DNA of 64,000 nucleotides, taken from contig CDROCS010002618.1 of NCBI GenBank assembly GCA_977020255.1, forward strand, positions 1 to 64,000, read 5' to 3'. The translations under genes were made by a program, and so were the position numbers. The notes beneath the pieces are model-generated. The model had not been told where the DNA came from, searched no databases, and saw only the letters and a list, made by a program, of their open reading frames with translations. The stretch is from Obrimoposthia wandeli (lineage: Eukaryota). The first letter of the stretch is position 1; each line of letters begins with the position of its first letter. Positions 1 to 64,000 of this stretch are shown piece by piece.

Positions 1-1344
1 AACAAATAAATAATTACATATAGAAAATTTATTTTAAGTTGCTATAATAATTTAAGACAATCAAAAGTTTCAAATAAATCACACAGGCGACGGGCAAAAC
101 GTTTATATTTGCCTACAGTTTAAACGCAGTTAAATTTGTTAAAATTTGAACTTTAACAACAAACAAGCATAAAATAAAAAACAAATGTTAAAATAATGAA
201 TTTGGGAAGCAAGTTTTGCTGCAGTTTGTTTTTACAATATACATAAGTAAATTTTAAAATATTTTGCCAATCTTTCCCATATTGATACTTTCCCATGTTG
301 AGCAACATTTGTTTTGAGAAAACCGATTCATTTAAAATGCGGGATATGGGATATTGTGACTGTGACTGAATTTCCTAGTAACTTCTGTAACCTTATTTTG
401 ACATCTATTGAAAGCGGCCCAGACACCCGTGAAATTACATTGTAACTAAGCGATAAGAAACAAATGTTGTATTATTTAAGGATTCGCATTGCCGCGGAGA
501 TTTGCGTGCCCATTTTGGGTTGCCTTTTGAAAAAATTAAAATGTTGCTAAACAAAAAATTGTTGCACAAATTAATTGGAACTTCAAAATAATTCGAGAGA
601 ATCAATTTTTTATTGACAAAATTGTCTAAAATAATTCTGTTTCGTTTGAAATTTTGACTATTTTAGGATCAATTAAACAAAAATTCAATTGTATCGTTTA
701 GTTCACAGTTTCTCTATTTTCATCGATATTTAGCAGTTATAGATGATAAAATGACGGCTCATAAATATCTACCTTATTTGAAATTGATTAATTAATACTC
801 AGGGGTCAGTTACAGGATTATTCCACGGCAGTTAATGTTTATTAATTTTTCTATTTTATAACCTGATAGAATCTCTCATCCACATTACATTTTATTTATC
901 ACTCCTTTAAACAACTTTTCTGATTTTTAAAGTATAATTTTAAATTTATTCGTATGTAATAATTAAACAACAGAGAACAGAAATAGGCTGGGCACAAAAT
1001 GTCTTATATAACCCAATCTATAAACTAACAGAAAAAATTAAATAACTTTAACACTGTTGTATGAAGAGTTGTATTCGGCAGTTTTATTTACATAATAATG
1101 GATAATAAAACTCGTAAAGAAAGTTAATTAAATTGTATGTTACTCTTAACATTTTATTGCGATATCATTCTCATCTTTATGATCATAAAAACAATAAATT
1201 TTCTGTGAGAGAGATCCAATGTCAACTGGCAAAATGGCACAAGAGGCAGCTCTCGCCAACCCCAGAATAACCTTAACCGGCACGTTACCATCGTGAAATT
1301 CACAAATCTTCTCAAAAATAATTGCCACAGAATTTGTTAAAATA

Positions 1345-1808
1345 AATGTGCTAGTGTGGAAGTGTGCTGGTGTATAAATGTGCTAGTGTGAAAGTGTGCT
1401 GGTGTATAATTGTGTTGGTGTGGAAGTGTGCTGGTGTATAAATGTGCTAGTGTGAAAGTGTGCTGGTGTATAATTGTGTTGGTGTGGAAGTGTGCTGGTG
1501 TATAAATGTGCTGGTGTGGAAGTGTGCTGGTGTGAAACTTTGCTGGTGTGTAATTGTGTTGGTGTATATGTTTGCTGGTGTATAAATGTGCTGGTGTGGA
1601 AGTGTGCTGGTGTATAAATGTGCTGGTGTGGAAGTGTGCTGGTGTATAAATGTGCTGGTGTGGAAGTGTGCTGGTGTGAAACTTTGCTGGTGTGTAATTG
1701 TGTTGGTGTATATGTTTGCTGGTGTATAAATGTGCTGGTGTGGAAGTGTGCTGGTGTATAAATGTACTGGTGTGGAAGTGTGCTGGTGTATAAATGTGCT
1801 GGTGTGGA
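1345..1808. repeat. Intronic minisatellite, 16-bp subunits forming 32-bp units (gtgtgctggtgtataaatgtgctggtgtggaa) with higher-order repetition
   Basis: Directly visible tandem array; produces the repetitive HTSTPAHLY tail of ORF 1383..2078, which is not real coding sequence. Confidence 0.95.
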
Positions 1809-1814
1809 ACTTAC

Positions 1815-2027
1815 CTCGTAACTAAAATAGCCCAGGTACTGAGGCAAGAAAGTGCGCGGATTCTGATGAAGGTTGAGGTAGTACTGGGGCAGAAGATGCA
1901 CCAGGAACTGTCCCTCCTTGCGAGTCACCGTCTTCAACACGAACCGGCCGTCTGCACTGTGGAAGAAAATTGAGCCACTCGCCCCGGGGTTTGGCTGCTC
2001 CAACAGAGACTCGCCGCACAGCGACTC
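1815..2027 (-). CDS. PIP5K1: Single exon of a type I phosphatidylinositol-4-phosphate 5-kinase
   Basis: ESLCGESLLEQPNPGASGSIFFHSADGRFVLKTVTRKEGQFLVHLLPQYYLNLHQNPRTFLPQYLGYFSYE matches the PIP5K core (NPGASGS, IKT, YxNLxQNPRTLLP). Bounded by acceptor cccag and donor gtaagt; 213 nt. Confidence 0.88.
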
Positions 2028-2429
2028 CTGGGCACGAATGTAAGATGTCACTCCGTATCCCCGTTGCAGCCGTGTCACTCTACCTCACCCTTCCTCAACC
2101 TATCCCAACGCCATCTAATCTATGCCTTTGTAATTCAGATACTCGTAACTAAAATATTTAAATATGTTTAGGTTGAATGTCCATTTTTCGACGAGAATAT
2201 TACCCCTCTCTCTAGCTTGCTCAATAGCAGATATTTGACAAAACAATAAACGGATCCAATGTTATTTGAATAAATCTCAACTTTCAACGTTTTATGTAAA
2301 TCGACACAAATTGTTTATTTAACATTGCCAGTTACAAAATATTTTGATGCTTATTATAATCAGAGCGATTCAAGAGGTTGTGATTATGTGGGCACATTCG
2401 GATATATCTTCCGGATTAGAAAATTTGAT

Positions 2430-2610
2430 TGAATGCCAACGAACCTTCCACATAAACTGATTCATCGCGTGCAAACCATTCTGAACAAATCAGTACGATT
2501 AATTTTAAAGTAATTAAAATTGAATCAGTGAGCAACCTTGAAAAACTTCATTGGCTTCCTATAAGAGCGTATATGGAATATAAAGCTAATACGCTAACAC
2601 AAAATTCCTT
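2430..2610 (+). mobile_element. Decayed C-terminus of an L2/CR1/Crack-type LINE ORF2
   Basis: With one frameshift reads NLPHKLIHRVQTILNKSVRLILK..SNLEKLHWLPIRAYMEYK, matching the LQxxQNxAARL...LHWLPxxxRIxYK signature of this clade. Confidence 0.7.
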
Positions 2611-3060
2611 ATTGTATTGTTAGAAGCATTTCATAAACAAAAAGCTCTACGAAAGAATGACGAGAAAAGCAAAGGAGCAAATATTATACTAAAAAAGCTA
2701 TATAATATGTTGCCTCGTCGAAATACCAAGAATTTACAAACCTACAAAAGGACTTTTGATAACTTTCCTCTTTAGATATGCTGCAGTGAAGAAACATTTA
2801 AGAAGGATAAAGAAAGTTCAGCAATTCTGAATATCTTATATATTAAATCTCTCTTTCGATACCCGTCCATCGTGGAACTTGAACACTCTGTAACTCTTTA
2901 CATTGCGAAAGCCAAGATGTAATTCATTCTTTAGTTCTCCTTCAACTGATCATCCTAAGTAATCCAACCCATCCAACCATATCTGTTGCATTAGCATATT
3001 TACCTTTATAATAAAAGAACTTACGAACCCTAAAAGGGTCAAACTCTATAGACAAGATAC

Positions 3061-6030
3061 TTAGAAATTCTCGCTTACTGATATTTGTACCATACTCCAC
3101 TTTTGTTTTAGACGTAAAATAATCTTCTTGAGGATCCCGCTGAATTCCTTATGTTTTACTTGACGAACTTCGTCTTCTATTCTTAATACTTTCGCTTGAT
3201 CTGATATGGGAATCAGTTTGTTAATCTCGTCGCTACTTGTCATCGACTTTTTGGCTTCAATCTTCGCTCCTTTCCATATTTATTTTACTTCTGTCATTGT
3301 GCTTTTGGCCAGGTCTTCCTTGTCTACTGAACACATTGTGTCATCCATAGAAGTATTTTTCAACATCAGTTTTGCACTTTCTGGGTATTTATTTATGTAA
3401 TTTTCTGCATTTTCCCTCGATACCATTTGTGCTAAAAATGGTGATACATTTAGACCGAAACCACTCGTTCATATTCATAAGTTGATGTATTTCCTTCTTT
3501 ATCGTTCCATAAGAAACATAACCATTTTCGATCTGAACTATCTACTTTTACTTGCAAATACATTTCCGTCACATCGCAAACCAACGCAATCTTCTTTTTT
3601 CTGAATCTAAGAAGGATTCCATCAAATCTCCCTGTAGCTTTGTCCTGCTATCAATGAAATCGTTCAAACATTTACCACAATCTTTTGCTGCTGCATCAAA
3701 CACTGTTCTTACCTTAGTCGTATTTCTATCCCACTTTATTACTGGAAAAGGCGGGTAAATACCCTCGTGTCTCCTTTGTATCTTCTTTCTTAAGTTTTCT
3801 TATATACCCTTTATCTACTTGGTCATGAATAATCTTTGCATACTCTTCCGCTCATTCATTATCTTTCCTTACTCAAACTATTTTGTAAACTTTGCAATAT
3901 TCTTATTTCCGTTTGTTCGTTAGCCTGAAGATCTGCAATTCTTCTTTCCATGGAATTTAACTACATACCTTCCTTCTTCCACTACCATATCTTTTACACT
4001 GCTTTCATAATTTTATTTTTCTGTTTTAGTCATCATTTTGTTTCGTCGAAAATATTTTGCACCTCCCAAAATCGACGTAATTGACAATTTAATTCCATGT
4101 TACTCAAATAACTTTTGATAAAGTTTGTTTGATTTTCGTGTGTCGTACCCAAGTCTGCTTCACCTACACATGTCCATCCTAACGGTGTCCTTCGCGCTAT
4201 CAGTTCATTCGACATTCCCCATAGTTCTTCAATACATTTATGCATTTCATGTAAATCTGCTCCTATTAGCATTTCTACTTTCTTTCCGTTATTGCTTATC
4301 GGGAACTTGATATCTTGTAGATGTTTCCATCTCTTATTGATATTGTTTCAGTCTACTACTCGTAAATCCCCCGTTACTTATTTTATCGCTAGTGCATGTA
4401 CCCTCCTGAATGATTTTCCAAAATTTTGAATTATAAAGGATATCTTTTTGCATTCTAAGTTCTTCATTAGACTACCAATCACTCCTACTGGAGTTGTCAT
4501 TTCTTCCCCTTCCAAGCCTAATCGGCAGCTGCTTTGCTAATGTAACTTACAGTGCTTGCATCAGCCAATAATGCATTAATTTCCTTCCATCCGTTCTTCA
4601 TGATTACTGGCACAGTCCTTAACATCACAGTTAACTTGGTATCAACGTGTAAATTTGTTTCATATTTCAATCCATTATTCTTTACATGTAATAACCAATT
4701 CTGTTTGGTTTTACATCCATCGATCTTACATAGTGGATCTTTTCTGCACTCTTTGACACAGTGCCCTGGTTTTAGGAAGTTACTACACAGCTTCTTCTGC
4801 TTAACTGCTTTCCATCTTTCTTCCGTATTCATATGCTTAAACTTGAAACATTGATCGGTATAATAATGTGCTTATCCACAATTATGACATTTTTCCATAC
4901 TTCGGGAGCCGTTTTTGCTCGTGCTGGATTTGCCTTTGGTTGATATGGTGGCAATGTTGTTTTTGATTGTTCTTGACCTATGTTCCCTGGCTCGATGCTA
5001 TAACATACTCATTTTCTGGTATCTGTTCGCCCTTGATTATATTTGTCGGTTTTGAAAACTCTTTCTCCTTGGTCAGGTTTTCTTTTCGTTTCCTGACATA
5101 CCTCTTCTGCTTCCCTTAAATCATCCGTCTTTTTATTGGGTTCATTTCAGCATTTCCTTCATTGAATCTTCTTCCACGTCTTCTCTTCTTCCAACTCCTG
5201 TCCACTCTAGAATAGCTTGACGATGTAACTTTTGCAAGAATGTCTGATATAAGTAACTATCCCCCGCATCCCCATTCTTGTTTAAATTATTTAACTTCAA
5301 TAATGTTCTCTCTAACAACTCACTAAACTTTTCGAATTCCTTAACTTCATCGCATCGTATTGCTTGGAAGATATGAACTTCATTGATGATATTTCTGTAA
5401 CTTCTTTCGTTACCCCCATACCTTTGATCTAATCTTTCTAACGCAGTGTCTTAGGCTTTTGATGACTACCCTAAATTCTCAATTATCTTGAGGGTTCCTG
5501 GTCCTAAACATGGTCGCAGATGTAAAAGCTTGCTTACCTTTTCGGCGTTTACTTTTCCGATTAATACAATAAACATTGCTTTCCAGTTCTCGAATGTTGC
5601 ACTATAACCATTAAATGTAGGCAACGTTAACCTATTTAATTCTGCGAACTCATGTTTCTTGCTTTGCACTTTGCTATGATTATCTTCCCATGTAACATTA
5701 TTTGATGTAGAAGCTTTTCTGTTGTCTATATCTGCTTGCAATGATTCTTCTGACAATCTACCTACTTCGTCATGCAATCGTGGTATTTCTTCTTATTCTT
5801 TTTCTAATTCCTCAGCCTTTTCATCCTCTTCTAATTGTATTGCACTTAAACGATCTGTAACTTTTAGAAAGGTATCTTCATACTCCTCTAATTTTTCTTC
5901 GGCATTTTACTGTATCTTATGGCTTGTAATGTTAAGTTACGACACTTAGTTAATTGCGCCTTTTCGTATCGTTTGTTTGCTAAGGCAATCTCTAGCTCTT
6001 TTCCTTTTTCATAGTATGTTACTTCCTTTA
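3061..6030 (-). mobile_element. Degenerate, internally deleted BEL/Pao LTR retrotransposon (gag - protease region - RT - integrase tail)
   Basis: DUF1759-like LNRLTLPTFNG (5466-5777); zinc knuckle ERWKAVKQKKLC..GHCVKEC (4518-4832); LIGAD..RTPLGWTCVG..LRRFWE (4033-4272); RT TTKVRTVFDAAA..ILLRFRKKKIALVCD..SPFLA..SMDD (about 3250-3770); then a jump to integrase C-terminal EDEVRQVK near 3185. LTRs not identified. Confidence 0.88.
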
Positions 6031-6464
6031 CTTGTATCAAGTGAACTATTGTTCCGCTTGAATACTATTTTCCTATAAGGTCCCTTCTTAATCTAACTGC
6101 TCTCCACTTAACATGAACTTTTCCTCATTGATGGGAACCTTCCCAATCATAAATCCTATCTTTTATTGATTCAATCGTGACCTCTAAGTCTTATTCTATG
6201 TTTATTTTTTACCTGTCAGTGTTTTAATCACAATGTTAACACCTCTCCTTAACCTTAATAATACCTGTATTGTAGCCCCACTTTTTATTCCATATTCACT
6301 TAAACTATTATTATTGAGCCTCTTGCCTCATATAATAAAAGTTGTGCTCTAGAGTTTATTCTTTCTATAAACATTACCAAATCTTGTATTTCTCTTATGG
6401 TACACCTTGGTGCTACCGACAACAAACTTGTCTTACCTGTGAATGTTTTAATACATATTTGCAT
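6028..6464 (-). pseudogene. Two tandem ubiquitin/NEDD8-like domains (frameshifted) immediately 5' of BEL/Pao gag
   Basis: Ubl1 6464-6241: MQICIKTFTGKTSLLSVAPRCTIREIQ..QLLLY[fs]GKRLNNNSLSEYGIKSGATIQVLLRLRRG. Ubl2 6240-6028: VNIVIKTLTGKK..TIESIKDRIYDWEG[fs]VPINEEKFMLSGEQLD*EGTL*ENSIQA[fs]GTIVHLIQV. Confidence 0.85.
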
Positions 6465-7199
6465 TTTATTTAATTTAGACTTAAAATAACTCGAAAACTT
6501 TTTATTAAGCAAAAAACATCCTTTGTCTCTTCCCACAATAAGTCTTGTAACTCTCACCCTTTTACCCTCATACACCCAACCGGCTCCTCTTTGTATGTCC
6601 TCTGCCGCAAACTCTGTCGTTTTAATCTGCTGTTCTTCTGATATCTTCTGTTTCAGTTCTTGGTGCGATTCCCCTCGGCATGTCAACCTCCATATTCTTT
6701 CTTTTGTCTTCCATTCTTACACTCATCATCCTCGGCTCCTTTTCCCCAATTTCCTTTTCTTGAATAAATCATCCACCTTTTTAATATCTTCCATCTGCTC
6801 TTATTCTTGGCATATTTTTCCTTAGCTCCCTGAGCATCTCATTATTCCATGCCGTGGTGTCTATTTCTTCTAATATCCTCTCATCATGTTTCTTTTCTGC
6901 TCGGCCTATAAGCCATATGCTAATAACTGACTTCACACCTATCGATTTTTCGGTTCTTATTTATTCGGTTCAACAGAAACTATCTCTTGCAGTGAATCTG
7001 CCAACAACTAGGTAGTCTTTTATACGTGAGCAGTGCTCCCCTTCGACCCTCCCATTGCTCTGCGGATTCAAAACAATCGAATCACAATTATTTAATTTAT
7101 CACTAGTTAGATCACAGGTTCGATCGCAAATGTTATCATCAGTCATTGTCGCATCAGTCAAGCTGCGGAATCCAACAAGTTCTGTCGCCGTCTTCCTCG

Positions 7200-7345
7200 T
7201 TTCTACCAGTCATACAGGGATTTTCTTTCTGACCTTCTTTCATCCGTGAAACACAATCTCCGAAGTCGGCCAATCCATCACCGGTTGATGTAGAATGATA
7301 TCTCAACATTTCATTTAACCTTTCTCTGTTCACCCCAAGAGGTTC
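7200..7345 (-). pseudogene. HSP90: Hsp90 middle-domain fragment
   Basis: LGVNRERLNEMLRYHSTSTGDGLADFGDCVSRMKEGQKENPCMTG matches the Hsp90 LRYHSxxSGDExxSLxDYVxRMKEGQKxIYYITG motif; isolated and diverged. Confidence 0.72.
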
Positions 7346-9489
7346 ACCTTCGCCATCCACAACACTTTTTTCAGACACCCTGGCTTAATATTTTCAATTT
7401 CATCAATTTTAAGAACCGTGCTGTCTGAACTTCTTTGGCTCTTAATATCACTACATTTCTCTTGAACCACACTCTGCTACCATGTTTTCACAAAAAATCA
7501 TAATTCATAACCATTACTTTTATTCACGAACTTTTACCACCATTATTTTAGAAAAATTTACTTTAAGCATCTTTTGATGTATTAAAAATCTTTTTGACCT
7601 TGAAGGTCGTTAGCTTTTAATTTTTATTATTTTACAATATAATGTATAATTAAACTTTTTTTTTCATTTTGAAGCCAATGCAATTTCTAAAACATTTTAT
7701 TAATCCTCTAATAAATAGTTAAGGGTATTTTTGTAATAGTTTTTAACGTTTTTGTTTGCGTTAAAATATATTTATAATTAAAATTATGTTTTTAGTGTGT
7801 ATACATTTAGATAGATCTAATCCATTACATTTTGGTCATTATTTTTACCATAAACTCAAAATAAAGGTTGCTAGAGAGATTTGGTGACGTTCTTTAAGAG
7901 AGTTGTTTCAATTAATGAAGATGTCGTAACATTCTGCTACATGAATCTCTTCCTCTGTAGGAATAACTTGCTAAACCAGACCTACCGATCACTCAGAGAA
8001 GATCCCGGAAGAGACAGATAAGTCGGAGCTTGTTCGTGTCTAACACGGAGGAAGAAAAGAGATGGATGTTGACTCGTCAGTCAGGACTAGACAATGGGCT
8101 CGCAAATATTTGGCAGCGGCTACAGCAAACAATCTCGGATGCCAGCCACATCCTTCTTTCCCCCTAGAGCCTGGAATTTGCCTTTTCCCCTTGCAATTTC
8201 CTGTACTCATCACTAACGGCAACAAGGATGGCAACCCCCACACAGACGCTACCTCCTGCGGAAACTTCCCAGCAAAGATATTCTAGTTGTTAACAAATAA
8301 TTGAGCTATTGTGTTCTTTGCCCTTTACATTTTGTGTGTTTCATGATGCAGTTGAAATTTTCATGATTTTTAACTTTCCTTAATTTAACGTATTTAGATT
8401 TGGAATTTTATTGTAAGGGACAAAGATTCAAAAGTGTAAGTTATATTCTCAACTTTATAATGAACTGCTGATATGAGAAAGTATCGTTAAGTATGAGAAG
8501 AAAAAAACAGTTCCCATGGTCGGTAATTGAACCATGGATCTCAATACGAGCTTGTCGTGGATTCTACAATGGAACTAAGATCTCTCTAGTTAACCCAACT
8601 AAAAATTTCTGGTTGGGATAATGTATTTATAATTTGTAAGTAGAATTATTGTCAAATATTTTAACGATAACCATCAAGTGTAGAGTGACATCTTGGTAAT
8701 AATAATCGAGTTAAATGAAGAAAATTCATCTGATAGAAGAAATCCGATTTGATCCGAGGTGAGGATCTGGACTCAGTTTACGAAAACAGAAAATGTATTA
8801 AAACGTTATTTAATGTAAAAATGTTCAAAATTCTTTAAATTCACGGCCTTAACACAAATTTAACATAATCTCTAAAAACATTTGTGATACAGTTTTACCC
8901 CAATATGACAACTTACATCTAAAATAGTTCGTCTACAAATTTTAGGAATTATGTTGGAATGCTATTTTTCACTTCCAATTTTTGCTAATTAGCAAGCGTA
9001 ACATTTATAGAGAAAACATGCTGGGAATCTGGAATGACTGTATTTGCTCATCACCTTTGGACTTAACGACGTTTGGCAGAGGATATCGGGCAATTTTCTC
9101 AACTCCCAGAGGAGTAATTTCTTCTTCCTTTTTGTCCATCTTTAATTTCAAATCTAATATAATACACATTTCACGAATAATTAATAATGTTGATGCATTA
9201 AAACAAATCATTCATCCCAATTTAACTTCTCTAAATATTAAAAAATTCAAATATTTATGAAAATGTTAATTTTTATAATTTCTTATGTTTATCATTCAAA
9301 GCTGCTAAATTCCTGTAAGAAATAAACATTATGAACTAAACAATTAAATTAAATATGTTTAAATCCTGAAAATTTCACACGAAACTGGATTTTAAAGAAT
9401 TACCTTTTTACAATTATGTATGTAGATTGTACTAATAAATATACTATGGAATGTTTTTCTTATAAAACTGAAGTTTACAATTATTTCAT

Positions 9490-11335
9490 AATAATGTTAG
9501 GTAATAATTTTATTCTCTATTCAGGATTCAGTTTGACCAGTGCCTTCAAGTCACTACTCCCAAATCCAGCTTATCCTAATATCATCCCGCCCAAGATTGA
9601 GCTCATCCAATATTCTGAAACGTACAGTCTTTTACCAAGGGTATTAGAGCTGGGATGACCTTCGTCAGACAACACCACATCAAGGCGAAGAATGGCAATA
9701 CTATATAGATATTATTAATCTTTTTGGGTGGGCTATGTCCCAGTTTTACTCATAGCATATTTTTAGTGGATTTATGATCCGATTGAACTCACCAACATTG
9801 TCAACAAATTTGGCTCTATGGATTTGACCACATCTAAATATGCACATTTATTTGAAGTATATCTATCTATTCCTGATAATATACATACCTTTCTTGCCGA
9901 TCTCTCCTCGGTTTCTATTAAACAGTGTCCGCCTAGTTGTAAAGTTCCTAAGCTTTTGCCAACTCATTACCCGAAAAAGCATTATGTTATTCACTCACGA
10001 CTTTTAGAATTTGATGGGGGTCTTGGAGCAAAAATATATAAAGTTAATAGTGCAATGAGTTTTAATCAAAATATTGTTTTAGTAGAGTATATTGACTCTA
10101 ATTCACGCAAGCCATCTGCTGTTACAGAAGATTTTGACTCTAATTCACGCAAGCCATCTGCTGATACAGAAGATTTTGACTCTAATTCACGCAAGCCATC
10201 TGCTGCTACAAAAGATTTTGACTCTAATTCACGCAAGCCATCTGCTGCTACAGAAGATTTTGACTCTAATTCACGCAAGCCATCTGCTGCTACAGAAGAT
10301 TTTGACTCTAATTCACGCAAGCCATCTGCTGCTACAGAAGATTTTGACTCTAATTCACGCAAGCCATCTGCTGTTACAGAAGATTTTGACACTAATTCAC
10401 GCAAGCCATCTGCTGCTACAGAAGATTTTGACTCTAATTCAAGCAAGCCATCTGCTGCTACAGAAGATTTGACTCTAATTTACGCAAGCCATCTGCTGCT
10501 ACAGAAGATTTTGACTCTAATTCACGCAAGCCATCTGCTGCTACAGAAGATTTTGACTCTAATTCACGCAAGCCATCTGCTGTTACAGAAGATTTTGACA
10601 CTAATTCACGCAAGCCATCTGCTGCTACAGAAAATTTTGAAAAATTAAAGGTTGATTCGCTTTTTGGTAAGTTAATTGAAAATATTTTCAAGCGTTTAAA
10701 CCTCCGAATTTGTTATTTACTTTTACTAGCAAAGCTCAATTTAGAAAATCGATTGAGATAGACGACGATTTAGTTGCAGTATTATTAAATAAAGAGTTAG
10801 TATGTTTAGATCGTCCTTCTTATATTGGCCAAGCCGTATTAGACCTAAGTAGACTTCGTATATATCAGCTGCAGTTTGTAGAGTTGGAGAAGTATCGTTA
10901 CCAATTTGATAGTGATTTCCGAATGCTGGCTGGTGACACTGACAGTTTCTTCTTAAGCTGTCGAAATGCCGCTTTCCCAGATCAACTTTTACCGGCTATG
11001 ATAGCAAATGGTTTATTACACACGTCAAAGTTTCCAAAAACTCATCCACTATATACTAGAGCGAACACTCCCATAGGGAAGTTTAAGGATGAAAGTAAAA
11101 GGGTTAAGATTTTTAGCGAATGTATATATATATGCTGACACAGAAAAGCTCAGAATCCATGAAGCACGAGACATATAAGTAGGTCTACAATAAAGAGAGT
11201 GAGTTCACCAGCGCCGGTTCCAGTCCATCAACCATCAGCTGTTTACCATAGTCTCTTCCTAGGTCGCATTAAGTAACTACGAAACAAGCAAGAACGAGTC
11301 AGCAGCATATGGACATTTTTGGCATCCTGACTGAT
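9490..11335 (+). mobile_element. polB: Maverick/Polinton-type protein-primed PolB, C-terminal half, disrupted
   Basis: GIRAGMTFV..YIDIINLFGWAM (motif A), KVDSLFGKLIEN (motif B), AGDTDSFF (motif C), IGKFKDE, and C-terminal NHQLFT..AYGH; homologous to the minus-strand PolB copies; several stops and frameshifts. Confidence 0.9.
10094..10639 (+). repeat. 42-bp tandem repeat (13 copies, DSNSRKPSAATEDF) inside PolB just before motif B
   Basis: Units start at 10094, 10136, 10178 and so on; a 1-bp deletion near 10470 shifts the frame. Confidence 0.95.
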
Positions 11336-14300
11336 TTTAGTAAAAAAAATTATAATTCTTTATGTTCAATATATATCTTTAAAAATTGTCTTGTCCTTAT
11401 TGTGTAATTTTCAAATACTTACAATAAATAAAAAGAAATTTAAAAATAATTTACTAAAGATTTAACAACAAAATATTTAAAACAAAAAATTTACTACAAT
11501 TTTTTTATAAAAGATTTCAGAACAAAACTTCTTTTTTTTTTTACAATAAAATGTTTTCAACAAAAATTTTTGAAATTAGTTAATATCTGAAATAAATGAC
11601 GTATGACAAAAACTGTAAAAATATTGAAAAAAAAAAAATTGAAATTAAAACTTTCTTTTTAAAATAGTTTTATTAAAAATTTTGAACAAAAATTTGAAAG
11701 TTTTGTATTTTTTTATATCGACTTTTGGAGGTCTAATAAAATTCAAACTAAGTATTTTGTGTTTTTGAAAAGTAGAAAAATAAAAGATGTGAATGTTTTT
11801 GACCTTGTAATAAATTTTGAAGGTTTCGTACCTTTGAAAGTTGACTCTCAAAGGTCTGATCAAGGTCAGATAACTTTTAAAAGCCCAAAGTTAAAATTTT
11901 GAAGGTTTAAGACCACGGTAATAATTTTTGAAGGTTTTGATGAAGGTGAAACCAAGTGCATTATAATTCTCATTAAGTAGAAAAATAAATGTTTGAAAGT
12001 TTTTGAAAGTTCACCCTTAAATGTTTGATCTAGGTATCTAGTATACAGCCCTAAAGAACTGAAGAACACACACACCTACAGGAAGAAGAATAATAGCATG
12101 TATGACCGGAGAGAAAATCCGTGCAGGGGTGCATTAGACCTACTAGATCTACCTACTTTATCCCACTTCGGATAATTTCCGTCTAAATATGGATTTTTCA
12201 GATTAATTGAGATTAAATAGTAAACTTATTTGAAAGTTTTAATCAATATTTTTGTTAGAAAGAAAAAGATAGAAATTAAATGAAGTACGTTTTTTAATAA
12301 AATGAAACCTCATAACTTAATATTAATTTGATAAATTACACCGATATATAAAATTAAAAACATTTGGATATAAATCGGACTTAATTAGTGCCATTCAAGT
12401 CGATCCAGATTTTTAATCGAGTTCATTATTGTCGCATGGCCTTGACACAGTTAGCAAATTAACAACTTGTCTCTTGGGGTCATACTCGTTGCATTAACTT
12501 TATAACAAATTAAATGTCATGTGTATTATACTTTGTATGTATTGTGATTTTTATTTGAACTTTATGTCAACTCTTAAAACCTTTACTGACAATTTATTAA
12601 AATGGTGCAAATCTATTTTAAATTTTATAACCACACTGTTATATTAATTTTCATTTTGTCATAACAAATAATCGCAAATCTAATCATATGACTTTGAAAT
12701 GGACGGACTTAACTGGGTCAATAAGCCGTCAAAAAGCATTCGAAAATTAAGCTGACATAAAAACTGAAGGACAGTGTACAAGTCATTCTGTACAAGTTCC
12801 CAAAACGGTTCCACAGTCGGTAACTGAAACGTAGAAGAATTTTACTGGGAATGTAACCTCATTGAAGCAGCGTTTCTGGGTATCCCAATTCCCGAATATC
12901 GATGGGCACTGCCCAAATAAGGACAGTCAAGTTTCACGTTCGTGTGAATCTGGTTAAAGGAAGGAAATTCCACTTCAGTGAGTCGATAAAGATGGAACAT
13001 TTTGATTATAGAAAGATCTGCAAATTGGCCGTGAAATATCATCACCAGTGTTTCTCCTTTAACCACTATTTCTGCTTCTATCTGGGAGCAACCCGCCGCC
13101 CTCCCGTGCAGTGCAGTGCTGGAAAACACAGTTGCAGTTGGGGTTTGTTGTTCTGAATATCGACCCTCAGCTGAAGAATCTCAGCCGTCGGAGGGCAGTG
13201 GTTGCAGGCGGGAGAAGTCCGTGTTGTAGAAATGGGATATAGGGATGATGCGTACGGAGGAAATAGACTGACAAAGGAACGTTTGAATCGAATAGAAAAA
13301 TTTATTTTATATTCAGTCAATAAAATTATTTTTTATTTTATCCGAATTCTGTAAGGCTGATATGGACCTTTGCGTATTAAGTAAATTATATTTTTTATAT
13401 TTTTCCTATGGTGATCTTATAAATTATTAGAAATGTACTAAATGAAAAGTTATTAAAATGAGTCATTTGCAGTATTATCATTATTATTAATTCGAAATAA
13501 ATAAAGCAGGGAGTATGGCCTGTCGGGAGAATAAAGGATTTAAGAGCGAATAAGGAAGCAGAAGTCTGGAGCTGTGTGGTAAATGTAGGCGGGAGAGAGT
13601 GTGTGAGACTGGTAGAAAAGCTGTGGCCGTTGGAGATGGAAGCGAGTGAACATAGGTGTTGACAAACCTGGGGTTTGAGTTTGGTCAAGGGGATGGGAAT
13701 GTTGTGACGTCAAGTTGACCGGTTGGCAACTGTCTGATCGTGGTTGGTTTTTCGCGGATGGGAGCGGAGTTGCGCGTTGGCGACTAGTTAAGTGCCCACA
13801 TTAGCTAGTTAATATATGTCGATTGTGGCATTTTATTGACATATTGTGTGAGTTGTGTGGATTGCGGTGATGTGTGGTGGTTGTTGAGGGTTGGTTTTAA
13901 TTGGCTGCTGTGAGATGAGGATATTGATGTCGTTATGAATTGGATTATAATGCTTTCTAATATATGCCCACTGCTTTGCGATCTAAATAGAATATAAAAT
14001 AAAATGTTCATTCCAAGTCAAAAGCATTTTCTTGTGAGCACCTGCCTAGGGTAGCAACTTTCAGGGAGACGCGTAGATTTTGGTCATCGAAATATTATAA
14101 GCAGATTAGTATTTGTTTGTGAAATAGTTAACATTGATATTGTGGGATTTGTTGTGGATAAAAGAATCAAGAATTGCGAATAGTTTATTAATGGTATATT
14201 AAATATCATAGATATAAAAAAATTTTTCTGGTTGCTGAACGGGTGGTTTGTAGTTGGGGATATTTGTTTTTGGAATTTGAATAGCTTTCAAATCTTCGTT

Positions 14301-14354
14301 CGATTTATTCTTATTTTTCTTAGTTTTGCTAATTAGATTATCGACCATGTAATT

Positions 14355-14465
14355 GTGTAATAAGATAAGACATGAAAACTATATTCACAGTAAACACATG
14401 CAGGTACAAATATTCCCTGTAGCAATACACAGCAAGGTGTCTTCTACTTCATGTACTTCAATGGC
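14355..14465 (-). repeat. Dispersed repeat with (TCTTA)n-type tail, possible SINE/LINE 3' end; inverted homologue at 38465-38570
   Basis: taagataaga..aaaactatattca..cagcaatacac..aaggtgtcttctacttcatgta aligns to the reverse complement of 38465-38570. Confidence 0.6.
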
Positions 14466-14749
14466 CATCGGTACATCAAATACATAATTTATTAATATTC
14501 ATAATATTCATCTTTTCAAGCTAATCATCATCAATTTTATTAATATTTAATAAATGTTATTAATTAAATTTTATTTAATTTATTTACAATCTAATTTGAA
14601 ATTAAGTCACGACAATTGACTGTCATACTATTTAAATATGACAGTCAATCTAACACTTTAAAACATCGAGCAATACTTGTGGAATTGAATCAGCGAATTC
14701 TTTTGTAAAGTTTGTAAAACATCGTGAAGTAATTGTGAAATCGCAGCAA

Positions 14750-15215
14750 GTGGGTCGCCCTACACGGTAAGTAGGTCTCCCTACAAGGAAAGTAGGTCTC
14801 CCTACACGGGAAATACGTCTCCCTACATGGGAAGTGGGTCTCCCTACATGGGAAATACGTCTCCCTACACGGGAAGTACGTCTCCCTACATGGGAAGTGG
14901 GTCTCCCTACGCAGCAAGTGGGTCGCCCTACACGGTAAGTAGGTCTCCCTACAAGGAAAGTAGGTCTCCCTACACGGGAAATACGTCTCCCTACATGGGA
15001 AGTGGGTCTCCCTACACGGGAAATACGTCTCCCTACATGGGAAGTGGGTCTCCCTACATGGGAAGTGGGTCTCCCTACATGGAAAGTAGGTCTCCCTACA
15101 TGAGAAATACGTCTCCCTACATGGGAAGTGGGTCTCCCTACATGGGAAGTGGGTCTCCCTACATGGGAAATACGTCTCCCTACATGGGAAGTGGGTCTCC
15201 CTACACGGGAAGTAC
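14750..15215. repeat. 21-bp minisatellite (gggaagtgggtctccctacat), about 22 copies
   Basis: Visible tandem array; gives the CRETHFP and GSGSPYM repeat ORFs on the two strands. Confidence 0.95.
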
Positions 15216-15557
15216 GTCACATTGCAGAGGAAGTAGATGAAATGTTTATCTTGCTCACCCGGAACTGCTTCTCCCCAACTTGAAAGACATGCCGGAAGAA
15301 AGCAAAAGCACGCGGAGCGTGTGTTCGTAGTCGGAAGTCAGAGGAGAGATCGTGAGGGGGGCTCGATGCCGATCCTGAACGGGGGAAGTTGTAGAGATGA
15401 TTGACTTTGAAGTCAGAAAGAAGAAGCGTCTGTGCGGAGTCATTGGCGGAAGGAGAGGCAGTTGCGACTTCAATGCCCAGTTGCAGTGCTCTGCGGATCT
15501 CGTAGGTTGCTTGCTGCAATAGAAATGTAGGGTAAAATTTACACAGAGTTAAATGTG

Positions 15558-18500
15558 CAGTAGATTTTGACAAAATTTGAGACTCTTTACGGGTCATTTG
15601 AATCTTTCTTCTCATTTATACTTTCTCTGATATTTTGAAACATTGCCTAAACATAGCATCAACTAGGCAAAGTTCAAGTTGGGAGAGTTGAATCTCTGAT
15701 TGGCAAATATTTGTCGATTCTCATTGTACATCTCTCTTGATCGGGAATTAAATAAAATATTTTAATATAATAGTTAAATTTCTCTTCATCAGTTAATATT
15801 TCTAAACGTATTAAAAGCAGAAAATATTGTAATTTTTGTAATCAAAAATGCTAATTTGTCGTTTATTAATTAGGACAGTTATTTAGATGGAATTATCGGA
15901 CTTTTTATCCCTTCCGACAGCCAAGGTAGTCATCAGGGTGCATATGGGGTGAATCTCCGTTTTGTGTGAGTGAGTGAGTGAGAGAGTGAGACAGTGAGAG
16001 AGTGAGTGAGNNNNNNNNNNNNNNNNNNNNNNNNNNNNNNNNNNNNNNNNNNNNNNNNNNNNNNNNNNNNNNNNNNNNNNNNNNNNNNNNNNNNNNNNNN
16101 NNNNNNNNNNNNNNNNNNNNNNNNNNNNNNNNNNNNNNNNNNNNNNNNNNNNNNNNNNNNNNNNNNNNNNNNNNNNNNNNNNNNNNNNNNNNNNNNNNNN
16201 NNNNNNNNNNNNNNNNNNNNNNNNNNNNNNNNNNNNNNNNNNNNNNNNNNNNNNNNNNNNNNNNNNNNNNNNNNNNNNNNNNNNNNNNNNNNNNNNNNNN
16301 NNNNNNNNNNNNNNNNNNNNNNNNNNNNNNNNNNNNNNNNNNNNNNNNNNNNNNNNNNNNNNNNNNNNNNNNNNNNNNNNNNNNNNNNNNNNNNNNNNNN
16401 NNNNNNNNNNNNNNNNNNNNNNNNNNNNNNNNNNNNNNNNNNNNNNNNNNNNNNNNNNNNNNNNNNNNNNNNNNNNNNNNNNNNNNNNNNNNNNNNNNNN
16501 NNNNNNNNNNNAAGAGATAGAAACTCAACAGCGTTTCTCCGGCGGCAAGTCTGCATGGAACAATCTCAGTGATGGTCTCGTTGCCAGGGAGCCATAACAA
16601 CAACCAGCACAACATTGCAGATTTCGTGACGCCACTGATTTCCGCTGCCGCACCAACATCCGGCTCATCAGCCGGGATATCGTAGATGGGAGCACCTCTG
16701 ATAACCCCAGCTGTTTCTGTGAGCCTGTCTTTCTCGACTAATGCACCCAGGGTCACCCCAAATACTGCGCCTTTGCCAAGGGACTTTGACCGCTGACGTC
16801 ACCACATTATTACGTCATTTTCCGTCGTTTTGATGTGTTATTTTCTCTAGTTAATTTGTGAAAAAATTCATTTACACTTATTTTTGCTCTGTTCATTGAA
16901 TTTAGATAAAAGCCGGCACAACAGAACAAATGACATTCTAAATTTATTGACATATTTTCAAACATGTGTTAATATTTTTTCAAGAGGCTCAGTCTGTTTC
17001 AACTTAGATTCAGAGAGGAGAGGCACATTTGGAAAAGGCTGATAATTTTTGGTTCCTGCTCTACAGTTTTTCCAAAGATACTATTACTTTTTAACTTGTA
17101 AAAATCTCGATCGAATTTGCTAGTGGCCAAATTACGTTTTTTTCGAATTCTTCTCAATATAGTCTTTAAACACAAAGTTTTGACTGAAGCTTATAGCACA
17201 ATGAATTCGAGTAACTTTCGCTCCCAACTTTATGTAGAATTGAAGAAGCCGCCAATGCACAACATAATTCAACTTGTCTTCATGGGTTAACAATAATTTC
17301 TTAATCTTTGAATTAGGTGGGCATTGATGAACAGGCGCTACTGGAAGATCATCTAATTTATCATGCACATTGGGAGGGATTTTTATGTCCACCTCAACCA
17401 AATAAACGACGTCGGATGAAACTGTATCAACAGTAGCCATATCTGTCATCAACTTATTCAACTGATCCACATCATAAACCCACTTAAAGTTGGCATGAGG
17501 TAGAGGTTGAGTAAGCGCTCACCCATACAAATTATTAATATCGATGTACAGAATCTCCGTGGATTGATTTTTGACAACATGATGTTTGTTGACAAAAGTC
17601 ATTCCACCGCGTATACCATAATCATACATTTGATACATCGCGGGATCTTGCAGTAACTCGATATTAATTTTAAGAGATTTTATTGCTGTTGCCCATGAAA
17701 GACCAGGTAAACTAAAGAAATGCATGGGATCTAGCCCATATTTTGCTAAAGATTTTACACGAAAGGACTCAAAAACATCAGCTAAAAGATAAACGTCTAA
17801 CTTCATATAATAAAGCATATATTCGAGAAGATTTTGACAATTATTCACCCAAAATGTACGGGCCTCATTATAGTCTTGAAGATTTACACCCTCAAATTCA
17901 GTTATGGGTGGGATTTCAGTTGTATTTTCTAAATCTGCGAAAGTTTTCGCAAATTTATACGGAAAAATCCCCTTATCGTTAACCGAAACTGGGAACACTG
18001 ACTGTGTAATTGGCCATGCATTTAAAGATGCCGTTAAATTTTTTAAAGACCCGCTCAAAAACTGCAGAATCTATGAATCTTAAACTGCAGAATTCAGTAT
18101 ATGCAGTTAAAGATAAATATTTCTCTGAAGTTTGAGGTATACATGAAATTTCCCAAGAGCTTAATGTACCCAACGCGTATTTAAGTATATGATGCAAATC
18201 ATATCCTTTGAGGTTATGAAACACGATGGGAATGCGTGGTTTTTTAGGGAGACAACGGCCAAGGTTACAAAGGTTGCACGCCGCTCCCAAGTATCGCCCC
18301 GTAACATGATCGTGATCTCTGAATAACTTAGACTGGGTTCCACACAAATAACATAATCTACAAGAATTAAAATTAACCCAGTCTATGCCTGTCATGATCA
18401 TTGCTTGATGAGCATTGAGATCATACCACGGTTTGACATTTGTTGTTCCTAATTCCTCTAATTTTATCATAAAAACTAAAATACAATTTGGACCGGAAAA

Positions 18501-19087
18501 TTTATGATACTGGGTAATATTGGGGCCTAAGAATAGTAGTCCTGCCGAAGCCGGTAGGTGAATACTCTCATACTGGTCGTGCAATGCTAAAATTGACTCA
18601 AAATCTGCATACACCCTGAATTCCACGGGTATGCATTTTGCCCAATCCCTGAATTTTAAATCCTTATCCTTAGGCATGCTATATAGCGTATTGTCATCAG
18701 GATTCAGTGAACATAATGTCAGATGTTTGCTGTAAGAGAGCTCGGATCGGAACCCATGCAAACATCTATGACACCACTTACACCTTATACTAACCGGTAA
18801 GGCTCCATTATCTAAATTTAGAAGTCGATCTAAATTGGGAATTGCAGCATAATGGAAATTTTTTATTATGTCCGAGCAAAATTAAGTTGACCTTAGTCCC
18901 TTCATTTTTGCTCCTATAAATTACATCTACAAAAGGATTTTTAAAAATTTCTTCATCTGTTACATTAACTGAGATATCAGTATTATATTTGAATACATTA
19001 ATACTCAAGTTATTAAGATGTTCAAATCTTGATATCGCAGTTAATTTAACCGGAAAATCTATTCCATGATACTGCAATTCATTTAAA
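15558..19087. repeat. Near-identical segmental duplication, copy 1 (copy 2 at about 20036-23515)
   Basis: Both start tgacaaaatttgagactctttacggg, contain the same (GAGT)n/N-gap and the same PolB lesions; diverge after ctgcaattcatt. Confidence 0.9.
15964..16520. repeat. (GAGT)n/(GA)n microsatellite spanning an assembly gap (N 16011-16511); second instance 20431-20950
   Basis: gtgagtgagtgagagagtgag runs into the Ns; gaga-type sequence exits them. Confidence 0.85.
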
Positions 19088-19090
19088 GGC
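17040..19090 (-). mobile_element. polB: Maverick PolB pseudogene fragment (endonuclease VII finger, exonuclease, polymerase motifs A and B)
   Basis: RVYADFES (ExoI), CYLCGTQSKLFRDHDHVTGRYLGAACNLCNL (endonuclease VII), VFHNLKGYD (ExoII), YMKLDVYLLADVFESFR (ExoIII), LYIDINNLYG*ALTQP; truncated after motif B. Confidence 0.92.
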
Positions 19091-19109
19091 CCCATAGGGG
19101 CCTCTTCTA

Positions 19110-19634
19110 CTTTACGTAGGTCCGGGTCTCAATATGCTGCTGGTCCTCGGTAGCAGTAACAGTAGCTGCTTGGGGTCTCGGTTTCGTCATTGGAACTTTG
19201 AGTAGGTCCGCGTACTTTTTCAGTACTATTACGTCATCGCCGGGTACAGTTTTGGGCCCCTCGGCAGTCTCGATTGTAGCGGGGCCACCTGGCCATTACC
19301 TCGTAACCGACCGCAGGTCGGTTTTCGGGTACGATTTCTCCTCCTGTCCATGTCGAGATTTCGAACTCTGACCACCACTATTCAAATCTCCCAACAAATC
19401 TGTTCGATTGTTGATAAAAGGTCTCTTTTCGGCATACGAATCTGCTGCTTCCTCTAGACTAATGTTGTTCTTTGCTATTACAAATTTGTCGATAATACCA
19501 GACAGTATCTTTGCGCACTCCTCGTTGACATCATAGTTTCGCAGTAACCCAAAAATATCGTCTTGGGCCCCCTGCAGGAGGTTATAATTACTCCCGTTGT
19601 TTACCTGCGCTTCATTTTTTCTCTTCCTGACCAT
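19110..19634 (-). mobile_element. Unknown ORF, possibly the 5' part of a non-LTR retrotransposon ORF1, interrupting PolB copy 1
   Basis: 112-aa ORF continues in frame past a TAA (..KKYADLLK..RTYVK); SYAE/YAD motifs recall LINE ORF1 linkers; it abuts the PolB break at 19087. Confidence 0.3.
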
Positions 19635-19744
19635 GTCGAAGTTTTCAGATTTTATTATTTTTATTCAGATATTTATAAACAAATTTTTTTTTTTTTTTTT
19701 TTTGTTGGATCATTGATAAAAGGCTCATTTTCGGCACACGAAAC

Positions 19745-19955
19745 TGCTGTTGTTTGTTGGTTGTTGGTTGTTGGTTGGTGTTTGGTGGTTGGTGGTTGTT
19801 GGTTGGTGGTTGGTGGTTGTTGGTTGTTGGTTGTTGGTTGTTGGTTGTTGATTGTTGGTTGTTGGTTGTTGGTTGTTGGTTGTTGATTGTTGGTTGTTGG
19901 TTGTTGGTTGTTGTTTGTTGGTTGTTGTTGTTGTTGTTTGTTGTTTTTGTTTTTT
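19745..19955. repeat. (TTGGTTG)n 7-bp microsatellite
   Basis: Visible array; generates the spurious LLVVGCW ORFs. Confidence 0.92.
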
Positions 19956-21474
19956 TGTTTTTTTATTTTACGTAGTTCCAGGCCTCAATCTTCTCCAGCT
20001 CCTCGGCTGACAACTTATCCAGGATCCCAGTTGTATGACAAAATTTGAGACTCTTTACGGGTCATTTGAATCTTTCTTCTCATTTATACTTTCTCTGATA
20101 TTTTGAAACATTGCCTAAACATAGCATCAACTAGGCAAAGTTCAAGTTGGGAGAGTTGAATCTCTGATTGGCAAATATTTGTCGATTCTCATTGTACATC
20201 TCTCTTGATCGGGAATTAAATAAAATATTTTAATATAATAGTTAAATTTCTCTTCATCAGTTAATATTTCTAAACGTATTAAAAGCAGAAAATATTGTAA
20301 TTTTTGTAATCAAAAATGCTAATTTGTCGTTTATTAATTAGGACAGTTATTTAGATGGAATTATCGGACTTTTTATCCCTTCCGACAGCCAAGGTAGTCA
20401 TCAGGGTGCATATGGGGTGAATCTCCGTTTTGTGTGAGTGAGTGAGTGAGAGAGTGAGACAGTGAGAGAGTGAGTGAGAGAGTGAGTGAGACAGTGANNN
20501 NNNNNNNNNNNNNNNNNNNNNNNNNNNNNNNNNNNNNNNNNNNNNNNNNNNNNNNNNNNNNNNNNNNNNNNNNNNNNNNNNNNNNNNNNNNNNNNNNNNN
20601 NNNNNNNNNNNNNNNNNNNNNNNNNNNNNNNNNNNNNNNNNNNNNNNNNNNNNNNNNNNNNNNNNNNNNNNNNNNNNNNNNNNNNNNNNNNNNNNNNNNN
20701 NNNNNNNNNNNNNNNNNNNNNNNNNNNNNNNNNNNNNNNNNNNNNNNNNNNNNNNNNNNNNNNNNNNNNNNNNNNNNNNNNNNNNNNNNNNNNNNNNNNN
20801 NNNNNNNNNNNNNNNNNNNNNNNNNNNNNNNNNNNNNNNNNNNNNNNNNNNNNNNNNNNNNNNNNNNNNNNNNNNNNNNNNNNNNNNNNNNNNNNNNNNN
20901 NNNNNNNNNNNNNNNNNNNNNNNNNNNNNNNNNNNNNNNNNNNGAGAAAGAGATATAAATTCAACAGCGTTTCTCCGGCGGCAAGTCTGCATGGAACAAT
21001 CTCAGTGATGGTCTCGTTGCCAGGGAGCCATAACAACAACCAGCACAACATTGCAGATTTCGTGACGCCACTGATTTCCGCTGCCGCACCAACATCCGGC
21101 TCATCAGCCGGGATATCGTAGATGGGAGCACCTCTGATAACCCCAGCTGTTTCTGTGAGCCTGTCTTTCTCGACTAATGCACCCAGGGTCACCCCAAATA
21201 CTGCGCCTTTGCCAAGGGACTTTGACCGCTGACGTCACCACATTATTACGTCATTTTCCGTCGTTTTGATGTGTTATTTTCTCTAGTTAATTTGTGAAAA
21301 AATTCATTTACACTTATTTTTGCTCTGTTCATTGAATTTAGATAAAAGCCGGCACAACAGAACAAATGACATTCTAAATTTATTGACATATTTTCAAACA
21401 TGTGTTAATATTTTTTCAAGAGGCTCAGTCTGTTTCAACTTAGATTCAGAGAGAGGAGAGGCACATTTGGAAAA

Positions 21475-24400
21475 GGCTGATAATTTTTGGTTCCTGCTCT
21501 ACAGTTTTTCCAAAGATACTATTACTTTTTAACTTGTAAAAATCTCGATCGAATTTGCTAGTGGCCAAATTACGTTTTTTTGAATTCTTCTCAATATAGT
21601 CTTTAAACACAAAGTTTTGACTGAAGCTTATAGCACAATGAATTCGAGTAACTTTCGCTCCCAACTTTATGTAGAATTGAAGAAGCCGCCAATGCACAAC
21701 ATAATTCAACTTGTCTTCATGGGTTAACAATAATTTCTTAATCTTTGAATTAGGTGGGCATTGATGAACAGGCGCTACTGGAAGATCATCTAATTTATCA
21801 TGCACATTGGGAGGGATTTATGTCCACCTCAACCAAATAAACGATGTCGGATGAAACTGTATCAACAGTAGCCATATCTGTCATCAACTTATTCAACTGA
21901 TCCACATCATAAACCCACTTAAAGTTGGCATGAGGTAGAGGTTGAGTAAGCGCTCACCCATACAAATTATTAATATCGATGTACAGAATCTCCGTGGATT
22001 GATTTTTGACAACATGATGTTTGTTGACAAAAGTCATTCCACCGCGTATACCATAATCATACATTTGATACATCGCGGGATCTTGCAGTAACTCGATATT
22101 AATTTTAAGAGATTTTATTGCTGTTGCCCATGAAAGACCAGGTAAACTAAAGAAATGCATGGGATCTAGCCCATATTTTGCTAAAGATTTTACACGAAAA
22201 GGACTCAAAACATCAGCTAAAAGATAAACGTCTAACTTCATATAATAAAGCATATATTCGAGAAGATTTTGACAATTATTCACCCAAAATGTACGGGCCT
22301 CATTATAGTCTTGAAGATTTACACCCTCAAATTCAGTTATGGGTGGGATTTCAGTTGTATTTTCTAAATCTGCGAAAGTTTTCGCAAATTTATACGGAAA
22401 AATCCCCTTATCGTTAACCGAAACTGGGAACACTGACTGTGTAATTGGCCATGCATTTAAAGATGCCGTTAAATTTTTTAAAGACCCGCTCAAAAACTGC
22501 AGAATCTATGAATCTTAAACTGCAGAATTCAGTATATGCAGTTAAAAGATAAATATTTCTCTGAAGTTTGAGGTATACATGAAATTTCCCCAAGAGCTTA
22601 ATGTACCCAACGCGTATTTAAGTATATGATGCAAATCATATCCTTTGAGGTTATGAAACACGATGGGAATGCGTGGTTTTAGGAGACAACGGCCAAGGTT
22701 ACAAAGGTTGCACGCCGCTCCCAAGTATCGCCCCGTAACATGATCGTGATCTCTGAATAACTTAGACTGGGTTCCACACAAATAACATAATCTACAAGAA
22801 TTAAAATTAACCCAGTCTATGCCTGTCATGATCATTGCTTGATGAGCATTGAGATCATACCACGGTTTGACATTTGTTGTTCCTAATTCCTCTAATTTTA
22901 TCATAAAAACTAAAATACAATTTGGACCGGAAAATTTATGATACTGGGTAATATTGGGGCCTAAGAATAGTAGTCCTGCCGAAGCCGGTAGGTGAATACT
23001 CTCATACTGGTCGTGCAATGCTAAAATTGACTCAAAATCTGCATACACCATGAATTCCACGGGTATGCATTTTGCCCAATCCCTGAATTTTAAATCCTTA
23101 TCCTTAGGCATGCTATATAGCGTATTGTCATCAGGATTCAGTGAACATAATGTCAGATGTTTGCTGTAAGAGAGCTCGGATCGGAACCCATGCAAACATC
23201 TATGACACCACTTACACCTTATACTAACCGGTAAGGCTCCATTATCTAAATTTAGAAGTCGATCTAAATTGGGAATTGCAGCATAATGGAAATTTTTTAT
23301 TATGTCCGAGCAAAATTAAGTTGACCTTAGTCCCTTCATTTTTGCTCCTATAAATTACATCTACAAAAGGATTTTTAAAAATTTCTTCATCTGTTACATT
23401 AACTGAGATATCAGTATTATATTTGAATACATTAATACTCAAGTTATTAAGATGTTCAAATCTTGATATCGCAGTTAATTTAACCGGAAAATCTATTCCA
23501 TGATACTGCAATTCATTAAAAAAGGGGTATATTTACTGACATGCTCTCTATGCTCAGTAATTACATCCCTGTTGAGAATGGCCAACACGCTATACAGAAA
23601 GCAAAGGTTATCACTGTTTTGTACGTTAACAATGGAACGTGAAAGTGGAAGAGATCTAGGTGAAGGAATCTATGAACTCCCCGAAAGATATATCATGTCA
23701 GTGAACTTTGTTAGAACAAAGCTAACATCGTGAATTCTAACTAGAGTCCATCCACTACTTAACTCGCTATAATTAGCTATTTTTTCATACAGGTTTCTTC
23801 CAATTTCAGTTACAAAATTATCATAAAAAACAGTTGCTTTATGTGAAATTACCCAAGTTTTAGTTTCCTCATTGACATTTTTAAACTGCACTGTTGCGCA
23901 AAATTGAACCTTAGCCTGTCCTAATTTAGTCACTTCTGATTTTAAAAGATTTTCAATATTTGAATCTACACCTACGTTTAATAAAATTTCATTTCCTAAT
24001 GGCACCTTAACGATAACATATTTATTATTTAGTTGATACTCTATAGTAGCACCGTTTTCTCTACGTTTTTTAGGGGGGATCTTATTAAGAAATTGGCCTC
24101 GTCTTTTTCTTCCGTTTGTCGCTGACAAACCTCCCCCTAATTGAACGGGAAGACAACTATTTATATTAATAGTTGAGACAATCGCAGCTGAGGTTGAAGG
24201 TGCTGCTATTGTTGATGCTGCCGATGTTGAGGCAACCGTAGCTGATGTTGAAGGAGCTACTGTAGCAGGTGCTGTCGATGTTGATGAGACAGTGGCAGTT
24301 GTAGAGGCTGCATTTGAAGCTGACGTTGCCGATGAAGAAGCGGCTGTTGTAGCAGATGACGATTGTAGAACGGTATTTCCTGAATAAAAAATAAAAATAA

Positions 24401-24870
24401 AATATATATATTAAAAATATATATATATAATTACAATTTACAAAAAAAAATAAAAAAATACCTAATGATGACAATCCAAGTTGAGCTGGAATGAAGTCCT
24501 CTTCATTGATGGAATCCATCCAGCTGTCGTCCGTTGACTCGACGAAATCGGATTCCTCGATGGTGTCCAACCAGCTGTTATCGCTCCACTGAGGCTGCTC
24601 CATCTCGAAATCTGACTGGGTGATATTTTCCATCCAGTCATTGTTTGAGAATTGGGTTGCTGGTGTCAACTCCTCAAAATCTTCTTCGGAGATGTCGTTC
24701 ATCCACTCATTGTTAGACATTTGAGTGGATGGGGCATCAGCAGAATCAGGAGCCGGGAGAGAAGGACCAATGGCAGGACCATAAACTGGTAGACTGACTG
24801 CCACTGGAATTGGAGGTGGAGCTGGAGCGGCCTGCGAATCGCGCACCAATTGGACGATATTCCTCTTCTT
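21475..24870 (-). mobile_element. polB: Maverick PolB pseudogene including its spliced N-terminal extension (intron 24380-24461)
   Basis: Same motifs as 17-19 kb plus N-terminal SSGWTL..GSSYIPSP..VNVQNSDNLCFLYSVLA..GIDFPV..FEHLNNLSINVF. The exon at 24462-24849 splices in frame (TTA G|GA AAT) to a S/T/A linker ending QLGGGLSATNGRKRR. Confidence 0.9.
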
Positions 24871-24960
24871 GTTGTGTCCGGTCTAATCCACACACCCCTC
24901 CCCCTTTGTCCTTTTAAGCCGTACATGTGTGTGGAGTGAAATTTCGTGTAGGTGTGTAGA
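24870..24960. repeat. About 100-bp dispersed repeat (tgtgtccggtctaatccacac-cccctcccc..gtgtgtggagtgaaattt); also at 48551-48660 and 63911-64000
   Basis: Three aligned copies with different flanks at 24.9 kb versus 48.6 kb. Confidence 0.8.
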
Positions 24961-25164
24961 AATATTTTCTACCCCTCCCTCCTCCCAAACACTCAAAAAA
25001 ATAATTAACTCCATATAACACCCTTTACATTTAAAAATCTCATAATGCTCCCAAAATTTTGATTAAGGTCCTGAGAGGCCGTCAAATTAGCCAAAGCGTG
25101 CCCTCCGGGCCCGCGGTGGATCAACGAGTAATACATACAGGCTCGCGAATTTTTTTTTTTTTAT

Positions 25165-25800
25165 TTGGTGAGTCATTAAATTAGTCATCATGACCTGAGA
25201 AAAAATTTTCCTTATAAGAATTTATAAGAAAGATACATATATAGGGCCGCAAAAAATTTTAAATAATAAACTACATAAATTCGAAATAATTTTCATTTTT
25301 ATTTGGTGAGTCATCAAATTAGTCATCATGACCTTAAATGATCTTGACCTCATGATGACCTGTAATGATCTCATAAGGTCATATATAGGGCTGCAAAAAT
25401 TTTAAATAATAAACTACATAAATTCGAAATAATTTTCATTTTTATTTGGTGAGTCATCAAATTAGTCATGATGACCTTAAATGATCTTGACCTCATGATG
25501 ACTTAGACAACTTTGTACCCTTGATCTCATGATGACCTTAAATGACCTTGACCTCATGATGACCTGTAATGATCTCATAAGGTCATATATTTTTAAATAA
25601 TAAACTACATAAATTCGTTATAATTTTCATTTTCTTTCGATTCAACATCAAATTAGTCATGATGACCTTAAATGATCTTGACCTCATGATGACTTAGACA
25701 ACTTTGTACCCTTGATCTCATGATGACCTTAAATGACCTTGACCTCATGATGACCTATAATGATCTCATAAGGTCATGACCTTAACTTGACCTTAAATGA
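25165..25800. promoter_or_regulatory. Repeat array of TGACCT/AGGTCA half-sites and TGAGTCA motifs between divergent PolB and SIM-protein genes
   Basis: TGAGTCA at 25169, 25307 and 25450; DR4+DR0 tgaccttaaatgaccttgacct at 25533-25554; AGGTCATGACCT plus DR5 at 25771-25793. The repeats are certain; regulatory function is inferred. Confidence 0.55.
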
Positions 25801-26142
25801 GTTCATGAATTTTTTTATACCATCCAAACATGTACAGACAAGAAAATATTACTATTTTAAATCTAAAGATATACATGTATTCAAACATCAACAAAATTTA
25901 AGAAAATACCATAAATTCTTTGAATAATACGTTTTCATTGGACGTTAAACTTAAGCAACAAAATCTTAAGAAAATAGTTATATTTTCGAATAAAATATGT
26001 TTTATCCAATGACATTCCAGCATTCAAACATAGTTAAAAAATTGAGAAAAACCTACTGATTTTCAAATAAATTATTTGAATAACCCGCTCTCATTGGACG
26101 ACAAAACAGGGCTAGTCTATTGTTTTTTGTATATAAGGAAAC

Positions 26143-26678
26143 CTCTTTTCATTATTTTTCATAAATCAAAATCAAAACCAAGAATGCCAATTTTCAACAA
26201 CGTTGACCTAGACGAAGAGACGGAGGTTCAACTGTATGGGGATCTATCTCCAGTACAGCAGCGAACGCCACCTCCGGCGCAGTACATTGACTTACTTAGT
26301 CAAGACTCGTCGGTGGTGAGCGAAGGAGACGAAGGAGAAGCAGCAGCAAGAGCGCAGCTGTTACAAGAAGAAGCACCTTTGGCCAGCTCAACTCCAAAAG
26401 AAGAACCAATGAGCGTGCGAGGTGGGGTACAGAGATCCCAATATATCGATCTGACTAGTCAGGATTCGATAGAGAATTGGGAAGACTGTACTCCCAGGCT
26501 GAACACAGAAGCCAATCGTCCGGCAACTTCAGCAGTAACAGCAAGGAGATCCAATCTCTTCGACAATTTTGAGGTGGCAATCAAATGCCCCTGGAAATTG
26601 ATCCCGCTGTCTCAACCAGAGATAATACTGGCATCAGACTCAGACGAGGAGCTGTTTTATCAACAAATGTTTATTTAA
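26143..26678 (+). CDS. Acidic, low-complexity protein with 3-4 candidate SUMO-interacting motifs
   Basis: Intact ORF from ATG 26143: NNVDLDEE, QYIDLLSQDS, QYIDLTSQDS, EIILASDSDEE; GC-richer than its flanks; stop at 26678. Confidence 0.7.
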
Positions 26679-26765
26679 ATATGTATTTTTACAAAAATGA
26701 TTTTGAAGAATAAGAAAGATTAAGATAAGGAAAGGAGGAAGGAAGGAGATGGTGTTAAAGTCAGG

Positions 26766-27287
26766 TTAGTCAATCGTCAGGTCAATTGTCGGTTCCGGTC
26801 TATTTCGTTCCTCCAGGAACAGCATTACCCGCTCCAAGGGCAATGTTGAGAAAAACGGAACGTCGCCAAGGTAAAGCCCCAGTTGCTGGAAGATGTCCAG
26901 ATGTGGGCTTTGGCAGAATTGAGGTGCGCCGGAACTGTGTTGCTCATGGGTGCTGAGCCACACTCTCCAAGCATACTGCCACGAGTGGCGGTCACGGCTA
27001 GACCGCCACACCTCTTGTATGTTGCGCTGTGCATCGCGAAGGCGCATAGGACAAATGAATCATCGGCACCACTCGCCACTGATACAGCTGGTGGATGATC
27101 GTGTGCCCTTTGAACGTCCACGGCAGTGAACTGTCCAGTCTGCGAAGGGTGCTCAGCACATAGGGCAGGTGATATTGTTGGCCGGCCGAGCTTTGGCCCA
27201 CATATACAAACATGTATCGGGATGACGGCACCCGGCAGGGATTGCCGAGGAGTCCCGAATTCTGTTCAGGCACACCGAGTATATCAT
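26766..27287 (-). pseudogene. RING-H2 paralogue C with C-terminal SIM (PTIDLTID), disrupted copy
   Basis: Homologous to 59913..60440; split across ORFs 26998..27273, 26825..27121 and 26766..27047. Confidence 0.75.
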
Positions 27288-27606
27288 ACGCGTAAATGGT
27301 GTATCGGTTAAATCACTTTTTCTATTTGAAATTTATATGATTCTAAACCTTAATATTTTAACCTACCGAACTTTGTCTTTATTTGGGTACGTTTTCACAT
27401 TCTAAGTATATAAAAATTGTCTTTTGGGATTTTCAGTATAATAATTACAATTTAAAATAAACATCATACATAAAAATGGTAAAGGTCATTTACAGTTTCA
27501 TAAGATTATCCAATTCTAATTACAATTTATGTAGATATTTTACCGCGGTATGCGATACACAAATTTAGTTCATGATGTCACGTTTATGTCAAAAAGTTAC
27601 CTTCAA

Positions 27607-27911
27607 TTACTGCTGGCTGTTAGGCTGGCCTGTGCGTCGCTCCTCCACGCAGAACATGCACCAGCAGTCACAGATGTCCTTCCAGCAGTGCGCGATGAGT
27701 ACCACTGCTTGAAGACAATCTCGGTTGTATATGTAGTTTACCGAGAAGGATGCCCTGCACATCGGGCAGGTTGGGAGTCGAAGGGCTTGTTGCTGTTGAC
27801 AACTGGGATCCATGTCTCGAGGCACTGAACTTGGAATTTGTGCCCACAGTTGTTGAGTTTGGAGTAACAGTCCACGATGTCCTCGTAGCATATTGAACAT
27901 TCTCCAGACAT
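27607..27911 (-). pseudogene. RING-H2 paralogue B (one frameshift)
   Basis: MSGECSICYEDIVDCYSKLNNCGHKF..CLETW..[fs]PTCPMCRASF..HCWKDICDCWCMFC. Confidence 0.78.
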
Positions 27912-27969
27912 TGCTGTGAGAGGGGTGATGTTGAATTTGGGCTCGATTGAGGGTTGGTTGTTGTGTGAT

Positions 27970-28270
27970 GTTTACAAAAAGTGGTCGAATCTTGTCGTTC
28001 TGATGTACAGAAAAAACACCAACACTCTCTCAAGTTTTTCCAACAAAATTCCACCTGTACATCAACATCCTCTTGGTTGGGTTCTATTATGATGAACTTT
28101 GTGAATTGTCTTCTGCATACAGGGCAACGAGGGTATGTTGGATGGGGGAACTCTCCATAAGTTCTGATCCATTTTGATAAACATTGCTCGTGGTGTAGGT
28201 GGTTGCAGGTATTGGGTCTTGTTCTTCGTTCGGGTATATCTTCCAAACATATTGAACATTCCTCAGACAT
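27970..28270 (-). CDS. RING-H2 paralogue A (ORF track 27668..28270 reads through into paralogue B sequence)
   Basis: MSEECSICLEDIPERRTRPNTCNHLHHEQCLSKW..YPRCPVCRRQF..FCWKNLRECWCFFC: C3H2C3 spacing with the conserved Trp. Confidence 0.82.
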
Positions 28271-28398
28271 TCTAAATACATGATGACAATTAATTTCTAC
28301 ATGACTTTTACATAATTCTACACTTTTTGTACACTCACTTCTACGATATTTCTACATATTTTTACACACTAATTTATTCTACAACCTCCTCTGACTTG

Positions 28399-29035
28399 TC
28401 ATGTCTTGATGGGAGGCGGAGGTAAGGGTCGCAATTCCACTTCCTCCATCATGGGTGTGTTACAGCATCGTAGCTCTTTGCATCTTCGCCATATCCTTGG
28501 ATATATCTGACTGCCTTTCACGCACACGACTGTCAGTAGAAATACTGCAGTTGAAACTACAGCCATTACGATTAAAGCATTGACTGGTGTTATTCTGCTG
28601 TCTGAGGATTGATAATCGTACTTTCTTTTGATGTTTTTCGGTTTGGATGGCGTTTCATGTAGTGCTGTTCGGTTTCCGTGTATGATGTCCGATTTTTTAA
28701 TAAATCGCGGAATTGGATTTTTTGTTTTTTGTCTAAAGGGTATTATTATTCGAGATTTGAAATCCAGTGGAATCGTTCCCTTCACTCTTCTCCTCTCGAT
28801 AATTGTGCTTTAGTTTCTGGAATTGGGCTTTCTTCCTTTCACCTTTGCCTTCTTTGTGATTGTGTTTGGTTTCCCGGAATGGAATTTCCTGGGTCTGATC
28901 AGTTTTACGTCGTTTACCTGTGACCATAATTCTGTCAATAACTTTCCAGATGCGCTCATCGTTAGGCAATATTACTGATTTTGTTTGGATAACTTGGATA
29001 ATCCGTTTCCTTTTAGATATTGTTATTCTGGTTGT
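28399..29035 (-). pseudogene. Internally deleted 3' part of the type-I membrane protein (full copy at 46159..47607)
   Basis: Shares ILPNDERIWKVIDRIM, the TM segment VNALIVMAVVSTAVFLLTVVCV and tail RPLPPPPIKT. Confidence 0.75.
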
Positions 29036-29499
29036 TTCTATAAGAGCAAAAAAAGATAAATACAGTTTTGTTGACGAAGTGCATAATATTTAATTCAAAA
29101 TGAAATTAAATAAAATGAAATTATGAGATTAATTTTAAAAACGTCTGCGTACTTCTAAAAATAACGTAATTTTAAAATATATATTCATTTGTATTCTCAC
29201 AAACTTGTATTTAACAAATAAAACGATTCCCAGACGCAAAAGAATTTTAAATTCTGAGAAGTATAGAATGCATATAGTGTTAAGAATACAATTTCAGTTT
29301 ATTGTAATAATTTAATTTTCATAATCTATATTTGTTTAACTGTGTTGTTTTGCATCAGTTCAAGGACTTTATCATTCAAAATTGTGATTTGAAGAAATTT
29401 AGTTCAATACTTCCTTATTTTATTTTTTTCCATCTTTTCAAATTTCTTAATTTTCTAACTAAATAATTTAGCCACATTTTACTGAATCAAAAATTGAAG

Positions 29500-32400
29500 A
29501 TGGATGCTGAGTATGTTTATTTTGTTTTAGCTGTGTGTTCTTTCCTTATTTAATTTGAGTGGTTCTGTTATTGCGGAGCTGGGGGAATATTGTCCAGATT
29601 CGACAAATTCCGTGCCGCAGTCTTTGGAGGCGAATTTGAGGAGGTTCGCAGATTGTACCAGCAGCAGTTCTGCGACAGAAAGAACAAATTGGTAAATGAT
29701 CTCTGCAGTTGACGCTCATGCCGCATTTATTCAGGGTTGGACGGCCTTGATGATGGCGGCCTTTGGAGGTCATCTCCCAATAGTGAAATATTTGGTGGAC
29801 GAAGGTGCAGATTTGAAGGTGAAGGATGATGGGGTAAATGATCTCTGCAGTTGACGCTCATGCCGCATTTATTCTCCCTTGATGGTGGCACTGTGAAATA
29901 TTTGGTGGACAGGTGCAGATTTGAAGGTGAAGCTCAATTCAGAATGGAGAGACTTCACTGCATTGGGCATCATTCCGGGGTCACTCTGAGGTCGTCCGTT
30001 ATTTGATCGAGAGCGGCGCTGATATCGCTGCAGTTGACAAAGTTGGTGATTTATTTACGTATCGCGATGAACTCATTCAGGATGGTGAAACAGCGCTGCA
30101 ATTGGCACAGAACAAGAACCAGAAAACATGTACAAAGATTCTAGAAGAAGCCGCACAGAAGAAGAAGAAGGAGAAGAAGAAGGTGAATGCGCCGATTTGT
30201 CTGTGATCCTCCAGAACATTTTCCATTCCTCGGGAATTCGATCTGCAGTTTATCGGTATAGAAATCGGCATTATCCCTCATCCGATGTTGTGCAGATCCG
30301 CTGCGCTCGGGACGACGACCTGGCCCAGTTCCAGAAGATCTTCCCCGCTGAGTACCTCGAGGTCGCGGACGCGCAGGTGGGCAGGGATAATCACCGCGGT
30401 AGCTGCACCGTTCTTCCCCCTCGAGATCCGATTGTCATTTTCTCTGGGTTGAGTCGTGATGCTCCACACTTGCCGAGGTCGAATCCGCATACATTATGTA
30501 AAGATTTCGCTGCAGATGATCCCTGGTAGTAAATACGGCCATGTGTAGCTGAGAAGCCAACGAAGGGTCTTCAGAATATGGCTCAGTTGAATGAGGGAGG
30601 AACTTTGGCCGATTTGAAATTTACCAATGGAAGAAAGAAACCTTGACTTGCCATCCAAATCTGGGCTGTGTTGGTTCTTGTTCGTATCGACGAATGCCGC
30701 ATTTGTCTCATTCTCTGGAGCTTGGATTCTGCAAGAAGATCTTCCTCTACCACTTCTAGAATAGTCTGCTGTCAACAGAATAATATCGAAAATTTATTTA
30801 GTTTATGACTTACAAACAGAAATTTGTTATAAGAATCTTTTTATCAATCATTTTAAAGGTTTTCTCAAATTCAGTCTGGAGACTTTTTTGTGGACGTCCT
30901 TGTCAAGAATGGCTCTACCAAGATTCTGGACTTCATCCGGTCTCAGTTCGTCACCAAGGAGGAGATGAAACAGTTCCAGGAAATGAGGAAGAAGACCAAA
31001 TCGAATAATCAGATTAGAATGACCCATGAAGTAATAACAACGAATTCGGTGACCCTGATAATTTTGATTTAGAGTCTTCTTTTCAGAGCAATCACTCACG
31101 GAATAATCGGACCCTTTGAGAAATGCTACGACCTATCTCTGATAAACTCCAAAACCCTTTTCGTGAGTGATCCCTCCTCAATTTGCATTATAACTCCAAA
31201 TAGAACGGCAAATGCGCGCTGCAACTGGCGATTGATTACGGATCCCGACTGATGACCAAGTTCATTATGAAGGGTCTCATTGATCAAGACGATGTTCGTT
31301 TCTCTTCTGAGGTTTATTAATGCATTTTAGTGGCTCCAATTAAGATTTGACACCGAAAGTGAAGATGGCAAAAGAATTCACAATTCCGTGATGAAGAGAA
31401 TAGAAAAGTTGGAAAAACGATTTAAAGTTTGATTGTATTATTGTCCGAGTTTACCTCGTCTCAGATGGGATTTTCCCGACTCCACATTGCCATCATGGAT
31501 AATAGGCCAGATGTGGCTCAGTATTTGTTAAATGGCGGTACATGCAAAGTTGACGACGGCTACGAGGTGATATTTGGGTCAATGAACTCTCATTAATTAT
31601 CATTTCTGGCGTAGACCATTGGCAGTGCCATTTACCACTCCCTTGAGCGAGGAAGCGATGAATGCTTCGACTCTCTTCTGCAGTATTCTCCCAAGCTGGA
31701 CTTTGTGAATAAGGTAAATATGGGTACGTAAGCTCGCATTACTGAGAATCCAGTTCGGTCAGAATTTGCTGCACGTGGCGATTGCGGGAGACGTGAAAGA
31801 AGACTGTTGCAGATATCTCGTAGACCAAATGACGGAGCTTGACCAGGTCGACTTTGTAAGTGTTATGGTGGTGGTGAGGCCGCGTTGACTGTGTCGTCTC
31901 TAGATAGGTCTGGCTGCGATCCACAGAGCTGTGCTGGCAGAGAACGAGGAGCTCTGTGCGGCTCTGGCGGAGAAGACAAGCAACTGGAACACGGCAATCA
32001 AGGTGGGGCCGATCTGTATTTCTCCACCATTTCACAATCATTAAGTTTACCATTTTATCCCTTTAGTGTTCATTCATTCAATTAATTTATCGATGTTGCC
32101 GAGCGAAATTGTGATTGTTCAAATATTATGTCAGTTTCCCATATTTTATTTTTTACAAATTATCGCTCTCTTGAGTAGGTAGAGATATCGATTCTCCCCA
32201 TTTCTCAGCCCCTGATCGAGGATCTCCACACTGCCCAAAATGAGCTGGCCACATTTCCCATCCCGCGACCGCCAGCTCTGAAATTTGAGGCCTGCAAGGA
32301 TCTGCCGCCGAGGCTGCTCTCTAAACTGACGACTCGCGAGAACGCGGTCACCCTCAACATCAAGGAGTTTGGCACCATATTTGACTGCTTCAGTAGCAAA

Positions 32401-33830
32401 CTGACACCAGACGATCTGGCTTTTGTGGACGGTCGTGGAAGTACGGTTGTTCATTTAGTCGCCGCGAGTTTGAATGCGGAATTGTGCGAGAATCTGTTGG
32501 CTGTGTCGATCGCGACCCTGAATCAGGACAATGACGATGGAAATACTCCCCTCATGGAGGTCATTGCAATACTGAAATGTTCAGTGAGCCCCCAAGTAAC
32601 ACGATGCATGTACTCCAGTAATTTGTTCATTCAGATACCCGAGACTGCGGTAGAGACCATCAGAATATTAGTGCAGTACGGATCCGATATCGGAGCCAAA
32701 TATAAAAGTGGCTGTACCATTTTCCACGAAGCCCTCAAATTGAGAAACGAAGAGTAATTTTATTGGTGACTTACTTCATTGTATTCCTTCAGGATCGGTC
32801 TGGCTCTGATGCAGTCAGATTTGGCCATAGCATTGATAACCAAGGATGTCTTTATGTTGTGTGCTGGAAATGGCTTCTTTACATTAATAGAGGGAGCTCT
32901 ACCTCGCATGAAGCATTCGCACATTTCAGCTATTCTCACTGAAGATGTTTACAGACTCATATTTGAATCGGTGCCCTTCAATACTCTCAGCAAGATGTAT
33001 ATGTACACTGAGGTTGAGGTAAAGCAGCAGCTGATGGACAAGTTTCTATTTGTAGCTTATGAGAATGGGGACGCGAAATTTATGGAGCAACTGATGAATT
33101 TGGCCGTCACTGATTGGAACGTTCTCCCAACGGGCGATACGATATTGACGTATCTGATAAGGAAAAGAGACGTGAAATATTGTGCAGATTTGTTGGATGT
33201 CAAGGGAGCAAAACGCCTGGTAAATAAATTGGATACCAGCCATCGTACGGCCATTCACGTTGCTCTAATTGAAGACGTTCCGGAGATAATTCTTCATCTC
33301 TTGCGATATACTACTGACATTAACGCAGTAGATGAAAATGGAGATCCCGCAATTGTCTTGTTAATGAAGAAGTTGAACCAGAATAAGAAGGTATTTTACC
33401 CGAGCTTTTTTGTTATTTTAAATCTCTCTAGACTGAAGAAACTGGACAGATAATGCAGCTAATTTACAGCTTCATAGAAAAAGGAGCGACGATAGACCGA
33501 GTGAATGAGAGAACCGGCAAGTCCCCGATTTGTTTGTGCATTGACAAAGCGAAGCGATCAAAAATTGAAATGTACAACAATGAAATCCACAAAGCGACAA
33601 TTGAGCCCATGGCCGTGGTAGAAGGAGCTTCAGCTTCACCATCATTTGTAATTTATTGACCAGATAATTGATTCTATATCCTCATTTAGATCTGCGGGAT
33701 TTGTGATACAAACCTGAAGGACTGCGTGCTGGAGTGCGGCCACACGTTATGTATGACTTGTGGAGGACGGCTCAGCGTCTGTCCGTTCTGCAGAGCTGCT
33801 CCTGCTAACCCCAGAAAGCTGCAGATTTAG
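29500..33830 (+). CDS. Host multi-exon ankyrin-repeat protein with C-terminal RING finger (Mind bomb/XBAT-like E3 architecture)
   Basis: Exons such as GWTALMMAAFGGHLPIVKYLVDEGAD, GETSLHWASFRGHSEVVRYLIESGAD, FGQNLLHVAIAG, RTAIHVALIED, separated by mostly 32-55 nt GT-AG introns; last exon CGICDTNLKDCVLECGHTLCMTCGGRLSVCPFCR* ending 33830. Exact exon model approximate. Confidence 0.8.
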
Positions 33831-35629
33831 ACTCTCAATAGTGATTTTTACAATAGTTAGCTGATTCACATGATTCTGATTTTCAATAAAGTATCGGACT
33901 GTTATCTGCGTTCTGTTTATTTCGTTGAGTGAATGTTTTTATATTACACAGACAGTACAAAACGACAATAAAATAAATTCAATAAAGAGTAAAAATCACA
34001 GAAACCTTTTATTGGTCTTCTAACGACCTTACAGACATTTGATCATGGTTGAAGAAACAACAATCGGGCTCATCAAAATAACAAACTATTCTCAATTTCT
34101 TACCCTAATTTTCCATTCCATATTTAGCGCATTTGCAGAAAATTTCGGTTATTCTTACATTAATTATGCGAGAATTAGCTCGTTTTAAATTATTACTTGC
34201 TCATTTTATTTGTACTTCGCGTTAAAATCTTCACCTTTTCATGAAATAATTGAAATAGTCACAAAACAAGAACTATATACAACAACATTCACATAAAAAC
34301 CTATAAAATTACAAATCAAATTAAGATGACAGGAAATATAAAAAGTCAGTCAATTTCTAAAACGACAAAAATTATATCGTACACATCCTTCAATTCAAGC
34401 TTTGAAATGATATTAATAAACAAAAATACTCATACAATAAAAAGGAAATAGAACTCATAATAACAATATTGCAGTCAATATCATATTGTAAACTGTATTG
34501 AAATTTTTTATCGTGAAAGTCTCATATAGTTAACGTAAATTTTAGAAATACTTTCGTTATATAGGTGTAATATATAAAAATACAACAAATCCTGTCTTCG
34601 AATAATGATCTTTAATTTATTCCAAAATATATCCAAACCTGTGTCTTTACCAACAAAATTACAGCAGTTTATTAACGATGGAAGAGAGATAAGGAAGTCT
34701 AGCAAATGTGTATGCAAAAAAACATGCCTGCGTTTTTCAGGTCAGAGTCACCATGCTTAGAGTGATCGTGTCATGCAATTGAAGAAGGAATAACAGTTTT
34801 TGAGAAGCAGAGCGAAACCCGCGAGAGGGGACAGAGCAGCATCATCCTCGAGTGGCGTAGGGCGCCGAGACAGTGGTAAAGAACCAGCAGGACGGCAGCA
34901 GGGAAAATCCCACCTGTCAGATTCGAACCGATTGAACTGCTTTGGAGATAACATAGTTAGAAATCCCCACAGCAATTGGGCTGCCAGACGAGACAGATCT
35001 GAAAAATGCACTGGCAATTGCCGGCCCTGCACACACACATATATGCATAAGACTGAGAGTAGGTGAGTGAGTAAAGAGGTGAATATATGTGAGTGGGTGT
35101 AAGTAATGTTTGCTGTGTATGTGTGTTGTGGTTTGTGTATGTATGCATATTGTTACCATGTGTCGATGCTGTTTGTCGGCACATGACAGGGGGGAAATCC
35201 TCTCTCCTTATCTCTGACTTCTCGGGAATTTTGCCCACCGCGAAGTCAGAAATAAACTTGCCGTCACCCTGATGAATATTAATAATATTAAAAGTATATT
35301 AACATTGAAAAAGCCAAACATACCTCCTGAATTTTATAAGTTATTAAAATATCAATCTAAATCATATGCTGCAGAAAGAAGCTTTCTCGATAAAAGAAAT
35401 TGGTCAGACATAATCGGAAATTTGTTACAAAATTTTTATAGTTAAAAAACAATCATTTTACACAAAACGTTTGTACTTTAGAATTCTAATTTTGTACTTT
35501 AGAAATAAAATTTTACACAGAACTTTTACACTTTAGAAAAGACAAATTGGATACAAATATTTGTTTAACCAAAGAGAAAAATTAGGTACAATAAATTTGT
35601 GACATATAAATTCAAACATACAAAAACAA

Positions 35630-35815
35630 TCATTCAAGTGAAAAAACATCTGGATATCGGTGATGTCCATAGGCAACTGACCGGTTTTTCTCTACCCATT
35701 TTCTCTTATCGTCATTGCTACTCAATGTGGTCTTACTCATATTTACGGTATAGAGCTGGTGATTAATTGAACTAATGCGTTGTTGTTGCATATACGATGA
35801 ATTTGTTCCTTGAAT
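35630..35815 (-). mobile_element. polB: Extreme C-terminus of another Maverick PolB
   Basis: QQRISSINHQLYTVNMSKTTLSSNDDKRKWVEKNRSVAYGHH matches the HQLYT..KxxLSxxDDKR..AYGH terminus. Confidence 0.75.
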
Positions 35816-37229
35816 GAAGTTGACGAAGAAGAAGAAAAGTAAGAAAATTAAGAAAGCCGCTGTGACAAAATAAATAAAGGAGAACAAGCCAGCCAACATC
35901 ACAAGTGGATCATTTCAGTATCAGCCAAATAGAGCAGCCAAAGAGTTTACTGAGACAGAGATGAAATTCAACGAGAACTACCAAAGAAAGTTTGAGGAGC
36001 ACCACAGAACTGTGAGAGAACCGTCATACAAAGACAAATCTGCGAATTCAATAGCAAACTCGATGCTCTGAGCGAACATTTTGATGTGCCAAAAGTGTCT
36101 TGGACCAAATAATCTCTGATCGGCCATTTTGTTTCTGACTTTAGCACGTTCATTTCTAATACAAATTGTTTATATAGATTGTTTTGAGTGCTTTCAGTTA
36201 TTTCATTCTTGAGTTATGCGGGGAAATGTGGTGTTAATTCAGTTCGCAGTACATAAAATACCTTCAACATCGTAGAGTTTCTTTATATATTTACATATAT
36301 CAATGTTTAGATTATCTGATTAGTTGACAGAAATTAAATAGAATTTCAGTTTGGAATATTTTTGAGAAGTTTTAAATCTCATTTGAGCAAATTTTATCAT
36401 AAATATAGAAAAGCCAAGTAAACAATCTTTTAACAGGACTTGAGTTTTCACTGTCTAAAATTTGATTTAAATTCGGTCACATCAAAATTATTATGGAATT
36501 TTAATTTATCAAACGATTTTAATCTAGATTTTTAAAAGTTTACATATTTTATTTTTTTATATACTAAGACTATTGTAGGTCTAAAATCTTTGTATGATTT
36601 AAATATTTGTAATTAACTTGAAATAATTTACAAAACGTTTTATCAAACATATCTTTTAATTATCGTTCATATTAAATTATTAAAAATCTGATGTATTTAG
36701 GGCACTGTACTAATTTATTATTAAACTTGGTGTTTTTGGATATAACATTATATCTACAATCTAACCTATCAAAATACAAAAGCATCTTATTTTGAACTGG
36801 ATAGTTTACTTTACTGAATAGTCACCCGTACTGGACTATCGGTCGGCACTGATAAATTGGTTTGTCGACTGTAATCGTTCTCAACTTGTCCTCGTAACTC
36901 ATCAAATAAGTCAATAAACTTTCTATTGTTTTTACAAGTTTTAACTTATTAACTTGAAGGCTGTTGTAGTAGAGGATTAAGTCAGATACGTAATGATGTA
37001 GCATTGAGTTGCATATTGTGTAATCCAATTTAATATAAATACTTTGCTGAGTAATGATGTTTGTCACACATATATATTTAGTATTTTAGTACGTGTTAGA
37101 ACTTTTTAAAATAAAATACACAAAGTACTATTTTATTTTAATTATTTTAATTATATATTTTACAAAATGGTGAATGTAGACCGTGGAAGATTACAACAAG
37201 CCTTTAGACTTGAACTAATATCCTTAGTA

Positions 37230-38279
37230 AACAAATGAATCCCTGGATGCAGATACTTTTGGAGTTGCCTGGCCCAAGCCGTAAATGAAAAAGTCATTCA
37301 GGCAACGGACAGAAATGAGTAGGCAAGGTATACCGAGGCTCACAAGAAAATCAAGAAGGAGTTGAATCTCGAAATTGTAATCTCTAGAGGAGCTACAGAT
37401 GGTGAAAATGATTAAGTAGTAATTTACATTAAGAATGGTAATGTTAATACCGTACTCACAAGCGACGATAACAGAGGAATCAGTGCCAATCTCCACAACC
37501 AGATCGCAATTGTCTGGACTGAGCAAGTAATAATTAATGATAAACCAGGATCGGTGATTTATGGAAATGCTACATCTGATACGAACATTAACAGGTTTAT
37601 CCTAAAGGGAAAAGTCACTCATAAAGCATGGTACGTTTTTCACAAAGCCCGAATAGAACGCTTGTATGTTAAAGCGCTATATAGTAAGCGTGAAGTTAAC
37701 TGCTGTCGATATGGGTATAAAAGAAACAACAAGCCATCACCCGAGACTGTATCCCATGCTATAGTAGAGTGCTATAAAATGCATTACTGGAAGGTACAGA
37801 GGCACGATATGGTAGTTCGAGAAGTATATGCCTTACTTAAACTTGCCCTAAATGACGGAGATACTATTGCCATGGAGGAAACTATTGTAGTAATGGATGA
37901 CAGTGGCAATATTCAGCGCGCAAAACCAGATATTACGGTAAAAGGTACAACCTACATCCACTATATGGAAATTACAGTTCCCATTGATAGTAATATGAGT
38001 CAAAATAATAGTTACAGCAAAGCAATGGAAAAGTATCATAATGTAGTCGAGACTACGTGGAAAGATAATAGTGACAAAATGGTAGAACTCTATGTCATTA
38101 AAGTGGAACATTCGGGTTCTGGAATACCGACAACAACCAACTTTTCCAGACTTACAAATATTCAGCTGCTGAAAGATAGAAGATTAAAATACGAATTGCA
38201 AGTAAAGTCAGAACATATTTGTGCCCAGTGGAATTGCTTTAGACTACGTGGTATCAGAAACTGTGGATACAATACCTGA
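37230..38279 (+). mobile_element. 3' part of an R2/NeSL-like non-LTR retrotransposon (CCHC finger plus restriction-like endonuclease)
   Basis: CR..PETVSHAIVEC..RHDMVV..KPDITV..YMEITVP..KYH fits CCHC, RHD and PD..(D/E) RLE signatures; the upstream frame continues with stops to about 37230; no RT domain seen. Confidence 0.8.
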
Positions 38280-38574
38280 TCGAGTAGATGCTCTGACTGC
38301 CGGACAGTTGGAGAGATAGAAAAGTGGATGTATGGATTATAAAAATAAATTGCCCTACTAAAATATCTGACCAATACTTTTTAGAAAAATTGAAATACTC
38401 AGAAAATGCAGTCACAAACCCCCAAGCAGTGTCGCATAAACGATCTCTCTTGGAGATTCATCGGTCCTACATGAAGTAGAAGACACCTTACGGTGTATTG
38501 CTGTAGGAAATATTAATACTTGTATGTTTTTACTATGAATATAGTTTTCTTATCTTATCTTATATTATAAATAT

Positions 38575-38795
38575 ATTTTAACATGTATTGATGCGTTTAA
38601 TATATTTAGACGTGTTCTACCAGTAAAATCAAAGTTGGCAAACCATATAGAGGAAGGTATCAGAACAATGATTGATGTAGTCTCTACAAATTTTAAAACT
38701 AATTTGGGCAAAGAATTTTATAATAAAAATGTAAAATGTTTTTGGATAAACTAAGTATTAATGATTATTCAGTATTTTCTCAATTCAAATCTGTT
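38575..38795 (+). mobile_element. Maverick rve integrase fragment (diverged subfamily)
   Basis: YILTCIDAFNIFRRVLPVKSK..KTNLGKEFYNKNV..YSVFSQFKS aligns with 52083..52514. Confidence 0.75.
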
Positions 38796-38799
38796 CTCC

Positions 38800-39285
38800 C
38801 CACACTGTGCACGCCGCTGCCCCGTAACATGATCATGATCTCTGACTAACTTAGACTGGGTTCCACACAAATAACATAATCTACAAGAATTAAAATTAAC
38901 CCAGTCTATGCCTGTCATGATTATTGCTTGATGAGCATTAAGATCATACCACGGTTTGACAATTGTTGTTTCTAATTCTTCTAACCGGAAACTTTATGAT
39001 ACTGTGTAATATTGGGGCCTAAGAATAGTAGTCCTGCCTAATCCGGTAGGTGAATACTATCATACTGGTCGTACAATGCTAGAATTGAGTCAAATTCAGC
39101 ATACACCCTGAATTCCACGGGTATGCATTTTGCCCAATCCCTAAATTTTAAATCCTTATCCTTAGGTATGCTGTATAGTGTATTGTCATAGGATTTAGTG
39201 AACATAATGTCTTTTGCAGATCGGAGGAACCCATGCAAACATATATGCCCACTTTTAGATCCATTATCTAAATTTAGAAGACGAT
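38800..39285 (-). mobile_element. polB: Maverick PolB fragment (ExoI to endonuclease VII finger) abutting the integrase fragment
   Basis: Near-identical to 18290-18800 with deletions (FRDWAKCIPVEFRVYAEFDS..RDHDHVTG). Confidence 0.85.
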
Positions 39286-39404
39286 TACCTAATGGAATTT
39301 TTATTCTTTCTCTGAGTTTTTTTTGCTGACAAATAGATAATGTCTAAACACATCAGCCTATGAAGGGGTCATAGATGGTGGAATTTCTGCAGGTTGTCCA
39401 AATG

Positions 39405-39760
39405 CAGAATTCTGAGTTTTGCTTCTTGTTGCCATAATTATATTTTTGTAGTATTTATGATCTTATATAATTTAGTTAATCTGAAAATAGATGAAATTAA
39501 TGAAAAATAAATATAATTTACCTTTTAATATATTTTTAATAAACAAAATGTCTAAAAAACTAGAAAACCAAATAAAAATAAATAAAATATTATTTAAACA
39601 AATTAGAAAATTGATTTTTTTTATAAAATGGATGTATGCTAGGGGTAGGGGTCATATCATTAAATTTTATGTATGATGTCTGCATAATCCTTCTGCACCC
39701 CATGCATAGTGTGGAATTGGAAAAACTGAAAAAAAGATAGGTTTCGACCCGGCCTAATAT
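39405..39760. repeat. About 355-bp inverted repeat pair (39405-39760 versus 54826-55179)
   Basis: gaattctgagttttgc..cgacccggcctaat is the reverse complement of attaggccgggtcg..gcaaaactcagaattc, with few mismatches. Confidence 0.88.
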
Positions 39761-40167
39761 ACATGTATAAGAATAAATGTTACTATTGATTACAAGATGC
39801 AAGATATTGATTATAGATGCTAGTATTTGCAATATAGATGCAGTACGTGACTGTCTTTGTTAGACACTCACACATATATATATACATGCTTGTATAAGAA
39901 TAAATGTAGTACTTGTTACTATTGATTACATAAAGATGCAAGTATTTGCAATATAGATGCAGTACGTGACTGTCTTTGTTAGATAGATATAGGAACGTTT
40001 AAACATGATTATCAAATTATATAATACTTTATTTTATAAGTAGATAATTTAATTTAAATAAATTATAAAACACACACACGATATGTATTTTGGTGAATTG
40101 GTGTTAATACTACCTTTAGATAAAAAGATATATAGTTTTAAAGTATGTTACTAAAAATAGAATCTTT

Positions 40168-40420
40168 TTTGACCTCACCGTGATCTTAAAGTACATTGTC
40201 CTCATGACGTCATGACCTTAACTTGACCTTAAAGTACATTGTCCTCATGACGTCATGACCTTAACTTGACCTTAACTTGCCTTGACCTCATGAGGTCATG
40301 ACCTACATCTTGTCCTCACCGTGACCTTAACTTGGCCTCATGAGGTCATGACCTACATCTTTACCTCACCGTGACCTCAACTTGACCTTAAAAATTTTGT
40401 CCTCAACTGGACCTGAGCTT
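40168..40420. promoter_or_regulatory. Array of TGACCT half-sites (IR0, DR5, 16-bp palindrome) and TGACGTCA motifs; second copy 55468-55750
   Basis: CATGACGTCATG 40203-40214; DR5 40213-40229; TGACCTCATGAGGTCATGACCT 40283-40304. Function inferred. Confidence 0.55.
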
Positions 40421-40519
40421 GTCCTCAGGGGGGGGCTTTGTTCCAGAAGTCACACTTCTACCTACTTTCTATATTACTTTTCACAAATAATATAATTAAT
40501 TTGAGAAATTCAGAAGTGT

Positions 40520-41000
40520 CAAGGAAGTGATTATTTAGTCAAAGGAGTTTTGGCAATTGTCATTTCATGATTCATAAGGTAATAGTACACATCTAGTGAA
40601 GGACTGATGGAAGAACGATGGTATTGGGTTAATATTACTTGTAAAATTCTGTCAATAATTAACTAATAAAAAATATTTTAGAAATATTTTTATGTGGAAT
40701 CTTTATTGATGTTTCTTAAAATCAATGTCTATGGACGTTTCTTAGATTTTTCCACATGTGTTCACAGATTATGAAATACTGATAGTAAAGAACATGCATT
40801 AATAAGTCGGGTCTAGTTAAATGACTGAGATAGGGATTTGAATCTCTCTAAACAGCAAGCTGAAATATTTGACCCACGTTTTCAACAGTGGGATCTATTA
40901 ATAACCAACACAATAATTGTATGGATTTGTAACAGATCGTAGCTAATACTGAATTGATTCATATAAATATAAAATCGTTTTTGTGTATAAGACTGTTCTG
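40520..41000 (+). mobile_element. Highly decayed Chapaev3-like (CMC) DNA transposase remnant; second copy about 55830-56330
   Basis: HALISRV*LND*DRDLNLSKQQAEIFDPRFQQWDLL (about 40795-40900) matches the LNDLVRDLxLSKxxAELLxSRLxxxNLL motif of a widespread invertebrate transposase family; the family name is from recall. Confidence 0.45.
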
Positions 41001-43119
41001 ATCATGTCGATATCGCAAAATTCAGATGAGATGGAATTTCTGTAATAAAGTGACACATTTTGAATATAATTAGGATATTTCATTAAAGGGAAAATATAAG
41101 GTCATTATTTATTTCGTATTGTGATGGGGAAGGAGGAGCAGGGCTTTCAAATCAAAGTTGGGATTTGTCTGTACGGGGCTGCATTTTGGTGACAATTTGG
41201 TTGCTTCATGTGGTGACACGATGGAGGAGAGGTGAATGTGTGAGTCGTCTTCTAAAGTATCAGTGGAGTGCAAATGTGTATGTCAATATGTCAGTGTTAT
41301 GAGCACTCGCGTGTGTGAAAGGCTCTACCATCTATGATGGTCATGTCTTTACCAACCCCTCCCAACACGACAACAACTGCATGATTGTGCTGCGCGTGCG
41401 CATGTGTTTACTTTATAAATTCGTCAATATGTTGATGGTGTAGTGCAGAGTCACTGTGCTGCATAGGGTCACCTGTAGATCTGATGGATCGACTTTGGCC
41501 TCAGCTGCGCTATTTTCGGAAATGCAATCGACAATTAGACATATTTGCAATTTCAGATATTCAGTATGTGCTAGGACCGCAAACCAGCCAGTCCAGCTCG
41601 CTCTGTCGACGTGAGAGAAACATGATCTACAGCGTGTTATTTCACGGGCGCGTGCCGCACATACACCGTGGCACCACACAGTTGCAGGCTGTCGTTTGGA
41701 ACACCGACAGAAGGAACTTCTCCCACTCTAAATAACCAAGCAATTTGAAATCCATGCAATTGAAACAATTCAAAATTATAAAACCGTTTCTTCAATTTTA
41801 AACTTTCACACTAAATAAGTAAATAATGTTAAAAGTATTTGGAATTTATTAAATAATTGTTTAACAAATCTAAAATTAAAAATATTGTAAGATAACAATT
41901 TTAAATACAACGAATTTTGATAGTAAAATAATTAATTTTAGAAAAGTTTATTTAGGTCTTCGGTCCAGAGTTATTTCACTTTTTATGGAAGCATCTGGTT
42001 CGTGAATTCCTGACTGCATAGGATTTGTGTGGAATAGGGTGGGCACTTAAAACACCTAAATATATTCTAATCAAATTGAAGTTAATAATATGTGATAGCA
42101 CATCGACTAAGATGGGTAATTAATTAATACACAATTAAAAATACAGAACTCTAACATTAGTTATGAGTAGAGATATGAGGGGGTTCTAGAACACTACCAC
42201 TACCATGATTTTACTTGCCTAAATTCTAATTCCAAATGTCTGCTTATTCTGTGAGTCTATGACTTCTAGAAATTACGTGCTTGCAGTTAAACGTAGGGCT
42301 AGTCTGAATCGTCTACGGTCAACCTCTTTCAACAATGCAATGTTAATCAAAACAAAAAATGTATTACAAAAAAATACATTGTTTGACTAGACTGGGTCAT
42401 AACACTTCTATGCCAGTTTATGATTTTTAGCGTTTTACAATGTTCCAAGATTAATAAAATTGTTGGGGTTTCTATATGAAACTCTGTGTTCTAATATAGA
42501 TCCTCTGACTTTGGAGGGCCCCAACGTGAGTTCTATAGAAGCAGGACTTAAGGATGGTTGTGGCCTACTTAATGTTGTGCTTGCCTGTCTCAATTCTTAT
42601 CTGAAGGTTTTTTGTTGTGTCGTAATCTGAAGAGTTTAGAACAATGCTTTCTAGTTGTAGGAAATCGTTTATTATTAAACACACTAGACTAACACGAATC
42701 AATACGTTTACGTACGTATTTCTAAAAAGTTACAGTAAAATTCCTAAGACTTCCGTCAGTCTCTACACAAGTGGGGATGATCCACGTATCGATTTTAAGT
42801 TTATGTTTGTTCTAGTTACTAGAGTCTTTACTCTAAAATTAGGGATTGATTTTAGAGAGCTGTTGCTCTAAAAATATGAGTAGTTTAGAGAGCTTGTGCT
42901 CTAAATTAGGGAATGAGCTTAGATAGATTTTAGGGTAGTTTACAGAGCTGGTGCTCTAAAATAGAAGTAGGTTACAGAGTTGTTGCTCTAAAAAAAGGGA
43001 TGGAGTTCGGTAAAACTGTTGCTCTTAAAAATATGGCAATGTAAAATAGGGTAAGATACTTGTACTAATTTTATAGAGTGTTCACTCTGAAAATATGGCA
43101 ATGTAAAAACTCAGTTCGA

Positions 43120-43720
43120 TTTATAGCTTAATTTCAATAATGACAATCACTTTAGCTTGATTTCAATAAAGATAATTACTTTGGCTTTATTTCAATAACG
43201 ACAATTACTTTAGCTTAATTTCAATAATGACAATAATGACAATCACTTGAGCTTAATTTCAATAACAACAATTATTTTAGCTTAATTTCAATAATGACAA
43301 TTACTTTAGCTTAATTTCAATAATAACAATTATTTTAGTTTAATTTCAATAATGACAATAATGACAATCACTTGAGCTTAATTTCAATAATGACAATAAT
43401 GACAATCACTTGAGCTGAATTTCAATAACAACAATCACTTTGGCTTAATTTCAATAACGACAATTACTTTAGCTTAATTTCAATAACGACATTTACTTTA
43501 GCATAATTTCAATAATAACAATTATTTTAGCTTAATTTCAATAATGACAATAATGACAATCACTTGAGCTTAATTTCAATAATGACTATAGCAACAATCA
43601 CTTTAGCTTAAATTCAATAACGACAATCACTTTAGCTTAATTTCAATAACGACAATTACTTGAGCTTAATTTCAATAATGACAATTACTTTAGCTTAATT
43701 TCAATAACAACAATTATTTT
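43120..43720. repeat. 30-bp AT-rich satellite (ttagcttaatttcaataacgacaattactt) with 39-bp variants; second, longer copy 58443-59160
   Basis: Visible array; length differs between the duplicated units. Confidence 0.95.
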
Positions 43721-44622
43721 CAGTTCCGCACGATTCTCACCGGTGGTTCTCCTTTGCGTGACAAGCTAGACTCCTTGTCTCAGATTCGGGTCGCGGACTG
43801 CTTGCTCTGATTCGTGGTCCTTTGGAGTACGGTACGGATCAGTTGCTCGCTCGGCGCGATATCCTTGTTTCTCCGAAAGCTTGTTTCCGGGAAAGGCAGC
43901 TGTCTCGATCTCTTTGAATTATTGGAGGGCTCTTTTTGATTTGCAATCAGCTGGAATTAGAAATTAGCTTCTCCTCCTGGCGATCGACTCTAATATTTTT
44001 GTCGACAATTATTCTGTGATTTTCTGATATTTACCTTGTGCCACTAATCCAAGCGCTTCTCACTTTTATACTCAATTTATTTTTCTCTAGTTCCTGCAAC
44101 GTTTTTAAGTACAGTATTTAATTTGAGAGTACTTACTTTTAGATAGCTGCGACAGTTATTCCGTGATTTTTCGATATTTACTTTGTGCCCACTAATCCTA
44201 GCGCTTCTCACTGTTACAATCAATTTCTTTTTCTCTAGTTCCTGTGAAGTTTTTTAAATAAAGCACTTAAATTGAGAGTACTTACTTTTAGATATCTGAT
44301 CGATCCGATATTTGCTGTTAATAGACTCGCTGTATTTCCTAATTCTGAAGTAGAGTTAATGGATTAAAGCACTTAATTTGCTTACCGTGCCCTTAGTCCC
44401 TAATTCTTGTCTGGACTCGAAGCGGCCCTTCTCTCTGCTTGTCGATAGTCTCTGAAAAGGAATTAAGTGCTTCTTCTTCCGTTTTCCAATTATTGGATTC
44501 TGTTTCAATTTTTCCTTACTTATATTACGAATATTCACTAACATGTATTATATACAACAAAATGAATGAGTGTTCAGAGAAGGAAAATAGCAGGGAAGGA
44601 TGGAATGTTAAAAGTTTTTAAA

Positions 44623-45152
44623 TTAATTGTCGATGGTTAGGTCTATTGTCACAGCTTGCCGGTTCCGCTCCTCCAGGAACAACATAACCCGCTCCAAGGG
44701 TAATGTTGGGAAGACCGGAGTGTCTCCTATGTACATCCCCTGCTGCTGGAAGATATCCAGGTGTGGGCTTTGGCGGATTAATGGCTCTCTGGGACGGCTT
44801 TGCTCGTGGGTGCTGAACCACAGCCTTTGCGCATACTGCCATGAGTGGTGATAAGACCGCCACCTCTCTCGGATGTAGAGCTGTGTGTTGTGACGGCGCG
44901 CAAGGCACACGGGGCATTGGCAGTGCTCACCACCAATGCAACTGGTGGGTGAGTGGGTGCCCTTGGGTCGTCCACGGCACTGAAGCGCCCACTCGGAAAA
45001 AGGGACGCGGTACATCGGACATGTGATGTGGCCGGGGGTCGAGCCTTGGCCCACAAGTAGAGGCAGGACTCGTGAAATTTGTGCCGGCACCCGGCAGGAG
45101 TTGCCGAGGTACCCCGGACACTGTTGAGGCACCCCGAGCATATCATCTGCAT
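44623..45152 (-). pseudogene. RING-H2 paralogue C with C-terminal SIM (one frameshift)
   Basis: MQMICSGCLNS..GCRHKFHESCLYLW..[fs]HITCPMYR..VTIDLTIDN. Confidence 0.78.
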
Positions 45153-45449
45153 AATGGTGTGTTGGTTAATTTACTTCTCTATTTGGAGTTTATTTTATTT
45201 TAACTTAGAAATTATCCTACCGAATTTTGTCATTTCTTTGGGCTTGTTTTTTATTAGGTATACAAATTGTCTTTTTGGAATTTTCAGTATAATAATTACA
45301 ATTTCAAATACGCAACATACATAAAAATGGTAATGTCATTTTACAGTTTCACAAGATTATACAATTATGATTACAACTATGGTAGCTAATTTATCACGGT
45401 ATGCGATACACAGGGTAGTTCATGATGTCATGTTTTAAGTCAGAAAGTT

Positions 45450-45715
45450 ACCTTCGGTTACTGCTGGCTGTTGGGCTGGCCTGTGCGTCACTCCTCTATG
45501 CAGAACGAACACGGAGATGTTCTTCCAGCAGTCAATGGATATCACTGAGGCTGTCCAAACACCGAGAAGGTTGCTCTGCGCATCGGGCAGTTTGGGTAGT
45601 CTAGGAGATTGTTGCTGTTGGTGACCACGTCAGGCATTCGACGTGGAACTGGTGGTCGCAGTTGTTGGGTTGGGTGTAGAGGTCCACTATGTTCTCGTAA
45701 TATTGAACATTCTTT
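45450..45715 (-). pseudogene. RING-H2 paralogue B riddled with micro-deletions
   Basis: Aligns to the intact 60776..61051 copy with many small gaps. Confidence 0.6.
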
Positions 45716-45784
45716 GCTGTGAGAGGGGTGATGTGAATTTGGGCATTGAGGGCTGGTGGTTGTGTGATGTTTACACAAAAGTGG

Positions 45785-46042
45785 TCAGAAATAACACCAA
45801 CACTCTCTGAAATTCTTCCAACAGAATACCACCTGTATATCTACATCCTCTTGGTTGGGTTCTATCATGATGAACTTTGTGAATTGTCTTCTGCATACAG
45901 GGCAACGAGGGTATGTTGGATGTACGAATTCTCCATAAGTTCTGATCCATTTTGATAAACATTCCTCGTGATGTAAGTGGTTGCAGGTTTCGGGTCTTCG
46001 TTCGGTTAAATCTTCCAAACATATTGGACATTCTTCGGACAT
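45785..46042 (-). CDS. RING-H2 paralogue A
   Basis: CPICLEDL..CNHLHHEECLSKW..CPVCRR..CWKNFRECWCYF. Confidence 0.8.
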   Translation of the reverse strand: MSEECPICLEDLTERRPETCNHLHHEECLSKWIRTYGEFVHPTYPRCPVCRRQFTKFIMIEPNQEDVDIQVVFCWKNFRECWCYF

Positions 46043-46158
46043 TCTAAATACATGATGACAATTAATTTCTACATGAGTTTTACATATTTCTACTTATTTG
46101 TATAATCGCTTCTACATATTTTTACACACTAATTTATACTACAACCTCCTCTGACCTG

Positions 46159-47607
46159 TCATGTCTTGATGGGAGGCGGAGGTAAGGGTCGCAATTCCAC
46201 TTTCTCCATCATAGGTGTGTTACAGCATCGTAGCTCTTTGCATTTCCGTCGTATTATTGGGCATATCTGACTGCCTTTCACGCACACGACTGTCAATAGA
46301 ACTGCTGTTGTTGACACTACTGCCATTCCAATTAAAGCATTGACTGCTGTTATTCCGCTGTCTGAGGATTGGTAATCGTATTTCATTTTGTTGTTTGTCG
46401 GTTTGAATGGCGTCTCCATTGATGTTGATCGGTTTCCGTGTATTATGTCCGATTTTCTAATAACTCGCGGATTTGGATATTTTGTTTTTGGTCTAACAGG
46501 TATTATTATTTGGGATTTGAGATGATATTTGGGATCTAGTGGAATCGTTCCCTTCACTCTTGTCCTCTCAATAATTGTGCTTTGATTTCTGGGCTCGAGC
46601 TCTTTTCCTTTCACCTCTGTCTTTGTTATGATTACTTTTGGCTTCTCGGAATGGCGTTTACTTCCGTTTACCTTTGCCTTCTTTTTGACTATGATTGGTT
46701 TTACGGAATGGCGTTTACTTCCTTTCACCTTTTCCTTTTTTATGACTATGATTGGTTTTCCGGGAATTATTTTCCTGGGTTTGATACTTAAACCGAGTCC
46801 ACGAAATCGACTTGTCTGGTATCTTAGAGTTATATAGAATATTTCATCTGTTATTACCATGATTATGGTAGTGGTCTCTTTAGCATTGCTGGGAATTCGG
46901 TTACATAGACATTCCGTATCAAAATGTGGTACTAACATGTGGGGTTTAATTTCGAATTTGATTCCACCATCTGGATTAGGACACGACACTGTTTCTTTGT
47001 CAGTTTCTAACAATCTGAAGAATAATCTAATGGAATTCCATACGGTTTTACGTCGTCTACCTGTGATCATAATCCTGTCGACAACTTTCCAGATGTGCTC
47101 GTCGTTAGGCAATATTAATGACTTTGTTCGGATAATTTGAATAATTTGTTTCCTTTTTGATATGGTTATTCGTAGGTGTAATACCTTTTCATGGTAGAAT
47201 AATATCAGTCGGTAGTAAAGTGTATGTTGGTCAATCTTTATTTTGATCTGGCGGATGACATACAATTTCTGATCGACATTTTCGGTAGCTGATGTTTGTA
47301 GGTGAATGTCTACAACGTGATTTGTTTTTAATAGAGGAATTTCTATGTATAACGCACGTATCGTATCTTGTCTCCATTTACTGATCATGATCTCATAACC
47401 AGCCTCGGTCGTGGTGATTTGCATAATCAGCATGATTCCTATGATAGTCCGGTTTCGAATTTCAGGAACTTCTCTGGGGTAACTCAAGTTACTCATGTAG
47501 TACGGTCTTTCCTCAATATGTTCATATATCGTTGGCTGATACTCTGGTGATGGTTCATTTAGGAATGCTGGTCTTGGTATAGTTGTGTTAAATTTTTGTA
47601 AATTCAT
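46159..47607 (-). CDS. 482-aa probable type-I membrane protein of unknown family
   Basis: Intact long ORF; hydrophobic RTIIGIMLIMQITTTEAG, beta-strand-like ectodomain, Lys-rich repeats, TM AVNALIGMAVVSTTAVLLTVVCV, Cys-rich tail ending RPLPPPPIKT. Confidence 0.75.
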   Translation of the reverse strand: MNLQKFNTTIPRPAFLNEPSPEYQPTIYEHIEERPYYMSNLSYPREVPEIRNRTIIGIMLIMQITTTEAGYEIMISKWRQDTIRALYIEIPLLKTNHVVDIHLQTSATENVDQKLYVIRQIKIKIDQHTLYYRLILFYHEKVLHLRITISKRKQIIQIIRTKSLILPNDEHIWKVVDRIMITGRRRKTVWNSIRLFFRLLETDKETVSCPNPDGGIKFEIKPHMLVPHFDTECLCNRIPSNAKETTTIIMVITDEIFYITLRYQTSRFRGLGLSIKPRKIIPGKPIIVIKKEKVKGSKRHSVKPIIVKKKAKVNGSKRHSEKPKVIITKTEVKGKELEPRNQSTIIERTRVKGTIPLDPKYHLKSQIIIPVRPKTKYPNPRVIRKSDIIHGNRSTSMETPFKPTNNKMKYDYQSSDSGITAVNALIGMAVVSTTAVLLTVVCVKGSQICPIIRRKCKELRCCNTPMMEKVELRPLPPPPIKT

Positions 47608-47679
47608 TTGACCTGCTTGTCTTGCGAGATCGTGACGTTTCTTTATGATCTCAACTCTATCTTATTTGGTTGTCTTTGT

Positions 47680-48203
47680 TTAGGAAATAAATAAATAAAT
47701 AACACAAGTGTGAAGATCTATATTAAACAAAATACATTCAATCAGATACTCATAATTTAAAGATTTAACACCAAGTATCATTATCTTTCCGCTCGCAACA
47801 ATGTTCACGCATAGGGGATTGTATTTGACGTATCGAGGTCCCGGGAAGATTTCTGGCTCGTAAACAGCTTCCGATCCCATACTCTTACTCATCTTGTTCA
47901 GGTTTATTGATGTTTCTAGATTGCTGCTGAGACTGATTGATTGGATTCTTTCGATTTTTATATCAAAAGGAAGACTGCTTTCATCCAGCACTGTTTTGCA
48001 ACCTATTATTCTGCATGTACCTAAATTATAATTATATATAAATGTAAAAATAAATTACCAAATTTGAAAATGATAATAGTGTAACCTTCACACTTGAGTC
48101 GATACTGATGAGGCTTCCAAGTCCGAAATGGTAAGTGTTGAATGTTACTTACAACCATTCCCTAGTAATTAATATTCACTAAATTGATATTGTGAAGTAG
48201 CAT
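47680..48203 (-). pseudogene. TBP: TBP-like gene, 2 exons (38-nt intron 48021-48058), in-frame TAG in exon 1
   Basis: Spliced: ..YRLKCEGYTIIIFKFG|TCRIIGCK..INLNKM..YEPEIFPGPRYVKYNPLCVNIVASGKIMILGVKS, giving both TBP repeats. Confidence 0.85.
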
Positions 48204-48284
48204 TTCTGATTATTATAAACTTATTTCTTCTATTTATACTATTTATACTATTTGAAAATCTATTTTTAGATTGCATGTCTTGGT

Positions 48285-48548
48285 TTAATTGCCTATGCTA
48301 TGAAATCTAATATTTCTTACTCGTCTAATGATAATTGTCTTGCAATATGGACATGTAATAAAACAATCTGAACATTTAATACACGTGTTTAAGTGACCGC
48401 ATGGTAAAAATGCCACGGAAATCGCATCGCTCATGCAAACAACACATTCGAGATTTGGTAAGAGGTACTCGAGATAATTTATCCGATGTTTTGGTTCAGA
48501 TTTTATTTCTAAATATCTTAAATCCGTTATAAACTCATATAGTAGGTG
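48285..48548 (-). pseudogene. IAP/MDM2-type C3HC4 RING, 5' end cut by the about 100-bp repeat (absent from ORF track); second copy 63645-63908
   Basis: ..LLPNLECVVCMSDAISVAFLPCGHLNTCIKCSDCFITCPYCKTIIIRRVRNIRFHSIGN*. Confidence 0.85.
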
Positions 48549-48703
48549 GATGTGTCCGGTCTAATCCACACCCCCCTCCCCCTTGTCCTATAAAACCGTG
48601 CAAGTGTGTGGAGTGAAATTTTGTGTAGGTGTGTGGAGTGAAATTTCGTGTATGTGTGGAGCAAAAACAAAATACGAGACAAAATTATTTTTCAAAATAT
48701 TTA

Positions 48704-49110
48704 TTAAACATAAAACAACATATTGGCTTCACTCAAAGTCCAGAGAGGCTGCATTTTCCCGTCATCAGCAAAATATCCATTCAGACGTATTGAGATATTC
48801 CATAGTTCTTCATCTAGAATTGGAGCAATCAAATATCCTAGATCATCTTTAAAATCCAGACTGGGATCAGTTTCAAGCTCGAAACAATTTCCTTCATATA
48901 CATAATCAGGAATGTAAAATCCACAAATATTTTTCAATTGATCAAAATCAGTTGTTGTTAAAATTTCGATGAGATATTTTTTCTCCACTTTTGATATTTT
49001 CACAGGATTCATAACTTGTATAATTTGATGCCTCTTTAATATATTACATAGTTTTCATTTAGAAATTCTTTCTGGATAATAAAAATTTGCTACACAACTC
49101 TTATCCATTC
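48704..49110 (-). CDS. Unknown protein, paralogue 2 of a tandem pair
   Basis: NPVKI..DFDQLKN..IPDY..NCF..FKDDLG..WNISIRLNGY..QPLW aligns with the neighbouring ORF. Confidence 0.6.
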
Positions 49111-49149
49111 TAAAATAAGGAAACTGATTAAAAGCAATGTTTATAAAAA

Positions 49150-49680
49150 AATACATATAAGAAACAAATAAGATACAAATAAAACTGATTATTAAATGAA
49201 AGAAACATAGTAAAACCGATTACAATTTATTACACGCAAAAAGATAAAACATAGAAATATGAACACGTTCAATTTTCCACATAGGCAACTTTGTTCCCAT
49301 TTTATCGTTCTTGTAACCATAAAGTCGAATTGTTAGAGTCCATTGCTTCTTTTTCGGAAATGCATCAATATCAACATATCTTCCATAGTCATCTAGAAAT
49401 GCTTCATCGGCTCCTCGGATATAAAATTCGTTCTTATTGAAAGTAAAATTTGGAACTGCCTTTTCTATTTTCTGTTTAAGATATTGAAAATCTGGTTTTG
49501 GATATTTGAGAGATAGTAGCTGAACTTTCTTCTTTCAATTGTCACAGGATTTACTAAAGCAATCAGTTGAGCCTTCTTCAAGAATCTGACTTTGTATTTG
49601 AAATATTGTTTCACTTCTTCATACATATCCTTATCCGATTCTTCAAACATTTCTTCGTCATCGCTTAATACCCGCCATTG
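49150..49680 (-). pseudogene. Unknown protein, paralogue 1 of a tandem pair (frameshift near 49525)
   Basis: NPVTI..[fs]..DFQYLKQ..VPNF..NEF..FLDDYG..WTLTIRLYGY..LPMWKIERV. Confidence 0.6.
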
Positions 49681-49807
49681 GAGAACAAATCACAGTAAAT
49701 GCATTCATATCAAAGACAATTATCAACAATGGACGATGGTGATTTGTCCATCGTTGATAATTGTCTTTGATATGAATGCATTTACTGTGATTTGTCCTCC
49801 AATGGCG
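49673..49807. repeat. Long hairpin: 62-bp arms with 2 mismatches and an 11-nt loop
   Basis: Arms 49673-49734 and 49746-49807, checked base by base. Confidence 0.95.
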
Positions 49808-50030
49808 CATTCTTTTATACTAATTTATAACAAAGACATGAATCTCATTGGTTAATATAACTAAAGCATTGAATTTGATTGGACTAAATCTATATTAAAA
49901 ATCAAAATTGATTGGAAGAAATATATCATCCAATTATAATAGGTTTGCAAGATAATTACAAGAAACGTGCAATAAAAAAGCAGGTTCAGACATATATAAA
50001 GAAGATTTTACAGAATACAATTTCAGTCTA

Positions 50031-50533
50031 ATGAAACTCGTAAATATAAATTATAAAGGTAGAACAGAAGATGATGTTTCGTACTTACCATTCAATGAAT
50101 GGAAGCCGAGACAATATATGTAGAAAAAATTTGACAATTTCACAGTTGTTATTTTTCCTACAGGTTAGTTTTTTATTTTATTTTCATATTGAATTCTTTA
50201 GGAAATTGTCGTGTTATGGGATGTAAAATACCAATGCTTGGGTTCAATTTACCATTTGGAATTCAAATCACTGCAATACAATCAATCAAGATTTCGGCTA
50301 ATCTCGGGAAACAGATAAATCTTTTTAAAACTGCAGAGAAAATGAAAGAAGAATGCATGTTTGAACCAGAAATTTTTCCTGCTCTCAGTTATTTGAAGTT
50401 TAAACCGCTATGTGTAAATATATTTTCCAGTGGTAAAGTTATGATATTGGGATTGAAAAATTTTGATTATCTAAACATTGTTGATTTGATTTTAGAAAAT
50501 ATATCTTATTACATCTTGTTATCTTTTCTATAA
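50031..50533 (+). pseudogene. TBP: Second, divergent TBP-like gene, 2 exons (38-nt intron 50164-50201), in-frame TAG at 50121
   Basis: MKLVNINYKG..WKPRQYM*KKFDNFTVVIFPTG|NCRVMGCK..FEPEIFPALSYLKFKPLCVNIFSSGKVMILGLK; TATATAAAG about 35 nt upstream of the ATG. Confidence 0.85.
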
Positions 50534-50561
50534 ACAAACCCGTTTAAAGTTATTGTTTTGA

Positions 50562-50745
50562 ATGAATAATACTATAAATAGAGACAATGAAATGGATCGG
50601 CTTGCCGATGAAATTTTTTCTGGAAAAATTAGGGGTAAAGAAATTTTATCAGAATTAAAAAATAATGATATAACAAGAGATAACATTGAAATATTGGTTA
50701 GATCACACGTTATTCGAGAATTTAGAAATCGTACACAAATAAATA
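50562..50745 (+). CDS. Small unknown ORF running into the ATPase remnant
   Basis: ORF 50562..50798; its last residues (KIYWHHG) belong to the ATPase alignment. Confidence 0.35.
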
Positions 50746-51260
50746 AAATTTATTGGCATCATGGTGGAGGAGGGGAAAGCGGGTTAAACAAAACATAAGT
50801 TTGCAAGTTGAAGGGAATACAATTTATTGAAGGATTTGATGCAAATTTGTGTGAAAGATTGAAAAAAGAAGATGTAATAATAATTGATGATTTGTAACAG
50901 GAAGCTAACAAGGAATCGGACTTTAATAATTTATTTACGAAGATTGCAAGACATCGTGAAGTAACAGTTATATTTATCACTCAAAATCATTTTCACCAAT
51001 GAGGTCACCATAGAACAAGAAATTTTCATGTACATTACTTAGTTTTATTTAAAAATCCTAGAGATCAAACAGTTGTTGATTTCGTGGCCAGACATGCGTT
51101 TCCCCAAAATAAGAACTTTCTAGTTGATTCATTTCATGATGCTGTTAAACAAGCACATGGGTATATATTTATTGACTTTGCAAAAGCTTACCCAGGTGAT
51201 TTACGTGTTTTAACAGACATATTTAATTCTAAGGGAGTAACTGTTTATAAACAAATATAG
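50745..51260 (+). pseudogene. Maverick DNA-packaging ATPase (FtsK-like), Walker B and C-terminal part
   Basis: IIIDDL*QEA..LFTKIARHREVTVIFITQN..RNFHVHYLVLFKNPRD..AHGYIFID; Walker A not found; internal stops. Confidence 0.82.
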
Positions 51261-51548
51261 AACAATTATAAAAGATAAATTTACAAGTGGTGCGTTAAAC
51301 TACCATCCAGAAATCTGCAGATCATAGTTAACAGAACCTTAGCTCGTCAGTTAGAGGTCACCATAGAACAAGAAATTTTCATGTAATTACTTTTTTATGA
51401 GATTTCCATAAAATAAGAACAGTTGAATTTCATGATGCTGTTAGCACATGGATCTTTGCAAAGCTTTGATTTACGTGTTTTTATTTAATTCTCTGTTTAT
51501 AAACAAATATAGAACAATTATAAAAGAAGGCTTCGAAGAACTTTTTAA

Positions 51549-51859
51549 ATGAAGAAAATTACCCTATTTTAAAGCTTTGGTTAAAGCCTCTTCTCATAAG
51601 AGAATGATTATTCTTAAAACATTTCCATCCTTTGTTGTAGATGATTTATTGGAAGTTTTGTATAATATAGTTTTGGGTCGAGTAAAAGTTGGAAAACGGA
51701 AAAATGTATTAAAGAAATATAGAAAAACTCTTCTAGATATTGCTAATGTAAAAATGGAAACGAAATATTATTCTTAAACAGAATGGTGGTTTCATAGGGG
51801 CTGTTATTCCAGTGGTTGCTTCAATTATCAGTAGTATATTAGCTGCTACACGATCATAA
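51549..51859 (+). pseudogene. Small basic Maverick core-like protein ending in a QxGGF hydrophobic motif
   Basis: ..ILKALVKASSHKR..LLEVLYNIVLG..LKKYRK..ILKQNGGFIGAVIPVVASIISSIL*, with frameshifts. Confidence 0.65.
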
Positions 51860-51949
51860 ACAATTATTTCTAAAATCAGCTAAAGATATGGGTGCTAACT
51901 CTTCTTTACCTAAATTTATTTTTTTTTCTATTCAAATTGTTGTAATGTA

Positions 51950-52800
51950 GAAGATATGATTCAATCCAAAAGATCCAATTGGCTACACAGGAGTTTCAAA
52001 ATTAGCAAAAAGAACAAAACAGAATTACAAGAAAACGCAGAAATGGCTGAGCGACCAGTTAGCCTACAGTCTGAACAAGCCGATGAGAAGAAGGTTTCCA
52101 ACTAGAGCTTACAAAACCAGCGGTCCTATTAATTTATGGCAAATGGATTTGATGGAGATGATCCCATATTCTTCCATTTTTATGGGATATCGATATATTT
52201 TAACATGTATTGATGTATTTAGCAGGTTTGCTCGTGCAATTCCAGTTAATGCAAAGTCTTCAATAGCTATGCTTGAAGCCATTAAAGAAATATTAAAAGA
52301 GGACATTCCACAAAATGTGCAAACTGATTTAGGAAAAGAATTTTATAATAAGCAAGTTCAATCATTATTTAAACAAAATAATATAAATCTCTACTTTGTG
52401 TTTTCACAATACAAAGCAGCAGTAGTAGAAAGATTTAATCGTACTCTAAGAGATCGAATAAAAAAGTATTTCACAAAAGAAGGAAATAAAAAAATGGGTC
52501 CAAGTTTTACCTAAAATAATACCTGCATATAATCACTCTGAACATAGAGGTCTCAAGGGAATGAGACCTGGTGATGTTACTAATAAAAACTCTATGGATA
52601 TTTGGATGACAGGAATAAAAAAGAAAATATTAAAAAAGCTAAATATAAGAAAAACGAATATGTTCGAATTTCGAAAATGAGCTCTACTCCATTTATTAAA
52701 AACTTTGATCAGAATTGGAGCGATGAAATATTTTGTATAAGTAAAATTGATCAAAAGAGTAATCCAATAATGTATACTTTTAAAGATGCTAACAATAATA
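51950..52800 (+). mobile_element. Maverick rve (DDE) integrase, frameshifted and truncated at the PolB junction
   Basis: NPKDPIGYTG..WLSDQLAYSLNKPMRRRF..LWQMDL..CIDVFSRF..QTDLGKEFYN..KAAVVERFNRTL; C-terminal YVRIS..NWSDEIF. Confidence 0.92.
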
Positions 52801-54758
52801 TAGTGTATAGTGTATTGTCATCAGGATTTAGTGAACATAATGTCAGATGTTTGCTGTAAGAGAGCTCGGATCGGAACCCATGCAAACATCTATGACACCA
52901 CTTACATCTTATCCTAACCGGTAAGGCTCCATTATCTAAATTTAGAAGACGATCTAAACTGGGAATTGCAGCATAATGGAATTTTTTATTCTGTTCGAGC
53001 AAAATTAAGTTGACCTGAGTGCCCTCATTTTTGCTCCTTTAAATTACATCTACAAAAGGACTTTTAAAAATTCCTTCATCTGTTACATTAACTGGGATAT
53101 CAGTATTATATTTGAATACATTAATACTCAAGTTATTAAGATGTTCAAATCTTGATATCGCAGTTAATTTAACAGGAATATCTATTCCATGATACTGCAA
53201 TTCATTTAAAAAAGGGGTATATTTACTGACACGCTCTCTGTGCTCAGTAATTACATCCCTTTTGAGGATGGCCAACACGCTATACAGAAAGCAAAGGTTA
53301 TCACTGTTTTGTATGTTAACAATGGAACGTGAAAGTTGAAGAGATCTAGGTGAAGGAATGTATGAATTCCTCGAAAGATACATCATGTCAGTGAACTTTG
53401 TAAGAACAAAGCTAACATTGTGAATTCTAACTAGAGTCTATCCACTACTTAACTCGCTATAATTAGCAATTTTTTCATCTAGTTTTCCTCCAATTTCAGT
53501 TACAAAATTATCATAGAAAACAGTTGCTTTATGTGAAATTACCCAAGTTTTAGTCTCCTCATTGACATTTTTAAACTGCACTGTTGCGTAAAATTGAACC
53601 TTAGCCTGTCCTAATTTAGTCACTTCTGATTTTAAAAGATTTTCAATATTTGAATCTACACCTACGTATAATAAAATTTCATTTCCTAATGGCACCTTAA
53701 CTATAACATATTTATTATTTAGGTGATACTCTATAGTAGCTCTACGTTTTTTTGGTGGGACTTTATTAAGAAATTGGCCCCGCCTCTTTCTTCCTACCGT
53801 CGCTGACAAACCTACCCCTAATGGAACGAGAAGACAACTATTTATATTAATCAAATTTATTTATATTAATTATCGATGCTGCTGATGTTGAGGCAATCGC
53901 AGCTGATGTGGAAGAGGTTGCTTTAATAGGTGCTGCCGATGTTGATGCAATCGCAGCTGGTGTGGAAGTTGATGCTGAGGCAACTTATATTGGTGCCGCA
54001 GATGATGTTGTGATAGCACTTGTAAAGGCAGGAGCCCCTCGATCATCAGTAGCTGATGTCATTGAAGTTCTTGAAGCGACTGTTGTGGACGCCGATGATG
54101 CTGCTGAAATAAATATATTAAAAAATAAATATGTTTTTTTTAATTATTACCTCTAAGGCTTGCAATTATCGATGTAGGCACTCACGATGGGGGAGGCATA
54201 GCTGTCGTAGCGGATGACGGCTGTATCAAGGTATTCCTGAATAAATAATAAAAATAAAATATATATACAATTTTAAAAAATAATCAGAAAAATAATAATA
54301 AAAAAGTACCTAATGAAGGCAATCCAACTGTAACTGGTTGGAAGTCCTCTTCATTGATGGAATCCATCCAGCTGTCGTCCGTTAACTCGACGAAATCGGA
54401 ATCCTCGGTGGTCTCCAACCAGCTGTTGTCGCTCCACTGCTCCATCTCAAAATCTTCTTGGGAGATGTCGTTCATCCACTCATTGTTAGTCATTTGAGTG
54501 GGTGAGGCAGAATCAGGAGCCGGGAGACCAATTGCAGTAAACGGGTTGAACGACTGCAACTGGAATTGGAGCAGGAGCGGCCTGTGAATCGCGCACCAAT
54601 TGCATGACAGCCCTCTTCTTGTTGTTGACCGTGAAACAGGATAGGTGATCTCTATATTCATCGAAGAAGTCTCAAAACTCCTTCTCCTCCATTGTTTTGC
54701 AGAATGGGCAGACGAAGAATTGAAGCTCATGAGACTTTGTCCAATAGTAGGCGGACAT
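52800..54758 (-). mobile_element. polB: Maverick PolB N-terminal half with zinc finger, acidic repeats and two introns (54237-54309, 54104-54150)
   Basis: ATG 54758: MSAYYWTKSHELQFFVCPFC..DHLSC..VRDSQ, W-x3-I-x3-DF repeats, S/T/A linker, then GRKRRGQFLNK..SELSSG..CFLYSVLA..CKWCHRC; several lesions. Confidence 0.88.
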
Positions 54759-57700
54759 TATCTCCATACAGGACTTTCCTCCATGCGGAGCCGAACCACC
54801 ACAATATGCTGGAAACAGGATACATTAGGCCGGGTCGAAACCTATCTTTTTTTCAGTTTTTCCAATTCCACACTATGCATGGGGTGCAGAAGGATTATGC
54901 AGACATCATACATAAAATTTAATGATATGCGACCCCCCTACCCCTAGCATACATCCATTTTATAAAGAAAATCAATTTTCTAATTTGTTTAAATAATATT
55001 TTATTTATTTTTATTTGGTTTTCTAGTTTTTTAGACATTTTGTTTATTAAAAATATATTAAAAGGTAAATTATATTTATTTTTCATTAATTTCATCTATT
55101 TTCAGATTAACTAAATTATATAAGATCATAAATACTACAGAAATATAATTATGGCAACAAGAAGCAAAACTCAGAATTCAACATGCTTGTATAAGAATAA
55201 ATGTAGTACTTGTTACTATTGATTACATAAAGATGCAAGTATTTGCAATATAGATGCAGTACGTGACTGTCTTTGTTAGATAGATATAGGAACGTTTAAA
55301 CATGATTATCAAATTATATAATACTTTATTTTATAAGTAGATAATTTAATTTAAATAAATTATAAAACACACACACGATATGTATTTTGGTGAATTGGTG
55401 TTAATACTACCTTTAGATAAAAAGATATATAGTTTTAAAGTATGTTACTAAAAATAGAATCTTTTTTTGACCTCACCGTGATCTTAAAGTACATTGTCCT
55501 CATGACGTCATGACCTTAACTTGACCTCAAAGTACATTGTCTTCATGACGTCATGACCTTAACTTGACCTTAACTTGCCTTGACCTCATGAGGTCATGAC
55601 CTACATCTTGTCCTCACCGTGACCTTAACTTGGCCTCATGAGGTCATGACCTATATTTTTCCCATGACCTCATGAGGTCATGACCTACATCTTTACCTCA
55701 CCGTGACCTCAACTTGACCTTAAAAATTTTGTCCTCAACTGGACCTGAGCTTGTCCTCAGGGGGGGGCTTTGTTCCAGAAGTCACACTTCTACCTACTTT
55801 CTATATTACTTTTCACAAATAATATAATTAATTTGAGAAATTCAGAAGTGTCAAGGAAGTGATTATTTAGTCAAAGGAGTTTTGGCAATTGTCATTTCAT
55901 GATTCATAAGGTAATAGTACACATCTAGTGAAGGACTGATGGAAGAACGATGGTATTGGGTTAATATTACTTGTAAAATTCTGTCAATAATTAACTAATA
56001 AAAAATATTTTAGAAATATTTTTATGTGGAATCTTTTTTGATGTTTCTTAAAATCAATGTCTATGGACGTTTCTTAGATTTTTCCACATGTGTTCACAGA
56101 TTATGAAATACTGATAGTAAAGAACATGCATTAATAAGTCGGGTCCAGTTAAATGACTGAGATAGGGATTTGAATCTCTCTAAACAGCAAGCTGAAATAT
56201 TTGACCCACGTTTTCAACAGTGGGATCTATTAATAACCAACACAATAATTGTATGGATTTGTAACAGATCGTAGCTAATACTGAATTGATTCATATAAAT
56301 ATAAAATCGTTTTTGTGTATAAGACTGTTCTGATCATGTCGATATCGCAAAATTCAGATGAGATGGAATTTCTGTAATAAAGTGACACATTTTGAATATA
56401 ATTAGGATATTTCATTAAAGGGAAAATATAAGGTCATTATTTATTTCGTATTGTGATGGGGAAGGAGGAGCAGGGCTTTCAAATCAAAGTTGGGATTTGT
56501 CTGTACGGGGCTGCATTTTGGTGACAATTTGGTTGCTTCATGTGGTGACACGATGGAGGAGAGGTGAATGTGTGAGTCGTCTTCTAAAGTATCAGTGGAG
56601 TGCAAATGTGTATGTCAATATGTCAGTGTTATGAGCACTCGCGTGTGTGAAAGGCTCTACCATCTATGATGGTCATGTCTTTACCAACCCCCTCCCAACA
56701 CGACAACAACTGCATGATTGTGCTGCGCGTGCGCATGTGTTTACTTTATAAATTCGTCAATATGTTGATGGTGTAGTGCAGAGTCACTGTGCTGCATAGG
56801 GTCACCTGTAGATCTGATGGATCGACTTTGGCCTCAGCTGCGCTATTTTCGGAAATGCAATCGACAATTAGACATATTTGCAATTTCAGATATTCAGTAT
56901 GTGCTAGGACCGCAAACCAGCCAGTCCAGCTCGCTCTGTCGACGTGAGAGAAACATGATCTACAGCGTGTTATTTCACGGGCGCGTGCCGCACATACACC
57001 GTGGCACCACACAGTTGCAGGCTGTCGTTTGGAACACCGACAGAAGGAACTTCTCCCACTCTAAATAACCAAGCAATTTGAAATCCATGCAATTGAAACA
57101 ATTCAAAATTATAAAACCGTTTCTTCAATTTTAAACTTTCACACTAAATAAGTAAATAATGTTAAAAGTATTTGGAATTTATTAAATAATTGTTTAACAA
57201 ATCTAAAATTAAAAATATTGTAAGATAACAATTTTAAATACAACGAATTTTGATAGTAAAATAATTAATTTTAGAAAAGTTTATTTAGGTCTTCGGTCCA
57301 GAGTTATTTCAATTTTTATGGAAGCATCTGGTTCGTGAATTCCTGACTGCATAGGACTTGTGTGGAATAGGGTGGGCACTTAAAACACCTAAATATATTC
57401 TAATCAAATTGAAGTTAATAATATGTCGACTAAGATGGGTAATTAATTAATACACAATTAAAAATACAGAACTCTAACATTAGTTATGAGTAGAGATATG
57501 AGGGGGTTCTAGAACACTACCACTACCATGATTTTACTTGCCTAAATTCTAATTCCAAATGTCTGCTTATTCTGTGAGTCTATGACTTCTAGAAATTACG
57601 TGCTTGCAGTTAAACGTAGGGCTAGTCTGAATCGTCTACGGTCAACCTCTTTCAACAATGCAATGTTAATCAAAACAAAAAATGTATTACAAAAAAATAC

Positions 57701-59912
57701 ATTGTTTGACTAGACTGGGTCATAACACTTCTATGCCAGTTTATGATTTTTAGCGTTTTACAATGTTCCAAGATTAATAAAATTGTTGGGGTTTCTATAT
57801 GAAACTCTGTGTTCTAATATAGATCCTCTGACTTTGGAGGGCCCCAACGTGAGTTCTATAGAAGCAGGACTTAAGGATGGTTGTGGCCTACTTAATGTTG
57901 TGCTTGCCTGTCTCAATTCTTATCTGAAGGTTTTTTGTTGTGTCGTAATCTGAAGAGTTTAGAACAATGCTTTCTAGTTGTAGGAAATCGTTTATTATTA
58001 AACACACTAGACTAACACGAATCAATACGTTTACGTACGTATTTCTAAAAAGTTACAGTAAAATTCCTAAGACTTCCGTCAGTCTCTACACAAGTGGGGA
58101 TGATCCACGTATCGATTTTAAGTTTATGTTTGTTCTAGTTACTAGAGTCTTTACTCTAAAATTAGGGATTGATTTTAGAGAGCTGTTGCTCTAAAAATAT
58201 GAGTAGTTTAGAGAGCTGGTGCTCTAAATTAGGGAATGAGCTTAGATAGATTTTAGGGTAGTTTACAGAGCTGGTGCTCTAAAATAGAAGTAGGTTACAG
58301 AGTTGTTGCTCTAAAAAAAGGGATGGAGTTCGGTAAAACTGTTGCTCTTAAAAATATGGCAATGTAAAATAGGGTAAGATACTTGTACTAATTTTATAGA
58401 GTGTTCACTCTGAAAATATGGCAATGTAATAACTCAGTTCGATTTATAGCTTAATTTCAATAATGACAATCACTTTAGCTTGATTTCAATAAAGATAATT
58501 ACTTTGGCTTTATTTCAATAACGACAATTACTTTAGCTTAATTTCAATAATGACAATAATGACAATCACTTGAGCTTAATTTCAATAACAACAATTATTT
58601 TAGCTTAATTTCAATAATTACAATTACTTTAGCTTAATTTCAATAATAACAATTATTTTAGTTTAATTTCAATAATGACAATAATGACAATCACTTGAGC
58701 TTAATTTCAATAATGACAATAATGACAATCACTTGAGCTGAATTTCAATAACAACAATTATTTTAGCTTAATTTCAATAATGACAATTACTTTAGCTTAA
58801 TTTCAATAATAACAATTATTTTAGTTTAATTTCAATAATGACAATAATGACAATCACTTGAGCTTAATTTCAATAATGACAATAATGACAATCACTTGAG
58901 CTGAATTTCAATAACAACAATCACTTTGGCTTAATTTCAATAACGACAATTACTTTAGCTTAATTTCAATAATAACAATTATTTTAGCTTAATTTCAATA
59001 ATGACAATAATGACAATCACTTGAGCTTAATTTCAATAATGACAATAGCAACAATCACTTTAGCTTAAATTCAATAACGACAATCACTTTAGCTTAATTT
59101 CAATAACGACAATTACTTTAGCTTAATTTCAATAACGACAATTTTCTTAATTTCAATAACGTTCCGCACGATTCTCACCGGTGGTTCTCCTTTGCGTGAC
59201 AAGCTAGACTCCTTGTCTCAGATTCGGGTCGCGGACTGCTTGCTCTGATTCGTGGTCCTTTGGAGTACGGTACGGATCAGTTGCTCGCTCGGCGCGATAT
59301 CCTTGTTTCTCCGAAAGCTTGTTTCCGGGAAAGGCAGCTGTCTCGATCTCTTTGAATTATCGGAGGGCTCTTTTTGATTTGCAATCAGCTGGAATTAGAA
59401 ATTAGCTTCTCCTCCTGGCGATCGACTCTAATATTTTTGTCGACAATTATTCTGTGATTTTCTGATATTTACCTTGTGCCACTAATCCAAGCGCTTCTCA
59501 CTTTTATACTCAATTTACTTTTCTCTAGTTCCTGCGACGTTTTTTAAATAAAGCACTTAAATTGAGAGTACTTACTTTTAGATATCTGATCGATCCGATA
59601 TTTGCTGTTAATAGACTCGCTGTATTTCCTAATTCTGAAGTAGAGTTAATGGATTAAAGCACTTAATTTGCTTACCGTGCCCTTAGTCCCTAATTCTTGT
59701 CTGGACACGAAGCGGCCCTTCTCTCTGCTTGTCGATAGTCTCTGAAAAGGAATTAAGTGCTTCTTCTTCCGTTTTCCAATTATTGGATTCTGTTTCAATT
59801 TTTCCTTACTTATATTACGAATATTCACTAACATGTATTATATACAACAAAATGAATGAGTGTTCAGAGAAGGAAAATAGCAGGGAAGGATGGAATGTTA
59901 AAAGTTTTTAAA

Positions 59913-60440
59913 TTAATTGTCGATGGTTAGGTCTATTGTCACAGCTTGCCGGTTCCGCTCCTCCAGGAACAACATAACCCGCTCCAAGGGTAATGTTGGG
60001 AAGACCGGAGTGTCTCCTATGTACATCCCCTGCTGCTGGAAGATATCCAGGTGTGGGCTTTGGCGGATTAATGGCTCTCTGGGACGGCTTTGCTCGTGGG
60101 TGCTGAACCACAGCCTTTGCGCATACTGCCATGAGTGGCTAGACCGCCACCTCTCTCGGATGTAGAGCTGTGTGTTGTGACGGCGCGCAAGGCACACGGG
60201 GCATTGGCAGTGCTCACCACCAATGCAACTGGTGGGTGAGTGGGTGCCCTTGGGTCGTCCACGGCACTGAAGCGCCCACTCGGAAAAGGGGGCGCGGTAC
60301 ATCGGACATGTGATGTGGCCGGGGGGTCGAGCCTTGGCCCACAAGTAGAGGCAGGACTCGTGAAATTTGTGCCGGCACCCGGCAGGAGTTGCCGAGGTAC
60401 CCCGGACACTGTTGAGGCACCCCGAGCATATCATCTGCAT
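59913..60440 (-). CDS. RING-H2 paralogue C with second Cys cluster and C-terminal SIM (open ORF, 175 aa)
   Basis: CSGC..CRHKFHESCLYLW..CPMY (last ligand C>Y), SCIGGEHCQCPVC, terminal VTIDLTIDN. Confidence 0.8.
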   Translation of the reverse strand: MQMICSGCLNSVRGTSATPAGCRHKFHESCLYLWAKARPPGHITCPMYRAPFSEWALQCRGRPKGTHSPTSCIGGEHCQCPVCLARRHNTQLYIRERWRSSHSWQYAQRLWFSTHEQSRPREPLIRQSPHLDIFQQQGMYIGDTPVFPTLPLERVMLFLEERNRQAVTIDLTIDN

Positions 60441-60775
60441 AATGGTGTGTTGGTTAATTTACTTCTCTATTTGGAGTTTATTTTATTTTAACTTAGAAAT
60501 TATCCTACCGAATTTTGTCATTTCTTTGGGCTTGTTTTTTATTAGGTATACAAATTGTCTTTTTGGAATTTTCAGTATAATAATTACAATTTCAAATACG
60601 CAACATACATAAAAATGGTAATGTCATTTTACAGTTTCACAAGATTATACAATTATGATTACAACTATGGTAGCTAATTTATCACGGTATGCGATACACA
60701 GGGTAGTTCATGATGTCATGTTTTAAGTCAGAAAGTTACCTTCGGTTACTGCTGGCTGTTGGGCTGGCCTGTGCG

Positions 60776-61051
60776 TCACTCCTCTATGCAGAACGAACAC
60801 CAGCAGTCGCAGATGTTCTTCCAGCAGTGTACAATGGATATCACTGCTTGGAGGCTGTCCCGGTTGTAGACGTAGTGCACCGAGAAGGTTGCTCTGCACA
60901 TCGGGCAGTTTGGGTAGTCGAGGAGATTGTTGCTGTTGGTGATTGGAATCCACGTCTCGAGGCATTCGACGTGGAACTGGTGGTCGCAGTTGTTGGGTTG
61001 GGTGTAGAGGTCCACTATGTTCTCGTAGCATATTGAACATTCTCCAGACAT
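60776..61051 (-). CDS. RING-H2 paralogue B
   Basis: MSGECSICYENIV..CDHQFHVECLETW..CPMCR..HCWKNICDCWCSFC. Confidence 0.82.
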   Translation of the reverse strand: MSGECSICYENIVDLYTQPNNCDHQFHVECLETWIPITNSNNLLDYPNCPMCRATFSVHYVYNRDSLQAVISIVHCWKNICDCWCSFCIEE

Positions 61052-61111
61052 TGCTGTGAGAGGGGTGATGTTGAATTTGGGCTCGATTGAGGGCTGGTGG
61101 TTGTGTGATGT

Positions 61112-61411
61112 TTACACAAAAGTGGTCGAATTTTGTCGTTCTGATAAACAGAAATAACACCAACACTCTCTGAAATTCTTCCAACAGAATACCACCTGTA
61201 TATCTACATCCTCTTGGTTGGGTTCTATCATGATGAACTTTGTGAATTGTCTTCTGCATACAGGGCAACGAGGGTATGTTGGATGTACGAATTCTCCATA
61301 AGTTCTGATCCATTTTGATAAACATTCCTCGTGATGTAAGTGGTTGCAGGTTTCGGGTCTTGTTCTTCGTTCGGTTAAATCTTCCAAAAATATTGGACAT
61401 TCTTCGGACAT
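61112..61411 (-). CDS. RING-H2 paralogue A (second Cys mutated to Phe)
   Basis: MSEECPIFLED..CNHLHHEECLSKW..CPVC..CWKNFRECWCYFC. Confidence 0.75.
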   Translation of the reverse strand: MSEECPIFLEDLTERRTRPETCNHLHHEECLSKWIRTYGEFVHPTYPRCPVCRRQFTKFIMIEPNQEDVDIQVVFCWKNFRECWCYFCLSERQNSTTFV

Positions 61412-61529
61412 TCTAAATACATGATGACAATTAATTTCTACATGAGTTTTACATATTTCTACTTATTTGTACAATCGCTTCTACATATTTTTACACACTA
61501 ATTTATTCTACAACCTCCTCTGACTTGTC

Positions 61530-62990
61530 ATGTCTTGATGGGAGGCGGGGGTAAGGGTCGCAATTCCACTTTCTCCATCATGGGTGTGTTTCAGCATCGT
61601 AGCTCTTTGCATTTCCGTCGTATTATTGGGCATATCTGACTGCCTTTCACGCACACGACTGTCAATAGAACTGCTGTTGTTGACACTACTGCCATTCCAA
61701 TTAAAGCATTGACTGCTGTTATTCCACTGTCTGAGGATTGGTAATCGTATTTCATTTTGTTGTTTGTCGGTTTGAATGGCGTCTCCATTGATGTTGATCG
61801 GTTTCCGTGTATTATGTCCGATTTTCTAATAACTCGCGGATTTGGATATTTTGTTTTTGGTCTAACAGGTATTATTATTTGGGATTTGAGATGATATTTG
61901 GGATCTAGTGGAATCGTTCCCTTCACTCTTGTCCTCTCAATAATTGTGCTTTGATTTCTGGGCTCGAGCTCTTTTCCTTTCACCTCTGTCTTTGTTATGA
62001 TTACTTTTGGCTTCTCGGAATGGCGTTTACTTCCGTTTACCTTTGCCTTCTTTTTGACTATGATTGGTTTTACGGAATGGCGTTTACTTCCTTTCACCTT
62101 TTCCTTTTTTATGACTATGATTGGTTTTCCGGGAATTATTTTCCTGGGTTTGATACTTATACCGAGTCCACGAAATCGACGTGTCTGGTATCTTAGAGTT
62201 ATATAGAATATTTAATCTGTTATTACCATGATTATGGTAGTGGTCTCTTTAGCATTGCTGGGAATTCGGTTACATAGACATTCCGTATCAAAATGTGGTA
62301 CTAACATTTGGGGTTTAATTTCGAATTTGATTCCACCATCTGGATTAGGACACGACACTGTTTCTTTGTCAGTTTCTAACAATCTGAAGAATAATCTAAC
62401 GGAATTCCATACGGTTTTACGTCGTCTACCTGTGATCATAATCCTGTCGACAACTTTCCAGATGCGCTCGTCGTTAGGCAATATTAATGACTTTGTTCGG
62501 ATAATTTGAATAATTTGTTTCCTTTTTGATATGGTTATTCGTAGGTGTAATACCTTTCCATGGTAGAATAATATCAGTCGGTAGTAAAGTGTATGTTGGT
62601 CAATCTTTATTTTGATCTGGCGGATGACATACAATTTCTGATCGACATTTTCGGTTGCTGATGTTTGTAGGTGAATGTCTACTACGTGATTTGTTTTTAA
62701 TAGAGGAATTTCTATGTATAACGCACGTATCGTATCTTGTCTCCATTTACTGATCATGATCTCATAACCAGCCTCGGTCGTGGTGATTTGCATAATCAGC
62801 ATGATTCCTATGATCGTCCGGTTTCGAATTTCAGGAACTTCTCTGGGGTAACTCAAGTTACTCATGTAGTACGGTCTTTCCTCAATATGTTCATATATCG
62901 TTGGCTGATACTCTGGTGATGGTTCATTTAGGAATGCTGGTCTTGGTATAGTTGTGTTAAATTTTTGTAAATTCATTTGACCTGCTTGTC
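61530..62990 (-). pseudogene. Second full-length copy of the membrane protein gene, broken near 62212 and 61591
   Basis: ORFs 62212..63075 and 61591..62097 match 46159..47607. Confidence 0.78.
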
Positions 62991-63049
62991 TTGCGAGATC
63001 GTGACGTTTCTTTTTTGATCTCAACTCTATCTTATTTGGTTGTCTTTGT

Positions 63050-63572
63050 TTAGGAAATAAATAAATAAATAACACAAGTGTGAAGATCTATATTAAACAA
63101 AATACATTCAATCAGATACTCATAATTTAAAGATTTAACACCAAGTATCATTATCTTTCCGCTCGCAACAATGTTCACGCATAGGGGATTGTATTTGACG
63201 TATCGAGGCCCTGGAAGATTTCTGGCTCGTAAACAGCTTCCGATCCCATACTCTTACTCATCTTGTTCAGGTTTATTGATGTTTCTAGATTGCTGCTGAG
63301 ACTGATTGATTGGATTCTTTCGATTTTTATATCAAAAGGAAGACTGCTTTCATCCAGCACTGTTTTGCAACCCATTATTCTGCATGTACCTAAATTATAA
63401 TTATATATAAATGTAAAAATAAATTACCAAATTTGAAAATGATAATAGTGTAACCTTCACACTTGAGTCGATACTGATAAGGCTTCCAAGTCCGAAATGG
63501 TAAGTGTTGAATGTTACTTACAACCATTCCCTTGTAATTAATATTCACTAAATTGATATTGTGAAGTAGCAT
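63050..63572 (-). pseudogene. TBP: TBP-like gene copy 2 (intron 63390-63427; exon 1 intact; frameshift after YEPEIF)
   Basis: ORFs 63390..63572 and 63175..63375 splice as FKFG|TCRIMGCK. Confidence 0.82.
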
Positions 63573-64000
63573 TTCTGATTATTATAAACTTATTTCTTCT
63601 ATTTATACTATTTGAAAATCTATTTTTAGATTGCATGTCTTGGTTTAATTGCCTATGCTATGAAATCTAATATTTCTTACTCGTCTAATGATAATTGTCT
63701 TGCAATATGGACATGTAATAAAACAATCTGAACATTTAATACACGTGTTTAAGTGACCGCATGGTAAAAATGCCACGGAAATCGCATCGCTCATGCAAAC
63801 AACACATTCGAGATTTGGTAAGAGGTACTCGAGATAATTTATCCGATGTTTTGGTTCAGATTTTATTTCTAAATATCTTAAATCCGTTATAAACTCATAT
63901 AGTAGGTGGATGTGTCCGGTCTAATCCACACCCCCTCCCCCCTTGTCCTTTAAAACCGTGCATGTGTGTGGAGTGAAATTTTGTGTAGGTGTGTGGAGTG

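Follow-up and report, generated by a model that had tools for sequence, protein, structure and literature searches.

Ubiquitin-like domains directly before Gag, and leaders of host-gene pieces, in a BEL/Pao retrotransposon clade of Obrimoposthia wandeli

Deubiquitinases cleave after the GG of linear ubiquitin fusions. Such a cleavage releases the authentic NS3 of pestiviruses, and in the cytopathic strains described in PMC8310069 (BVDV Osloss, CP1 and CP Rit, with ubiquitin or NEDD8 insertions) a captured ubiquitin lies within the polyprotein, with its GG right before the released protein and host fragments upstream. The same order, i.e., a ubiquitin-like domain (Ubl), GG and a passenger, is that of the UBA52, RPS27A and FAU precursors, and FUBI is an example of a diverged Ubl that is still cut by particular USP enzymes (PMC10611586). 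As for host genes embedded in LTR elements, the products of LTR-mediated retroposition and maize Bs1 (Tan et al. 2016, PMC5131818) contain partial, intron-less pieces of several host genes in a chimeric frame. Such retrocopies are carried by Pao and BEL elements, among others, and template switching is given as the route by which host mRNA pieces are captured (PMC5131818). BEL/Pao elements themselves (Belpaoviridae; de la Chaux and Wagner 2011, PMC3118150) possess a DUF1759 Gag, zinc knuckles, the order protease-RT-Peptidase_A17-integrase-DUF5641, short LTRs and target-site duplications of 5-6 bp. The word ubiquitin is absent from the main texts of PMC3118150 and PMC5408684, and among the openly accessible papers, as judged from titles and abstracts, no published description of a BEL/Pao element or LTR retrotransposon with ubiquitin in Gag was found.

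The window analysed here, i.e., the whole stretch of 64,000 nucleotides from Obrimoposthia wandeli (positions 1 to 64,000 of contig CDROCS010002618.1, assembly GCA_977020255.1), contains on its minus strand a decayed copy of a BEL/Pao LTR retrotransposon, whose parts are reported in Table 1. This copy and its relatives share the BEL/Pao traits listed above and differ from the known elements in having a Ubl ending in GG before Gag and a mosaic leader of host-gene pieces. The architecture LTR, primer site, host-gene leader, Ubl(s), GG, Gag and Pol is spread over many families. While the pestiviral insertions are sporadic recombinants that free NS3 by means of a near-intact host ubiquitin, the trait is here an old one inherited by a clade, with a far-diverged Ubl and a putative release of Gag. 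The Ubls of UBA52, RPS27A and FAU stand at the very N-terminus of host genes, whereas here the Ubl is internal and located in a mobile element; moreover, the chimeras of the Bs1 type interrupt or replace the element and are non-autonomous, whereas here the pieces precede a complete gag-pol, share its frame and lie behind a putative cut site. The use of ubiquitin as a polyprotein cut site is already known; its putative use before Gag as an inherited trait of a retrotransposon clade appears to be new.

Table 1. Parts of the retrotransposon copy in the window (positions of the 64,000-nucleotide stretch)
Feature	Positions	Strand	Basis or remarks
5' LTR, about 157 bp, ends in CA	7483..7639	-	similar to the terminal repeat of copy C1711; ends of the LTR and target-site duplications determined in sister copies
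Primer-binding site	7465..7482	-	complementarity of 17/18 bases to host tRNA-Met (3' end)
Leader, decayed HSP90-family pieces	7175..7416	-	natural family pieces located on the window by tblastn; HSP90 detected by Pfam (E 7e-21) in copy C220; host parents found
Leader, middle part	6787..7131	-	internal deletion takes out the ASF1 piece present in other copies
Ubl0, third ubiquitin-like domain, strongly diverged, without GG	6504..6729	-	Pfam ubiquitin E 4e-4 (one copy)
Ubl1, ubiquitin-derived	6241..6464	-	starts MQICIK, ends LLRLRRG; putative deubiquitinase cut site
Ubl2, extra ubiquitin-like domain, family A only	6029..6240	-	begins VNIVIKTLTGKK, ends HLIQV; no GG tail
Gag N-terminal coiled coil	5703..6028	-	starts KEVTYYEKGK
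DUF1759 (BEL/Pao Gag core)	5193..5633	-	Pfam PF03564 E 3.6e-8
Three zinc knuckles and aspartic protease region, decayed	4036..4880	-	
Reverse transcriptase and start of RNase H region, decayed	2850..4035	-	blastn against copy C1711; tblastn with family-C Pol

At the joint between LTR and primer site of the window copy there is an ATG, formed by the last LTR base and the first two primer-site bases. The leader has been partly lost, the HDAC1/UBA1/prenyltransferase block of the long subfamily being absent, and the copy stops near position 2850, with neither an integrase nor a 3' LTR. Three-frame translation reveals frame shifts and stops that disrupt both Ubl1 and Ubl2, and the identical break pattern is present in the three segmental duplicates of this copy, which indicates that the mutations of the window are old. 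An earlier note on this DNA had recognised two tandem Ubls running directly into a coiled-coil and DUF1759 Gag; this reading is confirmed on the minus strand, and the junction is open in natural copies. The position at the N-terminus that it had assigned to the pair has to be abandoned, since the element contains, upstream of the pair, Ubl0 and a coding leader. The single Ub-GG-Gag junction extending over the clade, the mosaic leader and the presence of GG on the first Ubl had not been recognised there.

The window copy belongs to a family, referred to as family A, with about 20 independent copies in the genome. A search with the 611-base di-Ubl stretch gave 24 matches, all of which were scored (24/24) and which correspond to 20 independent insertions, four of the matches sharing flanks with the window and two others with each other, and two partial matches being counted without flank comparison. 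Uncorrected open junctions exist in natural copies (250 aa in L006, 203 aa in L012, 170 aa in L011 and 161 aa in L005), that of L006 covering Ubl1-Ubl2-Gag, with ubiquitin detected by Pfam in two stretches (E 3e-31); of the 22 copies that extend over Ubl2, 19 have it in the reading frame of Gag. The 24 matches bear out a retrotransposon lineage with captured Ubl domains, as the earlier note had proposed. The family-A element is a BEL/Pao element of 7-8 kb, with short LTRs of the TG...CA type and a polypurine tract; copies C1481 and C1711 extend to the 3' LTR, and target-site duplications of 5-6 bp are found in four copies (AGCTG in C1711, TCCGA in C555, CTTGG in C777 and CATGGG in C220). In family C the duplication is TTGAC and the LTR ends in TA. 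Sister elements contain PF03564 and zf-CCHC in Gag, and the Pol of L137 has the order protease, RT, Peptidase_A17/RNase H, integrase and DUF5641. The tRNA end complementary to the primer site was found in a genomic array; ARAGORN called a tRNA-Met in one of the six loci tested, Rfam gave no match on L282, and a genome search for the tRNA pattern with the CCA end included gave none. Family-A copies diverge by about 8% and decay near-neutrally in every region, so that the examined copies are dead. Since pN/pS within the family is 0.6-1.5 across regions, RT included (0.81 for Ubl1 and 0.88 for Ubl2), no selection on its Ubl1 or Ubl2 is demonstrable.

All three Ubls of family A are internal, as the leader lies between them and the primer site. 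Ubl0 is common to families A, B, B2 and F, with a dN/dS of 0.10-0.16 between families; BLASTP returned no alignment of Ubl0 with host ubiquitin, and a structure model of the family-B stretch resembles linear di-ubiquitin. In the ESM Atlas the top matches of Ubl0 are unnamed and ubiquitin clusters appear at 0.87-0.88, which is to be taken as a lead. Ubl1 comes after Ubl0, at the place of the single Ubl of families B and F, and on its diagnostic residues (9-10 of ubiquitin type versus 4-5 of NEDD8 type) it is ubiquitin-derived. Its tail is GG in 11 of the 20 independent copies; two others keep the GG bases out of frame, and the remaining ones end in GC (four), GV (one) or RG (two). The four copies with GC could represent a variant that once transposed; three of them were tested and showed no grouping. 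Ubl2 lacks the GG in all the 22 copies covering it, its tail being HLIQVK or a close variant instead of LALRGG; M occupies the I44 position and V70-G76 are missing. It is an insertion between GG and Gag, the conserved Gag motif lying 97 residues past the Ubl1 tail versus 17-31 elsewhere, and it is absent from all the sister families. The NEDD8-like character attributed to Ubl2 in the earlier note is not confirmed: Ubl2 shares 28-32 identities with host ubiquitin and 28-30 with host NEDD8, has 9-10 ubiquitin-type versus 6-9 NEDD8-type diagnostic residues, and is 0.57 identical to ubiquitin and 0.53 to NEDD8 in DNA; the Ubl phylogeny placed it with a support of 76/39 and a long-branch warning. 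Its source may be ubiquitin, NEDD8 or another element's ubiquitin. The AlphaFold model of the family-A di-Ubl (mean pLDDT 42.6) was set aside.

A search of the genome with a ubiquitin profile gave 5275 first-look candidates, 150 of which were scored. After exclusion of tandem arrays, of the genes for host ubiquitin and NEDD8, and of two pieces adjacent to a ubiquitin pseudogene, 36 of the 38 top remaining matches were located directly 5' of a BEL Gag, as were all eight further matches picked for their long frames; a Ubl junction is also present in 29 of the 30 best DUF1759 loci. In the sister families, of which there are at least six (B, B2, C, D, E/E2 and F), the last Ubl ends in GG immediately before Gag. 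Of the 102 copies of these families that were aligned, 82 have the GG at the junction (37/37 in B, 4/4 in C, 16/20 in D, 7/9 in E2, 14/16 in F, 3/12 in E and 1/4 in B2), whereas no junction was obtained from 7 of the 109 loci; in L150 (family B) the Ubl block is gone through an internal deletion. Pfam detected ubiquitin in families A, C, D, E and F. The Ubl of family B gave no match with ubiquitin by tblastn; its tail RLRLLGG is kept in all 37 copies, and its structure model, built on an alignment that contained ubiquitin-like rows, superposes on ISG15/ubiquitin with Z 10.9 and rmsd 1.9 over 68 residues. This Ubl is so diverged that its recognition by host deubiquitinases is uncertain. In the genome as a whole, ubiquitin-like matches number in the thousands and chaperone-like pieces in the hundreds; both could mislead gene annotation, and both are explained by the Ubls and leaders of these retrotransposons.

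Outside this genome, a Gag-only profile retrieved 8347 relatives with an E-value of 0.001 or lower. Of 152 proteins that were inspected, six carry a ubiquitin ahead of Gag and one more starts at the tail KLKGG; these seven, from ENA, JGI and MetaClust records, are seven of the eight best Gag-profile matches, and one of them (P0123) carries an HSP90 piece upstream of ubiquitin too. At longer lengths, protein searches with ubiquitin in the query gave no match, and the Gag profile gave two weak matches, both without ubiquitin; among the 120 matches listed for the ubiquitin-query protein search, all of the polyubiquitin type, none has DUF1759. A Gag tree of 57 rows (10 from the genome and 47 of the 150 outside hits; quick method, midpoint root), based on a profile built from the ubiquitin-bearing families, places all 17 ubiquitin-bearing rows, together with one protein starting inside Gag, on the same side of a branch whose SH-aLRT support is 98. 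The relatives on the other side, Mya arenaria proteins included, mostly start Gag with a Met approximately where the GG stands, five of those checked having longer or unplaced starts; in the nearest named ones, P0132 and P0148 of M. arenaria, Gag begins with its own Met. The shared coiled-coil motif is found 17-31 residues after GG in the ubiquitin-bearing elements versus 16-42 after Met1 in 11 relatives without ubiquitin, and the start of Gag, both after GG and after the Met of the relatives, is often S/T-D/E-E.

Among 10 family representatives, chosen as GG-bearing copies of each family, only L43, L71, L73, G75 and G76 out of the 76 ubiquitin positions are kept in all cases. Their identity to ubiquitin spans from 17/71 to 62/76, and the tail L-x-L-x-G-G is present even at 17/71; the junction follows the tail rule of ubiquitin fusions, i.e., L-x-L-x-G-G in frame before the passenger and a next residue other than proline. 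The binding patch I44/V70/H68 is kept in 4, 2 and 4 of the 10 representatives, respectively, and G47 and K48 in 9. On the values of dN/dS between families (0.27-0.45 for the Ubl, 0.12-0.32 for Gag and 0.11 for RT), the Ubls are under purifying selection. In dead copies the loss of GG equals the background decay (24/284 versus 326/4226 G sites, p 0.65), with an excess in family E (9/44 versus 71/827, p 0.014, in one of five tests); family A shows a broken GG in 7 of its 20 copies, and family E in 9 of 12.

The coding stretch from the primer site to Ubl1 measures about 1.4 kb in the short subfamily and about 2.5 kb in the long one. In family A it comprises, besides Ubl0, pieces of HDAC1 (PDB E 2e-28), UBA1 (2e-9), HSP90 (Pfam 7e-21) and ASF1 (2e-5), and a weak match to cis-prenyltransferase (E 0.004-0.06). 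The host parents of these pieces (HDAC1, UBA1, a GRP94-like gene, cytosolic HSP90 and ASF1) were found, HDAC1 being 77% identical in amino acids and 74% in DNA, and UBA1 41%. In the host, ASF1 and the GRP94-like gene are split by GT-AG introns at precisely the points across which the pieces of the element run uninterrupted, which points to a capture from spliced mRNA; the exon-junction evidence is weaker for GRP94 than for ASF1, as intronless HSP90 paralogues match its right half equally. The leader of family B is a piece of mitochondrial HSP60 (E 3e-49), which was missed by Pfam and detected by the PDB sequence search. Other leaders contain pyruvate kinase (family C), EF1-gamma (EF1G, family E), spectrin (family D), HSP70-family, p97 and Snf7 pieces (family F) and a DEAD helicase (family B2); for those of L225 and L140 a host-gene match was sought and none was identified. 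The pieces derive from several unlinked host genes, are in sense orientation and in frame with Gag, and recur across the copies of their own family, with the exception of Snf7 (two duplicate loci only); leaders vary between families and also within one family. The HSP60 piece common to family B and L280, the sole recent piece tested, has a dN/dS of 0.97, i.e., neutral. The low dN/dS of the HDAC1 and GRP94 pieces versus host genes was considered as a sign of selection on the leader and rejected, because synonymous sites are saturated and a capture in an earlier host species gives the same picture.

On the whole, these data suggest that host deubiquitinases probably cut after the GG and thereby separate Gag from a leader of variable content, in the manner known from pestiviruses. 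Translation would begin at the ATG of the primer site; a single open frame from this ATG through GG into Gag exists in three natural copies (1102, 879 and 839 aa), and twelve stop-free natural frames of family A, from different copies, overlap in register from the leader to DUF1759. The ATG arises automatically wherever CA precedes TGG (58 of 65 sites). The deubiquitinase would then release Gag-Pol from the leader, and the cut would regenerate a Gag start resembling that of the relatives without ubiquitin. Host mRNA pieces, in sense and in frame, would be acquired upstream through template switching, with a rapid turnover, and they might be tolerated because Gag is freed from them. In the window family, the GG-less Ubl2 would have been gained just behind the cut and, since the GG sits on the first Ubl, it would remain attached to Gag like a cap, perhaps as a passenger that is tolerated there. 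Among the three functions that the earlier note had proposed for the Ubls (Gag processing, stability and ESCRT recruitment), processing appears to be the best-supported one, as the tail read by proteases and E1 is kept and the I44 patch for ubiquitin receptors is not, which favours processing over ESCRT recruitment.

Translation of Gag might instead begin internally, on a Met situated at the Ubl or shortly behind it, ubiquitin being an aid to expression or folding as in the ribosomal ubiquitin fusions and the leader acting as RNA, e.g., as a host-gene decoy against small-RNA silencing. Internal starts are possible, given that Ubl1 of family A retains its Met and that in family D the residue next to GG is mostly a Met; however, ubiquitin Met1 is absent in families C, D and E and in the outside proteins P0123 and P0130, and the first Met past GG is 42 residues in for family B and 38 for family F, so that Gag is best reached from upstream. 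HSP90, HDAC1 and ASF1, which are linked to silencing, are among the captured genes, and the neutral HSP60 piece would suit a leader acting as RNA, yet the leaders are in sense and in frame with Gag, and many captured genes (pyruvate kinase, EF1G, spectrin, HSP60) resemble abundant mRNAs rather than silencing factors. That telomeric elements take up genes of the piRNA pathway is described in PMC13534243, but the family-A pieces, at most 74% identical to host DNA, are below the approximately 80% at which host targeting failed there. On balance, this explanation is unlikely. A degradation device, in which cut or uncut Ubls route the leader or Gag to the proteasome and limit the copy number, appears quite improbable: the uncleavable Ubl0 and Ubl2 are similar to ubiquitin-fusion degradation substrates, and G47 and K48 are widely kept, but the I44 patch read by proteasome receptors is not, family B is abundant (709 first-look candidates in the genome for its leader piece), and in most cases GG is followed by S, T, M, G, V or I, residues that are mostly stabilising under the N-end rule.

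It is very improbable that Ubl2 or an uncut ubiquitin remains on Gag and recruits ESCRT for particle release, like engineered ubiquitin-Gag fusions. Late domains are replaceable by ubiquitin (PMC2958808), and the GG-less Ubl2 would indeed remain on Gag; against this stand its altered I44 position and truncated tail, its restriction to family A and the absence of an envelope frame after Pol in L137. As for a polyubiquitin or ubiquitin-NEDD8 retrocopy abutting a truncated element by chance, an origin that the broken and 3'-truncated window copy, if considered alone, would allow, there is hardly any probability left to it. About 20 independent insertions have the same junction inside LTRs and target-site duplications, and the in-frame position of the Ubls in natural copies argues against a chance retrocopy; Ubl1 and Ubl2 are only 49% alike in DNA, and host ubiquitin and NEDD8 are separate genes. 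The earlier note had named copies devoid of the Ubl region as the observation that would favour such an origin; the six family-A loci without Ubls, found by Gag or leader searches, are all 5' truncations or internal deletions in which the start of Gag is gone as well. This origin is refuted by the family-A copies.

Release of Gag by host deubiquitinases would have several implications. The ubiquitin cut site, previously seen in sporadic pestivirus recombinants, would here be an inherited trait of a retrotransposon lineage, present in several independent samples, and it would provide a simple reason for the presence of host-gene mosaics alongside a complete gag-pol, which LTR elements with captured genes normally lose. 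Host deubiquitinases become possible cofactors of a retrotransposon, which is directly testable, and the series of Ubls illustrates to what extent ubiquitin can drift while the GG tail is held. A bolder and rather doubtful proposal is that, in this old and widespread BEL/Pao clade, ubiquitin is a permanent cut site operated by the host, and that the region before it serves as a cargo bay for in-frame pieces of abundant mRNAs (chaperones, HDAC1, E1, p97, Snf7), swapped between families, whose GG-ended product might undergo conjugation or serve as a dominant-negative decoy directed against proteostasis and silencing. If this were true, the clade would be an autonomous exon-shuffling machine rather than a source of dead-end retrocopies.

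The element under study lies, together with its flanking regions, within a block that spans 16 kb or more (window 1-17000) and is common to four contigs, with an identity of about 94-99%; the four copies, i.e., that of the window and those on the three contigs listed in the table, were scored as one insertion. The same window harbors other pieces. The isolated PIP5K kinase piece continues into a tandem repeat, and the broken frames embedding the 42-bp repeat presumably resemble a Polinton-type DNA polymerase B; no Pfam match for DNA polymerase B was found in this interval.

Other block copies and additional pieces in the window
Feature	Location	Strand	Pfam E-value
Other copies of the block	G000 (genome assembly) contigs C4619, C2794, C6613		
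PIP5K kinase piece, isolated	window 1386-2084	-	2e-20
Broken frames with 42-bp tandem repeat	window 9767-11138	+	
Short BEL/Pao Pol-like piece (resembles the C-terminal end)	window 13504-13641	+	

Ubiquitin-like sequences also exist apart from the BEL Gag. On five contigs (C2592, locus L223; C1351, locus L224; C2050, C1456, and C4682), a diverged ubiquitin-like unit is arranged in tandem arrays with a spacing of about 270 bp, each unit having a separate frame of 82-90 aa, and no BEL Gag was found near these arrays. Moreover, a diverged paralogue of the host ubiquitin-S27a gene (L145, 4192-4419), identical to ubiquitin at 54/76 positions, adjoins the normal gene. 227-bp tandem arrays with tRNA-Met ends were disclosed at loci L282 (C307) and L288 (C737), with an internal deletion apparent in many of their units. 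Since the assembly also includes bacterial contigs (L127-L135, carrying htpG with operon-like neighbours), the counts over G000 comprise some non-host DNA.

In one family-A copy (L016, oriented 2172-3563), the Gag part is replaced by other frames, which we take to resemble Polinton capsid and protease genes. The outside relative P0128 starts at the KLKGG tail; its Gag bears CCCH zinc fingers, and its end resembles CFAP58.

The leader, i.e., the coding stretch of host-gene pieces between the primer site and the Ubl, varies among the sister families. In family C, the pyruvate-kinase piece (Pfam E-value 3e-23) is located within the 720-bp LTR itself (L137, 2473-3192, and the 3' repeat). In family B, 13 copies with near-identical Gag (L225-L243, L279) carry at least three unrelated leaders, which begin directly after the primer site; these occur in 5, 5, and 2 of the copies, and the remaining copy is a chimera. 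Lastly, the HSP60 leader at L280 (6944-7939, minus strand) is 93% identical to that of family B and precedes the Gag of another family, which suggests that leaders have been exchanged between families.

Follow-up and report, generated by a model that had tools for sequence, protein, structure and literature searches.

The closest described relatives of the DNA elements reported here are Mavericks/Polintons and adintoviruses, for which IAP homologs and, upstream of PolB, an oncoid-like gene have been reported (Starrett et al. 2021, PMC8502044; preprint 10.1101/697771). In the available text of this source, “TBP” occurs as a label in a figure legend, for MELD viruses whose PolB is adintovirus-like; the label is placed in the section on non-animal datasets, and the main text carries no description of TBP. 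The closest described retrotransposon is the planarian giant Gypsy element Burro, which exceeds 30 kb and carries MATH, BCL2, SUMO-like, and ankyrin domains (Arkhipova and Yushenova 2019, PMC6431247).

The window analyzed here comprises 64,000 nt of Obrimoposthia wandeli (GCA_977020255.1 CDROCS010002618.1:1-64000). A preliminary description presented it as one Maverick-like element bearing TBP, IAP, a SIM protein, RING ligases, a membrane protein, and enhancer-like arrays. Pfam and self-alignment confirmed this inventory and its threefold repetition: PolB, rve integrase, three TBP pieces, and RING-A/B/C in three places were found, the segments at 39.9–48.6 and 55.2–64 kb being ~97% identical to each other and the copy at 26.7–28.9 kb being 77–81% identical to both. 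Integrase pieces do converge on PolB pieces, as claimed, at 38.6 and 52.8 kb, and this arrangement is a deletion junction. What did not hold is that one element has its genes in this order. Maverick termini (AGTAGGT..) lie within the block at 40466 (−), 48541 (+), 55798 (−), and 63901 (+), a Gypsy LTR end lies inside it at 42461, and other genomic copies break off sharply at 26657 and 47663 (the match to the SIM region ends at 26650–26657 in 30 of 40 scored copies). In addition, the SIM ORF is truncated at codon 158 of 263, only the 3′ part of the IAP is present, and the membrane ORF consists of the last 500 codons of an ORF that can reach 1,838 codons. The 64-kb window retains neither a capsid nor a protease gene. 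The three arrays contain 21, 13, and 16 of the 73 TGACCT/AGGTCA half-sites in the whole window, with 0, 2, and 2 CRE sites and 3, 0, and 0 AP-1 sites, respectively, all of which are numbers inflated by tandem repetition of one unit; the array at 25 kb is another repeat, and belongs to another Maverick family, than those at 40 and 55 kb.

We conclude, with a probability of about 85%, that the block consists of pieces of three mobile elements that became nested and were then amplified in tandem (Table 1). Three elements are piled up, deletions join their pieces, and a 15.3-kb composite unit is duplicated, with a second copy at 55181–64000 and more copies past the window. A giant Burro-like Gypsy left 3′ fragments, and a family I Maverick left TBP1 and half of its IAP; a family II Maverick inserted into the family I IAP gene and lost its capsid block. 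The capsid block and the C-terminal half of PolB were lost by deletion at about 52800. A general caution follows, namely that tandem duplication of nested debris can yield a repeated gene order in one window.

Table 1. Features of the 64-kb window and the matches on which they are based.
Feature	Position	Strand	Basis or remark
Second partial family II PolB copy	17059-19087		
Family II PolB, frameshifted	21497..24352	-	Pfam DNA_pol_B_2 and Endonuclease_7; 94-96% to family II copies
Oncoid-like acidic CXXC gene, 3′ part, upstream of PolB	24343..24875	-	88% to codons 46-183 of 214-aa ORF in L056; label given by position, after Starrett et al.
Family II TIR without outermost bases	24873..24960	+	87-92% to TIRs of bounded copies
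Family II subterminal tandem array (TGACCT half-sites, 3 AP-1)	25150..25810	.	Between TIR and SIM gene also in L120, L055, L116
Family II acidic SIM protein, codons 1-158 of 263	26184..26657	+	Two YIDL(L/T) SIM-like motifs
Giant Gypsy, older broken 3′ fragment: RING-C, RING-B, RING-A, membrane ORF end	26715..29028	-	~80% to Gypsy copies with LTRs
Integrase fragment (+, 38566-38798) abutting PolB fragment (-, 38817-39340)	38566..39340	.	tblastn; deletion remnant
Family I TIR and TGACCT/CRE array, outer end AGTAGG at 40466	39757..40466; again 55181-55798	-	Inverted at both ends of TSD-bounded L048-L049
Gypsy LTR 3′ end	42461..43001	-	80-90% to the ends of LTRs in four Gypsy copies
29-bp array after Gypsy LTR end	43121-43725		Then 800 bp of another repeat
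Giant Gypsy 3′ internal region: RING-C, RING-B, RING-A, last 500 codons of phosphatase/membrane ORF	44527..47663; again 59817-63033	-	85-94% to Gypsy copies; Pfam RING; RING-C frameshifted in first copy
Maverick family I piece: TBP1 and IAP 3′ RING part	47663..48541; again 63033-63901	-	96% to family I copies L046, L049
TBP1, two exons	47683-48182	-	
IAP 3′ RING part	48288-48541	-	
Pfam TBP matches	47683-48054; 50135-50530; 63178-63423	-; +; -	
Pfam IAP-type RING matches	48288-48560; 63648-63920		
Family II TIR inserted in family I IAP gene	48541..48637; again at 63901	+	Same insertion in L043, L092
Two related genes	48707..49700	-	Weak lead only (Pox_I3 label on 12% of one Atlas cluster) to poxvirus I3-like single-stranded DNA binding proteins; Atlas scores 0.87-0.89
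Family II TBP2, two exons	50031..50530	+	38-nt GT-AG intron; stop in exon 1 of window copy
TATAAAC boxes (50529, 51246), small gene (50563), broken ATPase (50736-51275), pX-like gene, integrase (51945-52805)	50529..52805	+	Integrase 3′ end lost
Family II PolB N-terminal part and oncoid-like gene	52799..54824	-	
Second copy of 15.3-kb composite unit	55181..64000	.	L060, L061

The source of RING-A/B/C and the membrane ORF is a giant Gypsy retrotransposon of Burro-like type, whose 3′ end they form. Gypsy sequence continues beyond the membrane ORF in 19 of 25 fetched copies (4/4 chosen for long frames, 6 of the top 12, and 9/9 chosen for short frames), and the remaining six are junction copies. 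The order is LTR, gag, mononegavirus-type fusion glycoprotein, BIR/RING, protease, RT, RNase H, integrase, phosphatase domains, membrane segments, three RING-H2 ORFs, and LTR; one copy has TG..CA LTRs that are 98% identical, flanked by a 4-bp TSD. TG..CA LTRs, a TSD, and the PR-RT-RH-IN order characteristic of Gypsy/Metaviridae are thus all seen. The env and BIR matches (PF24664, E = 7e-69; PF00653, E = 1.5e-14) were obtained in copy L019 and likewise in L024, and the phosphatase/membrane ORF has one hydrophobic segment near residue 437. The RING-A motif occurs 7,026 times genome-wide. Contrary to the claim that a single lineage bears the whole module, the RING/membrane block thus occurs thousands of times without PolB or Maverick integrase, at the end of an LTR retrotransposon; the preliminary description had itself named such separation as incompatible with its reading. 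Compared by description, Burro is similar in its thousands of copies, its mononegavirus-fusion-related env between gag and pol, its BIR, and its apoptosis/ubiquitination cargo, whereas the copies seen here measure 14.5–25 kb as against >30 kb and have, downstream of integrase, dual-specificity phosphatase domains, membrane segments, and three RING-H2 ORFs, none of which is listed in the section on Burro (PMC6431247). Pfam, whose sensitivity is below that of the HHpred applied in published work, detected no MATH, BCL2, SUMO-like, or ankyrin domain in the Gypsy ORFs scanned at E ≤ 0.001. In the copies seen, the element thus differs from Burro proper in size and in these four domains, and it extends the cargo known from this little-studied class by phosphatase and RING/SIM functions.

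TBP, IAP, the SIM protein, and the TGACCT arrays are genes or parts of two Maverick families, one inserted in the other's IAP gene. A bounded family II copy (L120–L121) spans 16.3 kb and carries TBP2 and SIM, with an 87-bp TIR and the 6-bp TSD CAGGAA; a bounded family I copy (L048–L049) spans 11.6 kb and carries TBP1, IAP, and a phosphatase-like gene, with a TIR and the 6-bp TSD TCTGTA. The RING-A/B/C and membrane ORFs are absent from both. The proposals that a Maverick carries its own TBP, and that IAP and the SIM-bearing protein are Maverick genes, are therefore upheld, with TBP inside TIR- and TSD-bounded copies; the assignment of all of them to one element is not, since TBP1 and IAP sit in one family and TBP2 and SIM in another. 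Genome-wide, motif copies number 10,845 for TBP2 and 2,495 for the family I IAP. Matches were obtained for PolB (PF03175; PolB is lost in the bounded family I copy examined), integrase (PF00665, E = 1.6e-11 and 1.4e-12), packaging ATPase (Pox_A32, E = 3.7e-5 in the L023 copy; broken in the window), and adenovirus-like protease (PF00770, E = 6.8e-7 in L124; absent from the window). Protease H/D/Q/C motifs follow the putative capsid gene in L051, L121, L048, and L044, of which L051 lacks a Pfam match. The suggested check for termini and virion genes thus yielded TIRs beginning AGT, 6-bp TSDs, and a protease. A 409-aa ORF, a putative major capsid gene by its position and motifs, had no match in Pfam, PHROGs, or PDB, and its single-sequence model reached a pLDDT of 29. 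PolB, rve integrase, A32-type ATPase, adenain, TIRs, and 6-bp TSDs are shared with Mavericks/Polintons and adintoviruses as described (PMC8502044); relative to that paper, several animal Maverick families here each have a TBP, with ~10,000 copies and a two-class promoter pattern.

The Gypsy|family I junction at 47663 has nine exact and two weak copies genome-wide, on 5 contigs; the SIM|RING junction has 11, on 7 contigs; and the spacer-LTR-RING-C block (40–45 kb) has 37, on about 28 contigs and at 93–97% identity. An endogenous virus lineage bearing PolB, integrase, TBP, IAP, the SIM protein, RING-A/B/C, and the membrane protein would fit the three repeats in the window and this spread over contigs. 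This single-lineage reading fails because the linking junctions exist 9, 11, and 37 times, less than 1% of either parent family. The Maverick termini and the LTR end found inside the block, truncated genes at the junctions, bounded Mavericks without the RING block, and a non-Maverick downstream flank common to 6 of 7 fetched SIM|RING copies, as segmental duplication would give, also speak against it, and we regard it as largely refuted and hardly credible. Some chimeric amplification did take place, given the 37 copies of the spacer-LTR-RING-C block, which vary in their right-hand breakpoints and, in 5 of the 8 that were fetched, lie directly next to various Maverick pieces. It is nevertheless highly unlikely that the block is a young non-autonomous chimera, in which a Gypsy 3′ RING-C fragment caught between Maverick pieces was propagated as Mavericks replicated or recombined: the family I TIR at 40466 points away from the RING block, which is therefore flank and not cargo, paired TIRs or a TSD around the block were not seen, and copies share contigs with other junctions and an ankyrin repeat. 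The 43720–44523 piece occurs also without the RING block.

Two further explanations concern the locus rather than its elements. The 15.3-kb tandem copies could be an assembly artefact, given many frameshifts and near-identical arrays on C2618 and C5251 that may be haplotypes, but the copies differ by ~3% and in array length, and the same junctions recur on further contigs in different surroundings, which makes an artefact most improbable. A piRNA-cluster-like host silencing locus, collecting fragments of the two most abundant elements and kept for defence, appears rather unlikely. In its favor, every Gypsy or PolB fragment of the window lies on the minus strand, the chimeric blocks are concentrated on a single set of contigs, and LTR elements and Polintons are the main PIWI targets in planarians in the available text of PMC8532177; on the other hand, integrase, TBP2, and SIM pieces are on the plus strand, and the strand bias follows from tandem duplication.

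The TBP of the intact Maverick families has about 150–154 aa and is modeled with a TBP fold (pLDDT 96.9). Foldseek aligned this two-lobed saddle to TBP entries at E = 5e-9 and TM 0.62–0.74, and all 44 PDB matches listed at E ≤ 0.001 are TBP entries. A quick tree placed element TBPs in a separate clade (113 of 131 rows, SH-aLRT 99) apart from host TBP. Among 62 members, F100, N114, and F116 are invariant (62/62), followed by F39 (61/62), E96 and E98 (60/62), and F20 (51/62). The correspondence of F100, F116, and the EPE loop comes from alignment, and F20 and F39 are assigned, from the model, as the probable first-repeat intercalating phenylalanines; on this basis the four intercalating Phe and the TFIIB-binding acidic loop of the TBP family are present. 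Two invariant substitutions presumably fall at positions known to alter TBP specificity. Pairwise dN/dS is 0.13–0.49 for the TBP, RING-A/B/C, SIM, and membrane ORFs. TBP mimics of beta- and gammaherpesviruses recognize a variant TATA box at late genes. The fold matches to giant-virus TBPs, African swine fever virus B263R, and gammaherpesvirus BcRF1, factors that act at late promoters, are likewise TBP folds in DNA viruses; the element TBP differs in its 154 aa, in 7–20% identity, and in residing in a 12–17 kb integrating element, in which no RNA polymerase gene was seen. In metagenomes, TBP adjoins the packaging ATPase in 4 of 20 loci and a homolog of the two genes at 48707..49700 in 7 of 20. 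Of the 30 top BIR loci, 26 have a TBP within 1.5 kb.

Promoter boxes fall into two gene classes with zero overlap, as counted over related copies, which are not independent events: TATAAAC precedes the ATPase (10/11), a small core-side gene (9/9), the putative capsid (6/7), and an exonuclease-like gene (10/11), and TATATAA precedes TBP2 (6/7), IAP (13/13), SIM (11/15), and the phosphatase-like gene (2/3). TATAAAC lies 32–42 nt before the packaging ATPase, the putative major capsid, and neighboring genes. The ATPase box is also found in 3/4 metagenome loci and is missing before 11/11 other TBP genes; metagenome locus L084 has a TBP outside the element clade and no box. TATAAAC is missing before integrase (0/9), the putative minor capsid (0/6 within 250 nt), and the oncoid-like gene (0/10), lies 100 nt upstream of a PW-like gene, and also accompanies one SSB-like gene. 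A TBP-less Maverick was sought as a control, and none was found.

These patterns incline us toward the view that, in intact families, the Maverick's own TBP drives an early-to-late switch. Early genes (TBP, IAP, phosphatase-like, SIM protein) would have a canonical TATATAA read by host TBP; the short element TBP, with changed DNA-facing residues, would then read TATAAAC at packaging and capsid genes, its EPE loop recruiting host TFIIB and RNA polymerase II, while IAP would hold off apoptosis. A decoy or passenger TBP that titrates TFIIB, NC2, or Mot1, or has no late-transcription role, is a possible though less probable alternative. The first repeat is shortened (154 aa versus about 180), several genes lack a box, and host TBP may itself read TATAAAC because wild-type TBP was crystallized on a C(-25) TATA variant (PDB 1qn3, by title). 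Against this, the phenylalanines and asparagines that face the DNA hardly vary among 62 divergent members, and TBP adjoins an ATPase with an identical box in unrelated metagenome loci. An own TBP with a matching box would offer a simple, testable answer to how Maverick gene expression is timed, involving one small protein and a 7-bp motif, and with about 10,000 copies in one genome, leaked viral TBP might disturb host promoters.

The likeness to herpesvirus immediate-early regions stands as an analogy only: the three RINGs are of the RING-H2 type, and ICP0 is absent among 15 PDB matches to RING-C. ICP0, RNF4, and RNF111 are SUMO-targeted-type ligases with RING and SIM. Gypsy RING-C resembles herpes simplex ICP0 and cellular RNF4 and RNF111 in combining a RING with a SIM-like motif in one chain, and differs in its RING-H2 ligand pattern and in being carried by a retrotransposon. 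Its single SIM-like motif, (T/I)IDLT, stands at the end of each of the seven tail variants, which were seen in 42 locus hits, and this C-terminal TIDLT motif makes RING-C a likely candidate for a SUMO-targeted ubiquitin ligase, within an anti-host kit that the Gypsy would run on its own. The Maverick SIM protein has no RING. The Gypsy IAP is far nearer to Maverick IAPs than to solved IAPs, which suggests that unrelated virus-like elements share genes; this closeness and the SIM-like C terminus of RING-C are new here. Taken jointly, and tentatively, animal Mavericks of this lineage may switch from host-read TATATAA early to TATAAAC late promoters through their own altered-specificity TBP, which would make them the smallest DNA elements to run a late program by means of a TBP mimic, and in this genome a Maverick may share one IAP lineage with an env-bearing giant retrotransposon that has a SUMO-targeted ligase, anti-host genes passing between them. 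A large protein search returned no RING-C homolog, and the top PDB matches of RING-C are RNF24, synoviolin, AMFR, and ZNRF3.

The genome is AT-rich and 1.35 Gb in size, and the window lies at the start of its contig. The gene content points to an invertebrate animal, and the Burro-like element together with very short introns hints at a flatworm. Pfam searches bore out the gene calls of the preliminary description, recovering PolB, integrase, three TBP pieces, RING-A, -B, and -C at three places, and an IAP-type RING. The majority of the ORFs in the window are disrupted. The block at 39.9–48.6 kb is about 97% identical to that at 55.2–64 kb, and the block at 26.7–28.9 kb shares 77–81% identity with these two. 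The window was assigned by tiling against fetched Gypsy and Maverick copies (see the table), which showed a composite unit recurring at a spacing of 15.3 kb. The window is nested debris of known element classes.

Features of the window by position
Position	Strand	Feature	Basis
1342–1809, 10092–10640, 14748–15218		Tandem repeats	
1386–2084, 5145–5450, 6303–6716	−	Fragments matching PIP5K, DUF1759 (Bel/Pao gag-like), and ubiquitin	
15568–19087 and 20036–23521		Tandem duplication (99–100% identity) of a segment that holds PolB and GTGA repeats	
to 26657		Family II PolB pieces, then family II end with array and cut SIM gene	Tiling
26715–29028		Old Gypsy 3′ fragment	Tiling
between 29028 and 38.6 kb		Other repeats	Tiling
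29900–33700		Ankyrin-repeat gene pieces, GC-richer (42–45%), short introns	
37416–38276	+	ORF; similar copies in fetched loci L017 and L022	
38.6–39.3 kb		Integrase and PolB scraps	Tiling
40466		Family I TIR, outer end	Tiling
42461		Gypsy LTR end	Tiling
44527–47663		Gypsy 3′ region	Tiling
47663–48541		Family I pieces: TBP1 and half of the IAP gene	Tiling
from 48541		Family II element inserted in the family I IAP; capsid block deleted at 52800	Tiling

The preliminary description had read PolB, integrase, TBP, the RINGs, the SIM protein, and the membrane protein as the gene set of one endogenous virus lineage. This claim is not supported: RING-A, -B, and -C and the membrane ORF are absent from the bounded copies of both Maverick families, and the fetched RING/membrane copies are mostly the 3′ ends of a giant Gypsy retrotransposon. 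A single-element model was also rejected on copy number, as the Gypsy–TBP1 junction, the SIM–RING junction, and the 40–45 kb block occur genome-wide 9 (plus two weak matches), 11, and 37 times, respectively, versus thousands of copies of the parent-family motifs. Among 40 scored copies in each case, the SIM-side match ends at the junction in 30, and the TBP1-side match begins at the junction in 31. The downstream flank is common to six of seven fetched SIM–RING copies. One observation counts against the nested-debris reading, namely that the far side of the 37-copy block adjoins varied Maverick pieces in five of eight fetched cases; the TIR beside this block points away from it, and no paired ends were seen around it.

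Of 15,359 candidates for the 500-codon membrane ORF, 86 were scored as matches; 67 of the 86 lie in open frames of >530 codons, and 25 of the 86 were fetched. All four long-frame picks sit at a Gypsy 3′ end, and all nine short-frame picks, which were chosen to favor junction copies, run on into Gypsy; the best 12 matches divide into six that run on into Gypsy and six that bear the window’s junction. The Gypsy copies (L018–L021 on contig C621, L013–L016, L023–L026, L030–L031, and L045) span 14.5–25 kb. In the fuller copies, the 5′ part encodes gag with a zinc knuckle, a mononegavirus-type fusion glycoprotein, BIR, RING, protease, RT, RNase H, and integrase, and the integrase is followed by dual-specificity phosphatase domains, membrane segments (four hydrophobic segments), RING-A, -B, and -C (three RING-H2 ORFs), and the LTR. 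One copy has LTRs that are 98% identical, with TG..CA ends and a 4-bp TSD. An env placed between gag and pol, together with a BIR, is the layout of Burro (PMC6431247). It is this retrotransposon that carries the RING and membrane genes. The linkage of the RING/TBP/membrane block to PolB and integrase stood only in part: the RING and membrane genes occur elsewhere without PolB or the Maverick integrase, in Gypsy (7,026 genomic occurrences of a 22-base RING-A motif), and TBP is found inside Mavericks.

Two Maverick families account for TBP, IAP, the SIM protein, and the arrays. The preliminary description had called for TIRs and 5–6-bp TSDs; TIRs and 6-bp TSDs were found on copies of both families. 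Family II, with 10,845 genomic occurrences of a TBP2 motif, is represented by a bounded 16.3-kb copy (L120–L121) that has 87-bp TIRs starting AGTAG and encodes the SIM protein, an exonuclease-like gene, an oncoid-like gene, PolB, protease, putative capsid genes, integrase, TBP2, and two SSB-like genes; this copy is itself defective and gave no match for the ATPase, which is present in another copy. Family I (2,495 occurrences of an IAP motif) is represented by an 11.6-kb copy (L048–L049) without PolB, whose long TIRs contain the TGACCT/CRE array and which encodes putative capsid genes, integrase, ATPase, a phosphatase-like gene, TBP1, and IAP. At the best 30 BIR loci, TBP lies within 1.5 kb in 26, including several further arrangements, and the remainder are two Maverick IAPs without a nearby TBP and two loci resembling host genes. 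Nothing usable for the putative capsid came from Pfam or PHROGs, from PDB sequence or profile searches, or from a single-sequence model, and the SIM protein had no usable Atlas match. Other Maverick arrangements include a family with its own 304-residue RING gene just inside the terminus, adjoining a divergent PolB (L046:8549–9460, +), a family whose TBP lacks introns and lies between the ATPase and PolB (L028:263–4954), and a TPR-repeat gene adjoining TBP1 (L023:7264–8580). Fold-back (inverted) duplications of 2–5 kb with 84–98% identity lie inside Maverick copies L051–L052, L058–L059, and L028–L029, and may reflect strand-displacement replication.

The element TBP is a genuine Maverick gene, and relatives of it occur elsewhere. 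Of the 2,805 clusters that the TBP profile matched at E ≤ 0.001, 51 reach E ≤ 1e-30. At 20 metagenome TBP loci, the neighbor is a Polinton-type ATPase in four, an SSB-like gene in seven, and an exonuclease-like gene in one, and five of the 20 resemble unrelated cellular TBPs. In a quick tree, 113 of the 131 rows form a clade (SH-aLRT 99) that holds the genome’s element TBPs, apart from the host TBP and TBP-like genes. The TBP of the metagenome locus L084 falls outside this clade, grouping with cellular-type TBPs; its order is PolB end, TBP, ATPase, with no TATAAAC before the ATPase, and it may be a separate, second TBP capture by a Polinton. The structure predicted for an intronless natural copy (pLDDT 96.9) matches TBP structures, its viral matches being giant-virus TBPs and, weakly, BcRF1. 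Across 62 TBP members, the EPE loop and four phenylalanines hardly vary; Ser replaces the second-repeat Asn in 58, and all 62 have Asn in place of the Leu that precedes the last Phe, a position at which yeast mutants change TBP specificity. Of the 14 TBP2 starts found, eight have an intron of 34–38 nt; four of these eight have an open exon 1, and in the window’s copy exon 1 carries a stop. Host TBP-like genes (L105–L110, on contigs C238, C60, C1092, and C968) comprise two genes lying head to head, two TBP-related copies that lack introns, and one divergent gene. Scans of IMG/VR for TBP gave three weak loci, none with a Polinton marker match, and those for IAP, a wider TBP profile, ATPase, and the putative capsid gave no match, so that no TBP-less Maverick was available for comparison.

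Genes of these mutually related Maverick copies were scored for upstream TATAAAC versus TATATAA boxes. Genes with TATAAAC 32–42 nt upstream, and never with TATATAA, are the ATPase (10/11), the small gene that follows TBP2 (9/9), the putative capsid gene (6/7), and the exonuclease-like gene (10/11). Those preceded by TATATAA, and never by TATAAAC, are TBP2 (6/7), IAP (13/13), SIM (11/15), and the gene for the phosphatase-like protein (2/3). The ATPase box is present in 13 of 15 copies, including three of four metagenome loci. TATAAAC was found before none of 11 other TBP genes, nor before integrase, putative minor capsid, or oncoid-like genes. Late halves of two elements contain 7 and 8 boxes versus 2.0 and 2.1 in shuffles (0/100 each), and further late halves contain 5 versus 1.9 (3/100) and 6 versus 2.8 (9/100), with no excess over shuffles in early halves or Gypsy. 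These boxes suggest a TBP-driven promoter switch in Mavericks, a reading that we keep tentative because the copies are related, the comparison includes no TBP-less Maverick, and host TBP can bind a TATAAAC-type variant (PDB 1qn3). TBP appears in the text of Starrett et al. (PMC8502044) only as a figure-legend label, and IAP and oncoid genes are mentioned; beyond this legend, the mostly open-access literature covered gave no description of a Polinton TBP, and the figures and supplements of that paper may place TBP and IAP on further elements. The TBP-plus-promoter variant of Mavericks is worth testing, as is the unusual Burro-like cargo.

The C-terminal 135 residues of the Maverick IAP score 117–119 bits against the Gypsy RING region, compared with 38.7 bits against the best solved IAP RING. 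The Gypsy and Maverick IAPs are of one lineage, either passed between the elements or captured by each separately from a host gene. No host BIR-RING IAP was found in the genome search, which returned two host-like BIRs, both without a RING. HCxxGxSRS is kept in the first phosphatase domain of Gypsy, and the Arg is missing in the Maverick phosphatase-like domain. RING-C and the IAP had no homologs at E ≤ 0.001 among near-length proteins of a large protein set, and the same mostly open-access literature describes no LTR element whose cargo includes IAP, phosphatase, and RING genes. The RING-C tail has a SIM-like IDLT in every variant found. Pairwise dN/dS is 0.26–0.46 for the RINGs, 0.24 for SIM, 0.33 for the membrane ORF, 0.13–0.49 for TBP, and 0.15 for integrase, values that point to past purifying selection and not to function of the window’s copies.

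Two further features lie among the other repeats of the window. The ORF at 37416–38276 had no Pfam match; its motifs resemble those at the end of site-specific non-LTR retrotransposons that encodes the restriction-like endonuclease. The ankyrin-repeat pieces have at least 40 copies at 96–99%, many of which share contigs with chimeric junctions, and are possibly the cargo of another mobile element.

Follow-up and report, generated by a model that had tools for sequence, protein, structure and literature searches.

A Maverick-borne family of reduced TBPs and its candidate cognate promoter

The window, i.e. the whole 64-kb stretch of DNA analysed, carries two TBP-like genes: TBP(+) runs on the + strand from an ATG at 50031 to a stop at 50533, and TBP(-) on the - strand from an ATG at 48203 to a stop at 47680. 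These coordinates, given in an earlier note on the same DNA, proved exact, as did its description of the introns (both 38 nt, GT-AG, phase 1 and within the same Gly codon). The parts of the two genes, here called TBP-A and TBP-B, and a further copy of the latter are as follows:

50031..50163, + strand: TBP-A exon 1, of a family A Maverick, with a stop codon at 50121 in the window copy
50164..50201, + strand: TBP-A intron, 38 nt, GT-AG, phase 1; splicing predicted from sequence
50202..50533, + strand: TBP-A exon 2, open; Pfam PF00352, E 1.5e-11
48059..48203, - strand: TBP-B exon 1, of a family B derivative, with a stop codon at 48164 in the window copy
48021..48058, - strand: TBP-B intron, 38 nt, GT-AG, phase 1, in the same Gly as in TBP-A; splicing predicted
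47680..48020, - strand: TBP-B exon 2, open; Pfam PF00352, E 1.9e-9
63050..63572, - strand: a further TBP-B, lying in the adjacent 15.3-kb tandem unit; its intron is at 63390-63427

The TBP-A intron interrupts the Gly that follows strand S4 of repeat 1, and exon 2 comprises the entire C-terminal repeat, including the EPEIF stirrup. Against the Pfam TBP model the second exons score 44.4 bits (TBP(+)) and 37.7 bits (TBP(-)), with a cut-off of 22.9, and the two proteins are 46-47% identical. As was pointed out previously, the ORF list, which is restricted to ATG starts, shows exon 2 alone for TBP(+). Both window copies are dead. The lesions of the TBP-B copies do differ, as had been seen: the 48-kb TBP(-) has its stop in exon 1, and the 63-kb copy has a frameshift in exon 2. 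The segment LVNINYKG, formerly ascribed to the window TBP(-), is not read there, where the stop codon at 48164 is found.

The identical 38-nt intron highlighted earlier is present in both window copies, but this length is not fixed: it ranges across families from 35 to 41 nt, i.e. 35-41 nt in family A (30 copies), 37-40 nt in family B (28 of 30 loci readable), and 37, 39 and 40 nt in three further families. While intron length varies, the exon lengths of A and B copies stay mostly in phase. Since six relatives of approximately 50% identity (five of them full length) have no intron and are open across the junction, the position of the intron is fixed independently of splice signals. Host TBP introns are 47-48 nt long and lie at other positions. 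The signs in the sequence fit a spliceosomal intron, whose removal is predicted. The match at 38 nt is a by-product of short introns, and the appearance of twin paralogues a by-product of nesting. Four sequencing runs represent a single sample with flat coverage across intergenic DNA, and have no bearing on splicing.

TBP(+) is the gene of a family A Maverick and TBP(-) that of a family B derivative. Instead of paralogues, as first proposed, they are the equivalent gene of two Maverick families, joined when a family A element inserted into the IAP gene of a family B derivative; the composite was then copied in tandem as a 15.3-kb unit. The neighbouring features are:

44623..47607, - strand: cargo block of the family B derivative, a 482-aa ORF and two RING ORFs
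48288..48540, - strand: 3' part (RING) of the family B IAP gene; Pfam RING, 95% to the family B IAP
48541..48600, + strand: left terminus of the family A element, with an AGTAGG start common to the termini of other elements
48707..49534, - strand: two family A ORFs divergent from TBP-A, with the promoter motif described below at 49138-49145
50730..51275, + strand: family A A32-type packaging ATPase, 5' part absent from the window copy
51939..52799, + strand: family A rve integrase; Pfam rve, E 1.6e-11
52805..54776, - strand: pieces of the protein-primed DNA polymerase B gene of family A; introns predicted

The insertion truncated the family B IAP gene to its 3' part (the full-length gene also has a BIR), and the cargo block abuts TBP-B through a deletion near 47662. 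Read from 48541, the order of two divergent ORFs, TBP(+), ATPase, integrase and polymerase fragments is that of a family A element without its capsid block; a deletion has fused the integrase to the polymerase fragments, and the capsid and protease genes are gone. One of the two divergent ORFs is related to the ORF adjacent to TBP in other families, and the family C equivalent of the ATPase matches Pfam Pox_A32. The window composite is rearranged, and the left A terminus is the only terminus identified in it.

Elsewhere in the genome the IAP-TBP(-) pair is followed by the remaining genes of family B, for a phosphatase, an ATPase, an integrase, a capsid protein, a protease and a polymerase, which are approximately 70% identical in DNA sequence to those of family A. 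Pfam matches for the protein-primed polymerase, integrase, packaging ATPase and protease were obtained with family C genes, and their equivalents were mapped in A and B. A conserved ORF of 403-427 aa at the place expected for the capsid gene, without sequence match in Pfam or the PDB, is labelled here as the putative double jelly-roll major capsid protein. Two family B elements have terminal inverted repeats and a 6-bp target duplication, and family C has terminal inverted repeats without a matching target duplication. Exact 22-base patterns at the splice acceptor, whose counts are lower bounds on gene copies and not numbers of whole elements, gave at least 6,946 genome matches for family A and at least 1,067 for family B.

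Among 30 loci of each family, IAP was found in 28 and the phosphatase in 19 of the B loci, and the ATPase in 28 of the A loci; at least three further families (C, D and E) have their own TBP near the ATPase. The earlier note had allowed that such genes might lie mostly outside Mavericks. Maverick genes stand beside TBP in 80/80 genome loci (within 1.5 kb in 30/30 A, 30/30 B and 20/20 element loci picked by Pfam) and in 38/51 metagenomic loci. When loci were chosen by ATPase, blind to TBP, the latter was present within 1.5 kb in 29/30, mostly of one family. For the metagenomic loci the neighbour counted was any element-type gene, and a core gene was present in 23/51; on contigs of at least 3 kb these values were 20/21 and 16/21, respectively. 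In a profile search, 424 proteins reached an E of 1e-10 or better, and the best 150 of these 424 belong mostly to the element TBP family. No relative was found in the viral contigs scanned with the TBP, capsid and ATPase alignments.

Structural prediction was performed with a relative, P0002 (53% identical to TBP(+) exon 2), and not with the window proteins themselves. The model (pLDDT 96.9) contains all ten strands and both C-lobe helices; N-lobe helix H2 is missing and H1 is reduced to a turn. All 146 residues align with human TBP 164-336 (Z 13.7, rmsd 2.6); TBP structures score Z 11-13.7 and the next fold Z 6.3, and the Atlas clusters recovered for P0002 are TBP only. The N-lobe linker measures about 20 aa in the element TBP versus 32 in host TBP. 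The element TBP is therefore predicted, from this model, to be a TBP saddle without both N-lobe helices. Of the two-repeat core described previously, the TBP fold and the whole C-terminal repeat are borne out, while the first repeat is reduced. This loss of N-lobe helices is graded, because a distant Maverick TBP keeps both.

The proposal that the DNA-intercalating Phe residues and the TFIIB surface be modelled gave a divided result with the P0002 model and 66 relatives, with residue positions (of the Phe and the DNA-face sites) whose numbering and register we partly assume. Three of the four DNA-kinking Phe are present in 66/66 relatives, and the first is replaced by Pro in 62/64; the fourth is Val in the window TBP(-) copy and Phe in most family B copies read. 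Each of the two TFIIB-binding stirrup Glu is kept in 65/66 relatives, and both occur in both window proteins. At positions that face DNA in TBP the family has its own invariant or nearly invariant Arg, Met, Asn and Arg. According to passages of PMC7221094, the two C-lobe Glu bind TFIIB, and the basic patch of N-lobe H2 binds TFIIA, TAF1, Mot1/BTAF1, Brf1 and Brf2.

In a tree of 78 rows, chosen with the family profile and with giant-virus TBPs left out, 63 element-type rows are split from 15 cellular rows (host, other eukaryotic and archaea-like) with support 100/99, and all five host TBP rows fall among the latter. As judged from these alignments, the tree excludes a recent host capture of the element TBP and leaves its origin unplaced. 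Synonymous sites are saturated between A and B (pS 0.87, pN 0.33), so that the dN/dS comparison suggested for the two genes themselves gave no usable value; six unsaturated pairs gave dN/dS of 0.14-0.28, five more pairs being saturated and three 'famF' rows having been dropped on account of a frameshifted copy. Element TBPs are under purifying selection between families. The genes do not nest with host TBPs and their dN/dS is not near 1. That the family is old, borne by elements and remote from the TBP of the host, as put forward in the earlier note, is upheld by the separate clade, by this selection and by the Maverick context.

Within families, 20 A and 20 B copies were taken in contig order, and a set picked by protein likeness was set aside. 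Both exons are open in 15 of these 40 copies (7/20 A and 8/20 B). Private changes in exon 2 of the A copies number 37 non-synonymous to 9 synonymous on 228:57 sites, i.e. they are neutral; shared changes lean synonymous (non-synonymous to synonymous 5:7 in A and 0:11 in B). This is the pattern of a gene that is selected in the replicating element and decays after insertion.

The upstream regions of element genes fall into two classes, exemplified in the window by the following sites:

49993..50001, + strand: canonical TATA TATATAAAG upstream of TBP-A, a predicted early promoter
48230..48247, - strand: tandem pair of canonical TATA boxes TATAAATAG ahead of TBP-B
50529..50536, + strand: YATAAACA motif overlapping the TBP-A stop, before the next ORF (motif scan)
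51246..51253, + strand: YATAAACA motif in the end of the ATPase gene, before the next ORF (motif scan); duplicated at 51498-51505
51855..51862, + strand: YATAAACA motif before the integrase (motif scan)

The window A element has five sense-oriented motif sites in all. The motif was first picked by eye; the scan covered 10-100 nt before the ATG with near-duplicates removed, and its rows are related elements and not independent events. ATAAAC(A/G) is present in the sense orientation in 77 of 95 upstream regions of element genes other than TBP, and in antisense in one; ATAAACA is the top 7-mer (69/95). By gene, it precedes the ATPase in 20/22, the capsid gene in 11/12, an exonuclease-like ORF in 11/12 and the integrase in 9/12 (shuffle means of about 1 or less), as well as a zinc ORF ahead of the polymerase in 2/3. 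The motif precedes the ATG by 28-47 nt at 40 of 48 sites, and the base ahead of it is T or C in 47/48. It occurs in genome and metagenome rows alike, and is found together with TBP in L160, a distant element. Its position within the coding sequence upstream means that the motif is kept at a cost.

The TBP gene itself differs. After two of 42 upstream rows had been dropped as wrong starts, the motif was found before TBP in 2/40, which is chance (shuffle 1.3), and canonical TATA in 23/40 (shuffle mean 5.1, maximum 11); the other 17, including family C, are without canonical TATA by the patterns used. In sampled copies, canonical TATA lies upstream of TBP-A in 16/20 and of TBP-B in 19/20. The promoter layout thus has two classes, canonical TATA before TBP and ATAAAC(A/G) before other genes. 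This arrangement, read from sequence, lends support to the earlier suggestion that Pol II may be redirected to element promoters. The TATA at 49993 had been proposed as a target of the element TBP; being canonical, it is more likely read by host TBP, as the promoter for the element TBP gene rather than its target.

The motif differs from TATAWAWR at position 7. The N-lobe Phe pair of TBP works at step 7/8; if it does so here, the changed end of the motif would face the changed lobe of the protein. Kinks at steps 1/2 and 7/8 are described in passages of PMC10005294.

We conclude that Maverick elements carry a genuine family of mini-TBPs, for which there is a candidate cognate promoter. TBP(+) and TBP(-) each represent the only TBP-like gene of the respective Maverick family, and we consider it reasonably probable that the protein is a late-gene switch, the predicted reader of ATAAAC(A/G). 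The wider reading, towards which the evidence inclines us only slightly, is that at least two deep Maverick lineages use an early/late switch in which one 150-aa helix-stripped TBP reads a TATAAACA code of its own and draws on the TFIIB and Pol II of the host. According to this model, host TBP and Pol II would transcribe the element TBP gene from its canonical TATA, and the host spliceosome would excise the short intron. The mini-TBP would then bind YATAAACA through its altered N-lobe face and recruit host TFIIB and Pol II via the kept acidic stirrup, while the absence of helix H2 would allow escape from TAF1, Mot1/BTAF1, TFIIA and Brf1. The term 'late' is a label used by analogy, the motif also preceding the integrase and the zinc ORF, and the suggested link between protein and motif is one of co-occurrence, in a comparison that includes no TBP-less Maverick. 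Counted against the late-switch reading is the title of PDB entry 1qn3, according to which host TBP can bind C at position 7 of TATA.

Several other explanations have to be considered. A different factor, be it another protein of the element or machinery supplied by a helper virus (cf. the late promoters of virophages), might read the motif, the mini-TBP being part of a complex or a factor for early genes. Passages of PMC4893493 speak in favour of this: the TBP-like proteins of herpesviruses depend on five partners, and BcRF1 by itself does not discriminate between TATA and TATT in its binding in vitro. In addition, families A to E and 15/51 metagenomic loci have, next to TBP, an ORF for which no family was found by Pfam or Atlas. 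We nevertheless regard such a factor as unlikely: the motif is TATA-shaped, one-sided and at TATA distance, neither a TFIIB-like nor a (transcription) polymerase gene could be recognised when complete elements were read, and the introns point to nuclear host Pol II and not to a cytoplasmic helper factory. Somewhat less likely still is that host TBP, or one of the several divergent TBP paralogues of the host, reads the motif as a weak TATA and that the element protein is a decoy, sequestering TFIIB or blocking host TATA boxes. TBP accepts C at position 7 via Hoogsteen pairing (in passages of PMC4402545), and TATAAACG retained 27% activity in a plant assay (in those of PMC10005294). A decoy explains less than a late switch, since it accounts neither for the near-invariant C7, with canonical variants before motif-bearing genes at background (4, 5 and 0 of 95), nor for the avoidance of the motif by the TBP gene alone, nor for invariant DNA-face residues unlike those of host TBP.

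The Forkhead consensus is RYAAAYA, which ATAAACA fits, and the motif could be a site of this type that is bound by a host factor and has nothing to do with the TBP gene. This is very improbable in view of its orientation (77 sense versus 1 antisense), its position fixed near -35, the T or C that precedes it in 47/48 sites, and the rarity of the Forkhead-type variant GTAAAC(A/G), found in 2/95 regions. Finally, the genes might be decayed captures of host TBP without present function, as the two broken window copies and the neutral private changes of family A would allow. This idea has become scarcely credible and is already largely refuted by the separate clade, the dN/dS of 0.14-0.28 between families, the synonymous bias of shared changes (5:7 and 0:11) and an intron position unlike those of host TBP.

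The late-switch reading has its closest working analogue in the herpesviral factors BcRF1 (EBV), ORF24 (KSHV) and UL87 (HCMV) with their TATT box. Passages of PMC4893493 describe a viral TBP-like protein with a non-canonical TATA variant before structural genes, and canonical TATA before earlier genes. However, the herpesviral factors are large, have a Pol II CTD-binding domain and act in a six-protein complex (PMC7498053), in contrast to a bare 150-aa core with the motif TATAAAC, and the P0002 model matches them with weak structural scores (E 0.007-0.02). The TBPs of Nucleocytoviricota likewise represent a virus-borne TBP fold (best Foldseek E 9e-8) with the N-lobe regulatory signature lost. 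According to passages of PMC7221094 they are mostly diverged at the TFIIB-binding positions and often accompanied by a viral TFIIB, whereas the Maverick TBP keeps both Glu, no TFIIB gene was seen, and identity is 10-21%. With cellular TBP (PF00352; PDB 1cdw/7egb) the element protein shares the saddle over the whole P0002 model, both L5.1 Phe and both C-lobe stirrup Glu, the roles of which are given in passages of PMC7221094. It differs from it in being approximately 27 residues shorter, in the lost first Phe and the lack of an N-terminal extension and, in the element subclade, of N-lobe H1 and H2, in its intron position, and in its separate clade.

The elements themselves resemble described Mavericks/Polintons/adintoviruses (PMC8502044) in their protein-primed DNA polymerase B, rve integrase, A32 ATPase, C5 protease, terminal inverted repeats, 6-bp target duplication and IAP cargo. 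In the available text of that paper (Starrett et al. 2021), 'TBP' appears only as a label, in the legend of Fig. 5, which concerns non-animal MELD viruses and elements related to them; that text describes neither a promoter motif nor an intron, and one supplement gave no match. For coral polintoviruses, VLTF3 is noted as a transcription factor in the available text of PMC11131425; neither TBP nor TATA was found in that text or in those of PMC11161782 and 10.64898/2026.06.19.733378, and the main text of PMC7221094, as available, does not mention Polintons or Mavericks. No description of a Maverick TBP family or of the motif was found in the literature searched, most subscription papers, Repbase, figures and supplements lying outside this search.

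These observations bear on how Mavericks express their capsid and packaging genes and on their need for a helper virus. With an element TBP and a matching motif of 7-8 bases, the question is testable with one protein and one oligonucleotide: if the late-switch reading is true, the protein would prefer TATAAACA over TATAAAAG relative to host TBP. Late-gene expression would then be minimal, helper-free and convergent with that of herpesviruses, and the pair would constitute a natural TBP-promoter system orthogonal to the host. In the element TBP the regulatory surface of the N-lobe has been lost in its entirety by natural deletion, and its relatives form a graded series; thousands of copies in the genome carry the gene and the motif.

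The common intron can serve as a marker with which to follow how introns are gained and lost in a DNA virus-like element. It is present in families A, B, C and E and in the metagenomic locus L153, and absent from family D and the other metagenomic loci; within family A, no intron-less copy was found, versus at least 6,946 with the intron. On the best tree the intron-bearing rows require 4 changes. Grouping them as one clade (p-AU 0.34) or A and B as sisters (p-AU 0.078) is not rejected in either case, and the history of the intron may have involved one gain with losses or parallel gains, both of which fit the sequences.

The phase-1 intron predicted at one Gly codon of the element-borne TBP genes (38 nt in the copies of the window) recurs in a third Maverick family, represented in the host genome by the following element:

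Contig C2618, 88710-101897 (loci L033-L034): complete family C Maverick of 13.2 kb, with terminal repeats

The family C element's own TBP has a predicted intron of 37 nt at the same Gly as in families A and B. Among 51 metagenomic loci, a predicted intron at this Gly (40 nt) was found in a single case, a Maverick of locus L153 (340-440). The TBP gene of family D is intronless (L100, L101, L103 and others), and the intron site there reads ACAG/GT, i.e. a proto-splice site. Further GT-AG introns are predicted in the polymerase genes of families A (window 53860-54330, reverse strand) and C (one intron, L033-L034). In families B and C, the zinc ORF also has a predicted intron, placed immediately behind its ATG; the loci concerned include L033-L034 and L076-L078.

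TBP is adjoined, across most families and at 15 of the 51 metagenomic loci, by an ORF that matches no known family, and whose product is possibly a partner of TBP:

Window 48707-49534: TBP-adjacent ORF of 110-160 aa
Locus L033, 5639-6025: TBP-adjacent ORF of 110-160 aa

The upstream ORF of family A contains an inverted repeat (62 nt, spacer of 11 nt; window 49673-49807), which differs between copies. In families A-D, the integrase is preceded by a short ORF (e.g. at window 51885) that extends into the integrase start, begins with Met-Gly and ends with Ser-Cys-Cys-Asn; its product may be a lipid-modified peptide.

The family A element of the window forms part of a larger repeated structure, and two family B elements were identified elsewhere in the host genome:

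Window 39884-55180: 15.3-kb tandem unit, composed of a family B derivative and a deleted family A element
Window 44623-47607, reverse strand: cargo block, a 482-aa ORF and two RING ORFs
Contigs C1312 (L067-L069) and C1346 (L070-L072): ~16-17 kb elements of family B

Three tandem copies of the composite (95-98% identity) are present on the window's contig, out to 85 kb, and two on contig C5251. Both family B elements have a 6-bp target duplication, a capsid block and terminal inverted repeats of 4.6-5 kb, each enclosing IAP and TBP; no polymerase ORF was seen in the C1312 element. Further TBP-B pairs in inverted orientation are spaced by ~8 kb.

Family B also carries a dual-specificity phosphatase gene (L068, 1162-1896; Pfam DSPc), downstream of which the cargo block lies in 5 of 20 loci. 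This block, whose 482-aa ORF ends in a hydrophobic stretch, lacks the YATAAACA motif and has at least 40 matches in the genome, and a relative (77-80%) is located at window 26720-28890. A metagenomic Maverick carries a cargo ORF (L139, 225-719, reverse strand) which we take to be ubiquitin-conjugating-enzyme-like.

The host's own TBP genes, on contigs C238, C968, C60 and C1092, comprise a head-to-head pair on C238 (L087, L094) with introns of 47-48 nt, a divergent gene on C968, and two TRF-like genes that are nearly identical and intronless. The Maverick load of this genome is very high, with several families, nested, in nearly every 20-30 kb stretch examined.
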